Shown: positions 1-64,000 of the stretch, piece after piece
How the letters are laid out: every line of letters begins with the position of its first letter
Numbering within the stretch: position 1 is the first letter of the stretch
The notes under the pieces: model-generated
Told to the model about the DNA's origin: nothing
Databases searched by the model: none
The model's input: the letters and a program-made list of their open reading frames with translations, nothing else
Made by a program: the position numbers and the translations under genes
IMG/VR virus record: IMGVR_UViG_3300005264_000040
Coordinates: 32,001-96,000 of that record
DNA length: 64,000 nucleotides
Strand: one strand, 5' to 3'
From: a virus

Positions 1-1
1 A

Positions 2-400
2 TATGTAATTGCCGAATATAAGAAATTTGTAAAAGATGAAGACGCTGTCAGAAATGTAGAAAAAGTTGAAGAAACTATTTATAATGTTTATGATATAGGG
101 AACAACAAATTGCGAAAAATAAAAAGCGATTCTACCTCAACTAATTACACATATTTCAAAATAATGAAAGATTATGCGGTAGAAGTTTCAAAAACAAAAG
201 GATATTTTAATGGATATAAATTCACCGTAATTAATCCTAGCAATTTTCAGAGAAACCAAATATTACAGGAAATTTCTAATATTAGAATGACAGAAGGGTA
301 TTTTATATTTCCTATAAAAAATACAAATGATTTTTTTGTAGTACTTGATGTACTTCAAACAATTGTAATAGACAAATACACAGAAAGGAGTGAGTATTGA
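2..400 (+). CDS. hypothetical protein, 5'-truncated by window edge
   Basis: The frame of the 110..400 ORF is open back to position 2 (YVIAEYKKF...); its stop overlaps the next gene's RBS. Confidence 0.7.
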   Translation, partial: YVIAEYKKFVKDEDAVRNVEKVEETIYNVYDIGNNKLRKIKSDSTSTNYTYFKIMKDYAVEVSKTKGYFNGYKFTVINPSNFQRNQILQEISNIRMTEGYFIFPIKNTNDFFVVLDVLQTIVIDKYTERSEY

Positions 401-1142
401 TATGAAAACAGTAAATAAATATAAATTAGAGGTGGCAAAGAAATTAATGAGTTTAATCAAAAAGTATGTGGTGACTAACAAGTTTGCTACAATAGAAGAT
501 TTAGTAAAATTATCACCAGATGCGCTCGGAACAGAAGAATTCTATTTCAAATATAACAATTTAGTAATTTGGGATGGAGTTTCAGAAGAATTTATAAATG
601 CAGTGATATCTTTGTTAAGTGCAGGAGATATGGTTGCATTAGTAGCTCACCCAAGACTATATGATAGAAAATTAAAATATAAAGCTGTCAAAATAATGGA
701 AAGTGCAAAAGGTACAAAACATAAAGTATGGGCTCCTTTGTTATTAACTGTTGATAAAACTTTAATTGATTACATTAAAGAAAGGAACCTAGAAGCAGCT
801 ACTAACCATATCCCACCTAAAGCTTTAGTTTTAAAGAAAAATTATGCTAGAAGAGTAAAAGACATGAAATCCCTTTATAGAATGATTAATTTATATGGTG
901 AATATAAATTTTTAACAGAAACAATGAATATCAATCCAAGTTGGATTAAAGTTTTCGTAGAGATACATCATGACAAAATGACAGATATAGTAGGAGTTGC
1001 TATAGTGCATAAACGACAATTTAATATGGGAGCATTAAGACAAACAGTAAAAGATTATCTTGAAGATGGTAGAGATTTTCATTATAAAGGATTTAGATTT
1101 GAAAAGGATAAATTAATTGTCACATATGAAGTGGAGGGATGA
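390..1142 (+). CDS. hypothetical protein (likely start ATG 402)
   Basis: 250-aa ORF; SD GAAAGGAG at 383-390 fits ATG 402. Confidence 0.75.
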   Translation: MSIDMKTVNKYKLEVAKKLMSLIKKYVVTNKFATIEDLVKLSPDALGTEEFYFKYNNLVIWDGVSEEFINAVISLLSAGDMVALVAHPRLYDRKLKYKAVKIMESAKGTKHKVWAPLLLTVDKTLIDYIKERNLEAATNHIPPKALVLKKNYARRVKDMKSLYRMINLYGEYKFLTETMNINPSWIKVFVEIHHDKMTDIVGVAIVHKRQFNMGALRQTVKDYLEDGRDFHYKGFRFEKDKLIVTYEVEG

Positions 1143-1459
1143 CTATGTACGTTGTTGCGTGGATAGGAGACGATGCTACTGAAGAAGAGATAAAAAAAGC
1201 TCAATATGTGTTGAAGTTAGCTGGTATAAAATATGTAGATCTTGTAAGATTTATTTCGTATCGAAAAGACTCAGAAATTAAAGAAGCATTAGAAGAAGCT
1301 AAAAAGAAACATAATTGGAGCAAATCAGCAGATGAACTTTTTGAAGAATTTTATGACTTTTGGATGCAGTGGGATGTTTCTGATTCTATTGAAGAATGTT
1401 TTGAATCTTTTGTACAAGTAATAGATGCTGAAGAAAAGGAGGAATTAAAATGGAATTGA
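1139..1459 (+). CDS. acidic hypothetical protein, paralog of next gene
   Basis: ATGA overlap with upstream gene; shares LK.(A/V)GI and DS.(E/D)EC...FV..I with 1450..1794. Confidence 0.75.
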   Translation: MTMYVVAWIGDDATEEEIKKAQYVLKLAGIKYVDLVRFISYRKDSEIKEALEEAKKKHNWSKSADELFEEFYDFWMQWDVSDSIEECFESFVQVIDAEEKEELKWN

Positions 1460-1794
1460 ATTTATTGATTGTATATACTTCTGATAAAGAAGAAAAAAAG
1501 AAAGTAAAAGAAATGCTTAAATATGTTGGAATCGACGCATCAAACATCGAAGAACCTATGATAATTCAATCGTGGAATAAAGAAGATTTACTATTACTTT
1601 TATCGAGGTATTATGATGATGAAGAATTTGAAATGTTTAATCATGAAAGACTACTAAATGATTTTAAACATTACTGGTACGGGCAATATGAAGGAGATTC
1701 GATGGATGAGTGTGCTGATATGTTTGTGGATTATATAAAAAAAGAAGAATATTTACAAGGAAGAAATTCAAAAAAAGAAAGGAGTGAATATTAA
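1450..1794 (+). CDS. acidic hypothetical protein, paralog of previous gene
   Basis: SD AAGGAGG upstream; motifs shared with 1139..1459. Confidence 0.75.
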   Translation: MELNLLIVYTSDKEEKKKVKEMLKYVGIDASNIEEPMIIQSWNKEDLLLLLSRYYDDEEFEMFNHERLLNDFKHYWYGQYEGDSMDECADMFVDYIKKEEYLQGRNSKKERSEY

Positions 1795-2106
1795 ATGGAA
1801 AAAGAAAGAAAAATTAGAAGAATCAACATAGGTTATTGGCTTAAAGGTGGAGGTTTTTCCCCTGATAATAAAGTTGTAGTAAAAACAGCAGAACATTTAT
1901 GGACTTTATGGAAATTATATGTATTTGTAGAAAATGGTGATGTTTCAGAAATGATGTATAAAGCTGAAATGTTAAATATTTGTCCTGAAGATGTAGAAAA
2001 AACGCATAACGGATTACCTGTTTTTCGAACAAAAGAAGAAGCAAATAAAGCATATGAAGATGTTTTAAAAAAAATAGACAAAACTATAAAAAGATGGAAA
2101 TGGTAA
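1795..2106 (+). CDS. hypothetical protein
   Basis: 103-aa ORF with SD GAAAGGAG, followed by a terminator-like hairpin. Confidence 0.7.
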   Translation: MEKERKIRRINIGYWLKGGGFSPDNKVVVKTAEHLWTLWKLYVFVENGDVSEMMYKAEMLNICPEDVEKTHNGLPVFRTKEEANKAYEDVLKKIDKTIKRWKW

Positions 2107-2118
2107 TTAAAAAATATA

Positions 2119-2148
2119 CAACTGCCTATAATGGGCAGTTGATTTTTT
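2119..2148 (+). terminator. putative intrinsic terminator
   Basis: caactgcc / ggcagttg 8-bp stem followed by a T tract. Confidence 0.6.
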
Positions 2149-2166
2149 AAAAAAAGGGGTGAAAAT

Positions 2167-3462
2167 ATGAGTAAAGAACTTATTATGTATGGAACAAATA
2201 TAAGTAAATTGTTTGATGAGTTAGTAGAAGCATTTAAAGAAAAGGATGAAGAAAGATTTGCCGAAACATATAGAAAGATTTATGACGTACAATTTAGGTG
2301 CGAGAATAGTCGTGAAAGAGCAAATATGCCAGAAGAAATAAAAGATATTGATAGAACATTGATTAAGAAGTTAGCATATTTCTTTCCAGTTATATCAAAG
2401 AAAGATTTTGCTAATTCAAATATAAGTTTCTTGTTAGCAAAAAAATATAAAGATGTTAAAAATATACAAGAAAATATACATAGAAGTGTATTCGAAAAGA
2501 ATAATAAATATATGATTAGACAGTGGGAAACATTAAACCCTTGCACTGGTTGCTTTGAAAAAATACGTAACTTACTATGGCATACAATATTATTAGAGAA
2601 TCTTAAATTAGAAAGATTAAATATCGAATACGAATACTTAGTTATACACAACGGATTTAAAACGTACGAAGATGCTTTAAAGGCAGAATTTTATTATCAT
2701 AAAAATATACATTGGTTAGATATCATGAAGAAGTTTAATTTAGCAGAAAATAACGTATTTATTATAGTTGAAAATTATGACGAAGGCATGAGAAAGTTAA
2801 AGTTAGAAAACGTCGAAAAAATAGAAATGGAATACTTTACTATAACAAATCATTTTTGGAAAAAAATAGATCAATGGATTTATTATTATAAGAAAAATTA
2901 TTTGAATAAAGATAAATTAAAAATGATAAAAAATGATAGTATAGACAATACTATAAGAATATTCTTAGACGAAAAAAAAGATAAAGTATATTATGTTGAA
3001 GATAATTTAATAGATTATGTTGATTTAGTACTAACATTATGGGATGAAAATGAAGAAATACGCAAATTTATATATAATTATTTTGAAAAAGATTACACAA
3101 ATTTTCTATTACATATAGAAGAATCAAATTACGAAGATTACTTAAAGAATGTTGTATTAAAGGATTATTATCCAACAAAAGAAACATTGAGAAATTTTTT
3201 GATTGAAATTGCAGAAAAAGAACTATTTTATATAATAGATTTAAATGATAGTATTATTAAACCATTGGTAGATTATGTTTATGACTTTTGGGAATACACA
3301 TATCCAGATTTTTTTGAATATGATTTAAATTTCTCCAACGAGGAATATACTATATTAGCTCTAATGCACGGCAAAGAATTTGCTGAATGGGTAGAATTTG
3401 ATTGTCCGTTCCCTTTGAACGAAGATGGCAAAGAGGGAAAAACGATTGTTTTTATTGAATAA
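2167..3462 (+). CDS. hypothetical protein (431 aa)
   Basis: Long ORF, purine-rich RBS AAGGGGTG; no motif recognised. Confidence 0.75.
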   Translation: MSKELIMYGTNISKLFDELVEAFKEKDEERFAETYRKIYDVQFRCENSRERANMPEEIKDIDRTLIKKLAYFFPVISKKDFANSNISFLLAKKYKDVKNIQENIHRSVFEKNNKYMIRQWETLNPCTGCFEKIRNLLWHTILLENLKLERLNIEYEYLVIHNGFKTYEDALKAEFYYHKNIHWLDIMKKFNLAENNVFIIVENYDEGMRKLKLENVEKIEMEYFTITNHFWKKIDQWIYYYKKNYLNKDKLKMIKNDSIDNTIRIFLDEKKDKVYYVEDNLIDYVDLVLTLWDENEEIRKFIYNYFEKDYTNFLLHIEESNYEDYLKNVVLKDYYPTKETLRNFLIEIAEKELFYIIDLNDSIIKPLVDYVYDFWEYTYPDFFEYDLNFSNEEYTILALMHGKEFAEWVEFDCPFPLNEDGKEGKTIVFIE

Positions 3463-3505
3463 CAACAGTTTATTAGATTATTTCTAATAAAAAGGAGGGA
3501 TTAGT

Positions 3506-3751
3506 ATGTTTTATGTATATGGCATAAAAGGTGAAAAGAATGTAAAGGTAAAATGCAGAACTGTAGAATGGGCTGCATTTTGGAGGGCAAAATTACAAGA
3601 ATATGGTTACAGAGAAGTTGTTATTTCCGAAACAGAATTAACAGATGGAATTACTTATGAATGGTCAGGATATGATTTGCCAAAAAATCTCAAAGAAGTA
3701 TTTGATGCAGAACAATTTGTTCTTTTTAAAAGACCAAGTTATAATAATTAA
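3506..3751 (+). CDS. hypothetical protein
   Basis: 81-aa ORF with SD AAGGAGGG. Confidence 0.7.
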   Translation: MFYVYGIKGEKNVKVKCRTVEWAAFWRAKLQEYGYREVVISETELTDGITYEWSGYDLPKNLKEVFDAEQFVLFKRPSYNN

Positions 3752-3789
3752 TATTATAATATCGGGTGACTTTTATACTGTCACCCGAT
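3717..3789 (+). promoter_or_regulatory. putative promoter plus perfect 10-bp hairpin at head of the RT operon
   Basis: TTGTTC(3717)-N17-TATAAT(3740), second TATAAT at 3755; atcgggtgac / gtcacccgat inverted repeat 3761-3789; could alternatively be a terminator (only 4 T). Confidence 0.45.
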
Positions 3790-3837
3790 TTTCAAAAAGA
3801 GACCAGCGAAAATATCCTAGAAAGGAGATGATGCGAT

Positions 3838-4638
3838 ATGATGAGAACCAAATTTGATTATAAAATAATGAGGAAAAGGAATCGTGATGGGATCTTACCT
3901 CTTTATGATGAAACAAAATTATCTAAAAGTTATATTGATATATTCGATAAATTATCTACTAACTTTTTCAACGACACTACAATATCTTTAGTATCTTATA
4001 AAAGAACTATTTTAAAATTGAACTATGGGCACATAGTTGCTGTAGTGCAAATTGATACATTTAGAAACCCAATCAAAATAAAATTCTATGTAACTATGGT
4101 AAATATCGTAAAAAGAAAAGTTGTATATAAATCTGTGCAAGAAATTAATTCTGAAAATGAGTATGAAATATTTGGGCCTTTGTATCGACACATAGCAGGA
4201 GTTTTCAGCGCAGCATATAACCTTAATAATCCAAAATATTCTAACTGCAAATTGATTATACCACAAAACAATGCTTTTGTGCAAGTGCTTTACTCAAAAA
4301 ATAGAATAAAATCTTTAAAATTAATGGGAACTTATGAAGAAAAAGGTACAAAAGAAAGTACAATCATGAAAGATGCAGATACTATCCTAATCACAAGTAA
4401 GAAAAACGGCTTGTTAATTTTAAAGAAAGGTGATATAGTAAAAAACGTTAAAGAAAAAATAAGTAATTTTACTGATGAACATTTAGTGTGGGTAAAAGAA
4501 AATAACGGATTTTTATCAGTAGTATATTGGGATGCAAAAACTTATAATAAAGGAAAATATAGTCTCAAATTTAAACCTACTGAACTTACTGTAGAAGATT
4601 TAATTCTTGCACAAAAAGGAGATGAGGATATTGGTTGA
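3838..4638 (+). CDS. hypothetical protein overlapping the RT start
   Basis: 266-aa ORF, SD GAAAGGAG; 3' end overlaps RT gene. Confidence 0.75.
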   Translation: MMRTKFDYKIMRKRNRDGILPLYDETKLSKSYIDIFDKLSTNFFNDTTISLVSYKRTILKLNYGHIVAVVQIDTFRNPIKIKFYVTMVNIVKRKVVYKSVQEINSENEYEIFGPLYRHIAGVFSAAYNLNNPKYSNCKLIIPQNNAFVQVLYSKNRIKSLKLMGTYEEKGTKESTIMKDADTILITSKKNGLLILKKGDIVKNVKEKISNFTDEHLVWVKENNGFLSVVYWDAKTYNKGKYSLKFKPTELTVEDLILAQKGDEDIG

Positions 4639-5626
4639 AACTAAAGAAAAGATGATATATGGAATTCAAACCATACCACAATTTGCGGGGTTCCTGCAAG
4701 AGTATCCACAAACTGTTACTTGGATTGAAAAAGTAAAACCCAGGTTATATAATGAGTTTAAAATTCCAAAACACAAAGGTGGATTTAGAAGCATCTCTAC
4801 ACTTGTAAAAAAGGACAATGAAGTTATTGTTCTTAAAAGAATCCAAAGAAAAATAAAGGAAAAAATAATTGACAATATAATATTTCCTGATTCTGTACAT
4901 GGATTTGTAAAAGGTAAAGATATTTATACTTGCGCAAAAGTTCATTCAGGCCATCATATTGTTGTATCTTTAGATATAAAAGATTTTTTTGATAGTATAA
5001 AAGCTGGAAGATTAATTCCGTTGTTCCAGAATTTGTTCAATATGGAATGGCAACCAGCTTGGCTATTTGCTCAACTCGTAACTTTTAAAGGAAGATTGCC
5101 CCAGGGTACTTATACTAGCCCTGGAATTTCTAATTTATATATGTATTATTTTGATTTGTATATGGACGAAACATTTAAAGAATCTGGTATGACCTATACC
5201 AGATATGCTGATGATATTACTTTCTCTGGTGATTTTTCCAAGGAGGAAGCAAAAGAATATATTAAATTCATAAAAGCAGAACTGCAGAAATTAGGTTTAA
5301 AACTTAATAAAAAGAAGACTAAAATATATGAGAAACCAGCAAAGCAAATTGTATTAGGGATGGTTGTAAATGATCATCCAAATATTTCAAGAGAAGAAAG
5401 GTTTTTACTAAAAGCTATGATTTATAATTTTGTTCATAAACACATTATAAATATAGATTATACAACAGATCCCAAAAAATATAAAAGAATACTTATGGGT
5501 AAAATAAATCATGTGCTTCATGCAAATCCAAATTTAGCTACTTTCATCAGATATAAAGAAGAGTTAAGGAAGTTAGATCCAAATAAAATTAAAGACTGGA
5601 ATTTGATGACTTATAAGGAGGGTTGA
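4607..5626 (+). CDS. reverse transcriptase, retron-class (likely start TTG 4631 or ATG 4622)
   Basis: FKIPKHKGGFRSI, HGF, CAKVH (NAxxH-like region X), LDIKDFFDSI, LPQGTYTSP, YTRYADDITFSG catalytic motif, VLGMVVN (VTG-like region Y). Confidence 0.93.
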   Translation: MHKKEMRILVETKEKMIYGIQTIPQFAGFLQEYPQTVTWIEKVKPRLYNEFKIPKHKGGFRSISTLVKKDNEVIVLKRIQRKIKEKIIDNIIFPDSVHGFVKGKDIYTCAKVHSGHHIVVSLDIKDFFDSIKAGRLIPLFQNLFNMEWQPAWLFAQLVTFKGRLPQGTYTSPGISNLYMYYFDLYMDETFKESGMTYTRYADDITFSGDFSKEEAKEYIKFIKAELQKLGLKLNKKKTKIYEKPAKQIVLGMVVNDHPNISREERFLLKAMIYNFVHKHIINIDYTTDPKKYKRILMGKINHVLHANPNLATFIRYKEELRKLDPNKIKDWNLMTYKEG

Positions 5627-5630
5627 AATT

Positions 5631-6686
5631 ATGGAGGTAGTTTTATATACATCAAAGGAATATCCTTTACTTTCATTAAGAGGAAAATTCCCAAATGGTA
5701 AAAATTTTGAAAGAATTGTTCTTAAAAATTATTATGTAATAGAAGAATTGATCGCAAATTTAAAAAAGCAATTTCCTTTCCAAGAAAAAAGTATATATGA
5801 ACAGATGACAATGTCTAATTTTCATTATACTAAAACTCCTAGACTTCTTTTTGAAGAGTTTGGATATGTCCAATATGAATATGGCACCACAAAAAAGTTT
5901 GTCACAGATGGTTTTTATAATTTTGGATTTATTGATTTATCATATAAAAACTTCATAAAAGATTTAAAGAAACATCAAATATATACAGAATATAATTATC
6001 TGCCTTTTGCGCTTAGTAGAATGGTTGCTTTTAGATACTTTTATACTGACGAAAACAATAATGTTGTAGCTTTTGATTTAGGAGAAGATTTTGATGTGAT
6101 TACTAAAATAAAATATGTAGGTTCTACTATCAATAGAGCACCTATTTTCTACAATATTCCAAAAGAGGATTTTGATTTTGATAAGTATAAAAGAAATCCT
6201 TTGGGAATAAATTCAGATGTGTTTTCAAATTCGTACAGAAATCCTGCAGATCTAGAGGAAGAACACCCTTTACTTCAAAAGAATGTAGTTCTAATTCAAA
6301 CCGAATATAAGTATGAACAAAATGGAATTATATGGCATATTATGTCTAAAAACAACTCCTCACAACATTTCAAAATTGCTGATATGCCTTTCCGTGCATT
6401 GTATCAACACGAAAAAACATTTTTTGAAGCAGTTAGTTTTAATGGTTATCAGATAAAAAATGGAGAATTAATATTAGATAAATTAAGAACTTTCAAAATG
6501 TTAATATCCATGGTATATGGTAACAAGAAAAATTATATGAAAGATGAATATTTTAGTAGAAAAGTACCTATGTTACACATTCCAGGACAAACAGGTGATA
6601 TTCCTGATGAAGGTTTGAAATTTATTGTGTTTCCGGATTTACCGGAAGAAGTTTTAGAAAACATTTGGGATGTAAAAAATTTTTAA
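5631..6686 (+). CDS. hypothetical protein immediately downstream of RT (candidate partner)
   Basis: 351-aa ORF, SD AAGGAGGG lies inside the RT 3' end; no domain recognised. Confidence 0.75.
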   Translation: MEVVLYTSKEYPLLSLRGKFPNGKNFERIVLKNYYVIEELIANLKKQFPFQEKSIYEQMTMSNFHYTKTPRLLFEEFGYVQYEYGTTKKFVTDGFYNFGFIDLSYKNFIKDLKKHQIYTEYNYLPFALSRMVAFRYFYTDENNNVVAFDLGEDFDVITKIKYVGSTINRAPIFYNIPKEDFDFDKYKRNPLGINSDVFSNSYRNPADLEEEHPLLQKNVVLIQTEYKYEQNGIIWHIMSKNNSSQHFKIADMPFRALYQHEKTFFEAVSFNGYQIKNGELILDKLRTFKMLISMVYGNKKNYMKDEYFSRKVPMLHIPGQTGDIPDEGLKFIVFPDLPEEVLENIWDVKNF

Positions 6687-6698
6687 GGAGGGAAAGTT

Positions 6699-6995
6699 AT
6701 GACTACAGAAAGAATGTTAGAAAAATTAGAAGATTTATTGGAATGGTGGGAAAGTGATTTAGATATTGAGGCAGAATTTAAAAAGAAGGAAGATGGAGTA
6801 ACAAGAACAATACTTGTAACTATTTATTCGGAGACTTACTATTATAATGGTGAGAGACATTATAAACCTTTAAGAGATGTGGAAATTGTTGATGAAGACG
6901 AAGATGAATTAATCGAATCAAGAAGGTTTATAGATAAAGAAGAAGCTTCACAAATATTCGAAAATTTAATTGAAGATGGTTGGAAATTAATATAA
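6699..6995 (+). CDS. acidic hypothetical protein
   Basis: 98-aa ORF, SD AAGGAGGG. Confidence 0.7.
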   Translation: MTTERMLEKLEDLLEWWESDLDIEAEFKKKEDGVTRTILVTIYSETYYYNGERHYKPLRDVEIVDEDEDELIESRRFIDKEEASQIFENLIEDGWKLI

Positions 6996-7007
6996 GGAGG
7001 GGTTTTT

Positions 7008-7628
7008 ATGTTATTTGATAAAATATATAATATATTATTACTAAGAAACCATGATTATACATTTGTTGATAAATTCGTGCATCCTTCAAAATACAAAGAT
7101 ATAAAAGTAACAAAAGAAAAAGAAATTTTTACTGTGTTTGTTCAAGATTCTAACAAAGATCCATTATACAGTAGAACACATAAATTATACGAATATGAAA
7201 ACGGAGATATTGTTGTAGGAACGCATTTCTCAAATTATTCTCCTGATATGCATTGGGAAGATGTTTATTTCTTAATTAAAGATGTAATTGAAGAGCCTGA
7301 AGAAAAATCAAAGAAAAATCTATATCATGAACTAAAACGAATATATTCATGGAATTCTAAAGAAAGGTTAAAAAAAACAGCAAACTTTTTATTTTCTAAT
7401 GGAATAAATCATTTGAATTTTGATGAAAAATGCATGTATATTTATTTTAGTAAAGATGATTTTGTGAGCTTTAGATTATTTGATGAACCAGCTGAAGAAT
7501 ATTGGCAAGCTTTGGGATTTATCGATTATAAAAAGTTTTTTGACCATTATTCTCAAAACAGAGCTATTTTAGAATTTTCAGATAATTCACTTGTAGTTTA
7601 TGAATGTCCAAGATATTATAGGGAGTGA
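7008..7628 (+). CDS. hypothetical protein
   Basis: 206-aa ORF, SD AAGGAGGG. Confidence 0.7.
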   Translation: MLFDKIYNILLLRNHDYTFVDKFVHPSKYKDIKVTKEKEIFTVFVQDSNKDPLYSRTHKLYEYENGDIVVGTHFSNYSPDMHWEDVYFLIKDVIEEPEEKSKKNLYHELKRIYSWNSKERLKKTANFLFSNGINHLNFDEKCMYIYFSKDDFVSFRLFDEPAEEYWQALGFIDYKKFFDHYSQNRAILEFSDNSLVVYECPRYYRE

Positions 7629-8307
7629 TAAAATGACAAAACTTATAGTTCAGAAATATAAAGATGATGAAGTAGGGATTAAATTCCCTACTTCTTTTAG
7701 AAAATCCAGAACTATAAAATCAAAGAATATTTATGCGAAATATTTTCTCAATACTAATCCGTTTTTTGTAGATTTAGCATCTGATATTTCTTTTACACAT
7801 ATTTTAGTACCTAATATCAAAAAAAAGAATAAAAGTATTTGGGGTTTTTATAATGATTATTACAATATAGTATTATCCCCTATATTTATAGAAAAAATTC
7901 CTGTATTAATTTCATTTAAAAAACAATCATTCGATGCTTTTTTTTCTGGAACACACTTTTTTGATTATCCCATCAGACACACTGGACAATATTGTATTGA
8001 CAAACCCTATAAAATTATATATAGAAATAAAAATTTAGACGGTACAGGATATCCTGCTATTTACAATGCACCAATTTATTTTAAAGAAGAACAAATACAT
8101 ATTGATTATGCTGAAAATTTTATAGTCTTAAGTGATTATAACCCACAAAATAAAACTATAAAAACATCTGGTTTTTTTATAAGAGAAGCAAATAAATTAT
8201 ACATAAAACTTAGTACAATTGTACCTAAAGAAGTTATTCCGCATTCATGGTATAATAGTATATTGTTTTATGAATCAATACCTCAAAAACTATTAGAAAA
8301 ATATTAA
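7600..8307 (+). CDS. hypothetical protein (likely start ATG 7633)
   Basis: SD AGGGAG upstream of ATG 7633. Confidence 0.7.
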   Translation: MNVQDIIGSDKMTKLIVQKYKDDEVGIKFPTSFRKSRTIKSKNIYAKYFLNTNPFFVDLASDISFTHILVPNIKKKNKSIWGFYNDYYNIVLSPIFIEKIPVLISFKKQSFDAFFSGTHFFDYPIRHTGQYCIDKPYKIIYRNKNLDGTGYPAIYNAPIYFKEEQIHIDYAENFIVLSDYNPQNKTIKTSGFFIREANKLYIKLSTIVPKEVIPHSWYNSILFYESIPQKLLEKY

Positions 8308-8313
8308 AAGGAG

Positions 8314-8694
8314 ATGGTAAAAATGGTGACAGAAACTTTAGATTTAGATTTTCTTTTAGAGACACATGATTTGCTATTTTGGGAAGATGTATTTTTACCA
8401 GAAGAACTAAAATTGTTTAAAAAGATAGATAATGCTGCTGAAAATTTCTTCTTTAAAAACAAAACACAAAAAACTGTATCTTTCGAATTGTTAAAAAAAG
8501 AAGATTCGGTTTCTTATTGGTTGATAAAATATAAGGATTATCTTTTCATAGCCGAACATGCTTTGGAAGAAGTATCGAATGTGCATATGACAGAAAAAGA
8601 ACTTATGCAAACTTATATAATTTATCAACTTACAGATAAAAAAGAAAAAGAAGAAAGAGAAAGTTTATCATTTTGGAAATATGGCTCCTGTTAA
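8314..8694 (+). CDS. hypothetical protein
   Basis: 126-aa ORF, SD AAGGAG. Confidence 0.65.
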   Translation: MVKMVTETLDLDFLLETHDLLFWEDVFLPEELKLFKKIDNAAENFFFKNKTQKTVSFELLKKEDSVSYWLIKYKDYLFIAEHALEEVSNVHMTEKELMQTYIIYQLTDKKEKEERESLSFWKYGSC

Positions 8695-8705
8695 TGGGGC
8701 CTTTT
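8683..8705 (+). terminator. putative weak intrinsic terminator
   Basis: ggctcc / ggggcc stem then TTTT. Confidence 0.4.
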
Positions 8706-8723
8706 GTTTAAAGGAGGGATAAA

Positions 8724-9575
8724 ATGTTAGATCTATTATCTTTTATGGAAAATAAAAAATATACACCAATCTTTAAGTTAATAACAAGTTTAAATGCTGA
8801 TGGAACATCTATAGGAGACACTTTAAGTTACGAATATTATAAAACCAAAGAATATAAAAACATCAAGCTAGAGCTCAGCGAAACTGTTTTAAAATTTATA
8901 AAAAAAATAATAAAAGATTATTCTTTTAAAAAACTAACCCTCGAATTTCAACCTAATCAAACTTTGACTATATTTGAAGAAGATCCTAAAATGTTTGGTA
9001 CAAATCAAATAATAAAAAGAGCTATAGGTATTATAGCACATGAATCATTTCATAGAATTATTATTGATGATTATTATTCATATGTATCTGCTGGAAAAGC
9101 TTCTGATGTTTTGCCTTTTGTTTTGTTAAATAAAGAACATAACGAAAATGAAAACGAAGAAAAAATTTGTGTTCAGCAAAAAGGAGCTAAATATACTATT
9201 AAACTACTTGATAAAGGAAAAATAGTTGTACAAAATAACAATAACACAGTTCCTGCATTTCATCCTAAAAAGAAAATATGGTTGTATTTACCTCAACATT
9301 TTTGCAATATGGATCCTTATTTTATGGTTCCAACAAAAGATGTAATAGATACTAAAGATAATAGTAAGATTTTTTATGAACCGCAAAATGATAATATTAT
9401 TCTACTAAGTTATATGGAAAATTATATTTCATATTTAATTGCAAAAAATATTCATACTGATAGTTTTACCAAAGGAACAATAGAAAGATTTATAAAAATA
9501 GATCAAACAGGGCTTTCACCAACTGATTATATGGAGCTGCTAAAAGAAAAAGGAGGTTTTCGTAATGAAGATTAA
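8724..9575 (+). CDS. hypothetical protein, paralog of 9565..10395
   Basis: SD AAGGAGGG; shares F(H/N)PK...WLY(L/I)P and TGLS..DY.ELL with next ORF. Confidence 0.8.
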   Translation: MLDLLSFMENKKYTPIFKLITSLNADGTSIGDTLSYEYYKTKEYKNIKLELSETVLKFIKKIIKDYSFKKLTLEFQPNQTLTIFEEDPKMFGTNQIIKRAIGIIAHESFHRIIIDDYYSYVSAGKASDVLPFVLLNKEHNENENEEKICVQQKGAKYTIKLLDKGKIVVQNNNNTVPAFHPKKKIWLYLPQHFCNMDPYFMVPTKDVIDTKDNSKIFYEPQNDNIILLSYMENYISYLIAKNIHTDSFTKGTIERFIKIDQTGLSPTDYMELLKEKGGFRNED

Positions 9576-10395
9576 AAATTTTCCTTCTTTGTTTGAAGGA
9601 AAAGAAAAAGGATCTAACTTAAAATTTGGATTTGTAAGTGATAACTTTATATATGTAACAGCAAATACCACATTTCCTGAAAATCTATTTTATATGGTTG
9701 AAGATTCCGATAGAAAACCTGTTAATTTTTCATTTCAAATTTCCGATACTATGTTTGATTTCTTTGAAAAAATAATAAATGATTTTAGGTTCAATAAAAT
9801 AGTAATAAGTTTTTTAATGGCAAAATCTTACAGTGATTCCATAACAAAAAATCATGTTTCAGTTTATGGGATTTCAAATATATTCATAGATAATTATAAA
9901 GTATTTTTATATCCAACTTTATCTGCTGAAGTTTTGCCTTTTATAGAATTTACACACCTTAAAAAGAAACCAACATCACAATATGCTAATCCTATTTATG
10001 AAGAAGAATTTGAAAATTTTACTTATAAATTATTTCCAGATAGATTTGAAATAGAACGTAAAAAAAGAACTCGATATTTTAATCCCAAAATCCAAAGATG
10101 GTTATACATTCCAGAATGGAGAGATAAAGATAAGAAACATGTGTTTGTTTTTGAACACTCAGCTTTATTACACGCAAAAAAAGAATTCTACATTCCGCCA
10201 GATAATAATTATATTTTAGTTGTAACTGAAGGAGAAAAAGTATCTTATTTATATTCAAGAGATATGTTAGACGGAACTGTAGAATTTGAACAGAAATCTT
10301 TTGTGAGCCTTAAGAAAACAGGATTGAGTGGAGAGGATTATGCAGAACTTTTAATAATGAAGATTTTGAGAACTTGGCGAGATGCAATTTTGTGA
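9565..10395 (+). CDS. hypothetical protein, paralog of 8724..9575
   Basis: SD AAGGAGG; motifs as above. Confidence 0.8.
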   Translation: MKIKNFPSLFEGKEKGSNLKFGFVSDNFIYVTANTTFPENLFYMVEDSDRKPVNFSFQISDTMFDFFEKIINDFRFNKIVISFLMAKSYSDSITKNHVSVYGISNIFIDNYKVFLYPTLSAEVLPFIEFTHLKKKPTSQYANPIYEEEFENFTYKLFPDRFEIERKKRTRYFNPKIQRWLYIPEWRDKDKKHVFVFEHSALLHAKKEFYIPPDNNYILVVTEGEKVSYLYSRDMLDGTVEFEQKSFVSLKKTGLSGEDYAELLIMKILRTWRDAIL

Positions 10396-10408
10396 TGTGA
10401 GAGTATAG

Positions 10409-10444
10409 AAAAAAAGTGAGAGCTACCCACCTGACCTGTATAAT
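10409..10444 (+). promoter_or_regulatory. putative sigma70-type promoter for a small RNA
   Basis: A7 tract, GTGAGA(10416-10421)-N17-TATAAT(10439-10444); the spacer forms the left arm of an imperfect inverted repeat whose right arm is 10453-10469. Confidence 0.6.
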
Positions 10445-10470
10445 AAGAAGAGCAGGCAGGTGTGGTAGCA

Positions 10471-10534
10471 AGAGAGAATGAGAATGAGAGAATGAGAGAG
10501 AATGAGAGAGAATGAGAGAATGAGAGAGAATGAG
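10471..10534 (+). repeat. irregular tandem repeat AATG(AG)n
   Basis: 7 AATG units; AG counts (3),1,2,3,3,2,3,1. Confidence 0.95.
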
Positions 10535-10546
10535 TGTCATAAATAG

Positions 10547-10608
10547 GGAGGTAGGAGTAGCAGAGGAGCGGCTTCGGCTGCTCTTCTGGTACTCCGCCTC
10601 CTTTTTTT
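10547..10608 (+). terminator. very long GC-rich terminator-type hairpin with cUUCGg tetraloop
   Basis: ggaggt-a-ggagta-g-cagaggagcggc TTCG gctgctcttctg-g-tactcc-gcctcc followed by T7. Confidence 0.85.
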
Positions 10609-10609
10609 A

Positions 10610-11068
10610 TTGAGAGGAGTGAAAGAAATGAAAGATGCAAAATATTTATTTCCAAGAGGGTTAGCTTTAGATGTAATTATTGAATATAGTGACCAAACCT
10701 ATCCAAAACAAGTACAACATTTTACTGTATGGAGAAAAACTTATTACGATCTTTATTTGGTAGTATTCAGTTATTTATCACTAACTGGACCATCTATTGC
10801 TATAGAAAAATATGCAACAATTTTTGATGATGATTTAGTAAAAGATTATTTTAATAGATTAAAAGACATACCAACAGGAGATGGCATTACTCAACCTATA
10901 AAAGATGTAACTGTGAGTTTTATAAAATATTCTTTTCCAAATAAAATATTAGAAACAAAAGTTTATGAGCCAACTGAATTTGTATTTGATATAGTATCAG
11001 AAGATTGGGTACGAAACAAATTAATAAAATTAGACCAATTATATGAAACGGAGGTTGGGAAAACATGA
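10610..11068 (+). CDS. hypothetical protein (likely start ATG 10628)
   Basis: SD GAGGAG upstream of ATG 10628; weak similarity to next ORF. Confidence 0.7.
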   Translation: MRGVKEMKDAKYLFPRGLALDVIIEYSDQTYPKQVQHFTVWRKTYYDLYLVVFSYLSLTGPSIAIEKYATIFDDDLVKDYFNRLKDIPTGDGITQPIKDVTVSFIKYSFPNKILETKVYEPTEFVFDIVSEDWVRNKLIKLDQLYETEVGKT

Positions 11069-11463
11069 TTAAAATCAGTAAAGGAAAATATATAAATTTT
11101 GCATTTGAAGATTTTTTTACTAACGAAGCATATGGATTAATAGTACATCAACCTGAAATTTCTATGCCAACATTCTATTTAATTATTTATCAAAAAAACG
11201 TATCTAATAATGATTCTATTTTTTATATTGAGGATATAACGCATTATCAAAACGTCACTCCACAGTTAATAGAATATATATACGACTATCTAACAGAGCA
11301 AGACAACTTAATAGACGAAGAAACCCCTTATGGACTAAACACATATGTAGCAAAATATGAAGATGGTTTATTGGAATTTAAAGAACCAGATTTTCTATCT
11401 GGAGGTTATGAAATATCTAAAGAATTAGTAGAAAAATTGTTGTTAGAATTAGTACGTTTATAA
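11065..11463 (+). CDS. acidic hypothetical protein
   Basis: ATGA overlap with upstream gene, SD GGAGG. Confidence 0.7.
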   Translation: MIKISKGKYINFAFEDFFTNEAYGLIVHQPEISMPTFYLIIYQKNVSNNDSIFYIEDITHYQNVTPQLIEYIYDYLTEQDNLIDEETPYGLNTYVAKYEDGLLEFKEPDFLSGGYEISKELVEKLLLELVRL

Positions 11464-11467
11464 CGAT

Positions 11468-11570
11468 CGTCGCAAATCCACTGTTCAAAGGGGTGCAAAT
11501 GACGGGCAACGACTCTATTATATATATATAATAGGACCGTTAAACGTCAAACGCACCCCTATGAATAGCG
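11468..11570. repeat. 103-bp imperfect palindrome, copy A
   Basis: Central perfect 20-bp palindrome ctattatatatatataatag (11515-11534), GC-rich imperfectly inverted arms; second copy at 30226-30328. Confidence 0.95.
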
Positions 11571-11789
11571 ACTTTGAGGTACTTTTTGGGTACTGTAATG
11601 CACCTCGAAATTACCATTTTTTCCAAAAATAACTCCAACAGAGAAAAATCTTTAAAATTACGATGGCTGTAATAGGCATAGAAAGTATCTTACAGAAGAA
11701 CAATATATCAAATATGTATGCCATATTATGCTCAAGTAACATGTTTATTAAATACTTAAAAGGGATTTTGTAACAAAAAATGCTTGAAT

Positions 11790-11818
11790 TTGACAACCTA
11801 TGCTTAAAATGTTATAAT
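11790..11818 (+). promoter_or_regulatory. consensus sigma70-type promoter
   Basis: TTGACA-N17-TATAAT with extended TG. Confidence 0.85.
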
Positions 11819-11834
11819 TATAAGGGGTGATAGA

Positions 11835-12146
11835 ATGAAAGAAATCGCAGATAAATTAGAAAATATTGTTGATTTTCACATTAGAATTGAAACAGATAAA
11901 AAGTTAAGAGAAGTTGAAAAATTAATACTAAAACTTTCTAAAGAAGAAAAAATAGAATTATTTGCAGAAATATTCAAAAGAAAGATAAAACATATTCCAG
12001 TAATTTATTTTGCTAAGTATGAAAAAGATTATGATACTGGTTTTATAGATGTTGCTTTACAAAGAGAAGAGACCATTTTAGGAAGGATATTAGATATTCT
12101 AGATGAGGAGGATGATGATATTGTTTTACCTGAAGATTCCATATGA
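11835..12146 (+). CDS. hypothetical protein
   Basis: 103-aa ORF behind consensus promoter and RBS AAGGGGTG. Confidence 0.75.
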   Translation: MKEIADKLENIVDFHIRIETDKKLREVEKLILKLSKEEKIELFAEIFKRKIKHIPVIYFAKYEKDYDTGFIDVALQREETILGRILDILDEEDDDIVLPEDSI

Positions 12147-13884
12147 TCCGGAAAAGATTCAAATTTTAAAGGACCATGGGTTTAGGTGGGATCCTGACAA
12201 GAAACAATGGTATGGAGAACCTACACCATGGAATGTAAAAGCGTTAGAAATCGAAGATTATTTTAACCCGGTTCCAAAAAGAATTGAATTGTTTTCAGAT
12301 TATTTAAACAACAGAAAACCTTTACCTGATTATTTATACGGGTATCAAAAAGAATTTGTGCTTTGGGCTTTAGAAAGATATGTGAAAAAGTATAAAGGTT
12401 TATTACTTGCAGATGATATGGGAATAGGGAAAACTGTACAAGCTATTGCGTTTTTTTCTCTTCTTATGAAAACATACTACAAAGAAAGAAGGATGCAAAC
12501 TGCAACTGTATATGTAACCACGAAAAGTGTTAAACAACAATACAGAGATGAAGTAGTTAGATTCGAACCAGAAATCCTTGCATATGAAAAGATAACAGAA
12601 GTACCAAAAAATGTTCCTTTTGCATTAGTTTTACATTATGAACAAATAAAAACGTTTTTTGAGCATAAAACCAAAAACAAACTTACTGAAGAAGAAAAGA
12701 TTTTAGATTCTATTCTGAAAAAATTTCAAGAAGGTGAAATTCCATATTTTGTAGTTTATGATGAAATTAGTAAAAAGATGAAAAACAAACAAACCGGAAA
12801 TACAAAATCTTTAAGAAAAGCATTTCCAAATCCTATACTAACATTAGCTACAACAGGAACTCCTATGGAATTGAATCTGAAAGAATTTTATACAATTGTT
12901 GATATTATTTGGCCAGGGTATTTCCCTTATAAAGTATTTGAAAGAGACCATGTAGTAAAAAAAGAAATATTTAATAGACACACAAGAAGAAGGCAAGAAA
13001 TAATTTCACATTATAAAAATCAAAAATTATTTTATGAAAGAGTAAAAGATATTATGTTGCGAAGATTAAAAGAAGATCAAAAGAAAAATGGCACTATGCA
13101 ACTTGGAGAAAAGCATATGATGTTTTGGGAAGTCCCATTAGATAAAACTCAAGAAACATTTATAAATATTCTTATCAAACAAATTGAAGCGCAAGTTGAA
13201 GATAAATCCCAAATACCGTTTAAAGCTTCTCCATTTTTAAGACAAATATTTAATCATCCTGCAGGAATGTTAATGTCAGATACAGAAGTTATTGATATGC
13301 AAGATTTCCCGAATATACCAGAAGATTACGTTCCTCCTAAATTTAAAAAAATAAAAGAGAAAACAGAAGAATTATTATCAGAAGGAAAGCAATTAATTAT
13401 ATTCACTTATTACACAAGGACTGCGAAATTGTTGGAAAAGTATTTAAAGACAGAAATTCCAAGTATAGGAATAAAAGTATTATCAGGTGAAGTTCCACAA
13501 AAAAGAGTAACTGCAGCTATAAAAGAATTCAAAGATAAAGCATATAATGCTATTATAGCTACTGATACAATTGCATATGGTGTGAATTTACAATTTGTCG
13601 ATCACATGATTATGGTAGAAACACCTTACAATCCAGCAGTATTCCTCCAAAGAACAGATAGAATTTATAGAAGCGGTTCAACTACAGATAAATTTATTTA
13701 TGTATTATACTCAAAAGCAGAAGAAAAAATCATTAAAAGATTAATAAAGAGGATGGAAGATGCAACAGAAGCTGTAGAAGGACGTAGAAAAAAAGCAAAT
13801 GTAGCTTTCGTTAAAGAGTTAGATATGATGTTATATGATGATTTGGTAGGGTTGAAAAGAAACAAAAGGAGGCTTTTAAAATGA
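12103..13884 (+). CDS. SNF2-family (SF2) helicase/ATPase
   Basis: Q motif LYGYQ, Walker A LLADDMGIGKT, motif II YDEIS, TGTPMELNLKEFY, helicase-C GVNLQ and QRTDRIYRSG. Confidence 0.88.
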   Translation: MRRMMILFYLKIPYDPEKIQILKDHGFRWDPDKKQWYGEPTPWNVKALEIEDYFNPVPKRIELFSDYLNNRKPLPDYLYGYQKEFVLWALERYVKKYKGLLLADDMGIGKTVQAIAFFSLLMKTYYKERRMQTATVYVTTKSVKQQYRDEVVRFEPEILAYEKITEVPKNVPFALVLHYEQIKTFFEHKTKNKLTEEEKILDSILKKFQEGEIPYFVVYDEISKKMKNKQTGNTKSLRKAFPNPILTLATTGTPMELNLKEFYTIVDIIWPGYFPYKVFERDHVVKKEIFNRHTRRRQEIISHYKNQKLFYERVKDIMLRRLKEDQKKNGTMQLGEKHMMFWEVPLDKTQETFINILIKQIEAQVEDKSQIPFKASPFLRQIFNHPAGMLMSDTEVIDMQDFPNIPEDYVPPKFKKIKEKTEELLSEGKQLIIFTYYTRTAKLLEKYLKTEIPSIGIKVLSGEVPQKRVTAAIKEFKDKAYNAIIATDTIAYGVNLQFVDHMIMVETPYNPAVFLQRTDRIYRSGSTTDKFIYVLYSKAEEKIIKRLIKRMEDATEAVEGRRKKANVAFVKELDMMLYDDLVGLKRNKRRLLK

Positions 13885-14081
13885 AGAAAATTTTGATATT
13901 ACGAACCTTATTTATAATTTTGTTTTGGATAGTATGGATAGTAGCATTTAGCTATTTACCAAAAGAAATTATAGTATATATTACTTCATTTATAATATGG
14001 TTCTTTTTAGGAATTTCATTAAATATGTCCTTGCATAAAAGTATAAAAAAAAGAATAAACAAAGAGAAGCGTGAAAACTAA
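13881..14081 (+). CDS. small membrane protein (2 predicted TM)
   Basis: Two hydrophobic stretches, basic C-terminus, ATGA overlap. Confidence 0.65.
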   Translation: MKKILILRTLFIILFWIVWIVAFSYLPKEIIVYITSFIIWFFLGISLNMSLHKSIKKRINKEKREN

Positions 14082-14491
14082 TGGAAAAAAGTAGTATTAT
14101 ATTTTACATGATAGGATTAGGTATAATATCTACAATGATATTATTATTTAACGAAGTATTTCATTATAAAATTATTTTATTTGCAAAAAAGAAAAAACTA
14201 TTTGTTTATAGGTTAGAACAGGAAGAGATGGATGAAATTGAAACAGAAAATAGAACTTTGTTTGTAATAGAACTAGCTGTAATATTTTTTATAGGATTAT
14301 TTGTATTTTTAAATTATTATATAGTAACAATAATTTCATTAGTTGTATTTGTGGGTTTAATAACTTACCATTTGCTTTTTGCAAAAAAACTTTTTTTTAT
14401 ATTTGAAATTTTTAAAATAAGGGAAGGAGATAAACAGCATGAAAGAAATCTTAGAAAAATTAATGCAAATATCATACGAAAAAGAAAATGA
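14081..14491 (+). CDS. membrane protein (about 3 TM)
   Basis: Hydrophobic segments; TAATG coupling. Confidence 0.6.
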   Translation: MEKSSIIFYMIGLGIISTMILLFNEVFHYKIILFAKKKKLFVYRLEQEEMDEIETENRTLFVIELAVIFFIGLFVFLNYYIVTIISLVVFVGLITYHLLFAKKLFFIFEIFKIREGDKQHERNLRKINANIIRKRK

Positions 14492-14753
14492 AATCCCAAA
14501 TAGGTTTATGAAACTTATAGAAGAAGTAGGAGAAGCAAGTCAAATGGCATTAGCTTTTCAAAGAAATATAAGTGCTTCTGAGAGTAAAAAGGCTATAGCA
14601 ACAAGAGAAAATGTGTTAGAAGAATTAGTTGATGTTTTAATAGTTGCTTTTGATATATATATACAGATGTCTGATGCTGAAGATTGGATTTCTGAATTAG
14701 AAGAAATTATGAATAAAAAATTGGAAAAGTGGCAAAGAAAAGCCACCTCCTAA
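14439..14753 (+). CDS. MazG-like nucleotide pyrophosphohydrolase
   Basis: KLIEEVGEAS and VLEELVDVL acidic helical motifs typical of all-alpha NTP pyrophosphatases. Confidence 0.8.
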   Translation: MKEILEKLMQISYEKENEIPNRFMKLIEEVGEASQMALAFQRNISASESKKAIATRENVLEELVDVLIVAFDIYIQMSDAEDWISELEEIMNKKLEKWQRKATS

Positions 14754-14765
14754 TTACTACTTTTG

Positions 14766-14806
14766 CTCGGGGCAGGGCAAACGGGGTGCTCTCCTCGAGA
14801 CTTTTT
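14766..14806 (+). terminator. GC-rich hairpin, putative terminator
   Basis: ctcgggg-c-agggca / tgctct-cctcgag stem, T5 shortly after. Confidence 0.5.
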
Positions 14807-14826
14807 AAAATAAAAAGGGGGTATGA

Positions 14827-15084
14827 TTGTTGAAAACAGTGGTTTATAAACACTATAAAGGCAAAGAATACATGATTCTTTTAGATAATGCCTTTATAGA
14901 AAAAAACTTAGAAAGAGCAGTAGTTTATAAAAGCATTGACGATGGAAAAGTTTGGATTAGACCGTATGATGAGTTTTTTGGTGAGGTGGAAATAAATGGA
15001 AAGAAAATTCCAAGATTCCAAAAAAGATTAAAAGAGGATACCTTGCAAGAATATTATTCTAGGAAAACAAGTTTAGAAAAATAA
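14827..15084 (+). CDS. DUF1653-like protein
   Basis: YKHYKGKEY...VVYKS..DGKVWIRPYDEFF..VE...PRF pattern. Confidence 0.8.
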   Translation: MLKTVVYKHYKGKEYMILLDNAFIEKNLERAVVYKSIDDGKVWIRPYDEFFGEVEINGKKIPRFQKRLKEDTLQEYYSRKTSLEK

Positions 15085-15107
15085 AATCAAGAAAGGGGAT
15101 GTAATGC

Positions 15108-16358
15108 ATGAATGTTATTTTGGAAAATTACAAAATGCTTCAAGAAGAAATAAAAAATGAAAAAATAAAAAAAGGAAAGCAACTTATGCAAGATGGACAT
15201 ATTGCAGAAGGGTTGAAAATTTTATTAAAAGAAAAAGTTCTTGTACCAGGAGCAACTGAATATTTAAAACATCCAGATGCCAAAGTAAGGATTGCAGCTA
15301 TGCAATATTTAATTAAAGCAAAAAATGAAGAGGATTTTTTAGAAGATATGGTTCATGATGAAAATCCACAAGTCAGAATCAAAGCTATTGAATTATACTT
15401 TGATTATGTACCCGCATCAAATGTCAGCAAATTCTTGGAATTTTTATTAGATGAAGATTATAAAGTTAAAATAAAAGCTTTTATATTGTTATTAGAAAGT
15501 GGTTTTTTTGAAGATACAAAGAAGTTTGTAGAAGAACATAATATAATCGAATTTAAAGATATATTTACAGGAGATTCAATTGATATATTAAAAGATGAAT
15601 CTGTGCCTAAGAAAATAAAAGTTACTCTTTTAAACTACATAGTTATGAATATGCCTATGTCAGAATTTGATGAAAAATATTTTGATTTATATAAACAATT
15701 AAATAATGATTTGAAAAAACAACTTTTAATTTGGATAAGTAAAGCGCCAGAAACTGAAAAAAGATTAGAGAAACTTTGGAAAATAGAAGGTAATGACGAA
15801 TTAAAAGCTATAATGCTTGGAATGGCAAGAAGTAAAATTGTCGAAGAAGCTGAATTAATAGATTTAATAAATGAAACAAAATCAGTTAAACTAAAAAAAG
15901 CAATATTGAATTATGCAAGAAGAATAGATAGCCTTAATTTTATAGATGAAGCGAGAAGACTAATAAATAATGATGAACTTGCAGAAGAAGCTGCAGCTTA
16001 CGCCATATCTATGTTAGATTATGAAGCATTAAACATTAATAGAATTACAGAATGGTTAGAATCAAAATCTCTGGGAAAAATCAGAAAAGCTTTGGCAGGA
16101 ATAAAAAAATTAAAATATGAAGAAATGGCTCCTGTTATTTATAATAAAATAATTGAAAATAAAAAATATCCAACAAATATAAGGACTGCTGCAATCAATA
16201 CCATTAAAATGCTGAAATTGCCAGAATACGCAAATGATTTCATGAAATTAACAAATGACATAGAAGAAGATTTAGCAGTCAGAGAAACTGCGTTGAAAGC
16301 AGTTGCAAGACTAGACCCAAGTCTTTTAGAAAATTTACACAATACCCCAAGCGTATAA
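15108..16358 (+). CDS. HEAT-repeat (alpha-solenoid) protein
   Basis: Repeats such as LKHPDAKVRIAAMQYL, VHDENPQVRIKAIELY, LLDEDYKVKIKA, VRETALKAVARL. Confidence 0.75.
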   Translation: MNVILENYKMLQEEIKNEKIKKGKQLMQDGHIAEGLKILLKEKVLVPGATEYLKHPDAKVRIAAMQYLIKAKNEEDFLEDMVHDENPQVRIKAIELYFDYVPASNVSKFLEFLLDEDYKVKIKAFILLLESGFFEDTKKFVEEHNIIEFKDIFTGDSIDILKDESVPKKIKVTLLNYIVMNMPMSEFDEKYFDLYKQLNNDLKKQLLIWISKAPETEKRLEKLWKIEGNDELKAIMLGMARSKIVEEAELIDLINETKSVKLKKAILNYARRIDSLNFIDEARRLINNDELAEEAAAYAISMLDYEALNINRITEWLESKSLGKIRKALAGIKKLKYEEMAPVIYNKIIENKKYPTNIRTAAINTIKMLKLPEYANDFMKLTNDIEEDLAVRETALKAVARLDPSLLENLHNTPSV

Positions 16359-16361
16359 CGC

Positions 16362-16715
16362 TTGGGTTATTTAAGAAAGGAGATGATGCTTGTGGATATG
16401 GATATGGAAATGTTATGGTTTAAAGCGTTTTTGGTTTCTGCAGAATACATTTTAATTAAAGAAGAAGATGAACAAATTTTTGAAGAACAGGTAGAAGAAC
16501 TTTCTTTTATTTTGTATGATTCATTAGAAAATAAAGAAGATATTGATAGAGACGAATTAACAAGAGAAATAAGAAATACATTGAGAGCATTTGTGAATAA
16601 ATTAAAAACATTGAGGAACACCGAAGAAAATACAGTTAAAACTAATGAAAGATTTGAAGGTTTTTTCATATCTTTGGAAAAGGCTTTTACAGCTAATTTA
16701 ACATCTTTAAACTAG
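16362..16715 (+). CDS. acidic hypothetical protein
   Basis: Open frame in co-directional run; internal SD GAAAGGAG before ATG 16383/16386. Confidence 0.6.
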   Translation: MGYLRKEMMLVDMDMEMLWFKAFLVSAEYILIKEEDEQIFEEQVEELSFILYDSLENKEDIDRDELTREIRNTLRAFVNKLKTLRNTEENTVKTNERFEGFFISLEKAFTANLTSLN

Positions 16716-16724
16716 AGAAAGGAG

Positions 16725-17351
16725 TTGAACAATGTGAAAATAAATTATCCAACAAGAACAATGATTATAGGAGAAAAAAAATATTTAGAAGGGGTAATAA
16801 GAGCTTTAGATTATGAGAAAGAAAACATCGCTGCATCATTAGAATTACAAGTTTCAAAACGTACTCAATTTTCAAAAGAAGGAAAATCATATTTTACGAT
16901 TGTAACATATAGTCCTGATGTTAATCCTACAGAATTAATGGAAACCATAATAGAAATAAAAAATAAACACATAGAACCAGTAGTATTATATGCAACACAA
17001 ACTAAGAATGGTTTAAAATTAGAAAATTTAGAACTAAGAAGTTTTGACGCAGTATATGCTGATTTCAAAAAGGTAATTGAAGACACAAAAGTTGAAACCA
17101 TAAATACTATAATTAATACAATAAAATATGGAACTTATATAGAAGTGCAGATAGACGAAGACCAACTACAAGAAATAAAAGCTTTAGCAAAGAACATTTT
17201 AAGTCCTTCTGAATTTAAAAACGCTATAATGGATGTATTTGAAATTTTGCTGGATCGTAATATCGTAAAATTCAAAATTTTTGATCAAAAGAAAGAAAAA
17301 AAACTTTTAACTTTTGATAGTTTATTGGAGGTGTTGGGCATTGAAAAATGA
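16725..17351 (+). CDS. hypothetical protein
   Basis: 208-aa ORF, SD GAAAGGAG. Confidence 0.7.
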   Translation: MNNVKINYPTRTMIIGEKKYLEGVIRALDYEKENIAASLELQVSKRTQFSKEGKSYFTIVTYSPDVNPTELMETIIEIKNKHIEPVVLYATQTKNGLKLENLELRSFDAVYADFKKVIEDTKVETINTIINTIKYGTYIEVQIDEDQLQEIKALAKNILSPSEFKNAIMDVFEILLDRNIVKFKIFDQKKEKKLLTFDSLLEVLGIEK

Positions 17352-18303
17352 ATTACTTTACTACACTTTTAAAGATTTGTTTAAGGCTCTTTATAGCAGA
17401 TATAGATATCCGCAGGAAATTATTTCACAATATTTGGATTATGCTGATGCTATCTATTATTATGAACATACACACGACAAGCTAATGAATTTATATGAAA
17501 AACTTTTTCCTTTAAGATGTATGGGAGAATTAATAGCAAAAACATACACTAACGATAACGCCAGAATGTTCTCCGTACCTTATTTTGATAACAATTTTCA
17601 AAAACATATGTATACTTGCATAGCAATTCCTGAATATAGTGAAAAAAACTTTATTGTATATATGAATAATATTAGATTTACATTTGAAGAACTGAAAGAT
17701 TTAGAAAGAATAGTCGAAACGTTTTTAAGAGATTCTTTTGAAGATGTAAATAAAATAGAGTTCAGAAGACTTCTTGTAAATAAAGCTGAATTAAATCCTT
17801 TTTATTCAAACGAAGCTATATTAAAAGATGATAACGAAACTATAATTAATAAGGTTTATTTGTTTTATGAAGAAGTAAATCCGGAGTATGCAAAAAAAAT
17901 CAAGAAAAGAATTACTTATATGAAAAATCTTTATTTAGAGTTATTTGGTGAAGAAAAGGAACACGAGTTTTATAAAAAATTGATAGATTATGTAAGCAGA
18001 CAATCTGCAGATTTTTCTGGGTTTATCAAAGAATTTATTAGAAGTTATTTAGAAACAAAGCTAATAGAAAAAACAATAGCAGAGTATGCAAATTTTAAAG
18101 TACAAAAAATTCATTTCGGTTCAGAAATTGCAGAAGTTGAAGATGTTGTTAGACAAACGTTATATAATTTAAGAGTTTATAAAGGAACAAATATTATAGA
18201 AATTTATATGGGGAAAGAAAAACTTTTAAATGTAGATTTAAAATATACCTCAGAATACGCCTTTGCGGTAAAACTAAAAACTTTATTTAAAGGGGGTAAT
18301 TAA
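17314..18303 (+). CDS. hypothetical protein
   Basis: 329-aa ORF, internal SD GGAGGTG. Confidence 0.7.
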   Translation: MIVYWRCWALKNELLYYTFKDLFKALYSRYRYPQEIISQYLDYADAIYYYEHTHDKLMNLYEKLFPLRCMGELIAKTYTNDNARMFSVPYFDNNFQKHMYTCIAIPEYSEKNFIVYMNNIRFTFEELKDLERIVETFLRDSFEDVNKIEFRRLLVNKAELNPFYSNEAILKDDNETIINKVYLFYEEVNPEYAKKIKKRITYMKNLYLELFGEEKEHEFYKKLIDYVSRQSADFSGFIKEFIRSYLETKLIEKTIAEYANFKVQKIHFGSEIAEVEDVVRQTLYNLRVYKGTNIIEIYMGKEKLLNVDLKYTSEYAFAVKLKTLFKGGN

Positions 18304-18304
18304 A

Positions 18305-18547
18305 ATGGAAGGACCATCAGGATGGTTATGGTTTCTATGGGCAGGACTAGCAGTTTGGGTTTTTTTAGACGCATATTATAAAAAAAATAAAACTGAATTA
18401 GTCTCTTTCTTATGGGGGTTAATAACATTCCTTTTTGGAATTTTTGGAGCTCTGGCTTATTTTTTTATTACATTTGCAGAAAGAAGAAATATGCAACTGA
18501 GGAAGGAGGAAGAAGATGAAGAAAGAAATTCTAGAGAAGATAACTAA
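18305..18547 (+). CDS. small membrane protein (2 TM)
   Basis: WLWFLWAGLAVWVFLDA and FLWGLITFLFGIFGALAYFFI hydrophobic helices. Confidence 0.7.
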   Translation: MEGPSGWLWFLWAGLAVWVFLDAYYKKNKTELVSFLWGLITFLFGIFGALAYFFITFAERRNMQLRKEEEDEERNSREDN

Positions 18548-18992
18548 AAAAATAATAGAAGAAAAAAATAATCAACCACATGAAGAATATATAGAATTAA
18601 TTGATGAAAATACAAGGTTAGATCTTGAAGCATTTGCAGAAGAAATTCAAGAATATCCAAAAGAAAAAGTTGAAGAACTAATAAGCCATACATACGTAAA
18701 ACTTTTAAATATTGCAACATTCGGACTTTCTACACCAAATGAAGGAATTACTTTGAAAGGATATGTTCATATGATGTTGAACACTATTTTGAAATTAAAA
18801 CTTCTTATGGAATTGTATCCTGGATATAACGAGTCATTAATAAACATGCATAGCAACGTGGTTTCTGGAAAATACACAGGAAGTAATGCTGATGGAAATG
18901 TTCATATTTATTTTAAAGCCAAAACAAATTCAGCTCTTGCTGATAAAATGTTTAAAATTTTGAAGAATATTGAAGAATTCATGAGGCCTTGA
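18516..18992 (+). CDS. hypothetical protein
   Basis: 158-aa ORF, SD AAGGAG. Confidence 0.7.
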   Translation: MKKEILEKITKKIIEEKNNQPHEEYIELIDENTRLDLEAFAEEIQEYPKEKVEELISHTYVKLLNIATFGLSTPNEGITLKGYVHMMLNTILKLKLLMELYPGYNESLINMHSNVVSGKYTGSNADGNVHIYFKAKTNSALADKMFKILKNIEEFMRP

Positions 18993-19429
18993 GGGGGGAA
19001 AAAATGAAAGATATAATTATTTATAGAACATCAGAAAGGAATATATTAGTAAGGATAGAAAAACTATTGCGTTTATTAAAATATAAAAATTTGATAGAAG
19101 GATACGTAAGAGAAGAAGAAGGATACGATTATATTTTTTATTTGGACGTAGTGAAAAAAGAATATTTTATAATGGATTATCATCAGTTATATACTTCTAT
19201 TACTTTAGGGATTCCTTTGGAATTGGATGTTTCAAAGTGGAGAAGAAGAAGCGTTTCTACTTTCTTTGAATTAGAAACATTTATAAAGGAAAATATTATA
19301 GACCAGCTTACAGAAGAAAATTTAAATAATATTTTGAAATATTATATTTATGAAAAAACTTTTGAAACTTCAAATCCGCACATTCTAAAAAAAACTAATA
19401 TAAAGATAAGAGAATGGCAACACAAATAA
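18989..19429 (+). CDS. hypothetical protein
   Basis: 146-aa ORF; likely ATG 19004 after GAGGGGG. Confidence 0.65.
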   Translation: MRGEKMKDIIIYRTSERNILVRIEKLLRLLKYKNLIEGYVREEEGYDYIFYLDVVKKEYFIMDYHQLYTSITLGIPLELDVSKWRRRSVSTFFELETFIKENIIDQLTEENLNNILKYYIYEKTFETSNPHILKKTNIKIREWQHK

Positions 19430-19434
19430 ATGAT

Positions 19435-19463
19435 TTGACAAAAATCGCATAATATGGTAGAAT
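19435..19463 (+). promoter_or_regulatory. sigma70-type promoter
   Basis: TTGACA-N17-TAGAAT with extended TG. Confidence 0.8.
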
Positions 19464-19498
19464 AGAATAGCAATAACTTCTAGGAAGGGAGTAAAAAG

Positions 19499-19864
19499 AT
19501 GAGTGCATTAACTGATAAAATGGCTATAGTAAAGTCTGTATTTATTCAGAATTTTGTGCAGGAATTTGCGCATTTTGAAGTTAAAAAAGGGACACAAGAA
19601 ATGAAGTTTATAGAATTTAAAAACAAGGGGAACTTTGCGGAAATCTTTGCAAAAAAAGTTATATTTTACGAATTCATGTTATTAGATGAAGAAATGAAAA
19701 AATACAGAGAAGAATTTAAAGAATACGAACCAAAATTTATTCAAGAATTGCTTGATTACACTCAAAATATTTTAGAAGGACAATTTGAACAAAAACCTGA
19801 AGATTTTACTCTTCCTACAGTGGATGAAATAATGGAAGAAATAAAGAAAAACAGGAATTACTAG
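19499..19864 (+). CDS. hypothetical protein
   Basis: 121-aa ORF, SD AAGGGAG. Confidence 0.7.
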   Translation: MSALTDKMAIVKSVFIQNFVQEFAHFEVKKGTQEMKFIEFKNKGNFAEIFAKKVIFYEFMLLDEEMKKYREEFKEYEPKFIQELLDYTQNILEGQFEQKPEDFTLPTVDEIMEEIKKNRNY

Positions 19865-19880
19865 AAAGGAGTGGTTAGGT

Positions 19881-20345
19881 ATGATGAGAGTGACGATACC
19901 ATTGGGGTATGTTGGGAAGTTTTATGATTCATTTCAGTATCAAAATGGGACGATAGTAAAAAGGTTTAATTTTAGTACAAGAAAAGGATATCAAGGAAAG
20001 AACGATCCAGAAAAATATATGTATTTCACTTTAAAAGTTATAGGGAAACCGGATCATTTTAAATGGCCACACTTAGTTGAAAATGCAAAAATAGCGATTT
20101 TAAATGGTTCTTATAATGTAGAAACTTATGTAGATCAAAATCAACAGAAACAAAGGAAACATGTAATAGAAGCGCATATTTCAGATATAGAATTTGTGCA
20201 AACTTTTGAAAAACAAAACGTACAGCAACCAGTAACACAGCAACCAACTCCACAACCAGTTCCACAACCAGTTCCACCTGTGCAGCAGACTGTACAACAA
20301 CCTTTACCACAACAAACTTATTACAATCCACCAGTTCAACCGTAA
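19881..20345 (+). CDS. single-stranded DNA-binding protein-like (OB fold) with Q/P-rich tail
   Basis: RFNFSTRKGY...YFTLKVIGK...ILNGSYNVETYVDQNQQKQRKHVIEA follows the SSB strand pattern; located in the replication module. Confidence 0.6.
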   Translation: MMRVTIPLGYVGKFYDSFQYQNGTIVKRFNFSTRKGYQGKNDPEKYMYFTLKVIGKPDHFKWPHLVENAKIAILNGSYNVETYVDQNQQKQRKHVIEAHISDIEFVQTFEKQNVQQPVTQQPTPQPVPQPVPPVQQTVQQPLPQQTYYNPPVQP

Positions 20346-20360
20346 TAAGGGGTTGATTAA

Positions 20361-20561
20361 ATGTTATTTGATAATGTGAAAAAATTTTTACAAGAATTAG
20401 ATAAAGTTTCGTCAGAAAAAGGTGAATTAGAGGATAAAGATATGTATGACGCTTTTTCAACAGCATTCAAAGATGAAGCTGGAAGAATAAAAAGAAAATA
20501 TAAAAAACAAAGTGTATTAAAAGAAATGGAAGAAATATTCAATAAAGGAGGAGAAAAATAA
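20361..20561 (+). CDS. hypothetical protein
   Basis: 66-aa ORF, RBS AAGGGGTTG, TAATG coupling to next gene. Confidence 0.6.
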   Translation: MLFDNVKKFLQELDKVSSEKGELEDKDMYDAFSTAFKDEAGRIKRKYKKQSVLKEMEEIFNKGGEK

Positions 20562-21019
20562 TGGATATAAACGATTTTTTGAAAGCAGGGCCAAGCGACG
20601 CAAACGCAAATGCAAACCCAAACTTATCATTAGAAATAGCAACAATGAAACAACAATTACAAATGGTATTACACGATTTAGCAGCAACAACACAAATATT
20701 GCAGACTATGTCGAATATGACAATATTACCTCTTTACAAGATTTTATATGATAACGGCCTTATCAAAACAAAAGAAGATTTAATTGAAGCTATGAAAAGT
20801 AACGTAGATTTTGTATATGAAGCAGTAAAAGATGTACCAGAAATTGCAAGAGGTTTTGAACAAATGAAAAATGCAGTAGAAGTAAAAGCAGATGAAATTT
20901 GGTATTGGTTGCAAAACGATGATTCTCAATTAAAAGAAATTGTTGCTCAAGAAAAACAAAGAATAGAGGAAATTAAAGCTAAACAGGCATCTAATATTAT
21001 TAATCCATTTGGTGGATGA
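20561..21019 (+). CDS. hypothetical coiled-coil protein
   Basis: 152-aa ORF, SD AAGGAGG. Confidence 0.7.
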   Translation: MDINDFLKAGPSDANANANPNLSLEIATMKQQLQMVLHDLAATTQILQTMSNMTILPLYKILYDNGLIKTKEDLIEAMKSNVDFVYEAVKDVPEIARGFEQMKNAVEVKADEIWYWLQNDDSQLKEIVAQEKQRIEEIKAKQASNIINPFGG

Positions 21020-21035
21020 GAAATTGCATGAATTG

Positions 21036-21066
21036 CCGCAGTCTTTATGACTGCGGTTTTTATTTT
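21036..21066 (+). terminator. intrinsic terminator
   Basis: ccgcagtc / gactgcgg stem, T-rich tail. Confidence 0.75.
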
Positions 21067-21083
21067 ATAAAGGAGGGATTAAT

Positions 21084-21251
21084 ATGTTAATATATTCAAT
21101 TATATGGTTCGATAGAGAAGGAAATTTTTCTTTGTTTGAAGAACATAGTTATGTAGATCCAGAAAAAGTAGAAGAGATAATTTCTATTAAGCAATTCACA
21201 GATGAAAACCATGCTTCATATAAAATTCTAACCACTGATATTATTAAATAA
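21084..21251 (+). CDS. 55-aa protein missing from the supplied ORF track
   Basis: SD AAGGAGGG then ATG 21084, MLIYSIIWFDREGNFSLFEE...TDIIK, TAA 21249-21251. Confidence 0.6.
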   Translation: MLIYSIIWFDREGNFSLFEEHSYVDPEKVEEIISIKQFTDENHASYKILTTDIIK

Positions 21252-21322
21252 GTCATTAGCATTTCAAATAAGAATATAGTAGAATATAAATTGGAATAAA
21301 AATCACATTCATTCCAGAAAGG

Positions 21323-21589
21323 GTGATAAAATTGAAATTAATATTCGGGCCAGATTCTTATGAAGTAACGGAAATTATTCCTAAAATGGTTTTCAACAAG
21401 AACGTTATTGCTCTAGATGATTTAATTCAAGAATACAAGAAGATTTTGAAAACGGATAAAAAATTAAGGTTGTCATTTATTAAAAAGAACGAAAAGGACT
21501 GGATCCTTATTTTACGAGTTTTAGAATTAGAACCTTGTACATATGCAACTGTATATTTAGAAAAAACAAAAGAGTTTGCAATTTCCTGA
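21323..21589 (+). CDS. hypothetical protein
   Basis: 88-aa ORF, RBS GAAAGGGTG. Confidence 0.6.
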   Translation: MIKLKLIFGPDSYEVTEIIPKMVFNKNVIALDDLIQEYKKILKTDKKLRLSFIKKNEKDWILILRVLELEPCTYATVYLEKTKEFAIS

Positions 21590-21597
21590 TTTAATCC

Positions 21598-21660
21598 TTG
21601 CAATTATATATTTTTTTTAGTATAATATATATATAAAACATAGCGTGACTACGCTATGTT
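21598..21660 (+). promoter_or_regulatory. promoter followed by perfect 10-bp 5' hairpin
   Basis: TTGCAA-N17-TATAAT; aacatagcgt / acgctatgtt inverted repeat at 21637-21660. Confidence 0.7.
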
Positions 21661-21690
21661 CATTTAATTCCGAAAGAAAGGAGATTTAAT

Positions 21691-22812
21691 ATGCGTTATT
21701 CGTATTCATCAATTTCTACTGCAAAAACTTGTCTTTATAAATGGTATTGGGAATATGTAAAAAGAGAAAGGATACCTTCAGGAAAAGCAGCGCAGGTAGG
21801 AAGTTCAATGCATGCAATTTTAGAAACATATTATAAAACTATACCTGGAAACAGTCATGACAAAAACCATTTATTAGAACTAGCAAAAGAAATGACAGTT
21901 GGTGCTGGCCATTCTCATAGAGAGGAAGTAATTTCTACTTTAAAAAAATTTGATTTAACTTTATTGCCCGAACCTATGTTTAGAAAATACATAGCTACAG
22001 AATTACAAATCAAATTAAATGAAAATTATGAGGTAGATGAAAATGCTGATTTCTTTATAGGAATAATTGATTTATTATATTATGATCCAACAACAAAGAA
22101 ACTTTGGGTTATTGATTATAAAAGCAATAAAAGGCCAAATGCCGACACACAACAATTAAAACTCTATAGTTATTTAGCTTATAAAGCTTTTAAAGGAAAG
22201 CTTGATATAAAGTCAATAACTACAAAATATGTTTATTTGAGATTAAACCAAACAATAGAAGATACACCAAATTTAGAGACATTAGAAGAAGATTTGGAAA
22301 CTTATTTAAAAGAAAACATAAATCATCTAAATTTCTTAGTAGAAAAAATTCCAGAAGAACCTACACCAGAACAGATAGCTGAAGTATTCAAACCAACGCC
22401 TAGCTGGTTATGCTCATGGTGTGGAGCAAGAGCAGCTTGTCCTTTATATCAGCACGGAATGCATGTTGCAAGAACTATAATAAAGAAAGAAAACACTGAA
22501 TATTCAATAGAGGAAATGGCTGCCTTTTTGATTATGCAAAAAACAATAGCAAAAGATATTGAACAGGCTTTAGCAGACAAACTTTCAGCTCAAAATCTTT
22601 TTGAATACAAATTTAATGGTAAAGAATTAATAGTTGAATATGAATACGATTTAGATTTTGAAAGCTTTGAAGATATAATCGTAAAAAATCATCCGGACAA
22701 AATATCATGGATTGAGAATCCTCCTTCTTACAATGAGCTAAGAAGAGTGCTAACATTCGAAGAATTCGAATCGTGCGTTATTTCAAAACCCAAGGGAGTA
22801 AAAGTCCGATAA
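21691..22812 (+). CDS. PD-(D/E)XK nuclease, Cas4/AddB-like (probable recombination exonuclease)
   Basis: YSYSSISTAKTC at N-terminus, GIIDLL, VIDYKS, QLKLY, C-terminal CSWC...C (1+3 Cys Fe-S pattern). Confidence 0.88.
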   Translation: MRYSYSSISTAKTCLYKWYWEYVKRERIPSGKAAQVGSSMHAILETYYKTIPGNSHDKNHLLELAKEMTVGAGHSHREEVISTLKKFDLTLLPEPMFRKYIATELQIKLNENYEVDENADFFIGIIDLLYYDPTTKKLWVIDYKSNKRPNADTQQLKLYSYLAYKAFKGKLDIKSITTKYVYLRLNQTIEDTPNLETLEEDLETYLKENINHLNFLVEKIPEEPTPEQIAEVFKPTPSWLCSWCGARAACPLYQHGMHVARTIIKKENTEYSIEEMAAFLIMQKTIAKDIEQALADKLSAQNLFEYKFNGKELIVEYEYDLDFESFEDIIVKNHPDKISWIENPPSYNELRRVLTFEEFESCVISKPKGVKVR

Positions 22813-22909
22813 ATTGCATAAAAAGATACTCCAGAAATAGCAACAAAGATGTAACATTCCATAAAAAATAGAGGAAATGCGGAGTTCGTGAATTTCTACT
22901 AAATGTAAC

Positions 22910-22951
22910 AAAATTGCGCCCTTTACAAGGCGCAATTTTTTGTGATATAAT
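22910..22951 (+). promoter_or_regulatory. terminator hairpin overlapping a promoter
   Basis: aaaattgcgcc / ggcgcaatttt stem with TTTACA (22922) in the loop and TG-a-TATAAT at 22943-22951. Confidence 0.55.
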
Positions 22952-23039
22952 ATATAGCGAACTAAAAAATAAGGGGAGTAAAAATAAAACCCCGAGCCCA
23001 AAAAGGAACCCGGGGACCCCAATCTAATAAAGAAAGGAG

Positions 23040-26000
23040 TTGAACAATATGAAATACAATAAAATAAAAATCCAAAAAGAAAGAAAAATTGACCCTAGAC
23101 TCAAATGGATTCCGGCAACAGCCATTGTAGCGGAATTCCGTGTATGCCCAAAATGCGGCGATGCAAAAGGACATTGTGGATACTACGAATTTGAAGATGG
23201 ATCAATAAGAGAATACTGTGTAAAATGCGAACATAAACACATATTCAAAACATCTTCAAAAAAATTATATCATGATGATGTTAAGGTTGTTTCACAAGAT
23301 TATTACAATATGATAAACAAGATAGAGAATATATATCCTTATTCTATCCGAACAGAGGATGAACTCGCATTTTTCGAATGGGCTAAGTCTAGAGGGTTTA
23401 ATGACGAGTTCTCTGAATATCTGTTCGGGCGTCGTTATTTTTATATGCAATCTCCATTATTTAATTCTGCATTGAAAAATTCTCCTGTTATTTCTATTCC
23501 TGTATATGACATTAGTGAAAGAATTGTCGGTGTTAGGTACAGAATGATTAATCCTGGCAAACACGGCAAATATTTATGGGATAGAAACTACAAAACCAAA
23601 CCAACTCCTTTCTATACTTTCGTTAGAGGTTCCAAACCTAAAATAGAAACTATTTATATTGTTGAAGGTGAATTTAAAGCTGAATTCATTTCATGGACTT
23701 CTGGTCAAGCAGCTTTAGGTATCATCGGGTTGGGGAATCTTAAGAATAAAAAAATAGCAGCAATACTTGAAAAATTCAAAGATTTAAAACAAGTTATCTA
23801 TGTACCAGATAGAGATGTATTTACTCAATGGCATAAATATGAAATGATAATGAAGGAAATGTTCTACCTTCAAAAACGTATTTATGGATTGAATGTAGAT
23901 GTTTTATATTGGCCGTTTTATGAAATTGAAAAGAATGGTTTTGATGATTATCTCCTTTCTTTGCAAAAAGGAGAAAAGCCTTTAACGTCTAAATTTAATA
24001 TAGAAGAGTTAGCAACTCCTTTAAAAGAAGAAGTAGAAAAACAGGTTGATATACTTCTTAAAAAAGATGATACTTTTAAATTTATTAAAAACAAAGAAGG
24101 TACTTCTTTGTTCGAAGTTATAAAACCTGAAATATCTACTTCTAGTACTTATACAGGAGAATCAAGAATTGAACTTTGGAGACAAGCTTTGTTAAAAAGG
24201 AAATTTGTATTGGATGTTTCAGGTACTGGTTCTGGTAAATCTCATACTACAGCTATCGATTTGAAAAAAGTTGTAGAAAAAGGCGGTTTTAAAGTTATTC
24301 CTAAAAAAATGACTAGAGAGGACGGTACTGAAGTAGAATATTTATCTACTCCGTTCAAAATTTTCTATGTTAGTCAATCTCCTATAAATCCTACTATTGA
24401 TAAATTTGATGAATGGTTCTTATACAGAGGGAGAACTCCTAACGGTCATTGGTATTCTGAAACATTAGAAAAATGGGAAGAAGCTCCTTCTCCTGATAAA
24501 GCTCATGAAGATTATCCACCAACATGTTTAAATCCGGATTTATATACTATTAGAGAAGATACTAATTCAAACTTATTTACTAATAACTATTGTGATTTAT
24601 TCTGTCCTATGAAAGAAAATTGTAATTATATTGCTCAAAAAAGAGAAATGATGGACAGAGAAACAAAATTTGTTAGAATTTCTTATAAATCATTGCCTTT
24701 AATGGATGAAACTTTGGTAATTATAGATGAATCTATAATTTTCTCACATCTTGAACATATTGAAATAAATCTTAATCATTTAGCTCAATTGAATTATGCT
24801 GCACATAGTGCAAAAGAATTATTAAGGCATGTTATTGTTTTAAACAATTCACACATGTTCGATGAAGAATTAAATAAAACATTATTAGAAGAAGAAGTAG
24901 AATCTACTGTTAAATTTTTCGAATTATTCTCTTTGTTTTTAAATTCAGCAAACTTTGGAAAATTGCAAGCTAAAAAGAACGCTACCTTTAAAGAAGTGCA
25001 TGATGCTTTTGCTGATTTCTTAGTAGAAAATGAATTAACTCCTCTTGAAAAATTAATAAATCCTTATTTCGATTTTGATTTTGAAAAAATGGAAAAACTT
25101 CTTGAATCACTTTTTATTTTAGGTAATGCAATAAAACAAAACAAAAACGGAAAATTACCAAGAGAAGCAAGAAAAGCAAAAAGATGGTTAGAAAAGAATA
25201 ACGTTAATTATTATGGCGTCTTAAACAATGTAGAAAATTATCATGAATTATTAAGGATAATGTACGCAATTAAAAGCATGGGACGCAACGGTTCTGTTTA
25301 TGTTGCAAATAAAAAATTGTTTGTTGTAGTACCAGATTTGAAAACATTGTCTTTATTGCAAAAAGTAAAAGACGGAAAAATCTATTTAATTATTTTAGAA
25401 GCTACTCCTAATAACCCTACAATTGAATATATTACTAAATTCCTGAACCCTGTTACTGTTGGGGATTATACTATTCCCAAAAACTTAACCCTGATTAAAA
25501 CAAAAGGTTTAGGTAAAATGACTTTTAAACCTACAAAGAAAAAATCAGAGAAGAGATTGGAATATATTAAAGAATTCCATGAAAAACGTTTTGGTGATAA
25601 AAAGAAAGGTATTATTACTTCACAAAAAGAAATTATATTAATGCATGATGAATTCAAGAAAGAATTCGTAAAATATGGATACTGGTTTAAAGATGATAGA
25701 GGAAGTAATAAATTCCAGGATGTAGAAGTATTATATCTGCAAACTCCTCCTATAAGAAACCTTGCTACGGTTTCTGGTGAAATAATTGCTTCAAACTATT
25801 CCCTTGAAGGGGAAAGTACTTTCATATTAAACCAAGTTGAAAAAGAACTTTCTAATACATATGTTCAGGCTGTTGGTAGATTAAGAGCTCATAGAAGAGC
25901 TAATAAAGATTTATATGTAGTTTTTACTGATGATATTCCTTTACCTTTTAGCGTAGATGAGGAAATTGAAATTGGTGATTATGTTGATAAATTGAAAAAA

Positions 26001-27269
26001 GGAAACAATGTTATTGAGAGATTGAATAAAGAAAAGCATAAACAAGCCTTACTCAGAATAGGTGAATTATATCGTTTCTTTGATTTTGTGTATAGACGTT
26101 TTATTCCTACAAAAACAATTGTTAAGTTTGCTGCTAAAAAATTCGAAATGAAAGAAGATTATGTACAACGAGTTTGGAGTGAATATTTAAAGAAAGTACA
26201 GCCAGTACCAAAAATTACAAATGAAGAGGAAATAGAAGCATTCAGAAAAGATTTTCAGCACATCCCAATTACAACTTCAAGTTTGGGATTTGCTAAAACT
26301 TTCTTATTATCAAAATTATTGTTAGATAATTTTATGGATAGTCCTGACAAAGGCAAATTCTGGCAGAGGTTAGGATTAAATCCTAAAAAATCAGATTATA
26401 ATAAGGGGGTAATTAGGCGCATGTTAAAACATTTTAATTTTGAGGAAGAAGATCCAGATGCTATTTTAAAAAGCATCGAAAAATCATTTGGCAGTGAAAT
26501 TATTGAACATATCGATAAATTAACGGAAGAATATGAAAAAACTTTAAACATGATAGAAGAGCACAAAGAAAATATGCAAATTGATAGATTTAAGTTGTTA
26601 AAGAAAGAAATGCCTAAATTAGAAAAATGGTTCTCAGATGACAAAATGCCAGATGCAAGTTTCAAAACAACTGGTCCGGATGGAAAACCAGTTTATATAG
26701 TTAGGAATCCAACTGATATGTACAGAGTAATGAATTTCATTTTAAGATTCGTAAATTCAGGAAAAAGATTAAAAATGATGGTTGATAAATTCTACAAAGA
26801 AGCACCAAAGGAAAAAGGTGTAAAACCTTTCTCATGGAAAGACAGACAAATTCTACATATGTATATTGATGTAGAAACTTATAAACCGAATGACGGTAAA
26901 TTTAGCAAACCAAAAGTATTTATGACAGAAGAAGAAATAGAAGCATTGCCTACAGATGATGTTATGGTTAGAACTATTACTTTAAGAATTCCGTTCTTGG
27001 ATAATGCAACATTCGTTTTTGATATAGAAAAAAGTGATCCTATAGCTAATGGTGCATTAGATACATATTACCACCCTATGAATTCTACAGATGTAAGATT
27101 CCATTTGCAACATTACGATGAATACAAAGCAAACAAAGAATTCTTAATGTCTAAAAGAGCAGAGTATTTAAAAGAAAGAACAGAACTTTTAGAAAAAATA
27201 AAAAGACAAGGTGTTCCTTTTCAAAGATTAAAAGAATTAGATGAAAAATATAATGGCAAGGATACATAA
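23040..27269 (+). CDS. primase-helicase fusion (Zn ribbon, TOPRIM, SF2-like ATPase) with C-terminal DnaQ-like ExoI motif
   Basis: CPKC..HC..CVKC; IVEGEFKA, YVPDRD, GFDDY (TOPRIM); GTGSGKS Walker A; 4-Cys cluster; IIDES; QAVGRLR; MYIDVETY near C-terminus. Confidence 0.8.
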   Translation: MNNMKYNKIKIQKERKIDPRLKWIPATAIVAEFRVCPKCGDAKGHCGYYEFEDGSIREYCVKCEHKHIFKTSSKKLYHDDVKVVSQDYYNMINKIENIYPYSIRTEDELAFFEWAKSRGFNDEFSEYLFGRRYFYMQSPLFNSALKNSPVISIPVYDISERIVGVRYRMINPGKHGKYLWDRNYKTKPTPFYTFVRGSKPKIETIYIVEGEFKAEFISWTSGQAALGIIGLGNLKNKKIAAILEKFKDLKQVIYVPDRDVFTQWHKYEMIMKEMFYLQKRIYGLNVDVLYWPFYEIEKNGFDDYLLSLQKGEKPLTSKFNIEELATPLKEEVEKQVDILLKKDDTFKFIKNKEGTSLFEVIKPEISTSSTYTGESRIELWRQALLKRKFVLDVSGTGSGKSHTTAIDLKKVVEKGGFKVIPKKMTREDGTEVEYLSTPFKIFYVSQSPINPTIDKFDEWFLYRGRTPNGHWYSETLEKWEEAPSPDKAHEDYPPTCLNPDLYTIREDTNSNLFTNNYCDLFCPMKENCNYIAQKREMMDRETKFVRISYKSLPLMDETLVIIDESIIFSHLEHIEINLNHLAQLNYAAHSAKELLRHVIVLNNSHMFDEELNKTLLEEEVESTVKFFELFSLFLNSANFGKLQAKKNATFKEVHDAFADFLVENELTPLEKLINPYFDFDFEKMEKLLESLFILGNAIKQNKNGKLPREARKAKRWLEKNNVNYYGVLNNVENYHELLRIMYAIKSMGRNGSVYVANKKLFVVVPDLKTLSLLQKVKDGKIYLIILEATPNNPTIEYITKFLNPVTVGDYTIPKNLTLIKTKGLGKMTFKPTKKKSEKRLEYIKEFHEKRFGDKKKGIITSQKEIILMHDEFKKEFVKYGYWFKDDRGSNKFQDVEVLYLQTPPIRNLATVSGEIIASNYSLEGESTFILNQVEKELSNTYVQAVGRLRAHRRANKDLYVVFTDDIPLPFSVDEEIEIGDYVDKLKKGNNVIERLNKEKHKQALLRIGELYRFFDFVYRRFIPTKTIVKFAAKKFEMKEDYVQRVWSEYLKKVQPVPKITNEEEIEAFRKDFQHIPITTSSLGFAKTFLLSKLLLDNFMDSPDKGKFWQRLGLNPKKSDYNKGVIRRMLKHFNFEEEDPDAILKSIEKSFGSEIIEHIDKLTEEYEKTLNMIEEHKENMQIDRFKLLKKEMPKLEKWFSDDKMPDASFKTTGPDGKPVYIVRNPTDMYRVMNFILRFVNSGKRLKMMVDKFYKEAPKEKGVKPFSWKDRQILHMYIDVETYKPNDGKFSKPKVFMTEEEIEALPTDDVMVRTITLRIPFLDNATFVFDIEKSDPIANGALDTYYHPMNSTDVRFHLQHYDEYKANKEFLMSKRAEYLKERTELLEKIKRQGVPFQRLKELDEKYNGKDT

Positions 27270-28939
27270 TGATATCAGATACTTTGAATTGGTTTAAATA
27301 TATTGCTACCAAAGAAACCAGTGTAAGAGACTTTATAGGAATTTTTGACCAAAGAAAACCTATAAAACTTATAGACTTTATCAGAAAATATGATGATACT
27401 TTTATTCCGGAATTTGAACAGTCATGGTGGCAACAGAATAGAATGACCAAAGAACATTATAAACATGCTTATGTTTCAATTTTCTATTTAGATAGAGTTA
27501 CAAGAATGGGAAGACAGGTTATGAGATACGTTCATACTGATATTGGTATTATAGATTACAGAGGAGAAGATGTAGAAGCATTCATCAGATTCCAGGAAAG
27601 ACTAGGAAATAGAACTTATATCGCATATGATAGAATGGTAAAAGTCTCAACGGATATAACAAGGAACGGTTTTGCTGTAGATGTACATGCATTGAATGTC
27701 GCTGAAAACGGATTAAAACTCATGTTCAATCGAATAAAAGCAGTATTGCACAACCAATATAATTTAACATCTTTATCCAAACCACATTTATTAGCAAAAC
27801 ATATAAAAGAAAGATTAGAGCTTAAAGATGAACAATATGCTGAATATGCAATGGAAGCTACAGGAAACGAAACATCTTTAACAGCAAAAGAAACTCTCGA
27901 GACATTGATTTATTATTATCCAGACCATGAAGAATATCTTAAGTCTATACTACATTACAAAGATATATATGCAAAACTCAATGTAGTAAAACAAATCAGA
28001 AAACACATGAAATATCATCCGGATGAAGATATTTATAGAATCCATTCTATATTTAGACATAATACTTCAGCAACAGGACGTTTCATTTCATCTAATCCGA
28101 ATATACAGAATTTCCCAAAAGACAAAGATATAAGAAATATTTTAGGATTCCCTTATGGTTCAGATAAAGTATTAGTAAGTGCTGACTATCCACAAATTGA
28201 GTTAAGAGTGTTTGCTGATTTAAGGGCTGATTTCCATATCACATATGATTTGATAAAAGCATTCCAAGAAAATAAAGATTTACATAGAATTGCAGCATCG
28301 GCTATTTATAATAAACCATATGAAGAAATTACAGATGAAGAAAGACGCGTAGGTAAAGTATTAAACTTCGGTATATTATACGGTATGTCCCCTCAAGGAC
28401 TTAAGAGGTTATTATGGACGCAATTAAAAATGGATGTAACTGTTGAGGAAGCAAAACGATTCATAGACTTATATTTGAGTAAAAACGAATTTGTTGCCAT
28501 TAAACATTGGCACGAAGATATGTGGCCATACGTTTCAAATCGTGTTGATTCCAGAAATGGAAGAATAAGACACGACAATGAATTAAGGATTTTAATAGCA
28601 GACCATGCATTCTTATTAATACCATTCCATAAAGGTGAAAGAATAGAAACTACATTTAGAAGAATATTAAACTATCAGATACAGGCATCAGCAGCTAACT
28701 TAATAAAATATGCATTATCTTTATTAGATAAGAGATTAATTTCTGAAGGATTAGATGAAAAGATTAAGATAGTTAATGTAATCCACGATGAAATTATATT
28801 AGAAACAGAAAAGAAATATGCAAACAAAGCTGCAGAAATATTGAAATGGGCTATGGATACAGCAGCTAATACTTACTTAAGAAAAGTTTCAGCTGATGTA
28901 GAAGTCAATGTGAATCAAAAATGGGGTAATCTTAAGTAA
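27269..28939 (+). CDS. DNA polymerase family A (polymerase domain)
   Basis: TGRFISSNPNIQNFP, motif A ADYPQIELR, DLHRIAA, motif B RRVGKVLNFGILYG, NYQIQASAA, motif C IHDEII. Confidence 0.95.
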   Translation: MISDTLNWFKYIATKETSVRDFIGIFDQRKPIKLIDFIRKYDDTFIPEFEQSWWQQNRMTKEHYKHAYVSIFYLDRVTRMGRQVMRYVHTDIGIIDYRGEDVEAFIRFQERLGNRTYIAYDRMVKVSTDITRNGFAVDVHALNVAENGLKLMFNRIKAVLHNQYNLTSLSKPHLLAKHIKERLELKDEQYAEYAMEATGNETSLTAKETLETLIYYYPDHEEYLKSILHYKDIYAKLNVVKQIRKHMKYHPDEDIYRIHSIFRHNTSATGRFISSNPNIQNFPKDKDIRNILGFPYGSDKVLVSADYPQIELRVFADLRADFHITYDLIKAFQENKDLHRIAASAIYNKPYEEITDEERRVGKVLNFGILYGMSPQGLKRLLWTQLKMDVTVEEAKRFIDLYLSKNEFVAIKHWHEDMWPYVSNRVDSRNGRIRHDNELRILIADHAFLLIPFHKGERIETTFRRILNYQIQASAANLIKYALSLLDKRLISEGLDEKIKIVNVIHDEIILETEKKYANKAAEILKWAMDTAANTYLRKVSADVEVNVNQKWGNLK

Positions 28940-28954
28940 TAATATAAATAAGTC

Positions 28955-28978
28955 AGCGCCTTTAAAAGGCGCTTTTTG
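28955..28978 (+). terminator. intrinsic terminator
   Basis: agcgcc / ggcgct stem followed by T tract. Confidence 0.7.
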
Positions 28979-29043
28979 TGTTTTGTTTAAGATATTTTAT
29001 ATGTTATAATTAGATAGAATTAAATCTATAAGGAGGGGAAACC

Positions 29044-29403
29044 GTGAAAATTGATTTAGAAATTGTAACTCCAGATTCAAAAATAGTGGATAGTATGCAG
29101 GTTATTTCTCAAGTGCGATTGTTGTTGCAATCAGTTTATATCCTTACTATGAATACTGTCGAAGAGGATATAAAAAAAATAGGACAAATTAATAAACTTA
29201 AACATGACCCTAAATTACTTACGGAATTAAATGCAAAATTAAAAACAGTTCAAAACAGGTTCAATGTAATGCCTCCTATTGACGCTGTTATTTCTAATTT
29301 GAATATTGAATATAAAGAAGAAAAAGATGCAGTGACGGCTATTATGAATATTGAAATAAAAACGAATAACGGCACTACCCTCAAGTATCAACAAAACTTA
29401 TAA
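29044..29403 (+). CDS. hypothetical protein
   Basis: GTG start, SD AAGGAGGG, upstream TG-t-TATAAT at 29002-29010. Confidence 0.7.
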   Translation: MKIDLEIVTPDSKIVDSMQVISQVRLLLQSVYILTMNTVEEDIKKIGQINKLKHDPKLLTELNAKLKTVQNRFNVMPPIDAVISNLNIEYKEEKDAVTAIMNIEIKTNNGTTLKYQQNL

Positions 29404-29416
29404 GGCGGGATTTCTT

Positions 29417-29737
29417 ATGGGTACTTTAACAAAACAAATTAAAAGATATGAAAAAATAGTTTTAGAAGATGAAGAACAAAAAAAACACTATATAATATAT
29501 GATCCCATAATGCATTATATGTATTGTGAGACTTGCAATGAAAAAATTATCGTCTCTATGGCCTCCAGGAACGTCTCAGAAGTCCGATTTAATGTTTCTG
29601 ATACCATTTACTTAGAAATAGATAAAAACGTTGAAATAAAGGCTGATTTTTTTTCTTTTGAATGTAAATGTTCTAAATATAAAATAAATGCTCAATCTTT
29701 AAAAACACAATTAGACGAAGCAAAAAAAGGGTGGTAG
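29417..29737 (+). CDS. hypothetical protein, possible Zn ribbon
   Basis: CETC and CKC pairs. Confidence 0.6.
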   Translation: MGTLTKQIKRYEKIVLEDEEQKKHYIIYDPIMHYMYCETCNEKIIVSMASRNVSEVRFNVSDTIYLEIDKNVEIKADFFSFECKCSKYKINAQSLKTQLDEAKKGW

Positions 29738-29738
29738 T

Positions 29739-30167
29739 ATGTATGCGCAAATATATTTAAGCGGTAATTCCGCTTTATCTGAAATGCTAAAAACTAACGC
29801 TTCTTACGTTATATTAGCCCAACCTTCTACAGAAGTATTTTTTACTTCTCCAGCAAATATCTTAATTTCAACGGATCCGGAAGATGCGATAGCAGTATCT
29901 GCTCCTTTGAGTTCTATAAACGAATTGAATTATTATTTAAAATTATTACAAGATAAGTTTAATTTTCCTTCTACCATAAAGCATGATTTGAAGAAAAATA
30001 GCTTGTTAAGCATTGATAAAGATGTTTCACAGTATAAAAAAAGTTTTTTAAACTTTTGTTTTGTAGAACATCTTAGAATGTTATACTTGCCAAATTTCTT
30101 TACTTACACGCTTACTATTCCTTACGAGGAAGGTAAAAAACTCCTTCAGACTATGTATTACTTTTAG
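29739..30167 (+). CDS. hypothetical protein
   Basis: 142-aa ORF coupled to previous gene; ends at terminator. Confidence 0.65.
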   Translation: MYAQIYLSGNSALSEMLKTNASYVILAQPSTEVFFTSPANILISTDPEDAIAVSAPLSSINELNYYLKLLQDKFNFPSTIKHDLKKNSLLSIDKDVSQYKKSFLNFCFVEHLRMLYLPNFFTYTLTIPYEEGKKLLQTMYYF

Positions 30168-30189
30168 TCCCTTGTGGGACTTTTTTTTT
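30166..30189 (+). terminator. intrinsic terminator
   Basis: agtccc / gggact stem then T run. Confidence 0.75.
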
Positions 30190-30225
30190 ACCATGTGCAC
30201 TAAAAATATAGGAACGTCTGTAACC

Positions 30226-30328
30226 CGCTATTCATAGGGGTGCGTTTGAGGGGCAACGACTCTATTATATATATATAATAGGATCGTTAAACGTCATTTG
30301 CACCCCTTTGAATAGTGGATTTGCGACG
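30226..30328. repeat. 103-bp imperfect palindrome, copy B
   Basis: Core 41/42 identical in direct orientation to copy A; arms are reverse complements of the opposite arms of copy A (35/36 and 24/25). Confidence 0.95.
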
Positions 30329-30508
30329 TTTTGGAACGCAAATATGCTAATCTATTGCGTTTTGAATATCATAAAAAATATGGTAAAATAAATTAAAGTT
30401 TCAAAATAAGCAATGAAAGCATAAGATGTCATAAGATAAACGTTAGTTAGCAGAAATAAAAGACTTATGGTATAATAATATCGAAAAAGAAGAAATGGAG
30501 GGTGCATT

Positions 30509-31612
30509 ATGGATGACAATGCAGTAGTATATCAAAGATATGCTCAAGAAGCAGCTGAAAAATTTCTTAATCAAAATATACCCCTTAACGATACAATTGC
30601 TAAAATAGCAAAAGAAAATAGACTTGCCGAAGAAGAAATCCGACGTATAGTTGGATATGCAAATAAAATAGTCTTCTTAAAACTTTATGCTTCAACAGAA
30701 GAAAAAGATAAAATAAACTTTCCTTTAGCAGATGCAGATGAAATATTTTCAATGATTCCAGAATTAGAAAAAGCTCAAGAAAGAGCAAATGCAGCGTCAA
30801 ATGAAAATTTAACGAACGAAGAAAAAAGAAGTGGAACTGTAGCTGAGCAAGAAAAAACTGCTTCAGCTATAGATTCTTCATTATTTGATCTTACTGATGA
30901 AGAATTAAAAGAAATAGAGAATATGAATCCTTATGAAACAAAGGTAGAAGCATTTAGAAAAAAAGCTAGTATGGATTCATATTATGTAGATGAAGATATG
31001 TTTATAGATGTTACACGTCCTCTTACTGAAGAAGAACAAATGTATTTTGATATGATGAAAGAAAAAGAAGAAATAAAAAAAAGTTATGAGCAAAGTAATG
31101 AAATAGCAAAAAAATATGCATCTTTAGACGGTAATAGACTTGTTTTAAACAATGAAAAAATAAATAAATTATATATAAACTTCAAAGAAGCACACACAAA
31201 ATATGCAAGCTATAGAACACAAAGCGTACATTTGAGAAATGCTTTGGAAAAAGAAATATTAAGGTTGAGCAAAAATGAAGGATTACTACCTACCGATATA
31301 GTAAAAATTGCAAGGAATTTTGCTAAAAAAGACGGGACAGAATTTGATGCAAATGATATTTATTTATTAAAAGGTGTAGCAGAAGAAATAGTAGAAACAC
31401 ATCCGGAAATAATTCAATTCGTAAAAAAAGCAAATTTGGATTACAACTCAACAGTAAAAGAATCGTTAGAAAAAATAATGGATACTACTAAAGCTTTACT
31501 TACTAGTATAATAGAAACATCTTATTATAAAAACACATATCAAGAAAAAGAGGAAGAACTAAGGAAAGTAGCAAGGGCGTTTCCAGAAATATATTCAATG
31601 TATAAAATATAG
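30509..31612 (+). CDS. putative head-associated protein with KxAS motifs
   Basis: First gene of structural module; KTAS, KKAS, KYAS, KYAS; upstream TG-g-TATAAT at 30468-30476 and SD GGAGGG. Confidence 0.55.
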   Translation: MDDNAVVYQRYAQEAAEKFLNQNIPLNDTIAKIAKENRLAEEEIRRIVGYANKIVFLKLYASTEEKDKINFPLADADEIFSMIPELEKAQERANAASNENLTNEEKRSGTVAEQEKTASAIDSSLFDLTDEELKEIENMNPYETKVEAFRKKASMDSYYVDEDMFIDVTRPLTEEEQMYFDMMKEKEEIKKSYEQSNEIAKKYASLDGNRLVLNNEKINKLYINFKEAHTKYASYRTQSVHLRNALEKEILRLSKNEGLLPTDIVKIARNFAKKDGTEFDANDIYLLKGVAEEIVETHPEIIQFVKKANLDYNSTVKESLEKIMDTTKALLTSIIETSYYKNTYQEKEEELRKVARAFPEIYSMYKI

Positions 31613-31683
31613 GGTTCTATATAAAAAAATGCAAAAGAGGAGGTGAAAAGTTCCGGGGTTAATAAAACCTGGAACGAATTAAT

Positions 31684-32721
31684 ATGGAAAAATGGAGAAC
31701 ATTATTAATGAAATTAGCTGAAAAGGGTGCAGAAACACAGAATACCAAAGAACAGGAAACACAACCAGTAGAAACACCTGAAACCGAAACAGAAGACAAA
31801 CCAGTTTTATCTTTGGACGAACTTACGGAATTGGATGCTTTAGCAGAAAAAGCTACCGATATGATAGAAGAAGGTAAAAATCCAGAAGAAGTTTTAGGGA
31901 AAGCAGAAGAAATTGTTGAAGAATATTTTGAAGAAAAACAGTTAGTAGATAAAGAAATATTAACAGAAGAAGATGTAGCTAAGGCTTTAGATTATTTGGT
32001 AAAAGAAAAAGGTATGAATCCTGAAGAAGCGCAAGAAACTTTAATTCAACAATTAAAAACACAAGGATATGAACCTTATCAAGAACAAAACACAGAACAA
32101 AACGCAAAACAAGAAACTCCAGAGGAGATAACAGAAGAAGAAGTGCAAGCTGCATATAACGATTTAATACAGCAAGGATATTCTCCTGAAGAAGCAGAAA
32201 CTGCTATTTTGCAAGCTTTGAAAGAGCAGGGATATGAAGTAGAAAATATGGAACAAGCTAATGAAATTGAAAATATAGATGAAGAACAATTAGTAAATTC
32301 AATTTTAGAAAATGGTATTGAAGAACAAGATATAGAAGATGCATACAACGAATTAATACAAAGCGGATTATCTCCTGAAGAAGCACAAGAAGCTTTAGAA
32401 GAAACACTTCAAGAATTATCTCAAATAGCAGAAATAAATCAAGCTTATAACGAATTGATACAACAAGGATATACTCCAGAACAAGCACAACAAGCTATAG
32501 CTGAAGCATTAGAAACAGAACCTCAAGAAGGACAAGAGGAAGTTACACAAGAAGATGTAGATGCAGCATTTGAACAATTATTGCAACAAGGATACTCTCC
32601 AGATGATGCTTTAAATATAATACAACAAAATTTGGCGGAGTTAGGCTATTCTTTAGAAGAAGGAGAAGAAGAAAATACTGATATAGATACAGATACTTTA
32701 TTAAATATGTTAAGGGAATAA
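31684..32721 (+). CDS. highly acidic helical-repeat protein (scaffold-like)
   Basis: Five repeats of E(V/I)xxAYxxLIQQGYSPEEA; strongly E/Q/D-rich. Confidence 0.55.
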   Translation: MEKWRTLLMKLAEKGAETQNTKEQETQPVETPETETEDKPVLSLDELTELDALAEKATDMIEEGKNPEEVLGKAEEIVEEYFEEKQLVDKEILTEEDVAKALDYLVKEKGMNPEEAQETLIQQLKTQGYEPYQEQNTEQNAKQETPEEITEEEVQAAYNDLIQQGYSPEEAETAILQALKEQGYEVENMEQANEIENIDEEQLVNSILENGIEEQDIEDAYNELIQSGLSPEEAQEALEETLQELSQIAEINQAYNELIQQGYTPEQAQQAIAEALETEPQEGQEEVTQEDVDAAFEQLLQQGYSPDDALNIIQQNLAELGYSLEEGEEENTDIDTDTLLNMLRE

Positions 32722-32780
32722 AGGGTTAAGAGCGGAAAGCTCTTCCCCCTTTCTTAATAAAAGAAAGGATGGTGTAAATA

Positions 32781-33290
32781 ATGTTGAAATTGCCTAAGCA
32801 ATATATTGCAATAATAAAAAATAAACCAGTAATAAAACAACCAAAAAAAATAAGATTTAAAAAGAATGCATCTTTAAAAAAAGAAGCTTTCATAGGAGCT
32901 TTAGCTGGTACTTTTGGAAAAGCTTTGGTTGGTGATTTAGCAAAAAAAACTTCAAAAAAACTACTAGGCGGAAATGATGATAGTTTAATGCAAACTTATA
33001 AAAGCAAAATGCAAATAGTTGCACAATCAGCTCCTTATCATGGTTCTATTTCTGCAATGAAAAGAGAAATGGTTCCTTTGATGCAAAAGAAATTTCCTGA
33101 ATTAGATAAATCAAAATTAGAAAAATATATAGTAGATATTTATAGAATTGCACCTTTTATTTTTGTATCACCTGCAGTAGTAGAATCTGCTTTAAAAAGA
33201 GTGGTAACCTATGATGGAATAGACGTAGCTTTTGCTAAAGAACTAGCAGCAGCCAACCAGAACATAATGAAACAATATGTTTTGGTTTAA
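32781..33290 (+). CDS. putative head protein
   Basis: In head module; KNAS motif; SD AAGGATGG. Confidence 0.5.
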   Translation: MLKLPKQYIAIIKNKPVIKQPKKIRFKKNASLKKEAFIGALAGTFGKALVGDLAKKTSKKLLGGNDDSLMQTYKSKMQIVAQSAPYHGSISAMKREMVPLMQKKFPELDKSKLEKYIVDIYRIAPFIFVSPAVVESALKRVVTYDGIDVAFAKELAAANQNIMKQYVLV

Positions 33291-33310
33291 AAAAAGGTTG
33301 GTGATAACAA

Positions 33311-34921
33311 GTGATTGAAAAAACAATTTATCCTGATATATTAGGAACTGAAGAAGCTATATGGGGTTTTACAGATAAAAAAGATTTTATAAAAAAAGCA
33401 AGTATAAATTTTCAAGGAGAAATAGATCCTCAATTAAGAGAATTCCTTGATAATTTTAAACCAGACCCTAATTATGCATATGCACATGTTGTTGCAGTAG
33501 GAGCAGGAGAATATTGGGATGCAAATAGAAATGGCGATTACTTTCCAGAAAAATCATTAATAGAAAGCTATCATACTTTTTTAGATGGAAAAGTTTATGT
33601 AGAACACCAACATTCAGATGAATATGCAATAGGTAAAATAGTATTTGCTTATTACAATAAAAAGATGCATAGAGTAGAATTAATTATTGCTATAGATAGA
33701 GGCTTATCTCCAGAAACAGCCGAACAATTGGATAAAGGTGAAATGTTTGATGTTTCAATGGGTTGTAAAGTTCCATATGATGTTTGTTCTGTTTGCGGAA
33801 ATAAAGCTAAAACAACGGCAGAATATTGTGAGCATTTAAAGTATCAAATGGGAAAAATACTTGATAATCCTAAAGGGTTAAGAGTATATGCAATTAATGA
33901 AAAACCGACGTTTTTTGACATAAGTAAAGTTGCAGTGGGTGCAGAACCAACTGCGAAAGCTTTAAAGAAGGTGGCCTCTTTGAAAGGTTCTAATATAATG
34001 CTAAAGAAAGCAAAAGAAGATAAATATGCTTCTATTTTGAAAAAATTAAAAGGTTTAGCAATTGGAATGGATTCGGATGACTTTGCAAGAAATGCTGATA
34101 TAGAATTAGATAAAACAGAACCAATTCCAAAAGTAGTAATAATTAAAATGGTAAGGGAAGCAGATGGGGATCCTTTAGCTGTAATAAGAGAAGGTATGAG
34201 ATTTGGAATTCAATTTAGAGATGATGAAATAGATCAAATGCTTAGATGTGGAGACCCCGCTTTTGGAGCTTTGAATCAATCTGAAATGGGAAGTCTTATA
34301 GCTAATCCTTATAGACCATTGCCTGGAAGAGCAGGATTAGGTATAAGAAGAATGTTAGCATCATTTATGCCAAGACGTTCCTATTTGCCATATTTCTTTA
34401 TGCTGAGAATGGCACACAACCCTATTAACAAACTTGCATCAATAAGTAAAATGCCAGTTTTTCATGAAATGTATAGAACTGCTTTAGAAAAGAATGCAAG
34501 TCTTGTAGGAGATGTAGGAGAAGTAGGATTATTATTAGCTTTATTAGCAGCAGTAAAAAACAAACCAAAATATTATGTGGATCCATATGAAATATATAAA
34601 GCAAAAACAGTTAAAAGAAATGATCCATTTGTAAAACAATCTTCTTATCAAGATTATATGGAAAAAATTGCGGTAGTGTTCGGTCCAGTAATTTCTTTTG
34701 GTACAGGATTAGCAGCTTCACACGCTTTGAGTAGGCAAGCTAATCAAGAGAATGTAAGAAGAGCAAAAAGAGGAGAAATGCCAGATCCAATGTTAGATTA
34801 TTTAGCAAAACATCCAAATTTAGTAGGTTTTGCCGCAGGAGCAGCACTGTATCCAAGAACTAGAAAATTCTTTACTGCTGGATTAAAAGCTGCAAAAAAA
34901 GGAAAAACAATAGGAATTTAA
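33311..34921 (+). CDS. putative prohead (capsid maturation) protease with Zn-finger insertion
   Basis: NGDYF, VEHQH, DVSMGC, CSVCG..YCEH, FFDISKV...AEPTA resemble HK97 gp4/assemblin-type proteases; upstream of capsid gene. Confidence 0.7.
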   Translation: MIEKTIYPDILGTEEAIWGFTDKKDFIKKASINFQGEIDPQLREFLDNFKPDPNYAYAHVVAVGAGEYWDANRNGDYFPEKSLIESYHTFLDGKVYVEHQHSDEYAIGKIVFAYYNKKMHRVELIIAIDRGLSPETAEQLDKGEMFDVSMGCKVPYDVCSVCGNKAKTTAEYCEHLKYQMGKILDNPKGLRVYAINEKPTFFDISKVAVGAEPTAKALKKVASLKGSNIMLKKAKEDKYASILKKLKGLAIGMDSDDFARNADIELDKTEPIPKVVIIKMVREADGDPLAVIREGMRFGIQFRDDEIDQMLRCGDPAFGALNQSEMGSLIANPYRPLPGRAGLGIRRMLASFMPRRSYLPYFFMLRMAHNPINKLASISKMPVFHEMYRTALEKNASLVGDVGEVGLLLALLAAVKNKPKYYVDPYEIYKAKTVKRNDPFVKQSSYQDYMEKIAVVFGPVISFGTGLAASHALSRQANQENVRRAKRGEMPDPMLDYLAKHPNLVGFAAGAALYPRTRKFFTAGLKAAKKGKTIGI

Positions 34922-34932
34922 AATTTTAAAAT

Positions 34933-35259
34933 ATGGAGGTGTTCTTAATGGATGATATGATCAAAACTGCAGCAGATGCTGAAATAGCAAGATTAGGTGA
35001 AATAATGGGAAATTCATTTGCAGATGCAGTTTTAAAGAAGTTTGCTTCTGCTGGAATCACAACAGAACAAGCAACAGAAATATTAGCCAAAGAAGCAGCT
35101 GATAATGAAGTTTCAGGCGTAGTTGCAAAATTAAAAAGTTTAGCAGGAGCAGAATTAGTGAGTGCTATGAAGTCGTTGAGCCCTGATATGCAGAGAAAAG
35201 TTTTAGAAGCATCACCAGAATTAAAACAGAAACTTGCACAAGCTATGGCTGGTAAGTAA
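34933..35259 (+). CDS. putative head/scaffold protein
   Basis: Ala-rich helical; KTAA, KFAS, KEAA. Confidence 0.5.
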   Translation: MEVFLMDDMIKTAADAEIARLGEIMGNSFADAVLKKFASAGITTEQATEILAKEAADNEVSGVVAKLKSLAGAELVSAMKSLSPDMQRKVLEASPELKQKLAQAMAGK

Positions 35260-35293
35260 AAATGGTTTTAAAAACCAAAGAAGGTGATAACTT

Positions 35294-36004
35294 ATGAGTT
35301 TAGGAGAAGTTTTAATAAATACTACAGCAGTAAGACAAGTACTTGCAGATACTCCGATTATGGAACATATAAAAAGTGCAGCTTTAAGTCCGAAAGTTTT
35401 GAAATTATTATCAAAAACAAAAAAAGTAGGCGCTGCCGCTGCCGCTGGTTCCAAATTAGGTAAAACAAAAGAAATGTTAGATACTGCTTCAAGTGCTGGC
35501 AATTTAGCTTTTACAGGTTTGATGCTTGGTTCAATGGCACAAATGCAAAATGACGCTAAAGAAAAAGAAGAACAACAGAAGACTGCAAGTGTGGCTGGAT
35601 TGTTGATGAAACCAGTAAAATTTGTAGCAAAAAAGACTGGGAAATTTGCTTTAAAGCATGCTTTACCAGTAGCTGGAGTTGCTTCAGATTTGTCACAAAT
35701 GAGTGCAGCTAAACAGAAACCTTTAAATTTAACAGGAAAATATGCTTCTTATGAAGAAGGTGCAGATTTAAAAGATGTTATTGACGAAGCGTTAGGAAGT
35801 TTGAATGATTTTGAAGTAGAAAATTTTGAAGTAGAAAATATTAAGACTGCTTCAACTTCTGAAGGTACTTTAAAGGAAATTATGGAAATTTCGATGTCTC
35901 CTGAATCAATTGAATACACATTCGCGCCTTCAGAAGGAACAAGCGCAAATTACGATGATGTAATGGCGGAAATAGATCAAATTTCAGCGTTAGATTTAAT
36001 GTAA
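35294..36004 (+). CDS. putative scaffold/internal head protein
   Basis: KSAA, KTAS, KYAS, KTAS; acidic C-terminus; two genes upstream of capsid gene. Confidence 0.5.
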   Translation: MSLGEVLINTTAVRQVLADTPIMEHIKSAALSPKVLKLLSKTKKVGAAAAAGSKLGKTKEMLDTASSAGNLAFTGLMLGSMAQMQNDAKEKEEQQKTASVAGLLMKPVKFVAKKTGKFALKHALPVAGVASDLSQMSAAKQKPLNLTGKYASYEEGADLKDVIDEALGSLNDFEVENFEVENIKTASTSEGTLKEIMEISMSPESIEYTFAPSEGTSANYDDVMAEIDQISALDLM

Positions 36005-36032
36005 ATTATAAATATATTTAGGAGGTGTTTTT

Positions 36033-36425
36033 ATGTTTGAAGTTAGAACAGGTGTTATGAATGTACTCCATATTTCAAAGGAATTAGGCGTTGCTCCAGA
36101 AGTTTTAAAATATGGGATGGCAGTAACGGTAAATAATGAAGGAAAGGTTGTTCCACCAATAAAGGGTAAAGGGCCAATTTTCTTTGTATGGTCACATCCT
36201 GAAAGACCATCTGTAAAAGAATCAAATACAGTTGATTTAATTATGGGGGACATGTTAATTGAAACAAACAACTTTGACCCTGCAACAGCATCAATGCTTG
36301 TATCAGGAACAGCAGTGACTGTTGATAATCAAGGAAGACTTATTCCTGCTGACACAGCAGCTGGAGATTATGTAGTGGGTACAGTTGTGAAATTTAATGG
36401 TACAACTGTAGAAGTAAAAATATAA
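36033..36425 (+). CDS. putative capsid decoration/cement protein
   Basis: 130 aa, beta-rich, GTAVTVDNQGRLIPA...VVGTV pattern, directly upstream of capsid gene. Confidence 0.55.
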   Translation: MFEVRTGVMNVLHISKELGVAPEVLKYGMAVTVNNEGKVVPPIKGKGPIFFVWSHPERPSVKESNTVDLIMGDMLIETNNFDPATASMLVSGTAVTVDNQGRLIPADTAAGDYVVGTVVKFNGTTVEVKI

Positions 36426-36453
36426 TTAAGATAAATTAAAAATATTTTAGGAG

Positions 36454-37344
36454 GTGTTTTTAATGAACGTATCATTCGAATATATCAACAACAATTACAC
36501 TGATATGGTAAAAACGGCAGCAGCTCAAGTAGATGAATACGGTGCATACTTTTTAAGAACAAAAATCAGAGAAGCTTCTTTCTTCAGAGCTATACTTGAT
36601 CCAGAACCAAAGACATGGCAAGAACTTATCAGAGGTTGGAACGAAGAAGAACCATACGTAGTAGTACATAAAGAACCAGATGCTACTGCATTCGTTATTG
36701 ACTTCCGTGGTGAAACTCCATATAAATACGTAGAAGAAGAAAGATATCCTGTTTATTTCAAACAGATCCAAGCAGAAAACTACGAAAAGGATCTTATCGA
36801 ATTAAAAATAACAAAGATTCCTTTAATCAAAATCTTAAAAGATATCATGCTCAAAGAAATAGCTTACACAGAAGATAAATCATTTATGCAGACATTAGAA
36901 GCTGCTGTTAATGATGGTGGTAAAATACTTAATTCTTCTAATCCATTACCTCAAAGAGAAGATTTTGTAAATCTCATGAATTTGCTTGATGGTGACAAAT
37001 TAAAGACAGAATTAATCCTTATGTCAAATGTTATGTTCAACAACATTCAGCTTTGGAATTATGCTGATTTCGGTGAAAAATTAGTTGGTGAAGTAACAGT
37101 TAATGGATTAAAAATTCCAACATTATTTGGAAGAAAATTAATTACTACAAATAAAACTGATTTAGTTCCTGAAGGAGTAGCTTATGCATTCACTGCAAGA
37201 GAATTCTTAGGACATTCATTCAAAATAGAAGATGTTAATTTCTATACCAAGACAGATAAGAAGAAAATGACATTTACAGCTTGGGAATTTTTAGGTGCTT
37301 CTATAGGAAACTCAAAAGCTGTAGCAAAGTTAGTTCTTGCATAA
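36454..37344 (+). CDS. putative major capsid protein (HK97-fold)
   Basis: Gene order (protease-scaffold-decoration-MCP), TLFGRKLITTNK..VPEG.AY pattern, highly expressed-type codon bias, strong terminator downstream. Confidence 0.7.
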   Translation: MFLMNVSFEYINNNYTDMVKTAAAQVDEYGAYFLRTKIREASFFRAILDPEPKTWQELIRGWNEEEPYVVVHKEPDATAFVIDFRGETPYKYVEEERYPVYFKQIQAENYEKDLIELKITKIPLIKILKDIMLKEIAYTEDKSFMQTLEAAVNDGGKILNSSNPLPQREDFVNLMNLLDGDKLKTELILMSNVMFNNIQLWNYADFGEKLVGEVTVNGLKIPTLFGRKLITTNKTDLVPEGVAYAFTAREFLGHSFKIEDVNFYTKTDKKKMTFTAWEFLGASIGNSKAVAKLVLA

Positions 37345-37345
37345 T

Positions 37346-37368
37346 AAAAGCCTCTTTGAGAGGCTTTT
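37346..37368 (+). terminator. intrinsic terminator after capsid gene
   Basis: aaaagcctct / agaggctttt stem. Confidence 0.75.
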
Positions 37369-37414
37369 ATTGCATTGTATGTTTTTATAATTATATTAGA
37401 AGGGGGTAATTTAA

Positions 37415-37858
37415 TTGAAAATCAGGGTAAGATCTAGTAATCCAAACAAATATATTTCTTTAAAAACAATGATTATTGGGAAAGAGTGGGTTGTAGTAGA
37501 TGATTCAAATCCAATTATAAAACGATTGCTAAAAGGTGGTTTTATAGAAACATATAGCGCATCGAAAAAAAATCAAAAACATTTAGAAGAAAAAGTAAAA
37601 AGTAATGTATCAATGAAAAATAAAGGTTTTATATATTTTGCTAAAGATAAAAAGAAAATGAAATACGGCGAAGTTTTAGATTCAGAAAAATTGCCAAATA
37701 GTCAAGAAGAAATAAAAATGTTTATTGATAGAGGTGTTTTAGTAGAAGTTTCTGAAAAGACGGAAGAAAAACCAAAAAAAGAAGAAAAAACAGAAGAGGT
37801 TGTTGAAGAAAAAACTCAAGAAAAGAAAATAAAGAAAAATTCAAAAAAGAAGCAATGA
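37415..37858 (+). CDS. Lys/Glu-rich hypothetical protein
   Basis: TTG start after RBS AAGGGGG; typical position of small head-completion gene. Confidence 0.6.
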   Translation: MKIRVRSSNPNKYISLKTMIIGKEWVVVDDSNPIIKRLLKGGFIETYSASKKNQKHLEEKVKSNVSMKNKGFIYFAKDKKKMKYGEVLDSEKLPNSQEEIKMFIDRGVLVEVSEKTEEKPKKEEKTEEVVEEKTQEKKIKKNSKKKQ

Positions 37859-37887
37859 AATTAATAATGAAAGCGGGATGATTTTTT

Positions 37888-38568
37888 ATGATACTAATTA
37901 GAACTCTTTCACTTTACTTAAAAGTACCAAGGACTACAAACAGACTAATTTCAGTAACAATAGGAAAATATCATCTTACCGACACAAGACACTTATCTGT
38001 GTGGATACAGCCTGCTCCCGCTTTTAAAAAAATAACTGCTTATGTTCCACATTTAAATTCAAGAAGAGAGATACATCTCCACTGCACAATACAAGGTTAT
38101 GGTGAATTCGAACCTTTTATAAAAAAATTAAGAGAGGTACTTTTAGACAATGAATTAGCTAATGATTTATTAAATTCTAAAGAGTTTTCAAATGAAACAT
38201 TGTACAAAGCTCTTCGCTTCTCTTTAGAAACAATAAACACAGCGCCTCCTATGCAAACTGCTTTTGGAATATTAACATTTCCACGACCGCAACTAATAAT
38301 AGACGGAGCTCTAGTATATTTATATAGAAGTTTAATGTTGTTAGAGTATAGAAATCAATTGAATTATGCAAATTCTCAAATAAATGTAGGCATTCATGAT
38401 AAAGGTCCAATTTATCAACAATTATATAATCAATTCAAACAAGAATTTGAAATGAAAGTAGCTAAATTCAAATCTCAATATAATGTAGAAAACAGTTGGT
38501 CAGGTGTATTTGGATTAGAATATGGTGATTGGGATTATTCGTGGTTGCCTGATATAGGATGGTGGTAG
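37888..38568 (+). CDS. putative head-tail adaptor
   Basis: Position after capsid gene; helical C-terminal half. Confidence 0.4.
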   Translation: MILIRTLSLYLKVPRTTNRLISVTIGKYHLTDTRHLSVWIQPAPAFKKITAYVPHLNSRREIHLHCTIQGYGEFEPFIKKLREVLLDNELANDLLNSKEFSNETLYKALRFSLETINTAPPMQTAFGILTFPRPQLIIDGALVYLYRSLMLLEYRNQLNYANSQINVGIHDKGPIYQQLYNQFKQEFEMKVAKFKSQYNVENSWSGVFGLEYGDWDYSWLPDIGWW

Positions 38569-38569
38569 T

Positions 38570-39397
38570 ATGTCAGCTTATTATGCTAAATTATATGTAA
38601 AACAAGAAGGTGAGCATATTAAACTCAGTCCTATAATTGTAGGTTTGGATTATTCCAAAATTAAAACGATAGCGCTCTACATAGGCAACGCGTCCAACAC
38701 CTTAGAGTTATATGAAAAACTTGGGACTGATACCCAATACTTTAAAATACCTTCAGGACTCGCTTTAAATTATAATGGGTATTCAGTGATTGCCCAAGTA
38801 AAAATTTTTGATTTTGAAGATAAACTCTTAATGGAATCTATGCCTTTAAATTTAACAGGAACTTTTAGCCATATATCTGAAATTATAAAAGAAAAAATAG
38901 ATAAGGCAATCCGTTCAGTGGATGGAGAACCTTATGCTCTTTTGGCAAGGAAAATATTAGGGAGTCCCTGTTCCGTGTGCAGAAATGTTTTTACAAACAC
39001 GGCCTCTGATCCAAATTGTCCTGTTTGTTTTGGGACAGGAATCGAGGGTGGTTATTATAAAGGGATCTCTGTGTTTTTAAGGAAGTTAAAGATTCCAAAT
39101 AGGAGATATGTTTCTGAACAAAAACCAGCATTTCAAACATCACCCGATGAAATTTTCCAAGGGTCTGCAAAAAACCTTATGAAAGAAGGCGATGTGTTGG
39201 TTAATTTAAAAACAGGAGTGCGTTTTAAAATATATGCAGTGGAGATGTCCTCTTTTAGGAATATACCCGTAGATCAGACAATTTATGCTAAAAGGATAAA
39301 GGGTGATGTAATAGAGAAAAAAATCCCAGTACCTCCAAACCTCTATGCACAGGTGGAAACCGAACGTTTAGCACGTTTGACCAATCGCATGTTATAA
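38570..39397 (+). CDS. putative head-closure/neck protein with Zn finger
   Basis: CSVC...CPVCFGTGIEGGYY and MKEGDVLV; position in neck cluster. Confidence 0.5.
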   Translation: MSAYYAKLYVKQEGEHIKLSPIIVGLDYSKIKTIALYIGNASNTLELYEKLGTDTQYFKIPSGLALNYNGYSVIAQVKIFDFEDKLLMESMPLNLTGTFSHISEIIKEKIDKAIRSVDGEPYALLARKILGSPCSVCRNVFTNTASDPNCPVCFGTGIEGGYYKGISVFLRKLKIPNRRYVSEQKPAFQTSPDEIFQGSAKNLMKEGDVLVNLKTGVRFKIYAVEMSSFRNIPVDQTIYAKRIKGDVIEKKIPVPPNLYAQVETERLARLTNRML

Positions 39398-39415
39398 TTA
39401 AAGGGAGGTTTTTAT

Positions 39416-40039
39416 ATGGGACATATAAATTCGAATATACCTTTTGGTGCTTTGGAAAAGAAACATTTTCCTACAACAGAATGGCAAAGTTTAGAAGAAA
39501 GAATTTCTGATATTATTATTTCTTGGATTTTGAATGTCATAAAAAGTCATACAACATATAGTTATGACGAAGAAATACAAAAGTCGGATATTTATGTAGG
39601 TGTTCCTTGGAATATAAATAATATAGAACATATGCCGGCACGTTTAATTACATTTGAAGTTCAGAGTTATGGGGACAATAAACCCTTTGATGTATTTAAA
39701 CATGATACAAGGCCTATCCCAGGTGATGTCCCAACAGGTAGTACTTATGAAATTTTTAGTGTTCAGGGAATGTTGTATGTACAAACACCAAATAGGTTAG
39801 AAACTCAAAGATTAATCTTTTTACTTTACACTGCTTTTAAACATTACGAAAGACAATTTTTGAAATACAGAATTAGAAATATATTCCCAGGAGTAGTTTC
39901 GACAGCACAAGCATCACAAGCTGCGGATGTATCCTACGTTTCTCAAATGTCTGTAAGTTTTGAATATGAATTTAGTAGTTTTGTAAAGGACTTAAGAGAA
40001 TTTACAATAAATAACATAAGGTTAGTTTTAAATTATTAA
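39416..40039 (+). CDS. putative tail-completion protein
   Basis: Directly upstream of sheath gene; upstream TG-t-TATAAT at 39390-39398. Confidence 0.4.
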   Translation: MGHINSNIPFGALEKKHFPTTEWQSLEERISDIIISWILNVIKSHTTYSYDEEIQKSDIYVGVPWNINNIEHMPARLITFEVQSYGDNKPFDVFKHDTRPIPGDVPTGSTYEIFSVQGMLYVQTPNRLETQRLIFLLYTAFKHYERQFLKYRIRNIFPGVVSTAQASQAADVSYVSQMSVSFEYEFSSFVKDLREFTINNIRLVLNY

Positions 40040-40066
40040 AGAATATATTTGTGGAGGTGACATTAA

Positions 40067-41929
40067 ATGCCTTATAAGAAACCAGGTGTTACGGTAGTAC
40101 AAGAATTTACACAACCGGCAGTGCCGGAGATTACAACAATATTGCCACCTGCAATAATTGGTGCATGTAATGTTGTAATAGAAGGACAGAATGCAAATAC
40201 GGGAACTGTTTTTAATCTCAACGAAGAATTAACACAGAATCCTGGAGCAACTAATTTAGGAGTTATAGTTGCTTTCGAAGATCCATATAATCCTTCAATG
40301 GATGTAGAAGATCCTAGTTCTGTTAGGGTTTTACTTGTAGAAAAGAAAAATGCTGATGCATTTGATTACAGACCTTTTGTAAGAGAATTCATGCAAAATA
40401 TAGGAGCACATCCTAAAAAGGCATTTTTGCCAAAATACCCTTATGCAGAAATCAAAAAATCTTGGTTAGAACATATGCCAGGTTATGGTGTTGAAATCAA
40501 AAACATCGAACAATGGGATGCTTCATCAACAGGAAACATCGCTGATATTTTAGAAACATATAATGGTTTTACTTTTGATGCTGATTTAGATTACATGATT
40601 TTCGTATTCTACAAAGCTCATAGAACATCAGAAATAAAGAAACAAATTATCGTAAATGTGAATGACACTGCAAGCACAATTTATCTTGAAGATGCTCCAT
40701 TGACAGATTCACCAGTTATAATAACAATGGGTACAAATCAATATAATGAAAGTCCAAGTACTTTTGAAGTAGATAGAGTTGGAGGTATAATTAGACTTGC
40801 TCCTGGTTTTATTACAGGTTCAGATGTATATCTAACAGTTGATTATGCTATCTACAATCCTATTTATAACAAACCTGTAGCATTACACCAAGTCCAGGAT
40901 ATACAAAAAGAATTTGGTCCAATACATCCATATAATCCTGTAGCTTACGGTGCTTATTTAGCTATGATGAAAAATGGAAACATCGGAAAGACTGTATATG
41001 CTATTGCAGCTGAAACACCAAACAGTCAATTGACTGATGACTTAGATCCTGATGTTGGATTAGGTAACGCATTAAATAACATTAATAAAGTAAATTATTA
41101 TACTTTAGCAGTTATGGCTGATGTAAAACTTGGCGTGGGTGCTTCTACTGTTTATGACAGAGTAGAAAGCTTGATTAATCAAAATGCTGATGAATATGCA
41201 TCAAGACCAACAATTGCTATGTTAGGATTTAAAACATTGACAAGTGCTTCTAATTTGTTCTTAACTGAACTTAATACAGAAAAGATAATGAAAGATATTA
41301 ATCTTTTCTTTAGAGCAAAAATAAATAGAAGAATTAGAGTAGTATTCCCACCATTACTTAAAACTAAATATGCAGGAGAAACTTTGGTAATTCCTGGATA
41401 CTTCTATGGTGCAATGTATGCTGGGTTGGTACAAGCATATGAAGATAAAGCTGCTACTCCATTTACATTGAAACAAGAACCAGATATAATAGGTTTTTAT
41501 TATCCAAATGGAACAGACATGTTCTTCACTGACAAAGAATTAGATATAATTGCAGCTGAAGGTGCTTGGATTTTATTCATGGATGAAAACAATGTAGTAA
41601 AAATCAGACATCAATTAACAATGGATACAACAATGCCAGAAAAGAGAGAAGATTCAATCGTTAGAGCTATGGACTTCATCTCAAAAGATTTAAAAGCATT
41701 CATCTATTCAATGATGCCAGAGAAAAATATTACCCCTTCTTTGATCAATAATTTGAGAATTATGATTGCTAATAAAATTCAAAATTATATAGAGAATGAA
41801 TTAGCAGGTGCTGGTACTCAATTAGTTTCTATTGAGAAAGATCCAGAATCACCAGATAGTTTAATAGCTATCTTAGATTATCAACCACTTTATCCATTTA
41901 ATAGAATGAGAATTGTAATTAGAGTATAA
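40067..41929 (+). CDS. contractile tail sheath protein
   Basis: N-terminal YKKPGVTVVQEF, C-terminal domain ending YQPLYPFNRMRIVI typical of sheath proteins; 620 aa. Confidence 0.8.
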   Translation: MPYKKPGVTVVQEFTQPAVPEITTILPPAIIGACNVVIEGQNANTGTVFNLNEELTQNPGATNLGVIVAFEDPYNPSMDVEDPSSVRVLLVEKKNADAFDYRPFVREFMQNIGAHPKKAFLPKYPYAEIKKSWLEHMPGYGVEIKNIEQWDASSTGNIADILETYNGFTFDADLDYMIFVFYKAHRTSEIKKQIIVNVNDTASTIYLEDAPLTDSPVIITMGTNQYNESPSTFEVDRVGGIIRLAPGFITGSDVYLTVDYAIYNPIYNKPVALHQVQDIQKEFGPIHPYNPVAYGAYLAMMKNGNIGKTVYAIAAETPNSQLTDDLDPDVGLGNALNNINKVNYYTLAVMADVKLGVGASTVYDRVESLINQNADEYASRPTIAMLGFKTLTSASNLFLTELNTEKIMKDINLFFRAKINRRIRVVFPPLLKTKYAGETLVIPGYFYGAMYAGLVQAYEDKAATPFTLKQEPDIIGFYYPNGTDMFFTDKELDIIAAEGAWILFMDENNVVKIRHQLTMDTTMPEKREDSIVRAMDFISKDLKAFIYSMMPEKNITPSLINNLRIMIANKIQNYIENELAGAGTQLVSIEKDPESPDSLIAILDYQPLYPFNRMRIVIRV

Positions 41930-41938
41930 AACCGGATT

Positions 41939-41958
41939 GATAGCCTGCAGAGGCTATC
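41939..41958 (+). promoter_or_regulatory. intergenic 8-bp hairpin without U tract (stabiliser or processing site)
   Basis: gatagcct / aggctatc between sheath and first tube-like gene. Confidence 0.35.
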
Positions 41959-41988
41959 ATATCCTTTATAAAGAAGGTTGGTGTAAAA

Positions 41989-42627
41989 ATGATAACCCAA
42001 TCAATGTTAGGGAGATTATCAAAAACTCAAGATACAGATAAAGGATATTTAGCACCTATAAACGATAGATTTGTATATATTGGGTTTGCTGTAAATGATA
42101 AAGAAGAACCAGTTTTTTCAACAAGTGATATGAGTGATGTAATTTGGTTAGGATTGGCTCAAAGTTTTGCAGATACAAATCAGGTTAATATACAACCAGT
42201 TAAAGAAATGGGAACATTTAGGACTTATTTGGTTTCTGATGGAACAGTTAATTCAAATTACCAATTGACTGGAGTAATGTTAGGATATGATAATTATCTT
42301 GCACAAATATATGGGAAAATTAAAGTGTCAAACAAACTCCCCGCATATTTGAAACCAGGGTTTAAAGGTAAAACAGCTAGATTTTATGCTAATTTACAAT
42401 CATTCATTTTTAGAAAATCCTTTTGTTTGATAATAGGGATGGCAAATCCAGAAATTTCAATGCCTAATGCAGGATTTTATCAATTTTCAACTTTTTATGC
42501 AATAGAAGGTGCAACTATTAATTCATATAATCTTAGCGTACAAACAAACAGTTTAATGATTTATGAAAATTTAGTAGGAAGTTATTCATATAAACGTATT
42601 CTGGAAGTAGAAACTCCAGCAGAATAA
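41989..42627 (+). CDS. putative tail tube protein, paralog 1
   Basis: Follows sheath; shares WLGLAQ.F.D, E(M/I)G, NP and YA(I/L)E...I..YN with next gene. Confidence 0.6.
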   Translation: MITQSMLGRLSKTQDTDKGYLAPINDRFVYIGFAVNDKEEPVFSTSDMSDVIWLGLAQSFADTNQVNIQPVKEMGTFRTYLVSDGTVNSNYQLTGVMLGYDNYLAQIYGKIKVSNKLPAYLKPGFKGKTARFYANLQSFIFRKSFCLIIGMANPEISMPNAGFYQFSTFYAIEGATINSYNLSVQTNSLMIYENLVGSYSYKRILEVETPAE

Positions 42628-42656
42628 AAGAATAATATAAATGGAGGTGTATTTAT

Positions 42657-43430
42657 ATGAGCGAAGTAAAAGGAGGAGCTACAGGAGCAAACAAACGTAT
42701 AACATGGGATCCATATGGTGGCCCTATAAATGAAAACTATGATTCTCATGTTGCTCTTAATAGTAAGTTCTTTGCAATTGGAGTAGGACTTTCCAAAGTT
42801 GAAGGAAGCGAAGGAACAATGCCTGCCGCAAGATGGGATAATGTAACTGATATAGTATGGTTAGGATTAGCTCAACAATTTACAGATGCAGACCAAAAAC
42901 AAGTACAACAGTTGTTCGAAATAGGTTCAGATGAAATGTATTCTATTCCTGGAAGGACATTCCATAATTTCACAATAAATGGTGTTTTATTAGCAAGAGA
43001 AAATTATCTTTTCACAATGTATAACGGAATGATGAATAGAATAAAGAAAAAATTGACAGACAAATATAACGCAACTGTAGCAAATGGAGTTACTACAGCT
43101 ATTAACGCAAACAAATTAAATGCTCCTGGAACTACTGCAGATGGAAAATCAGGATTTTTCTTCAATATTCAATCCCCAATTTTTGACAGACCAATTTGTT
43201 TAGTAGTTGCTATTGCTAATCCGGAAGTGACAGTTGGCGGTTATACTGATTTAGTAACAGCTTATGCTTTAGAAAAGGCTTACATTTCAAATTATAATAT
43301 TTCAACTTCAGCCGGAGATGTAGTAATTTATGAATCGTTATCAGGAACATATACAAGAAAAAGACCGTTAATTGTTGATAGCAATACTGAAAATGAAGTA
43401 GCAGGTGGAAATGCTTTTGAACTAGAATAA
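42657..43430 (+). CDS. putative tail tube protein, paralog 2
   Basis: Motifs as above; SD GGAGGTG. Confidence 0.6.
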   Translation: MSEVKGGATGANKRITWDPYGGPINENYDSHVALNSKFFAIGVGLSKVEGSEGTMPAARWDNVTDIVWLGLAQQFTDADQKQVQQLFEIGSDEMYSIPGRTFHNFTINGVLLARENYLFTMYNGMMNRIKKKLTDKYNATVANGVTTAINANKLNAPGTTADGKSGFFFNIQSPIFDRPICLVVAIANPEVTVGGYTDLVTAYALEKAYISNYNISTSAGDVVIYESLSGTYTRKRPLIVDSNTENEVAGGNAFELE

Positions 43431-43434
43431 TATT

Positions 43435-43461
43435 AAAAGACCCTTCAAGGGTCTTTTTTTA
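43435..43461. terminator. bidirectional terminator between convergent units
   Basis: aaaagaccc / gggtctttt stem with A and T tracts on either side. Confidence 0.8.
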
Positions 43462-44834
43462 ATAGTTCTATATAATCTTTTTTATAATGATGAGGTAATG
43501 CATATAAAACTTGTAAAAAACTTATTGTTTCTTTAGTTAAAATAAAATTTTTGAAGGTGTCTAATAGCAAAGGATCGTAATATATCGCTCTATATTTCAT
43601 AAGTTCTGTAATAGTTAGTTTTACTTTTAAACAAAAAAAATCATAATTTGAAATATCATTATGGACAGCGTAATACCGCATCAAAACTATCTATTATACG
43701 TAAAATTCTTGCAAGATATATAATATTAGTTCCTTTCAAACCCATAGGATATCCTTTCCCATTAAAATCTTCGTGATGCTGTAAAATTATATTTTTCATA
43801 TTTGGATCTTTAAAAAGAGAATTGGCAATTTGAGCTCCAATTATTGGATGCCTTAATATTTTTTGTTTTTGTTCTGGCGTTAAAGGGTCTTCGGGATCTA
43901 CTTCAAAAACTTCAGGGATAAATATCAATCCAATATCGTGATATAATGCGCTTTTGGTTAAAAGTTCTATTTGTTGTTCGCCCAAATCTAGGAAGTAGCC
44001 AAACTTTTCTGCAATGTTTTGGACTTTTACTGAATGATAAGGGTTGTTTTTTATAATTTGCTCAAGATTAGTAATTGCAACTTCAATAATATGTTCATGT
44101 ACATGAGAATCTCTTTCTAGAAAACTTTTGATTTCATAATAAAGTATTAGCATTTTAGATACATATTCTAAAGATTCTTTTTCTAGAAAAGTTAGAGAAG
44201 TAGTTTTTGGATATGTTGCTATTAGCATAACATGTTTTAATGATGTTTTCAACAACACTTTTGCATATACTTTATAATTAAGAAAATTATCTAAAATTAA
44301 ATTCAAAGTTTGTTTCATTCTATAAGGAAGCTTTGAAAAAAAAGCAAGACTTCCATAAGCCACATTATTAGGAAGGGTTAAATGGTTTCCAGCTATTAGA
44401 TTTTTGTCAAAAAAATGTTTAAATTCTTCGTTCGAAGAATATATACAAACCCAACGTTCATCTTTTGCATGGCGTTTCTTCTGTTTTTCAATTATCGAAA
44501 TATTAGTCAAAGTTGGCACTAAAATTTTCAATCCTTGAACTGTGCCTGCTATATAAGAAACATGATCTTTTGTTCCTTCAAGTTTTATAATTGAATTAAG
44601 CAGAGTTTTGAACCCATTTATAAATTTTATATCTTCGTTTCTGTTTTTCAATATAGTTTGTTCTGTGCTACTTAAAATAGCATTCTTTTCATTTATGCAT
44701 TTTTCATATTGTGTTTTTAAATTACTAATTTCAAGTTGCAAATCATGCCTTTTTTTTGAAGCTGTTATAGCGTGTATAATTATAAGTATCATTATAATCA
44801 TAATTAAACCAAAGAAAACATACATACGGGCCAC
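43445..44834 (-). pseudogene. membrane-anchored HD-GYP phosphodiesterase, interrupted by an apparent 1-bp insertion
   Basis: N-terminal TM; HSVKV, LYHDIG, HHEDFNGKGYP; stops at 43659-43661 after DAVLRCP, while the expected C-terminal ELMKYRAIYYDP is in the 43445..43684 frame. Confidence 0.75.
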
Positions 44835-44844
44835 CTCCCTTCAA

Positions 44845-44885
44845 CAAAAAAAAGGTGGGAGTAATAAATCATTCAAACCCCCACC
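44845..44885 (-). terminator. putative terminator on minus strand
   Basis: ggtggg / cccacc stem with large loop followed by T8 on minus strand. Confidence 0.4.
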
Positions 44886-45004
44886 ATAATATAATTATTT
44901 TTTGAAATTAATAGATGCATTTCCTGGATGTTTATTCCAGTCTTTAGCTAATTCTTCAGCCATTTCTTTTGCTTTCTCTTCTGTTTGTTTCTTTTTGAAT
45001 TCTT

Positions 45005-45262
45005 CTATTTTTTTTTTGCATCAAAATTTTCGGGTTTTTCTTCATCGGGATGTAAATCTTTTAAGGTCTTCCCGATTTTTATCATTTCTTCTCCAATCAA
45101 ATTTTCCACTTGGTTCAAAGTATCTGTATTTTTAATTACTTTTGAAAGAAATTTTGAAAATAACTTAGCTGCTGCAGCAGGCTTGATAGCTGCAAATAAT
45201 GTTGGTAACCCCCAACTAACGATTATAGTAATTAAAATCTGAATCCAATCAAAATTTTCCAT
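45005..45262 (-). CDS. small membrane protein, holin-like candidate
   Basis: N-terminal hydrophobic helix, charged C-terminus, SD GGAGG. Confidence 0.45.
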   Translation of the reverse strand: MENFDWIQILITIIVSWGLPTLFAAIKPAAAAKLFSKFLSKVIKNTDTLNQVENLIGEEMIKIGKTLKDLHPDEEKPENFDAKKK

Positions 45263-45266
45263 ATTT

Positions 45267-45707
45267 TCAACCTCCCGTAAAATAGTGTATTAAGATTTTA
45301 AATATACCATCACCTGCAAGTAATAACGTGACAATTTGGATCATTAATTTTCTTAATTCTTTTTTAAAAGCATTTTTTGCAATTCTTTCTTCCAAAAGGC
45401 TATCTATGAATTTTTCAAGATATTTATCTAAAGAATTTTTTTGAGTATTTAATATTTTTAATGAATTTTGATAACTGTTTATAATTGCATTAAATTCAGC
45501 TTCTTTTAATTCAAGTGTCGTTCGAAGTTCTGTTATTTCAGCAGTTAAATTCTGATGTTCCTTCTCTTGTTCTTTTATTTTATCAGCTAATATATCCATC
45601 CTAGTTCCTAATGATTTTAAAGTAACAGCAATCATTCCTGGATCTTGTAGATAAACTTCTGCTATTTCTCTTATTTTTTCTTCAGGAAAATCTTCATTCA
45701 TATCCAT
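45267..45707 (-). CDS. coiled-coil protein with C-terminal hydrophobic segment
   Basis: Heptad pattern; SD AAGGAGG; upstream TG-t-TATCAT. Confidence 0.6.
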   Translation of the reverse strand: MDMNEDFPEEKIREIAEVYLQDPGMIAVTLKSLGTRMDILADKIKEQEKEHQNLTAEITELRTTLELKEAEFNAIINSYQNSLKILNTQKNSLDKYLEKFIDSLLEERIAKNAFKKELRKLMIQIVTLLLAGDGIFKILIHYFTGG

Positions 45708-45781
45708 GGTTTCGACATCCTCCTTTTACTTTTATGATAACATAAAAAGTGTAACTTTGCTATCTTGTTTGAACCTTATAA

Positions 45782-47407
45782 TCAAGGCTCATTTTGAATT
45801 ATTCCTTTGTCAAGGCGGCCTGAATAAAACAGTGCAGCCATTACCGCATATGTGACACTATGTACAGAATCATCGTAAGTTTCAGGGTCATGATCATAAA
45901 TAACTTTTGTGCCGTTTCTTGTGTCACTTTGTTCAACATATAAAGATAAAAAGTCTTTAGCAAAATTCTCCCACACTTGATATTTAGGGAATAATATCCT
46001 AAGATTTTTTATATTTTTTATAATCCAACGAATAGCTATGGTTCTATTCATAACAAATTTTTCAGAACTTTTATCCCATTTTAAAAAAGCAGAAGAATTT
46101 CCGGAATAGTAAAATTCTAATACAGGATTATATTCTAACACACGCATAACAGCTGTACGAATAGCACTATTTGCTCCACCTGCACCTACTCCCCAATCTA
46201 CTCCTATATATTTTGGTTTAAATGTATTAAATAATGGAATGACATAATTTTGTACAATTTTAAATGGATCCGAATTTGTTTTTTCAAATCTCAACATTTT
46301 GACAACTTTAAAATGTATTCCATCAAATGCTAAAATAGTAATTACTGTAGAAGCATTTTTAGTAGAAGTAGTTGCCCAGTCAATTCCCATAAAATAATTG
46401 GTGGAAAACTTTAATTTGTCAGGTTTTTCTAAAAAGTCCCAATCCCCAGAAGCTCTTATCAAATCTTCTTGTGACAAAGGCCTTTCTGCATCTTCCCACG
46501 AAATTCCCAAAACTTCGTTAGCAAATTGTGTAATTGTATAATTTTCATTCATATATTTTTCCCAATAAATATTTTCCCAGGAAATCCATTTAACCATTAA
46601 TTGAGAAATATGAATTCCTCTTACACGTGCTCCTGGGTTTAATGCGGCCCATTGCCCTTCTTTAGGATTTACTAAACCTCCACATCTAAGACAATGAAAA
46701 CCATCTTCTTTGAAGATTTTGTCATGGTTTTCTACTAATGCAGGATCAGATGCTGCGTGCCAATACCCACAATGCGGACATTTGAATACCCATTGAATTT
46801 GAGTAGATTTTTGCCATGTGGTTTCTATAATATTCTGTCGTGTTTTAGGAGTTCCTGCATAATATTTTAATTTATAAGGGGAATGTGATAAAGATTCTTC
46901 TATGATTGGAATTGAATCTCTTAAATGGTCCTGGAATTCATCGAAAATATTTGCATCAGCAGAGAAACCCCTTGCACGGTCTCCAGCACCTTCTTTCTTT
47001 TTATTAGAAGCACCAGAATATGTCACAATTATGTGAGAACCATTTTTGAACTTTCTTTCCATAACTTTATTGATTAATCTTCTATCTACCATGTATTTTC
47101 TAAAATAAGGTGATTCTTCTATAAAAGGATTTAACTTTTCATTCGCAAATAATTCTGCTTGGAATTTTGAAGGAGCAATATAACCCGATACGAAGTAAGG
47201 AATTGCAACACTTAAAGATAAAATTTTTCCTGCGGCAGTAGTAGATTTTTCAACTTGCCTTGCGGTTTTTAAAACAGTGGGATGCGTAATATCATCATAA
47301 ATAAGTTTTAAATAATCCCTGCCTTTAAGAGAGAAAGGTTTTCCCCCTAATGTCAGAACCGCTTGAGCTATATCGCTCAAGCGGGTTCTTTTAGTTTTTG
47401 TCTCCAT
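45782..47407 (-). CDS. terminase large subunit (GpA-like)
   Basis: KTARQVEKST Walker A, RARG, IFDEFQD Walker B, YAGTP, CPHC/CLRC Zn pair, nuclease GIDW and DDSVHS. Confidence 0.9.
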   Translation of the reverse strand: METKTKRTRLSDIAQAVLTLGGKPFSLKGRDYLKLIYDDITHPTVLKTARQVEKSTTAAGKILSLSVAIPYFVSGYIAPSKFQAELFANEKLNPFIEESPYFRKYMVDRRLINKVMERKFKNGSHIIVTYSGASNKKKEGAGDRARGFSADANIFDEFQDHLRDSIPIIEESLSHSPYKLKYYAGTPKTRQNIIETTWQKSTQIQWVFKCPHCGYWHAASDPALVENHDKIFKEDGFHCLRCGGLVNPKEGQWAALNPGARVRGIHISQLMVKWISWENIYWEKYMNENYTITQFANEVLGISWEDAERPLSQEDLIRASGDWDFLEKPDKLKFSTNYFMGIDWATTSTKNASTVITILAFDGIHFKVVKMLRFEKTNSDPFKIVQNYVIPLFNTFKPKYIGVDWGVGAGGANSAIRTAVMRVLEYNPVLEFYYSGNSSAFLKWDKSSEKFVMNRTIAIRWIIKNIKNLRILFPKYQVWENFAKDFLSLYVEQSDTRNGTKVIYDHDPETYDDSVHSVTYAVMAALFYSGRLDKGIIQNEP

Positions 47408-47594
47408 AAACGATTCCCCTTACACTATTATTTATATCAATTATATCCAATAACCAATTTTTTAATTTTTCTGGCAAATCTTTTTTTAATACATCATTTC
47501 TGGATAATTGCCCACTATGAGCTAATTTTATTAAATTTGTATATTCTGGATTGTCAGAATAATAAACCCCTTCTTTTCTCATACCACCTGTCAT
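47391..47594 (-). CDS. hypothetical protein
   Basis: 67-aa ORF overlapping terminase start; RBS AAGGGGG. Confidence 0.55.
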   Translation of the reverse strand: MTGGMRKEGVYYSDNPEYTNLIKLAHSGQLSRNDVLKKDLPEKLKNWLLDIIDINNSVRGIVYGDKN

Positions 47595-47609
47595 TGTTTT
47601 GCCCCCTTT

Positions 47610-48641
47610 TTACGAATAAAAACGCATACCTGCTTTTTGTTGTTTTAATTTTTGTTGTAATTCTTCTTTTGCATCTAGTAATTTGTTTGAAAGATTTTGC
47701 CTTTGTTGGTATGACATATTTGTAGCCTTGTTTTTAATATGTGGTTTGTAAGAATTGGCTATTTGTTGTGTTTGTATGTCTTTAAATCTTGGATTATAAG
47801 TATAGACTTTTTTAGCGTATAAATTTTTAGGAGTAACTTTAGGAGCGCTTTTTACAGTTTTAGAGATTGTTTTTGTTGCTGATTTATTTTTGACAAAAGC
47901 TCCTAAAAATTTAGAAGTGAGACTTCCTCCTTTTTCCATATACCCATTTAAAATTTTTTGGAAATCTTTTGTATATTTCTTTTTTTGAACAGAAGGTCTG
48001 GAAGCAACAACTGGAGTTCCATTTTTGTTCAAACGAACTTTTTGAATAGCGGAAATAGACGTTACTTTTCCGTTAGTACCAGTTGCTTTCCCTATAGTTT
48101 TTGGCATAATTGAAATAGGACGATTGTATTTATTAATTTTTAAAGATGCTGTTTTGTTTCTTTTTTTAGAAGACTTTTTCTTTCTTGTAGGACTAGAAAT
48201 TTTATTTTTCTTTTTTTTGGTTTTTCTCATATATTCATCATTTTTCATTTGAGGATTTCCTCTGTTTAAAACAGAATACAAACTAAAATAAGTTCTACTA
48301 ACAGTATCTGTACTTCTCACTAAAGCTGGTAATTCACGTATTTGTGTTTTTAACATATAGAAATTTTTATTTTTATAAGCAGCAGTTTTAACCCCTTTTC
48401 GTTTTAATCCTTTTATAACTTTTTTTGCTTTTGGTTCTTCTTTAGGATGCAAAATGGAAGTAGCTTCAGTTTTACCATTACTTTTAATAGCAATGGTAAG
48501 CACATGCTTATATCCGTTTTTATCATAAACTACTTTTCTACGCCACTTTGAAACTCCTTTTGGATCTTTTTCTGTTATATATTCTTTTACATATTCTTTC
48601 CCAGGTTCATATTCTTTCCCTTTATATTTAATGCCGGGCAT
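47610..48641 (-). CDS. very basic Lys-rich protein
   Basis: 343 aa, Lys runs, KTAA and KTAS; upstream TG-a-TATAAT and SD AAGGAGG. Confidence 0.7.
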   Translation of the reverse strand: MPGIKYKGKEYEPGKEYVKEYITEKDPKGVSKWRRKVVYDKNGYKHVLTIAIKSNGKTEATSILHPKEEPKAKKVIKGLKRKGVKTAAYKNKNFYMLKTQIRELPALVRSTDTVSRTYFSLYSVLNRGNPQMKNDEYMRKTKKKKNKISSPTRKKKSSKKRNKTASLKINKYNRPISIMPKTIGKATGTNGKVTSISAIQKVRLNKNGTPVVASRPSVQKKKYTKDFQKILNGYMEKGGSLTSKFLGAFVKNKSATKTISKTVKSAPKVTPKNLYAKKVYTYNPRFKDIQTQQIANSYKPHIKNKATNMSYQQRQNLSNKLLDAKEELQQKLKQQKAGMRFYS

Positions 48642-48679
48642 TTTAAAACCTCCTTCAATAATTCTCAGTTATTATTATA

Positions 48680-51600
48680 TCATAAATATGGAAATCTTTT
48701 CTGAGTAACTTTTCTAAATGTGTTGTTTTCTTCTTGATATTCAATTTCTATTCCATCAAGTTGATCGTTTATAATTAGTTTTGCATAAGTGAATCTTAGA
48801 CTTAGCAACCCATTTTTGACTAAATCCATGTTAAAATCTTTTTTTATACTGTCCCATAAATAAAGATAATCATTAATAAACTCAGAACGCCAACCATAGA
48901 ATATCACTAGTTCTTTTGGAGCTATAGAAATATTTCCGCGTCCATCTAATAAAATATTTTTTACAATACTATTAGTAGTGTTTTCAACAATTGTCACTGG
49001 AAATCTGAATACTTCTTGCGAAACAGAACATGTCAATGCATTCTGAATTCTTACAACATTTTTTAATTCAAAAAGCATAGTGAATTTCTTTTCATCAAAA
49101 CCCACATTTGCAATATTTGTATATATGTCTTTTCGGGTTTTTGAACAATCCTTTTTATACCCTAATAAAATCAATTGATATCTTGAAAATCTCTTTATAT
49201 TAATGTCAAAACTTTCTATTAACTTTTTATATTGACTTAATTCATTGTGTATATATAGTTGTAAAGCAGTTGATTGCATTTTTGTATTGGCTTTTATATT
49301 AGCAGAATTAATATTATATTGTGATATTTCAGATTTTAAAGAAAAATAGTTTTTATGAGCTATAACAAACTGTATGTCGATATTTAAAGACAAACTTAGA
49401 AGTTGCATAAGAATTGCATTTAATTCCTTTTCAAATAATGCTACGTCTTTTTTATATCCTTTAAGAACTCTTTTTATTGGCAAAGAATACGATACTAAAT
49501 TCATATCTATGAAATTTGAAGAAATATCATATTGTGTTACTTTATTTTCTATAAATAATTGATAGTGTTGTAAATTATGTAAAGCTGAAACTATGCGAAC
49601 ATCTGTATCAGAATATTGAAGTGCTTTAGAAAATACAGGATCAATATTCAATTTTTGTAATTGTATATAATAAACAACTACATACGAATCAATTTCATTT
49701 TCTTCAGTTAGGGTTGATGGGACTATTTCACACTCTAATAACTTATTATTATTTTCAGTTGGATATTGAGCGATTTCTACATCATCTATAAATATTGGTT
49801 CTGGTTCCCTAGAAAGTAATTTGTATATAGCGTTAATATGTATAGGTTCTGTTTTAGGGGCAACAGAATGTTGGAAAACTGTGCTTCCTATAAAAACTTG
49901 TGGTAATACCCATACTAGTGCATTTATGTTTCTTAAGGTTCGATTTGTAAAAGTAGGATTATTCAAAAATTGTTTAGAATTAAAATATAAAAGTCCTTCA
50001 GTTAAATTATTAGTATCATTTCTTAAACCTAAAACATTAAAAGCCGGATTGAGGAAACGTCCTGTCCTAGCCAATTTAAAACTTGAAGTTAAAGCTAAAG
50101 TATAATCTCTTTTTTGAACTTCTAAAAAAGTATCTTCTTGAATTAATCTTTTTTCTGGCTCATCAACGTGTTTTAAAAAAGTTATATAATTATTTTGTTT
50201 TCCAACAAAATATTTCGAATTAGTACTAATATTGAAAAAATCATAGTAATAATTATAAGGAGTAGAATTATCAAGATACGTTCGAACTAATGTATCGGAT
50301 ACGTTCGGGTCTAAAGAAAAATATTCTTCATATATAATTTTCAAATTAGAATCCAAAGAGGAATTACTTGCTGCCTTAATTGCTCTAAAAGTATTAGGAG
50401 AATTGATGTAACAATAATGAATAGAATAATTAAATAGGAATGTAAAATCATCTATACTAAAACGATTATAAAATATTATTTCTTTATGAGTAATAGTTGA
50501 AAACGTATCTAAATCATAGTAAATTAAGAGGAGCCCATATTTTCCTTGTTCATAGTCTTTAACCATAGCTCCTACAATCAATACATTAGAATAAACTTTA
50601 TTATCATATATCAATGTATCAAGAGGTCTGAAAAACATGTATCCTTGTGCTCCTGAATATCCGAAATCATTTACATGTGTTGGAAAACCTATACTATTAA
50701 CAGTATCAGTTTCAGGATCATATATATATTTTGATATGGGGTTATATATTACATTATAATTTGAAGGATCTTTAAAAAATAAACTAGGAATATTTGAATA
50801 ATTGCTTCCTATTTGAGTAACTTCTAAATTTACAGGATCTAAACGATATTTTGAATTGCTATAAAAAAATTCGTAAGTATTAGGGTTAAAAAATACAAAT
50901 GGAGTTATAAAATTATAAGGAGTAGATTTAAATCGTATGCTAGAGTTATTTTGATTTAGCTCTATTAGATATTTAGAGGCTGAAGTATCTCCTGTTAATT
51001 TTACGATCGAATCTAAAAGTTTGAAATATTTACGATTTGGATCAGTTTTACTTACAAATAAACCATACAGACCAAATATTGCGTCAATGCCAGAATTATT
51101 TTCTCTAAGTAGTAAATACATATATTTTTTATCATTAGCTTCTGCCAGATAATAAAGATCAAAGTCATTAGTTATTGCTAGGTTATCGTCTCCGTTTATA
51201 TATTGTGTTTCTTTAAGACTTACTTTTAATCCTTTTAATTCGTAAATTTCAACTTCGCAGTTTAGTGTATTAGTAGAATCAGAATGTATAGGAATGTAAG
51301 TTGGTATATCTATATTTTCTCCAAAAACAATCCAATTTAAATATAATATGTCATTATTTCTTTTATAATAAGAAGATTCACTAATATTGTCAATTGTAGT
51401 TTGTGTTGGCCACGGATAAACAGTTTCTGAAGTTGGATTTGTTGTCAAATCATACAAATGAATTCCATCGGTAGCTATTAAATAAAATTTGTATTTATTC
51501 GTAGAAAACCGCCATCCTGTATATCCAGCTCCAAGCATATATGTAGGCCAATTTGAAATTGTGCTTTCTGCTTTTATGTCAAATGAAACAAATCCATCTG

Positions 51601-52576
51601 TAGGGTTAGGACCTACTAAAGCATCTACTACTGAGATTTTATTTGTAGATGTATCATATAATAATAAAGGTATATAAGGCATTGAAGTAGATTTTATATC
51701 TCCTGCAATATCCCCAGCTGTCAAAGCTGTATATACAGGGCTTTTAGAACCCCACACATAATCAATGACGTGCATTGCTGTAATATCCATTTGAGATGGA
51801 TCTTCTGGCAAATATAATTGAAACCTAATTATTTTTGTAGTAATTAAAATATATTCGTAATGGTCATCGTCTATTTTTCTAATTGCTCTAAATCCGGATC
51901 TATTTTTCCCATTGTTTGTATAAAAATAAGTAGAAGAAACTTCTGAACCTGCGGGATAAATTGCTTGCAACGGAATGGGTGAATCAGTTGTGCTAGTAGC
52001 CCAATGAGCAAGACCATATTTTTCGTATTTATGGTTTCTGTATAAAATAAAATAATAATCATATACTGGATGTTTGAATAATTCATGTATTATTCCAGTT
52101 GTTGCATTATTATGAGTATAAATAGTAGAAGTATTGTCTAGTGCTCTTATCGTATAATATTTCCCAATATTAAGTGATCGAGATGTAATAGAATACCTTT
52201 CTACAACATCAAGACCTGCTTCTCTTGCTAACAAATTCCACAACATTATGTTAGCATAAGAAAGATCAGGTTGGGAGTTTGAACCTTGTGCGTGATAAAG
52301 TTCTTTTACGTGAAAATTATAATCTTTGTTATCTTCTAAATTCATCCAACCACAATAATAAAGAGTTTCGTCAGGATTAGTATAATTTAATGTTTGAGTC
52401 AAATTATTAGGTGTATTGTAAAAATTCAAAACAAAGGAATCTCCGGGATTTAGACATATAAAACTAGAAGCAAAATTAAACTTTAAATACCAATCATTGT
52501 GTGATGACAAAGATTTAAAAAAATGAAATTCGGTGCGAACTCTTTTATTGTTAATCCAAAACTCCAAGCCATACAT
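48680..52576 (-). CDS. large putative tail fibre/receptor-binding protein
   Basis: 1298 aa, Y/N/S/T-rich beta-type composition; diverged version of the shared C-terminal region. Confidence 0.5.
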   Translation of the reverse strand: MYGLEFWINNKRVRTEFHFFKSLSSHNDWYLKFNFASSFICLNPGDSFVLNFYNTPNNLTQTLNYTNPDETLYYCGWMNLEDNKDYNFHVKELYHAQGSNSQPDLSYANIMLWNLLAREAGLDVVERYSITSRSLNIGKYYTIRALDNTSTIYTHNNATTGIIHELFKHPVYDYYFILYRNHKYEKYGLAHWATSTTDSPIPLQAIYPAGSEVSSTYFYTNNGKNRSGFRAIRKIDDDHYEYILITTKIIRFQLYLPEDPSQMDITAMHVIDYVWGSKSPVYTALTAGDIAGDIKSTSMPYIPLLLYDTSTNKISVVDALVGPNPTDGFVSFDIKAESTISNWPTYMLGAGYTGWRFSTNKYKFYLIATDGIHLYDLTTNPTSETVYPWPTQTTIDNISESSYYKRNNDILYLNWIVFGENIDIPTYIPIHSDSTNTLNCEVEIYELKGLKVSLKETQYINGDDNLAITNDFDLYYLAEANDKKYMYLLLRENNSGIDAIFGLYGLFVSKTDPNRKYFKLLDSIVKLTGDTSASKYLIELNQNNSSIRFKSTPYNFITPFVFFNPNTYEFFYSNSKYRLDPVNLEVTQIGSNYSNIPSLFFKDPSNYNVIYNPISKYIYDPETDTVNSIGFPTHVNDFGYSGAQGYMFFRPLDTLIYDNKVYSNVLIVGAMVKDYEQGKYGLLLIYYDLDTFSTITHKEIIFYNRFSIDDFTFLFNYSIHYCYINSPNTFRAIKAASNSSLDSNLKIIYEEYFSLDPNVSDTLVRTYLDNSTPYNYYYDFFNISTNSKYFVGKQNNYITFLKHVDEPEKRLIQEDTFLEVQKRDYTLALTSSFKLARTGRFLNPAFNVLGLRNDTNNLTEGLLYFNSKQFLNNPTFTNRTLRNINALVWVLPQVFIGSTVFQHSVAPKTEPIHINAIYKLLSREPEPIFIDDVEIAQYPTENNNKLLECEIVPSTLTEENEIDSYVVVYYIQLQKLNIDPVFSKALQYSDTDVRIVSALHNLQHYQLFIENKVTQYDISSNFIDMNLVSYSLPIKRVLKGYKKDVALFEKELNAILMQLLSLSLNIDIQFVIAHKNYFSLKSEISQYNINSANIKANTKMQSTALQLYIHNELSQYKKLIESFDINIKRFSRYQLILLGYKKDCSKTRKDIYTNIANVGFDEKKFTMLFELKNVVRIQNALTCSVSQEVFRFPVTIVENTTNSIVKNILLDGRGNISIAPKELVIFYGWRSEFINDYLYLWDSIKKDFNMDLVKNGLLSLRFTYAKLIINDQLDGIEIEYQEENNTFRKVTQKRFPYL

Positions 52577-52579
52577 AAA

Positions 52580-54121
52580 TTACCACCACCTTACTTCTTT
52601 CGAATCGCGACTATCATTATAAAAGATTGTGGTTTTTCCGTAATAAATATCTAAAACACCCTCGGGATTTCGAGTATATTTTTTTTCATTATTCACATAG
52701 ACATTTCTTACAAAATTCTTCACGCTCCACATCTTTTCAAGATGTTTTGCATGACCGTATATAATCAAAGGTTTATTCGGTTCTAGTGTAGGAAATTCTT
52801 GATTATTTACTTCTAAATTTTTCAATATTCTTCCACTAATATTCAATATTGTAGTTGAGTCTATCATTTGTTCTTGTGAAACTGATACTTTTATATATTT
52901 TTTGTCTTCAGTTATAATAGATATTTTTTCTAACAAAACCTGTATTTGCATTAATCGAATTAATGTTGTTTGTGATGTTATGAATAACGAAGAACCCATA
53001 TCTTCTTTTATTACACTGATTTCTAAGAATTTGCTTGTAAAAATCGAATTAGCATTTATTTCGGCTTCTATATTTTTGCTTTTTTCCCTTTTGACAGTAC
53101 TTATAGCATTTATGTTGAGATTTAGAATATTGTGTATTAAAGTATTTGAAATAAGAAAAGATTGAGCATTTTCAGGTGAAGCTAAAGATCCACCTATATT
53201 CATAGAATCAATTATGTTTTTGCTCATAAAAGAATCTAAAAAAATTGATTTGCTTACATGTACATTAAACTGCGAATGTAAAACTCGATTCACTTTGTCA
53301 TAAATTATTATTATTTCTTTATCTATATCATGTATAACATAAATTATTTTGTCACTGTATATAGAACTTCCAATCTTATCTGTATTGTTAAATCTATACA
53401 TATTTATATTTTCAGCATCTGTTAAAGCAACAATAACAGAATCAACTTCCTCATAATCTACACTTATATATGCTCCTTCATTATTTTGTTGAAAAGTGCA
53501 TTTAATCAATTTGAAAATCAAATTAGTTCCTTGAGTATGTTTCACTATTTGCCAAATAGAAGTCGTCGTAATAGAACCTGAAGTAACACCTTTTGCTTCA
53601 AAAGAGCGTTCATCTAAATCTACAGTTTCTGGTAAAGTATATCTCATAGTTGCTAGGTTATAATGCACATATTGTCCTAAATCAAAATTGGAAGTTATTT
53701 CTACAGGATTATTTTGTTCTATTCGAGCTGTTTTCCATAAAGAATAATTAGTTTTATCAAAATATGTAACAATTAATGAATTAAAAATATTCATTGAATA
53801 GTGCAATGTAGAAATAACATCTTTAAAGTAAGGATCTGCAAAATTTGATATAGTTACATATTTTATTTTTCCGTATGTAGAAGGATCATAAGTTATATAC
53901 AAAATTTGATTAGGATGAGATTGAATGTTCAAATAAGTTATATCTTTTATATCAATAACTTCTTCGGTAGAAGTTAGCATTTCCAATGTGACTGAATAAG
54001 GATTATAATTTATATTCGGAATTTTAAAAAAACTATAATAAGAAGTCGAGCTACCTTTGATTGAATTATGAACATAATAAACTTGATCTCCATATGAAGA
54101 TGAAATAGTTATTCTAAACAT
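52580..54121 (-). CDS. putative tail protein, paralog family member
   Basis: C-terminal LNISGRIL.NL...KKYTRNPEG..DI.Y....NDSRDSKE. Confidence 0.5.
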   Translation of the reverse strand: MFRITISSSYGDQVYYVHNSIKGSSTSYYSFFKIPNINYNPYSVTLEMLTSTEEVIDIKDITYLNIQSHPNQILYITYDPSTYGKIKYVTISNFADPYFKDVISTLHYSMNIFNSLIVTYFDKTNYSLWKTARIEQNNPVEITSNFDLGQYVHYNLATMRYTLPETVDLDERSFEAKGVTSGSITTTSIWQIVKHTQGTNLIFKLIKCTFQQNNEGAYISVDYEEVDSVIVALTDAENINMYRFNNTDKIGSSIYSDKIIYVIHDIDKEIIIIYDKVNRVLHSQFNVHVSKSIFLDSFMSKNIIDSMNIGGSLASPENAQSFLISNTLIHNILNLNINAISTVKREKSKNIEAEINANSIFTSKFLEISVIKEDMGSSLFITSQTTLIRLMQIQVLLEKISIITEDKKYIKVSVSQEQMIDSTTILNISGRILKNLEVNNQEFPTLEPNKPLIIYGHAKHLEKMWSVKNFVRNVYVNNEKKYTRNPEGVLDIYYGKTTIFYNDSRDSKEVRWW

Positions 54122-54142
54122 ATTACAAGCTCCTTTCGCAGG

Positions 54143-57100
54143 CTATTTGATTAATTGCTCAAATTGCCATTTGTCTAATATATTTATGGTTTTTATTTTG
54201 TTTTCCTTCAAATCGCGATAATCATTTAGCACTATTGTTTTTTGAACATCATATATATCTAAAGAACCTTCTGCATTCATTACATTTTTTATTCCATTTT
54301 TACTATAATAGTTTCGTATCCAAAATCTATCTTTTAATTCTTGATAGATTTCAAAGTATTCATCTAAAAAATAAAATGCACTATCTTTAGGTAATACTTT
54401 TATATGTGGCAAATTATATATAGGTTTTCCGCTTATATTAACAACTAGCTTTAAATCTATCAAAATAGCTTTGCAAATTTCTACTTCTATTTTTCTAAAA
54501 GACTGAACAAATAAAAACTGAATCCCTCCACAATTTTCCAATTTGACAGGGGGACAACTATCTTCTGTCGCGTATTGAGATACGAATATATCTGTATAAA
54601 TAGGAGGACAATTGTCTTCTGTTGCATGCTGTAGTACATACACATCAAAGTTTATAGAAGGATGTACGTATTGCATTAAATCAGCGAATTCTATATCAAT
54701 AGGAGGACAATTATCTTCTGTTGCATGCTGAATTAAATTAGCAAACTCAATGCTAATCGGAGGACAGTTTTCTTCTGTTGCATATTGCATCAAATCTGAA
54801 AATGTAAAACGCACAGGTTCTTTTGTATTGAATACTGAATATTGCGATATTCGAATATCCATATCAATAGGAGGACAACTATCTTCGTCTTGTGTTGCAT
54901 ATTGCAATAAATTCAAAGTAAGATATTTTGAAACATCAGTATAAGGCATTTTATAATCTTTATTTGTATATTCTAAAACAGTGCATTTAATTGTATTTTT
55001 AGGTTTAATTTCGAAAGGAGTTTTTTCAATATCTACATATTGAGTTAAATTAGCAAACTCTATATCAATAGGGGGACAACTGTCTTCGTCTTCTGTTGCG
55101 TATTGCATTAAATCAGCAAACTCTATATCAATAGGAGGACAACTATCTTCGTCTTGTGTTGCATATTGCATTAAATCAGCAAACTCTATATCAATAGGAG
55201 GGCAACTGTCTTCGTCTTCTGTCGCGTATTGCGTTAAATTAGCGAATTCAATATCAATAGGAGGACAACTGTCTTCATCTTCTGTTGCATATTGAGTTAA
55301 ATCAGCGAATTCAATATCAATAGGAGGACAACTGTCTTCATCTTCTGTTGCATATTGTAATAGAGTAACAGGTTTAACATCAATAGGGGGGCAACTATCC
55401 TCATCTTGTGTTGCGTATTGCATTAGATTTGCAAACTCTATATCAATAGGAGGACAGCTATCTTCGTCTTGTGTTGCATATTGTAATAGAGTAACAGGTT
55501 TAACATCAATAGGGGGGCAACTATCCTCATCTTGTGTTGCGTATTGCATTAGATTTGCAAAAGTTATAAATTTAGAAACATCAGTATAGGGCATATGATA
55601 ATCTTTATTTGTATATTCTATTATGACACATTTAATTGAATTGTGGGGCCTTTTATCTAAAGGTGTCTTTTCTTCATCTATATATTGAATAAGATCTGCC
55701 AAGTCTATTTTGTGACTTTCTTTTTTATGATAAATTTTACGTTCCCACTGACACTCGATTGATGCATGAGGTCTTTTGTCTAAAGGTGTTTTCTCTTCAT
55801 CTATATATTGCATCAAATCTGGAAATTCTATTTTCTTTTCTTTTTTTATATGATAAATAATAGGTTCATAAACACATTCAATTGGAATACCAGGCCTTGT
55901 TACTTTATGAAGAACAGTCTGATAAAGATCAAACATATATATAGAACGGTTTGTATCTTCTCCATAACTCGCAACAACAAAAGAAGGGCCTGCTTGGTTT
56001 GTATATCTTTTTGTGAAAACACTTAAATATTTCGCATTTATTATATTTAAATCATAAAATAAATGTATCGGATACACTATATCTGGATATCCGTAGAAAA
56101 TATTCGTTTCATCATGATGATCGGGAATTTTTATTATATAAACTCTTTCATCTATTGTACTATTAGCTATAATAAAATATCCATATATATCAACTGTATA
56201 ATAGCTAAAATCAAAGTTTTCTATATCAGGTATTTTTGTTTGTAAAATGTCTGATATATATCCTACGTGATAAAAAAACTTTTCTAATCCTCCATTATTA
56301 TCTATTGAAAATTTAATTTGTTTAGTGTGTAAGGTATATATGGAATGGGTAGAACTAGGATATTTTGCATAATAAGTTAATCTTCCAAGATAAGAGTTAA
56401 AACGAACAGGATTGCTGGTATTAAACATCCCATTCAAACTTTCTCTTATACCTTGCCCATCTTTAGGATATAAAAGATAATATTGAAAGTTATGATCTTC
56501 TACATTATATTTCATGTTTGCAATTTCTATAAAATAGTAATCCGGAATATCTATTGGAGTTGTGCTACCATTATAATTTTCCTTGATTAAAACAAGGTTT
56601 TGAACACCGCCTGTCCATATAAACCATTGATATGGTTTTGCTTTTGATTGCAAAACCATAACAGGTAAATAAAGAGGTTCGTTTCTATATTCTACATTAT
56701 TAGTAATATCTTTTATATAAACAGTATAAAAATCATCATTTGCAGTATATTGAACATATGTACTGTAGCCTATTACGCCTTGAGATATATCAAAAGCGGA
56801 AGAATCAGGAAGATCTGCATATTGTATATTTTGATTTACCAAATCCAAAAGAAGAATTTTATTTTGACTTCTACTTAAAACCATTACATAACCATTAAAA
56901 GGCCAAATATCATTTCTATCATCTAACCACGTATCGTCTGGAGTAACAAAAAGAGAACCTTCGCCTATTGGATCCACGCCTCTTCTTCCATATTTTATAA
57001 TAGCATTAGTTGGTTCCATAGCAGTCATTATCCACCAGTCTTCCAACAAATAAGTTCTATGCAATCTGAAAGGTACTAAATTACTAGCATTTGGATCATT

Positions 57101-57475
57101 ATATACATATATTCTGCTAAAACTTCGATTATCTATATCGAATTTTACTAAATAACAATGTTGAACTGTTTGATAATAATCGGAAAAACCTACTCTCCCT
57201 ATATATATATCTTTATTTTCTCTATCATAAATAGCACGTCTTGTATAATTTCCGCTTGAACCATTTGGCATAGTATAAGTATGAACGGATATAATTGAAT
57301 AATCATATCCTACCAGAGTTATTCTTAAATTCTGATAATAAGTTTCTACTATAGCAAACTTAATCGTTTCATCTATATTATGAATATAATCAATAGTACT
57401 TGTGATATTATATGTTTCTTCTATATTTATATTTACTTTATTCACTACAAAAGTATAACTTGTCACATCGCTCAT
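54143..57475 (-). CDS. putative tail protein with internal SCPP tandem repeats
   Basis: 1110 aa; 13 CPP-containing repeats; shared C-terminal domain. Confidence 0.55.
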   Translation of the reverse strand: MSDVTSYTFVVNKVNINIEETYNITSTIDYIHNIDETIKFAIVETYYQNLRITLVGYDYSIISVHTYTMPNGSSGNYTRRAIYDRENKDIYIGRVGFSDYYQTVQHCYLVKFDIDNRSFSRIYVYNDPNASNLVPFRLHRTYLLEDWWIMTAMEPTNAIIKYGRRGVDPIGEGSLFVTPDDTWLDDRNDIWPFNGYVMVLSRSQNKILLLDLVNQNIQYADLPDSSAFDISQGVIGYSTYVQYTANDDFYTVYIKDITNNVEYRNEPLYLPVMVLQSKAKPYQWFIWTGGVQNLVLIKENYNGSTTPIDIPDYYFIEIANMKYNVEDHNFQYYLLYPKDGQGIRESLNGMFNTSNPVRFNSYLGRLTYYAKYPSSTHSIYTLHTKQIKFSIDNNGGLEKFFYHVGYISDILQTKIPDIENFDFSYYTVDIYGYFIIANSTIDERVYIIKIPDHHDETNIFYGYPDIVYPIHLFYDLNIINAKYLSVFTKRYTNQAGPSFVVASYGEDTNRSIYMFDLYQTVLHKVTRPGIPIECVYEPIIYHIKKEKKIEFPDLMQYIDEEKTPLDKRPHASIECQWERKIYHKKESHKIDLADLIQYIDEEKTPLDKRPHNSIKCVIIEYTNKDYHMPYTDVSKFITFANLMQYATQDEDSCPPIDVKPVTLLQYATQDEDSCPPIDIEFANLMQYATQDEDSCPPIDVKPVTLLQYATEDEDSCPPIDIEFADLTQYATEDEDSCPPIDIEFANLTQYATEDEDSCPPIDIEFADLMQYATQDEDSCPPIDIEFADLMQYATEDEDSCPPIDIEFANLTQYVDIEKTPFEIKPKNTIKCTVLEYTNKDYKMPYTDVSKYLTLNLLQYATQDEDSCPPIDMDIRISQYSVFNTKEPVRFTFSDLMQYATEENCPPISIEFANLIQHATEDNCPPIDIEFADLMQYVHPSINFDVYVLQHATEDNCPPIYTDIFVSQYATEDSCPPVKLENCGGIQFLFVQSFRKIEVEICKAILIDLKLVVNISGKPIYNLPHIKVLPKDSAFYFLDEYFEIYQELKDRFWIRNYYSKNGIKNVMNAEGSLDIYDVQKTIVLNDYRDLKENKIKTINILDKWQFEQLIK
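55040..55543 (-). repeat. 8 contiguous 63-bp coding repeats (YAT[Q/E]DEDSCPPID...L.Q)
   Basis: 504 bp = 8 x 63; units 1 and 3 are identical at the DNA level. Confidence 0.95.
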
Positions 57476-57548
57476 TTTATATCCACCCCTGTCTTTATAT
57501 CCTTCTTATTATAACATCTTCACTCATAAAAATGCCAATAAACAATTT

Positions 57549-59591
57549 TTATTCTTCAAAAAGTGCAGAAGGCATATCCTTGTCATATGCAATTTCTTTT
57601 GAATCTCTACTATCATTTAATATTGGAGCATAATCCCGCATATATTGAATATCTACTAAACCGTCAGGATTGTATGTATATTTTTTTCTATCTTCTAGAT
57701 AAATATGTCTAACTAAATTGTCTTTTGCGAGTTCTTTTTCTAATTTTTGTAATCGGCCCAAAACTTTTATACATTCATGTGGCTTTAAAGTTTTTATTTG
57801 TCTATTTTTATAAGTTAGATTGGATAAAATCTTATCCGATGCATTAATTAATAAAGTATAATCTGTTTTTCTGTCGGTAGCAACATACATTTCTATTGTA
57901 GCTTTCTTTTGATTTTCTAAATAATTAACAAAACTTTTCAGGAACAAAGGAGATGTTTTTGTTTTTCTATTTATAAAACTATTTAATTCTTTTTTTGAAA
58001 TATTATTAGTTAAAAATACATTGCTATTTATAAACAAACTTAAATTGTCATCAAAAGATGCAACATTTGCTAGTATATTTTTATTTCTTTTCAAACCTAA
58101 AAGCTGTACATTTGCAAATATATCTTTTATATTAAGTTCAGTTAATGCCAATCTATTAAATTTAAAACGATAATAACTGTATTCTGCAGAATTATTATAA
58201 GTCGCTTGATCAATAAAATACTGTAGTTCCCAATTCTGATCGTAAATAGCTTGAAGAGCAGCATGCCTAAAATTATTTCCGTATTCTGCGTTTATATCTT
58301 GATAATATAGAGAAGAACCTGACAATGCAATAGCTTCCATATTTATCGTATTATAAGCAGTATCCCTTACTATTATAGCGGGAAAAGGATCCAAAGTAGT
58401 GAAGATTGCTGGCGCTTGATATGTATTTACTAAAGGAACATTGCCTTTGTATTCAAAATCAACAGAAAATGTAGCATCTTCATTAACGTTTAATAGAATA
58501 GAACTAAGAATTTGAATGCTGTTTGTTGCGGAATCATATTTAGTTATTATTTTTTCTTGAGGATAAAAATAAGGTTTATATTCTGAAAAATTGTATTCTT
58601 GATAATATACATTTTCCCTAAAGATAGCTTTAGCAATAGGAAAACTTTTATATTTCATATTGAGAGGAGTTTTGCTTCTAGTATCAGCATTGTATAAATC
58701 GTAATTATAATCTTCCAAAAATACAATATATCCGTGCAAAACAGAATTTGAATCACTAGTTGTATTAGAATAAATTACTGCTGTTTTAACAGTTATTGTT
58801 TTTGTATATTCATTTGTATCTTTGTTGTAAAAAAATAAAATAGGGTCATTGAGTTCTAAGGTGAATTCTTTAAAGAAACCGTTTAAACTAAAACTAACTG
58901 TTTCATCCCAAATTAAGTCTGGTAAAGGATAATTTTGTATTGTTCTTTCTTTTAAATCCACAATATGCATAGTATTTTCTTTATCTATATTTATATATTT
59001 TATTTTGTAAAAGTTATTTTTATCTAAATAGGTAATAGGGATCCCTTGATTTTTTTTAAATAATTGGTTTGGAAGAACAAAAGTCCAATCACTCCTGTCA
59101 TTCTCTAAATCTGATATATTTTCACTATACATAAATGGCGTAGAACTAGAAGAACCGTCAAAAGGGACCAAAAGCCATTCTCCATTTTTAAACATATACA
59201 GATTTCTAGCTGGATAATTTGTATAGATTTTACTTGTTGTTATTTCACCCACTGTTCCATCATCTAAGAGTGGAATTTTTATCAATACATCATTTACACA
59301 TGTATTGTATGAATCTGTTAAGCCTAAAAATATGGTATAAAAAGAACGAGATTGAGGATTGTACCACCCGTTATAATTATAAGTGCCTGACCCTGCAGTT
59401 GGCATTCTCTTATGTTTTTGTTGTATTTGATTAAAATTTTCATCATATACTTTTACATAGAAATCATAATAAGAAGAATAAAGCCAAATTTTATTTCCTT
59501 GTAAAAAATCAAAATTATCTAACCATCTTGATGTAGAACTGGGAACTGCAGTATTTTTCTTGTTTTCTATTTTTAAAATTTTAATATCCAT
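57549..59591 (-). CDS. putative tail protein, paralog family member
   Basis: Shares N-terminal MP..(G/S)SG.Y segment with 54143..57475 and C-terminal KKYTYNPDG..DI.Y....NDSRDSKE. Confidence 0.5.
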   Translation of the reverse strand: MDIKILKIENKKNTAVPSSTSRWLDNFDFLQGNKIWLYSSYYDFYVKVYDENFNQIQQKHKRMPTAGSGTYNYNGWYNPQSRSFYTIFLGLTDSYNTCVNDVLIKIPLLDDGTVGEITTSKIYTNYPARNLYMFKNGEWLLVPFDGSSSSTPFMYSENISDLENDRSDWTFVLPNQLFKKNQGIPITYLDKNNFYKIKYINIDKENTMHIVDLKERTIQNYPLPDLIWDETVSFSLNGFFKEFTLELNDPILFFYNKDTNEYTKTITVKTAVIYSNTTSDSNSVLHGYIVFLEDYNYDLYNADTRSKTPLNMKYKSFPIAKAIFRENVYYQEYNFSEYKPYFYPQEKIITKYDSATNSIQILSSILLNVNEDATFSVDFEYKGNVPLVNTYQAPAIFTTLDPFPAIIVRDTAYNTINMEAIALSGSSLYYQDINAEYGNNFRHAALQAIYDQNWELQYFIDQATYNNSAEYSYYRFKFNRLALTELNIKDIFANVQLLGLKRNKNILANVASFDDNLSLFINSNVFLTNNISKKELNSFINRKTKTSPLFLKSFVNYLENQKKATIEMYVATDRKTDYTLLINASDKILSNLTYKNRQIKTLKPHECIKVLGRLQKLEKELAKDNLVRHIYLEDRKKYTYNPDGLVDIQYMRDYAPILNDSRDSKEIAYDKDMPSALFEE

Positions 59592-59646
59592 TCTATTCGA
59601 CCTCCTTTTTTAGTATTATATCATTTAAAATTTATATGATGCTATT

Positions 59647-59677
59647 AAAAAAAAATTCGGGATATACATCCCGAATT
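59647..59677 (-). terminator. intrinsic terminator after RNA polymerase gene
   Basis: aattcgggat / atcccgaatt 10-bp stem with T tract on minus strand. Confidence 0.8.
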
Positions 59678-62600
59678 AGTACTTTCCTTTTTCGCCTTTC
59701 CCAAAAGTAACACCTCTTGCCCATTGAGCTATTGGTGAATAACTATGTTTCTTTGTTTTTGCACCTGTCATAGCTGAATGAGGAACAGTTTGTCTTAAAT
59801 ACCTAAAACTCATTCTATGTTCAAAATCATCTGCAATTGTAGGTTGTTTTGCTGAACCTAGTAATAAATTCTTGTATTTTATCTTATCGTTATAAACAGT
59901 AACTTTTTTTATACCTGCTTTTTCTAATTCTTCTTTTATATCTTCATCTATTAAAGTTCCTTTTGAAATATGAGCTGTGTCATCATATAATCTATGTCCT
60001 ATTGCATCTTTTAAAGGGACTGTCATAGAAGAATCTCTATTTAAAGAATCGATATAATTCCAATTTACGACATCTCCTGTTTTTAATTTATGTTCATAAG
60101 GTCCTGGATCCACTACTACAGCTTTATCAGTAACAGATCTTACAATAGTTTCCGTTACTTGAGGATTCATCTTTTTATCTATTTGGTTATATACAATATC
60201 ATTTAATTCATTGAGCATTGCTTTTTGTGCTTCAGGCACACCTCTTAATCTTGCTAATTGTTTGTGAGGCAAAATACCATGGGACAGTTTGTCTCCTTTT
60301 TTTACAAATTGTCCTTCCTTCACAACTAATCCTAAACGTTTAGGGATTTTGTGTATTTTATCTTTGATTTTCACTTCATAAACTGAAGATTTTTCTACAA
60401 TTTTTTCAACTTTTCCACTACGTTCTGCAAGTTTTGCAAAATTAGGATTACTTTCAGGCATTCTTAATAATGTAGAAACTTGTGTAAATACATCCCCTAT
60501 ATTTTCATTTCCTGCTCCTACTACACTACCGGAATGAAACAATGACATAGAGGTTTGAGCTAAAGGTTCTGTTACAGCTTGTCCTGATTTTATCCCTATA
60601 TTTTCTCCTATTTCAGGTAATTTATAACTTTCATCAATACCAAAAGATTTAGCCGCTATTCCTTCAGGTAATGTTGATGTTAAAGGGGATTTTATGTATA
60701 TAGACGTTATTCCGCTTTGTTTTAAATCTTTAATCATTTCAGCGGTTACTTCTTCGCCTTTTTTATATTCTGTTTTCTTACCTTTTATATTTTGAGCTAA
60801 AAACCTTCCTATATATTTTTCATCTACATTTACTTTTAAACCTGGATCTTTGTCATCATCTTTATCAGCAACAACTAAGGTCATTAAAGATTCTAATAAT
60901 TCTTTGTTCAAAGCTCCAGGTTCAGAAACCATAGATTTTCTTGCAATCATACCAGAACGAGCACCATACCCTACACTTAAATATTCAGCAGGAGTTAAAC
61001 CTTCTGCGAAACTTCTTTTTACTACAATTGGTGCAGGTTTTCCTTTTGCGTCCTGAACTAATAAAGGAGTAGCTGCAATTTGCCTTATTTGTCCAATACT
61101 TCCTTTTGCTCCTGACATCGACATGTTGTATAATCCATTCTCCTTATATTTTTTAGAACGTTTATCTTCAAGGGATTTATCTAATTTCTTTTGTAAATCC
61201 ATAGCTTTTTCTATTTTTTGTTTATAAGGAAGTTGATTTATTTTATCCACTTCTTCTTTGATTTTTTTGACATCATCATCTTCTTCTTTAATATCATCAA
61301 TACCTACACTTAATCCAATTCTTGTAATTGCGAATCTTCCTACATCTTTCCAAGTTGAGAATATTCTATTTATCTCTTCTCCTAATAAACGCCCTTTGGA
61401 TTTTTCAATAGCTAATTCATTAGCTAATTGTTGAATCATTTTTTTGTTCCATGTAGAATTTTTATTTGGTTCTATATATTTTCTGTAGAATTCTCTTTTA
61501 AGATTTTCATCTTGGATAGTTAATAAAACATCCATAATCAAATGCCTTCCTGCAGTTGCACTATACCTGTATCTCGGATCTACTCCTAATATTTCCACTG
61601 TATCATTCCATTTTATTTGGTTATTTAAAAATCTATCATACAATTCATCATAACTTTTTACCATTATTTTTCTTCCTGGTTTTTCTGGTGGTTCTGTCAC
61701 TCTAAATATTCCATTTAAATATTCCATTGAAGGCAAATGCATTATTTGTTTTGTTCCAGGTTTTAAAAGATTATTAGAAGGCAACATTTTAAATGCTTCT
61801 TTTCTTGCTTCTTCAGTAACCGGAACATGAATTCCCATCGTATCACCATCAAAATCAGCATTAAAGCCTTTTACAACCAATGGATTAAGTTGAACAGCTT
61901 TCCCTTCTATAAGTCTTGGCTTAAAAGATAATATAGAAAATTTGTGTAATGAAGGCGCTCTATTTAACATTATAGGACGTTTTTTCATTTCTTCTTGTAC
62001 AATATCCCAAACCATATCATTAGGATCTTTCAATAATTCAGTAATTCTTTTATTGTCATATCCCATTTTTTTGAGTTCTTTCTTTATAAATGGTTTGTAA
62101 AGATTCAAAGCAACGGGTTTAGGAATACCAGCTTCATCTAATTCTAAATCAGCACCCGGTTCTATTAATCCTGTTCCTGAAAGTTCTTGCCTTTTCTTCA
62201 CTACTTTTGACTGAAAATATCCAGATTTAGGAGATTTACCTGGAGCACCTGCCACATAATGTAGAGCTCCGGCTGGTTCTTCTTGTTTGCTGTTTTTCAT
62301 AGGAGGATTACTTCCAACAACAGCTCCTACAGCTTCCAATAATTTTTGTCTATATTTTGCTGCACGTTTAGGGGATAAATTATCTTTCATTTCTTTGAAA
62401 CGTTGGTTTAAATTAATCAAATCTTGATATACATAATTTATTTGAGAAACTCTTACATCTGATTTATCGGTGGGAGAAGGATACACCGGCCTAAATTTTG
62501 GTGGGATTACTGGGATTTTAGAAATAACTAAATCTTCAGGTTTTAATTTATTTTCCTTCAACATTTTTAACATTTGCACTTTTCTTAAAGCTTTGTCAAG

Positions 62601-63998
62601 AGTTCTTTGTTCATTACTATTTTTCAAATGTTCTTCTGCTTTTTTTAATTCTTCATCCACATTTATTTTTGACAATAAATATTTAACAGCTTCGCCTCCG
62701 CCAATTGCTTTATCTTTTGGAGATACTTTATTTACATCTACTAATTTACCATCTTTTAAGACCATTTTACCTTCCATGATTTTTCTTAAATCTTTTTGTT
62801 TTAAATCTAATAATTCAGCTATTTGTTTTTCGAATAAAGGATTTACAATAGGTTCTGCTAATTCTATTTTCCCCCATTTATCTCCTTTAAGGCCACCTAA
62901 TTTATGCGGGTCAAACAATCCACCTTTTTCTGGTAAAAGGTTGTGGCCTGCTAAAATTTTAGCGTTTTCTACTTCACCTGCGGCTAAATTATCTACATCT
63001 TTATCGGTAATAGGTCTATATTTAATCTCCTCTTTGTTTTCTTCTGAATAAATACCAGCACCAGTTAAATAGGCTCTAAATTTTTCATATGCAAAAGGAG
63101 TTTTCATGGTTGAAGGAGGGGGTACTTCCCCGTTCTCAATGGCCCTCCAGAATTCATCATTTTTCTCAGCTTTATAGGTGGCCATTTCACGCAGGTTTTC
63201 CCTTGCGTTGTGCGCTACCATCCCGTAGAATGTTAGCGCATCTAAAGAACGAGCACCCCCACCAGCACCAGTTCCTTTTAAAGGTTGTAAATCTGAATCG
63301 TAAGCCCAATATTCGCCTCTTGTATTAGTTTTCTTATCTACTTGTTGAGGAAGTTTTATAAAATATTGATATCCCACCAAAGCCGGTGTTTCCATTTCAC
63401 CTTCTCCAGGAATATATATTTTTTCCTTATCTTTAATATTATATTTTTTCATTAATTGTTTTGTATATTCTGTCATATCCTTTTCCGTATCAAACAAAGG
63501 CACTTTAATAGGATGTCCAGCTTTAACTGCAGCTTTCCCAGCTACAGTCTCTAATATCTGCGATGGATTGATACGTGAAGGCAACGAAAGAGGATTTAAA
63601 AGGACATCGATAGGTTTCCCTTTTTCATCTTTAGGCATTTCGTCATCAGGTAATATTAAAGATACAGTACCTTTATTCCCGTGTCTTCCGGTCAATTTAT
63701 CTCCAACTTGCATTGGAGATTCATATTTTACCATAACACGAATTTTATCTCCTAATCTATATACTTTTACTACTTCTCCTATTTCTTTATGTTTCCATAC
63801 GATACTTTTATCTACATAATCTCTTAAAACTTTATCTGCAAAAGCACCTAATATTTTATCATTTTCTGAAGGTACTCTTTCTCTCAAAACTACTGCAATA
63901 GGATCCCCATTTTCAAGTTTAATTCCTTTTTTTGCAATACCTTCATTATCTAATTTTTCTAGTTGGTTTGCACTATATTTAGTTGGATAATATGCTTG
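59676..63998 (-). CDS. single-chain fused beta/beta-prime DNA-directed RNA polymerase, 5'-truncated by window edge
   Basis: Frame open to window end; beta GDKLTGRHGNKG (63669-63704) and NPLSLPSRIN; beta-prime NRAPSLH, NADFDGD (61842-61862), bridge helix EGLT...GARSG, trigger loop EPLAQTSMSLFH. Confidence 0.95.
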   Translation of the reverse strand, partial: QAYYPTKYSANQLEKLDNEGIAKKGIKLENGDPIAVVLRERVPSENDKILGAFADKVLRDYVDKSIVWKHKEIGEVVKVYRLGDKIRVMVKYESPMQVGDKLTGRHGNKGTVSLILPDDEMPKDEKGKPIDVLLNPLSLPSRINPSQILETVAGKAAVKAGHPIKVPLFDTEKDMTEYTKQLMKKYNIKDKEKIYIPGEGEMETPALVGYQYFIKLPQQVDKKTNTRGEYWAYDSDLQPLKGTGAGGGARSLDALTFYGMVAHNARENLREMATYKAEKNDEFWRAIENGEVPPPSTMKTPFAYEKFRAYLTGAGIYSEENKEEIKYRPITDKDVDNLAAGEVENAKILAGHNLLPEKGGLFDPHKLGGLKGDKWGKIELAEPIVNPLFEKQIAELLDLKQKDLRKIMEGKMVLKDGKLVDVNKVSPKDKAIGGGEAVKYLLSKINVDEELKKAEEHLKNSNEQRTLDKALRKVQMLKMLKENKLKPEDLVISKIPVIPPKFRPVYPSPTDKSDVRVSQINYVYQDLINLNQRFKEMKDNLSPKRAAKYRQKLLEAVGAVVGSNPPMKNSKQEEPAGALHYVAGAPGKSPKSGYFQSKVVKKRQELSGTGLIEPGADLELDEAGIPKPVALNLYKPFIKKELKKMGYDNKRITELLKDPNDMVWDIVQEEMKKRPIMLNRAPSLHKFSILSFKPRLIEGKAVQLNPLVVKGFNADFDGDTMGIHVPVTEEARKEAFKMLPSNNLLKPGTKQIMHLPSMEYLNGIFRVTEPPEKPGRKIMVKSYDELYDRFLNNQIKWNDTVEILGVDPRYRYSATAGRHLIMDVLLTIQDENLKREFYRKYIEPNKNSTWNKKMIQQLANELAIEKSKGRLLGEEINRIFSTWKDVGRFAITRIGLSVGIDDIKEEDDDVKKIKEEVDKINQLPYKQKIEKAMDLQKKLDKSLEDKRSKKYKENGLYNMSMSGAKGSIGQIRQIAATPLLVQDAKGKPAPIVVKRSFAEGLTPAEYLSVGYGARSGMIARKSMVSEPGALNKELLESLMTLVVADKDDDKDPGLKVNVDEKYIGRFLAQNIKGKKTEYKKGEEVTAEMIKDLKQSGITSIYIKSPLTSTLPEGIAAKSFGIDESYKLPEIGENIGIKSGQAVTEPLAQTSMSLFHSGSVVGAGNENIGDVFTQVSTLLRMPESNPNFAKLAERSGKVEKIVEKSSVYEVKIKDKIHKIPKRLGLVVKEGQFVKKGDKLSHGILPHKQLARLRGVPEAQKAMLNELNDIVYNQIDKKMNPQVTETIVRSVTDKAVVVDPGPYEHKLKTGDVVNWNYIDSLNRDSSMTVPLKDAIGHRLYDDTAHISKGTLIDEDIKEELEKAGIKKVTVYNDKIKYKNLLLGSAKQPTIADDFEHRMSFRYLRQTVPHSAMTGAKTKKHSYSPIAQWARGVTFGKGEKGKY

Positions 63999-64000
63999 AT

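Follow-up and report, generated by a model that had tools for sequence, protein, structure and literature searches.

A five-copy palindrome with one inverted centre in the genome of an uncultured phage: a candidate origin or enhancer site

The HSV origin oriS is built from an AT-rich centre lying between inverted initiator boxes (PMC12543377), and the dispersed imperfect palindromes of baculoviruses, the hrs, serve as both origin and enhancer and act via a dimeric viral activator (PMC4535591). Sequence between inverted repeats can also change its orientation: template switching at imperfect inverted repeats has been documented to flip the spacer between them (PMC8604942), and hairpin-associated small inversions are known from plastid DNA (PMC6824564). 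In inversions of this kind the exact reverse complement takes the place of the segment that the inverted repeats bound, the arms are left as they were, and such events recur and can reverse. The flip/flop isomers of the AAV (parvovirus) ITR and of poxvirus telomeres are of another kind, since they are terminal hairpins that isomerize at the same locus in every replication round; and telRL of N15, which has a perfect central dyad within a palindrome, is a single resolution site per replicon that goes with hairpin genome ends.

We examined a window of 64,000 nucleotides (positions 32,001 to 96,000 of IMG/VR record IMGVR_UViG_3300005264_000040) together with the full 177.8-kb record, which we take to be that of an orphan myophage, ~180 kb and uncultured; it is ~83% complete and encodes very divergent proteins, most of which have no Pfam match. 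The record carries exactly five copies of one non-coding palindrome, at 3.3 (c1), 43.5 (c2), 62.3 (c3), 122.0 (c4) and 156.0 kb (c5), and the second and third of these, A and B below, occupy 11465..11576 and 30213..30330 of the window. A half-site profile run against the genome returned ten half-sites at E<=1e-12, the next match having E=8; the boxes of the palindrome were found nowhere else in the genome, and neither were decayed copies or solo half-sites, all five copies being complete. When the 177.8-kb genome was scanned for palindromes, scores of at least 18 were reached by these elements only, and by nothing in the shuffled genome. The five gaps that house the copies rank among the largest intergenic gaps, three of them between co-directional genes and two (c4 and c5) between divergent ones, and the blocks that they head are sigma-like/early, replication, head-tail, large ORFans and ThyX; c1 and c2 begin within 5 bp of the upstream stop codon. 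Identity among copies is 85-100% over the inner 72 bp. The flanks are mosaic, with cassette pieces common to several gaps (the right flank of A and the flank of c4 are 96% identical over 117 nt). The collections that we searched held no related genomes, pattern scans across viral and metagenome collections produced either no matches or matches at chance level, and no homologue of the phage's SNF2 helicase exceeded 37% identity over 25% of the helicase's length.

All ten half-sites have the same layout, outer arm-AGGGGTGC-n3-TGACG-n3-AACG-n3-CTATTATATA, and their boxes are identical in 10/10 except for TGACG (9/10); the first box is preceded by CTATTCAW in 8/10. Asymmetry is confined to the 3-nt spacers between boxes, which define two kinds of inner half, alpha (GGY..ACT) and beta (TTY..RTC), and each copy consists of one of each, joined at a perfect 20-bp alternating-TA palindrome, CTATTATATATATATAATAG. 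In A, this centre (11515..11534) is entered from the left through the X arm, AGGGGTGC (11489-11496), AAA, TGACG (11500-11504), GGC, AACG (11508-11511) and ACT, and left through GAC, CGTT (11538-11541), AAA, CGTCA (11545-11549), AAC, GCACCCCT (11553-11560) and the Y arm. In B (centre at 30262..30281), the left half reads AGGGGTGC (30236-30243), GTT as the first spacer, TGAGG with a private G (30247-30251), GGC, AACG (30255-30258) and ACT, and the right half GAT with a private T, CGTT (30285-30288), AAA, CGTCA (30292-30296), TTT, GCACCCCT (30300-30307) and the X arm, which extends to 30328. The bases flanking the TA palindrome are thus non-complementary in both copies (ACT/GAC in A, ACT/GAT in B), as the initial annotation had noted. 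As DNA, the palindromes fold into hairpins with z-scores from -6.4 (A, -24.4 kcal/mol) to -9.1 (B, -30.7 kcal/mol), and 0/200 shuffles folded equally well. The stems show no covariation, however, and the spacers never turn complementary. Dyad symmetry ends about 36-59 bp from the centre, beyond which each copy has unique flanks, so that these are not fold-back junctions.

The resemblance to HSV oriS and oriL lies in an AT-rich centre between inverted non-identical boxes (which in HSV bind protein), in an imperfect dyad able to form a hairpin once unwound, and in the presence of several copies per genome between divergent or adjacent transcription units; but the box sequences are unrelated, each half-site of the phage has three to four boxes, its copies number five, and no UL9-like origin-binding protein was identified in the phage. 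Like the hrs, the phage elements are dispersed intergenic imperfect palindromes between gene blocks and are homogenised within the genome. Most hrs, however, are tandem arrays of 24-30-bp palindromes in ~60-70-bp repeats, whereas each phage locus has a single pseudo-dyad of 90-118 bp with a TA centre; neither tandem arraying nor extra half-sites nearby were seen at any of the five.

That A and B form an inverted-repeat pair is an observation far beyond chance: they are 87% complementary over 103 nt, and each was also scored as a palindrome in its own right. The initial annotation had described them as reciprocal hybrids, with cores in direct and arms in swapped, inverted orientation, and our recount returned the same figures. 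The cores (11504-11545 and 30251-30292) match at 41/42 positions directly and at only 31/42 when inverted; one arm (11468-11503 against the reverse complement of 30293-30328) matches at 35/36, compared with 18/25 in direct register, and the other (11546-11570 against the reverse complement of 30226-30250) at 24/25, compared with 20/25. B therefore has its arms as in the reverse complement of A and its centre as in A. If the central 40-50 bp of the reverse complement of A are inverted, agreement with B rises to 70/72, as against 60/72 unflipped and 64/72 in direct orientation, and a flip of ±20 or ±25 bp gives the same score. The switch points accordingly fall at 30247..30251, inside the symmetric TGACG box (here TGAGG), and at 30292..30296, inside the CGTCA box. 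A single central inversion accounts for B at 70/72, without a crossover between the two copies. The arrangement of A is the canonical one, common to c2, c4 and c5, and the reciprocal spacer linkage occurs in B only. Centre and arms must nonetheless have been re-assorted more than once, given that the X arm goes with the alpha half in c2 and c5 but with the beta half in c1 and c3, and that the long (X) arm of B is closest to that of c1 (24/26, compared with 21/26 for A).

The two copies do bracket a replication block (11835..30167, plus strand), as first described, but they do so as two of five copies and the bracketing is not exclusive to this block. Its genes include those for an SNF2 helicase, a HEAT-repeat protein, a weak SSB-like protein, a PD-(D/E)XK nuclease, a 1409-aa primase-like protein and a family A DNA polymerase, along with ORFans, and its tetranucleotide composition is typical of the genome (47/80 equal-sized windows are more deviant). 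Downstream of A lie, on the plus strand, a companion motif ATATGTATGCCATATTA at 11712..11728 (motif M, a 6-bp inverted repeat with a 5-nt spacer) and a perfect sigma-70-type promoter, TTGACA-17-TGnTATAAT (11790..11818), 17 bp ahead of the first gene of the block, an ORF at 11835-12146 that is followed by the SNF2 helicase (12103-13884). Motif M occurs in the genome as five exact copies, each of which lies in a palindrome gap (though none beside B) and points to a gene start 82-128 bp away. At the other end, a plus-strand hairpin with a T9 run, resembling an intrinsic terminator (30166..30181), closes the last gene of the block upstream of B, and two sigma-70-like plus-strand promoters with TG-extended -10 boxes (30362-30389 and 30447-30476) stand between B and the head/tail block, whose first gene is at 30509-31612. 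From this order of terminator, palindrome, promoters and gene, B is probably untranscribed. GC skew showed no inflection at A or B and hence no positive origin signal.

Because the phage is without relatives, the function of the palindrome is one that we infer. The reading that we consider somewhat better than an even bet is that of a dispersed pseudo-dyad acting as a protein-binding cis element, an origin and/or enhancer, with B set apart from A by a single inversion of the spacer between inverted repeats. The palindrome would act as double-stranded DNA on which a phage protein lands as a dimer or oligomer, and its centre may be easily melted or prone to cruciform extrusion; its placement ahead of the promoters that serve the main gene blocks would suit an origin, an enhancer or both. 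That the boxes are invariant, the stems without covariation and the spacers non-complementary fits protein contacts on duplex DNA better than a selected hairpin. Box invariance could, however, stem from recent homogenisation rather than selection, and the effectively independent versions number three (c2/c4/c5, c3 and c1). Of the options raised by the initial annotation, paired cruciform origins with a flipped core come close to this reading. The reciprocal-hybrid look of A and B would then result from the asymmetric inner 40-50 bp of B having been inverted relative to its arms, with breaks in TGACG and CGTCA. The event could have been a template switch or a short-tract conversion in which two copies pair in antiparallel register; neither would require a dedicated recombinase or an exchange between A and B. 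B resembles the documented spacer inversions in that the differing segment is the reverse complement and is bounded by inverted repeats. Those, however, involve spacers of a few to tens of bases between arms of at least 9 bp and are seen among orthologues, whereas the phage unit is 40-50 bp long, partly palindromic and bounded by 5-bp boxes, and its inversion is deduced between paralogous copies. For a template switch, 5-bp boxes are on the short side, which counts against such a mechanism. A more elaborate scheme, to which we give a rather small chance, is an hr-like network of combined origins and enhancers in which a phage-encoded oligomer would bind the sites and cooperate with the RNA polymerase and sigma factor that the phage itself encodes, the alpha|beta centre would set direction and could be switched by inversion during initiation, and flip and flop forms would coexist in the population.

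Might the chimeric form of B simply reflect mis-joined repeats? The central 34 bases are identical among copies and Logan contigs break at the palindromes, which would favour such an error, but the discriminating positions of B all fall within 56 nt and are therefore spanned by single reads, and its private variants adjoin the discriminating spacers. The ENA scaffold is identical to the IMG record across both palindrome gaps, and Logan contig L010 opens with CAACGACT, the TA palindrome, GGATCGTT and the long arm, so that a single k-mer path carries the private T together with the core orientation and the X arm. Judged by this comparison, in which three assemblies, all probably from one sample, agree on the sequence, the arrangement is not an artefact, and we regard mis-assembly as extremely improbable. 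Hybrid attL/attR-type sites were one of the headline proposals of the initial annotation; on this view the 18.7-kb module entered, or can leave as a circle, by site-specific recombination in the 42-bp cores, with the regeneration of symmetric-armed parental sites. The shared core and swapped arms do match integrase sites formally, and the block between A and B is functionally coherent; but there are five sites rather than two, c4 and c5 carry the arrangement of A without reciprocal partners, the long arm of B is nearer to c1 than to A, the bracketed module does not stand out in composition, and a long core with a 20-bp palindrome inside it would leave the direction of crossover unfixed. No excised form of the module occurs among the assemblies. 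The annotation had recognized no recombinase or protelomerase in the window, and a search in six frames of the 177.8-kb record gave no match at E<=1 for tyrosine and serine recombinases (Phage_integrase, PF00589; Resolvase, PF00239); at the same threshold there was none for Y1_Tnp (IS200-type) and IS110 domains or for protelomerases of the ResT/TelK type (PF16684); ParB was not detected, and the extra 5.3 kb of the ENA scaffold raised no Pfam flags for recombinases. Although a divergent recombinase could be missed, since most proteins of this phage are without a Pfam match, excision through A and B now appears highly unlikely. Least credible of all is the suggestion that the palindromes are telRL-like, being cut to hairpin ends or marking fused segments or a concatemer junction. 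A perfect TA-rich palindrome within a longer imperfect dyad does resemble protelomerase targets, and a flipped centre is formally like flip/flop isomers; against this are the missing ResT/TelK catalytic domain, the five internal sites with unique flanks and symmetry that stops near the centre, where a poxvirus-type concatemer junction would continue outward into long inverted terminal repeats, and surroundings that are ordinary operon heads with promoters.

The inner asymmetric part of B, standing either way relative to the outer stem, also recalls AAV and poxvirus isomers, and the centre might invert regularly, for example at initiation through a hairpin or cruciform, the assembly then showing the majority form of a mixture. 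Both relative orientations of centre and arm do exist among the copies (three against two with respect to the X arm), the breakpoints lie in symmetric boxes and the element is strongly hairpin-prone. The phage forms, however, are internal, at different loci and stably diverged; three assemblies give one isomer at A and at B, the two private substitutions of B imply a state that has persisted for some time, and no nickase or HUH enzyme was detected, so that we find such programmed switching improbable. An RNA-level role, in which a long bulged transcript hairpin would serve RNase III-type processing, stabilisation or termination, could draw on the very stable folds with three regular internal loops and on the start of c1 and c2 just after a stop codon. 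But B is preceded by an intrinsic terminator and followed by promoters, c4 and c5 lie between divergent genes, and the element stands either way round with respect to transcription, so that the RNAs would differ; the absence of stem covariation, spacers that never pair and the lack of an Rfam match likewise make this account unlikely. Nor do we give much weight to a selfish palindromic element, MITE-like or spread by homing and with no function for the phage, which is about as improbable as regular flipping. Dispersed, near-identical copies with mosaic flanks, and gaps that share cassette pieces such as the one beside A and c4, are what it would predict, yet no transposase or homing enzyme was recognised, no target-site duplication was seen, no copy is decayed or reduced to a half-site, and all copies stand at operon heads, the many other intergenic sites being free of them.

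If the palindromes are indeed origins or enhancers, a phage would have its own version of the dispersed palindromes that fill these roles in large eukaryotic DNA viruses, and there would be an entry point to regulation in a lineage almost all of whose proteins are of unknown kind. The idea of an excisable replication module or a hairpin-telomere system, for which we find no evidence, is removed as a false lead. Copy B is in any case a clean natural case of spacer inversion within a functional-looking pseudo-dyad, and its flip shows that the inner halves tolerate re-orientation relative to the arms while the boxes never vary.

Both palindromic sites at the ends of the replication block, copy A (window 11465-11576) and copy B (window 30213-30330), have exactly the geometry described in the initial annotation. 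Their 42-bp cores are direct repeats (41/42 positions identical, compared with only 31/42 when one core is inverted), and their outer arms are inverted and swapped, matching in this sense at 35/36 positions for the long arm and 24/25 for the short arm (18/25 and 20/25 in direct sense). The centre of each is the perfect palindrome CTATTATATATATATAATAG, with non-complementary triplets on either side. Mis-assembly is an unlikely source of this arrangement, though the three available assemblies probably share one sample, because the 184,070-bp ENA scaffold is identical to the record across both intergenic gaps and because Logan contigs (run SRR6301447), which end at the palindromes, agree with the record at these ends. 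One such contig carries the core orientation, the private T of copy B and the long arm together on a single path.

The genome (i.e., the IMG/VR record of 177,768 bp, of which the window covers bases 32001-96000) contains five copies of this palindrome, centred at genome 3333 (copy 1), 43524 (copy 2, or A), 62271 (copy 3, or B), 122049 (copy 4) and 155982 (copy 5). These elements were the only long palindromes returned by a scan of the genome, a shuffled genome gave none, and the single-strand folds of the elements have z-scores of -6.4 to -9.1. A half-site profile searched against the genome recovered exactly 10 half-sites (E<=1e-12), the next match being noise (E=8); neither the conserved boxes nor degenerate or solo half-sites were found elsewhere in the genome, and the additional 5.3 kb of the ENA scaffold lacks a further copy. 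All copies lie in intergenic gaps that are among the largest, three between co-directional and two between divergent genes. It is therefore true, as first noted, that A and B bracket the replication module, but every major block has a copy at its head: Copy 1 precedes a block whose products include a 406-aa protein bearing a helix-turn-helix like that of sigma-70 region 4, A heads the replication block and B the head and tail genes, and large ORFans lie on either side of copy 4, and a 1131-aa ORFan and ThyX on the two sides of copy 5. The orientation of core or arms showed no correlation with gene direction, the side of the companion M motif or genome position that was valid for all five copies, and the first genes beside the copies include no paralogs that might encode a cognate binder. 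The right flank of copy A (window 11546-11600, comprising the short Y arm and about 45 nt, GAGGTACTTTTTGGGTRCTG...) is repeated with 96% identity beside copy 4 (genome 121974-122030, - strand), so that the repeated unit is a cassette larger than the palindrome.

All 10 half-sites share one organization, which, read towards the centre, consists of an outer arm, AGGGGTGC, 3 nt, TGACG, 3 nt, AACG, 3 nt and CTATTATATA. The boxes are invariant, with the sole exception of TGAGG in the left half of B, and asymmetric positions are confined to the three spacers, which form the three internal loops in every fold. The inner spacers are of two types, alpha (GGY, ACT) and beta (TTY, RTC), one of each per copy. 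In copies 1, 2, 4 and 5 an outer AAA spacer goes with alpha and an outer GTT (ATT in copy 1) with beta, whereas in B this linkage is reversed (GTT with alpha, AAA with beta). The long outer X arm (CGTCGCAAAYCC...) is joined to the alpha half in copies 2 and 5 and to the beta half in copies 1 and 3, and that of B is nearest to the X arm of copy 1 (24/26, as against 21/26 for A).

Because inverting only the central 40-50 bp of the reverse complement of A yields B at 70/72 positions, both mismatches being private substitutions of B, copy B is a canonical copy (i.e., one with the arrangement of copies 2, 4 and 5), in the orientation of copy 4, but with its asymmetric centre inverted. Without this flip, the reverse complement of A matches B at 60/72, and A and B compared in direct sense match at 64/72. 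Flips of ±20 and ±25 bp score equally, so that each switch point falls within a box of the symmetric TGACG/CGTCA pair (30247-30251 and 30292-30296). Copy 1, with its X arm on the beta half, is a less clear-cut case of a second re-assortment in which the switch lies further out (80/88 against a flipped copy 5, 78/88 against copy 4 as it stands).

Polymerase template switching is documented to replace a segment between imperfect inverted repeats by its reverse complement, a change that is recurrent and can be reversed (PMC8604942), and small inversions associated with hairpins are common in plastid DNA (PMC6824564). The centre of B could have been flipped by template switching of this kind between its imperfect inverted repeats. 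Conversion over short tracts, with the copies paired in antiparallel register, might have produced the same outcome, and either route would need neither a dedicated enzyme nor an exchange between A and B.

Two other readings are that A and B are hybrid sites of the attL/attR type, through which the module of about 18.7 kb is excised, or telomere-type sites. A six-frame search of the record (about 83% complete, with most of its proteins lacking a family match) detected at E<=1 no Phage_integrase or Resolvase domain, no Y1 transposase or IS110 domain, and no ResT/TelK domain. Three copies moreover have the canonical arrangement but lack reciprocal partners, the tetranucleotide composition of the module is ordinary, and the excised or symmetric-armed form is absent from all assemblies. 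As for telomeres, dyad symmetry extends no further than 36-59 bp from the centre, with unique sequence beyond it, so these sites are not fold-back junctions. Taken together, these observations leave excision and telomere resolution, both proposed initially, as very improbable readings of the two sites. A ParB-type centromere was rejected, since the same search of the record (E<=1) found no ParB_N domain, and a role as RNA is improbable, since B is placed between a terminator and the promoters that follow it, copies 4 and 5 lie between divergent genes, and the elements have no Rfam match (nor does the window contain any Rfam family).

On balance, and with moderate confidence, we take the palindrome to be a protein-bound cis element that acts as an origin, an enhancer, or both. 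Because the boxes are invariant while the intervening spacers are never complementary, the pattern points to a symmetric protein that contacts the DNA as a duplex; had a hairpin been selected for, a different one would be expected. The initial suggestion of cruciform-type origins with a flipped core comes close to this conclusion, except that the sites number five and are not a pair. GC skew gives no signal at the palindrome sites. Like the oriS of HSV, the element has inverted, slightly different boxes (here, predicted binding boxes) around an alternating-TA centre, and in oriS two origin-binding protein dimers bend and melt the AT spacer (PMC12543377). The dispersal of copies between gene blocks resembles that of baculovirus hrs, which are enhancers as well as origins (PMC4535591).

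The order at B is an intrinsic terminator (30166-30181), the palindrome, two sigma-70-like promoters and the gene; at A, the palindrome is followed by the motif ATATGTATGCCATATTA (11712), a promoter and the gene. This promoter (TTGACA-17-TGnTATAAT; window 11790-11818, + strand), a perfect sigma-70 consensus with an extended -10, directly precedes the replication block, and comparably strong sites lie ahead of several other blocks (genome 13573, 18137, 51435, 62447, 102669 and 158647), suggesting that part of the genome is served by host-type transcription. The genome contains five exact copies (3512, 43712 and 122090 on the + strand, 121862 and 155816 on the - strand) of the 17-bp M motif ATATGTAYGCCATATTA (an AATATG-5 nt-CATATT inverted repeat, at window 11712-11728 on the + strand), which TGCTYAAGTWAC often follows. 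All are in palindrome gaps, none of them beside B, and each faces a gene that starts 82-128 bp away. The motif may represent a special class of promoter or operator, perhaps one used by the polymerase and sigma of the phage itself. The 406-aa protein (genome 5129-6349, + strand; L029:1729-2949), whose C-terminal helix-turn-helix resembles sigma-70 region 4 and HTH_17 and whose gene lies 1.8 kb downstream of copy 1, is a candidate for such a sigma or for a DNA-binding regulator.

The phage, whose GC content is low (27-34%), is an orphan. It has a myovirus-type structural set, including the major head protein (36454-37344), tail sheath (40067-41929) and terminase large subunit (45782-47407, - strand), and a replication block with an SNF2 helicase, a weak SSB-like protein, a PD-(D/E)XK nuclease, a 1409-aa primase-like protein and a family A polymerase. 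Among cultured phages even its best matches reach only about 30% identity, and there is no match at the DNA level. Among 5.8 billion proteins the SNF2 helicase retrieved itself and weak matches only, with no real homologue, and scans seeded with the PolA and SNF2 helicase proteins found no related locus. By terminase, the closest cultured relative is Salmonella phage Arash (about 30% identity), which has no long palindrome at the threshold used for this genome and whose published description mentions no palindromes, promoters or origins. Exact-pattern scans gave 0 matches to the element in viral_contigs and 0 to its centre in metagenome_contigs. The half-site pattern had 83 single matches in metagenome_contigs and 1 in viral_contigs, which we read as chance because each stands alone, with neither a second half-site nor a TA centre.

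The ENA scaffold (L027:1-7096) reaches 5.3 kb past the start of the record and, somewhere within genome 1-1646, is longer than the IMG record by about 176 bp; short repeats of 70-115 bp (78-80% identity) tie this extra DNA to the opposite end of the record (genome 177250-177766). At window 23040-28939 (+ strand), the ENA gene call is a single 2011-aa product with a PolA domain at its end, and the window has the 1409-aa primase-like ORF and a 556-aa PolA ORF with a 1-base overlap at 27269; the discrepancy may reflect differing sequences, a frameshift or the gene calling. Within a 1110-aa ORFan (54143-57475), window 54537-55873 (- strand) holds about ten tandem 63-bp (21-aa) repeats and a 123-bp repeat pair. 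The second gene after copy B (ORF 31684-32721) contains four to five diverged copies of a repeat of about 34 aa (...AYNELIQQGYSPEEAQ...; window 32000-32613, + strand), and its many weak Pfam matches are repeat noise.

What the first reader, a model, noticed from the sequence alone, without database searches (positions are those of the whole stretch)
59676..63998. Fused beta/beta-prime RNA polymerase with no cysteine and both zinc sites lost: candidate virion-packaged enzyme
Seen: beta C-terminus runs into beta-prime N-terminus without a stop near 63020-63050; zero Cys in 1440 visible residues (the similar-sized primase-helicase has about nine). The beta-prime N-terminal Zn finger is deleted (GLFDPHKLGGLKGDKWGKIEL), the second Zn site reads SPLTSTLPEGIAAKSFG, and the conserved beta His in KLxH is Gln (KLPQQ). 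Established: bacterial beta-prime binds two Zn through eight Cys; beta/beta-prime fusions occur in Helicobacter and Wolbachia; bacterial-like RNAPs are reported in some metagenomic tailed phages; coliphage N4 virion RNAP is Cys-free and injected. Inference: a single-chain, Zn-independent RNAP packaged in the head and ejected, possibly needing no alpha or sigma subunit.
Basis: partly seen in the sequence, partly recalled or inferred. Interest (0 to 1): 0.75.

Follow-up and report, generated by a model that had tools for sequence, protein, structure and literature searches.

The report
Cysteine-free single-chain phage RNA polymerase
An uncultured 180-kb phage makes both large subunits of a bacterial-type RNA polymerase as one 2128-residue protein with no cysteine and neither usual zinc site; it has its own sigma factor, and the enzyme is probably carried in the virus particle, as in a cultured relative.

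Summary
Window 59676-63998 (minus strand) encodes 1440 residues: the end of beta joined without a stop to all of beta-prime, with zero cysteines. The N-terminal zinc ribbon is deleted, all four ligands of the second zinc site are replaced, and the catalytic motifs are intact.

New points:
- The gene continues past the window. In this IMG/VR contig a 32-nt deletion, 104 nt beyond the window edge, removes a conserved beta motif and shifts the frame.
- An independent assembly, 100% identical over 26.4 kb, has the intact 2128-aa, cysteine-free ORF.
- More than 50 metagenomic relatives are single chains. All lack zinc site 1. Most keep site 2 and have exactly those four cysteines. The query's clade lost them too, one of at least 2-3 independent losses.
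- The phage encodes a cysteine-free sigma-70-family factor predicted to dock on the clamp helices, so "no sigma needed" is unlikely. No alpha or omega was found.
- Portal, terminase, sigma and polymerase are homologous to Salmonella phage Arash, whose polymerase and sigma were abundant in virion mass spectrometry.

Virion packaging is plausible (about 50%) but not shown here. This scan has already found the family on other genomes. I rate it a new variant of a known kind.

The parts
59676..63998 (-). C-terminal 1440 codons plus stop of the single-chain RNAP gene (end of beta, then all of beta-prime). The full gene runs to genome 98030, which would be window coordinate 66030, outside the window.
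   Evidence: intact 2128-aa allele P0127
63669..63689 (-). Beta double-psi barrel motif GRHGNKG, carrying the active-site lysines
63342..63356 (-). KLPQQ: the conserved beta His of KLxH is replaced by Gln. This is specific to the query's clade.
62985..63170 (-). Junction where the beta C-terminus runs into the beta-prime N-terminus with no stop and no long linker
62859..62921 (-). Place of the deleted beta-prime N-terminal zinc ribbon (zinc site 1)
   Evidence: about 32 columns are present in the bacterial-type rows only, and absent in all 18 phage rows aligned
62313..62447 (-). Beta-prime clamp helices, the predicted docking site of the phage sigma factor
61842..61862 (-). Catalytic NADFDGD loop
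60897..60965 (-). Bridge helix
60840..60875 (-). First ligand position of zinc site 2 (TDCGT in bacteria) reads KDDDKD
60639..60689 (-). Remaining three ligand positions of zinc site 2 (CxxxxxxxCxxC) read S, A, S
60525..60572 (-). Trigger loop with its His retained (LFHSG)
59654..59677 (-). Intrinsic terminator directly after the RNAP stop codon
59614..59623 (-). Extended -10 box TGATATAATA of the next gene. The same box precedes the RNAP gene at genome 98080, outside the window.

Best explanation
This is the catalytic core of a phage-encoded, bacterial-type (two-barrel) RNA polymerase made as one chain of 2128 residues, with beta followed directly by beta-prime.

Shown:
- All catalytic elements are present.
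- The N-terminal zinc ribbon is deleted in every phage family member aligned here.
- The second zinc site and every cysteine are gone in the query's clade.
- The gene is its own transcription unit (terminator, extended -10 box, ribosome-binding site, ORF, terminator).
- The phage has only this one RNAP.
- It encodes a cysteine-free sigma-70-family factor, and no alpha or omega.

Inferred:
- The single chain plus the phage sigma form a holoenzyme. It reads the TATGnTATAATA promoters found in front of about 28 genes in all modules.
- The covalent fusion replaces the assembly role of the alpha dimer.
- The enzyme, and probably sigma, is made together with virion genes, packed into the head and ejected with the DNA to start transcription. 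Selection therefore removed cysteines and bound metal, which are liabilities for a protein that must leave the cytoplasm, pass the tail and refold.

The copy in this contig carries a 32-nt deletion in beta. It is either an assembly artefact or a defective variant, and it is absent from an otherwise identical assembly.
For: Identity and architecture:
- Pfam and NCBIfam hits cover beta and beta-prime in one frame.
- PDB beta-prime matches reach E 6e-94 and beta matches 8e-31.
- Relatives have single ORFs of 2004-2140 aa.
- The intact 2128-aa allele lies on a 184-kb scaffold that is 100% identical over 26.4 kb except for the 32 nt.

Zinc and cysteine:
- Site 1 is deleted in all phage rows and site 2 is lost in the query's clade.
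- On the tree the query sits in a clade of 10 site-2-less rows (support 100) nested among rows that keep site 2. At least 2-3 losses are needed.
- 22 intein-free members have exactly 4 Cys, all of them site-2 ligands.
- Non-ligand Cys is 0.062% over 86,644 residues, against 0.36% in this phage's proteome.

Sigma:
- Sigma70_r3 scores above the Pfam cut-off.
- The family profile matches RpoS and SigA over regions 2-4 at E 4e-23.
- It is homologous to Arash Gp10.
- It has 0 Cys, and the family has 0.047%.
- Complex model: score 0.72, best of 3 controls 0.00. That mark was reached by 58 of 80 solved complexes and 2 of 110 mismatched pairs. The runs agree in at least 36% of contacts and the partner's pLDDT is at least 70. 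The interface is clamp helices against sigma region 2. This is a textbook pair, so the pass shows likeness, not binding.

No alpha or omega. One RNAP only.

Lineage: portal E 7e-71 and TerL E 1e-69 to Arash.

Packaging:
- In Arash virion mass spectrometry Gp206 has the most spectra (3516), Gp216 has 1210, and sigma Gp10 is present (PMC10585845).
- Cysteine suppression in ejected proteins is published (PMC11445570).
Against: - There is no direct evidence that this phage packages the enzyme.
- The Arash preparation also contained ribonucleotide reductases and other enzymes (116 proteins), and its authors allow carry-over of abundant infected-cell proteins.
- The Arash RNAP keeps zinc site 2 and 5 Cys, so packaging, if real, does not require a cysteine-free enzyme.
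- The promoter in front of the RNAP gene and many other genes is an ordinary extended -10 box that a host sigma-A holoenzyme might read. That would make an injected polymerase unnecessary.
- 11 of the 37 ORFs of at least 400 aa in this genome also lack Cys, so the proteome is Cys-poor in general.
- The host is unknown. If it has no periplasm, the published rationale for cysteine loss applies less well.
- Neighbouring genes are unannotatable, so 'late/virion module' rests only on portal and TerL lying on the same strand, 17.6 kb upstream and 12 kb downstream.
Confidence: 0.55

Rival explanations
1. Non-virion polymerase. The gene is transcribed after infection by the host RNAP from its extended -10 promoter. 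The single chain plus phage sigma then takes over middle and late transcription in the cytoplasm. Cysteine and zinc loss reflect other pressures, such as independence from zinc supply, tolerance of oxidative stress, escape from host factors, or drift in a Cys-poor proteome.
For: - The TGnTATAAT promoter class looks host-like and precedes the RNAP gene itself.
- The proteome-wide Cys level is low at 0.36%, and 11 of 37 large ORFs lack Cys.
- The Arash authors' own alternative is carry-over of abundant enzymes.
Against: - This reading does not explain why non-ligand Cys is about 6 times rarer in the RNAP family than in this phage's proteome. Nor does it explain why members that keep site 2 have exactly four Cys.
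- Sigma is equally Cys-free across its family.
- The RNAP chains are at or near the top of the spectral counts in gradient-purified Arash virions.
Confidence: 0.3
2. The copy in this contig is a real loss-of-function allele. A 32-bp deletion removes the beta motif YLAYKGMNFED and shifts the frame, so this genome would come from a defective or hitch-hiking subpopulation.
For: - The deletion is in the deposited contig, with 2-nt microhomology (AT) at its ends.
- The motif is conserved in all relatives.
Against: - Another assembly carrying the same BioSample number in its scaffold name is 100% identical over 26.4 kb and has the intact ORF.
- There are no other differences, as would be expected for an assembly glitch or a rare variant.
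- Reads could not be inspected.
Confidence: 0.3
3. Cellular contamination: a fused rpoBC of a bacterium (as in Helicobacter or Wolbachia) mis-binned into a viral contig.
For: Fused bacterial rpoBC genes exist and appear among the distant hits (P0110-P0112).
Against: - The gene lies within one contig that also carries TerL, a portal and phage-type genes.
- It falls in a phage clade separated from the bacterial-type fusions with support 100.
- It lacks zinc site 1 and the bacterial N-terminal Pfam domains of beta.
- NCBIfam scores are far below the equivalog cut-offs.
Confidence: 0.01

Closest known systems
RNAP of Salmonella phage Arash (Gp206 + Gp216, sigma Gp10; OQ632216, PMC10585845) and of Vibrio phages D69, D148 and D181
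   Same: - Same RNAP family: about 35% identity over beta-C plus the beta-prime N-half.
- Beta is covalently joined to beta-prime, and the zinc ribbon (site 1) is deleted.
- There is a homologous small sigma factor with 0 Cys.
- Portal and TerL are homologous.
   Different: - Arash splits beta-prime after the catalytic loop into two chains (1525 + 606 aa). D181 has three chains, with homing-endonuclease genes annotated in this stretch (one between the first two chains).
- Both keep zinc site 2 (4 Cys) plus 1-2 other Cys.
- The Arash catalytic loop reads AADYDGD.
- The query is one chain with 0 Cys and no zinc site.
mReC, 'multimeric RNAP-encoding Caudovirales' (Weinheimer and Aylward 2020, PMC7481178)
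   Same: Metagenomic tailed phages of 30 to more than 200 kb that encode beta and beta-prime recognisable with cellular profiles, forming a phage-specific clade.
   Different: - The paper does not mention the fusion, the zinc sites, cysteine content, sigma or virions.
- Membership of this contig could not be checked by contig name.
- Its T4-type capsid family was not detectable here, but the control was silent.
Virion RNAPs of N4-like phages (gp50; Schitoviridae)
   Same: A large, cysteine-free polymerase carried in the head and ejected. Cysteine suppression is a documented trait of that ejection operon (PMC11445570).
   Different: N4 gp50 is a T7-like single-subunit enzyme that needs no sigma and is unrelated in fold. 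Here the enzyme is a two-barrel cellular-type core with a sigma.
phiKZ-type jumbo phage virion and non-virion RNAPs; crAss-like gp66; Thermus phage P23-45 tape-measure RNAP
   Same: Two-barrel polymerases of phages, some proven to be in virions.
   Different: Those are highly diverged and either split into 4-5 chains (phiKZ) or embedded in giant proteins. They use no sigma-70-family factor (PMC7824862). The query keeps easily recognisable bacterial domains, clamp helices and a sigma.
Fused rpoBC of Helicobacter and Wolbachia
   Same: Beta and beta-prime are in one polypeptide, joined beta C-terminus to beta-prime N-terminus.
   Different: The bacterial-type fusions sampled here (P0110-P0112, organisms not named by the tools) keep both zinc sites and have 15-27 Cys. 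From general knowledge, bacterial rpoBC fusions still work with alpha and omega. The phage family branches apart from them.

Membership tests
Bacterial-type multisubunit RNAP core (beta + beta-prime) | Beta double-psi barrel with the GxxGNKG lysines, and the (F/Y)xxxxGxNxED loop | tested here: met
   GRHGNKG is in the window. The loop YLAYKGMNFED is present in the intact allele P0127 but deleted in this contig.
Bacterial-type multisubunit RNAP core (beta + beta-prime) | Beta-prime NADFDGD, bridge helix and trigger loop | tested here: met
Bacterial-type multisubunit RNAP core (beta + beta-prime) | Two zinc sites in beta-prime (4 Cys each) | tested here: not met
   Site 1 is deleted and the site 2 ligands are replaced.
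Bacterial-type multisubunit RNAP core (beta + beta-prime) | Separate beta and beta-prime chains assembled on an alpha dimer, plus omega | tested here: not met
   It is one ORF. No PF01000, PF01193 or PF01192 hit was found in the 83%-complete contig, and the controls rang. Use of host alpha is not excluded.
Bacterial-type multisubunit RNAP core (beta + beta-prime) | Promoter recognition through a sigma-70-family factor bound to the clamp helices | tested here: inconclusive
   A sigma gene is present and a docking model passes its controls. Binding and activity were not measured.
Arash-like fused phage RNAP lineage | Beta covalently continued into beta-prime, and the zinc ribbon absent | tested here: met
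Arash-like fused phage RNAP lineage | Co-inherited small sigma factor, portal and TerL | tested here: met
Arash-like fused phage RNAP lineage | Enzyme present in virions | not testable with these tools
   The only data are the Arash mass spectrometry (PMC10585845).
mReC (PMC7481178) | RNAP falls in the published phage clade; T4-type MCP (PF07068) | tested here: inconclusive
   No contig identifiers matched the supplements. The PF07068 search gave nothing, but its control was silent.
N4-like single-subunit virion RNAP | T7-like polymerase fold | tested here: not met
   All hits are to the two-barrel families. The PF00940 search was empty, but its control was silent.

The most novel reading that the evidence does not exclude
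A complete sigma-dependent, cellular-type holoenzyme (one 2128-residue core chain plus a 244-residue sigma, with no alpha, no omega, no zinc and no cysteine) is packed into the capsid and ejected through the tail. It would then refold without cofactors to start transcription. That would be the first injected RNAP of the sigma-using bacterial kind. Repeated independent loss of the last zinc site would mark ongoing adaptation to that route.
Probability: 0.4. Interest if true: 0.75.

Novelty: new variant of a known kind. Interest (0 to 1): 0.6.

Why it matters
Bacterial RNAP is thought to need two structural zinc ions and an alpha-dimer scaffold. A natural family does without both and comes as one chain plus a small sigma. 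It would be a minimal, easily expressed model for asking what alpha, omega and the zinc domains are really for. It would also widen the set of enzymes known to be delivered by virions.

The cysteine count (0, or exactly the 4 zinc ligands) is a simple sequence marker that could flag ejected proteins in uncultured phages. Neither the fusion nor the zinc and cysteine loss is mentioned in the paper that defined RNAP-encoding Caudovirales or in the Arash paper. Cultured relatives (Arash and Vibrio phages D69, D148, D181) make the packaging question directly testable.

Tried and rejected
- **Other contigs of this phage.** Exact-word scans of viral and metagenome contigs for the junction flanks found none. 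The exact-protein cluster look-up did.
- **Neighbour annotation.** PHROGs and Pfam found nothing for nine neighbours, except TerL. PHROGs found nothing for the four giant ORFs.
- **Upstream 666-aa ORF as portal.** Rejected: there is no similarity to the Arash portal, and the Atlas gives only weak beta-propeller-like leads. The real portal homolog lies at genome 115632-117572.
- **Hidden second polymerase in the 3202-aa cysteine-free ORF** (an idea from earlier scan notes). No DxDGD or DGD motif, no family hit, and low His and Trp. Only one Rpb1 match exists in the contig.
- **mReC membership by contig identifier.** No match in the supplements.
- **PF07068 and PF00940 searches.** Uninformative, because the controls were silent.
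- **Word-index search for sigma relatives.** It found only the protein itself. The exhaustive search was needed.
- **Extended -10 box in the window.** It is not significantly enriched by count alone: 4 found, 1.6 expected, and 5 of 100 shuffles reach 4. Its weight comes from its position in front of genes.
- **First MAFFT run.** It timed out.
Full report
**1. The observation**

The window is bases 32001-96000 of a 177,768-bp IMG/VR virus record, estimated 83% complete, with about 29% G+C. On the minus strand an ORF runs from the window's end to a stop at 59676, giving 1440 residues.
- Pfam finds Rpb2 domain 6, then Rpb1 domains 1, 2, 4 and 5, in this single frame.
- Solved bacterial beta-prime chains match at E 6e-94.
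- The 1440 residues contain no cysteine.

**2.

In the contig, the frame ends 33 codons upstream of the window edge. The N-terminal 642 residues of beta lie in another frame, as a 656-aa ORF with a 14-residue out-of-frame tail holding its only two Cys.

That ORF aligns with bacterial beta up to GKNL..A. Relatives continue there with an 11-residue loop of the type YMPFEGLNYED, which is missing from this contig.

An exact-sequence cluster look-up found a 2128-aa member on a 184,070-bp ENA scaffold whose name carries BioSample SAMN06288063.
- The scaffold is 100.000% identical to this contig over 26,387 bp, apart from 32 extra nucleotides that encode YLAYKGMNFED and restore one frame.
- The deletion has 2-nt microhomology at its ends.

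The real gene product is therefore one chain of 2128 residues with 0 Cys. The contig's copy is either an assembly artefact or a defective variant. Reads could not be examined.

**3. The family**

More than 50 metagenomic proteins of 2004-2140 aa (longer where inteins are inserted) have the same continuous beta to beta-prime layout. They come from contigs of up to 182 kb. A second group of about 1450-1600 aa stops after the catalytic loop, as in Arash.

A tree of 54 full-length rows puts all phage forms apart from the bacterial-type fusions, with support 100.

**4. Zinc sites and cysteines**

- Site 1: the N-terminal zinc ribbon (about 32 columns with CxC...CxxC in the bacterial rows) is absent in every phage row.
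- Site 2: its four Cys columns are CCCC in most phage rows. They read D/S/A/S-like in the query and its nine closest rows, and also in two separate rows, P0043 and P0049.
- On the tree the query's ten-row clade (support 100) is nested among rows that keep site 2. At least two to three changes are needed.
- 22 intein-free members have exactly four Cys, all of them the site-2 ligands. Members without site 2 have none or one outside inteins.
- Non-ligand Cys is 0.062% over 86,644 residues, against 0.36% for this phage's ORFs. With the latter rate, the probability of 0 Cys in 2128 residues is 4.6e-4.
- The His to Gln change in KLxH is confined to the query's clade.
- The catalytic elements GRHGNKG, NADFDGD, bridge helix and trigger-loop His are all kept.

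**5. Partners**

*Sigma.* A 244-aa ORF at genome 111197-111931, on the same strand and 13 kb upstream, is a sigma-70-family factor.
- It scores above the Pfam cut-off for Sigma70_r3.
- It hits RpoS and RpoD models.
- A profile built from 45 relatives found by exhaustive search matches solved sigma factors over regions 2-4 at E 4e-23.
- It is homologous to Arash Gp10.
- It has no Cys, and its family has 0.047%.

*Docking model.* The model used residues 1000-1420 of the RNAP chain and this sigma.
- It scored 0.72, against 0.00 for the best of three controls.
- That mark was reached by 58 of 80 solved complexes and 2 of 110 mismatched pairs.
- The runs agree in at least 36% of contacts, and the partner's pLDDT is at least 70.
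- The interface joins the clamp helices (1213-1244) to sigma region 2.
- This is a textbook pair, so the pass shows likeness to solved holoenzymes, not binding.

*Other subunits.* No alpha or omega homolog is found, with working controls. There is no second RNAP.

**6. Context**

The gene is flanked by intrinsic terminators. It is preceded by TATGATATAATAC and a ribosome-binding site, and the same box precedes the next gene.

TGnTATAAT occurs 58 times in the genome. In 28 cases a ribosome-binding site and a start codon follow within 130 nt (in 24 of them within 14-40 nt). These lie in both the replication and the large-protein modules.

Such boxes suit a sigma with a region 3, but a host sigma-A could read them too.

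A homolog of the Arash portal (E 7e-71) lies 17.6 kb upstream, and TerL (E 1e-69 to Arash) lies 12 kb downstream, both on the same strand. The genes in between have no recognisable family.

**7. Is it packaged?**

For:
- In Arash, virions purified on a sucrose gradient gave the most spectra for Gp206 (beta plus the beta-prime N-half; 3516 spectra). Gp216 gave 1210, and sigma Gp10 was detected (PMC10585845).
- Cysteine suppression is documented for the ejected proteins of Schitoviridae, including N4 gp50. The published rationale is passage through the periplasm (PMC11445570).
- In this genome the most significant zero-Cys proteins are a 3202-aa ORF of unknown family, the RNAP, and also sigma.

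Against:
- The Arash list holds 116 proteins, including metabolic enzymes, and its authors allow carry-over.
- The Arash enzyme keeps site 2 and five Cys.
- The promoters look host-readable.
- The host is unknown.

I put packaging at about one half.

**8. Comparison and novelty**

| System | How it compares |
|---|---|
| Arash, Vibrio phages D69/D148/D181 | Closest cultured systems |
| mReC (PMC7481178) | Closest described class. The paper does not mention fusion, zinc, cysteine, sigma or virions |
| N4 gp50 | This enzyme may work like it (injected, Cys-free), but it is not a member of that fold |
| phiKZ and crAss polymerases | It differs by being conservative, sigma-using and single-chain |

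This scan had already reached similar conclusions for the same family on other genomes. I reached Arash independently and checked the paper myself.

Verdict: a real, well-supported feature and a new variant of a known kind. The packaging claim remains open. The gene copy in this particular contig is broken.

Noticed in passing
genome 96104/96105 (104 nt beyond the window's end; L002:5104-5106): A 32-nt deletion with 2-nt microhomology removes the beta loop YLAYKGMNFED and shifts the frame. It is absent from an otherwise identical ENA scaffold.
   Followed up: yes
genome 111197-111931, minus strand (L011:1411-2145): A 244-aa cysteine-free sigma-70-family factor, homologous to Arash Gp10. It belongs to a family of hundreds of small sigma-like proteins (582 representatives at E <= 0.001).
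   Followed up: yes
window 22943-22952 (+), 48673-48682 (-), 57507-57516 (-), 59614-59623 (-), and about 50 more sites genome-wide: A promoter-like class TATGnTATAATA (extended -10, no clear -35). It lies mostly 14-40 nt before a ribosome-binding site and start codon, on the strand of the gene that follows, in all modules.
   Followed up: partly
genome 163864-173472, minus strand (L006:865-10473): A 3202-aa ORF with no cysteine, 0.2% His and 0.2% Trp, and no Pfam or PHROG match. It has no polymerase motif. It is possibly a tape-measure or ejection protein.
   Followed up: partly
L005:3966-11435 (relative, 49% identical): An insert of about 350 residues sits directly after NADFDGD. It carries all four Cys of that protein, and its identical-length cluster representative P0009 carries an intein Pfam hit (PF14890). 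Several relatives carry inteins or LAGLIDADG domains in the RNAP gene.
   Followed up: no
window 54143-57475, minus strand: A 1110-aa ORF with 20 Cys (1.8%, the highest in the genome) and internal tandem repeats offset by 126 nt (87% identity). It is one of four paralogous genes directly downstream of the RNAP gene.
   Followed up: no
genome 5129-6349, plus strand (L010:409-1629): A 406-aa cysteine-free protein with a C-terminal excisionase/MerR-type helix-turn-helix (HTH_17). It is not a sigma factor.
   Followed up: partly
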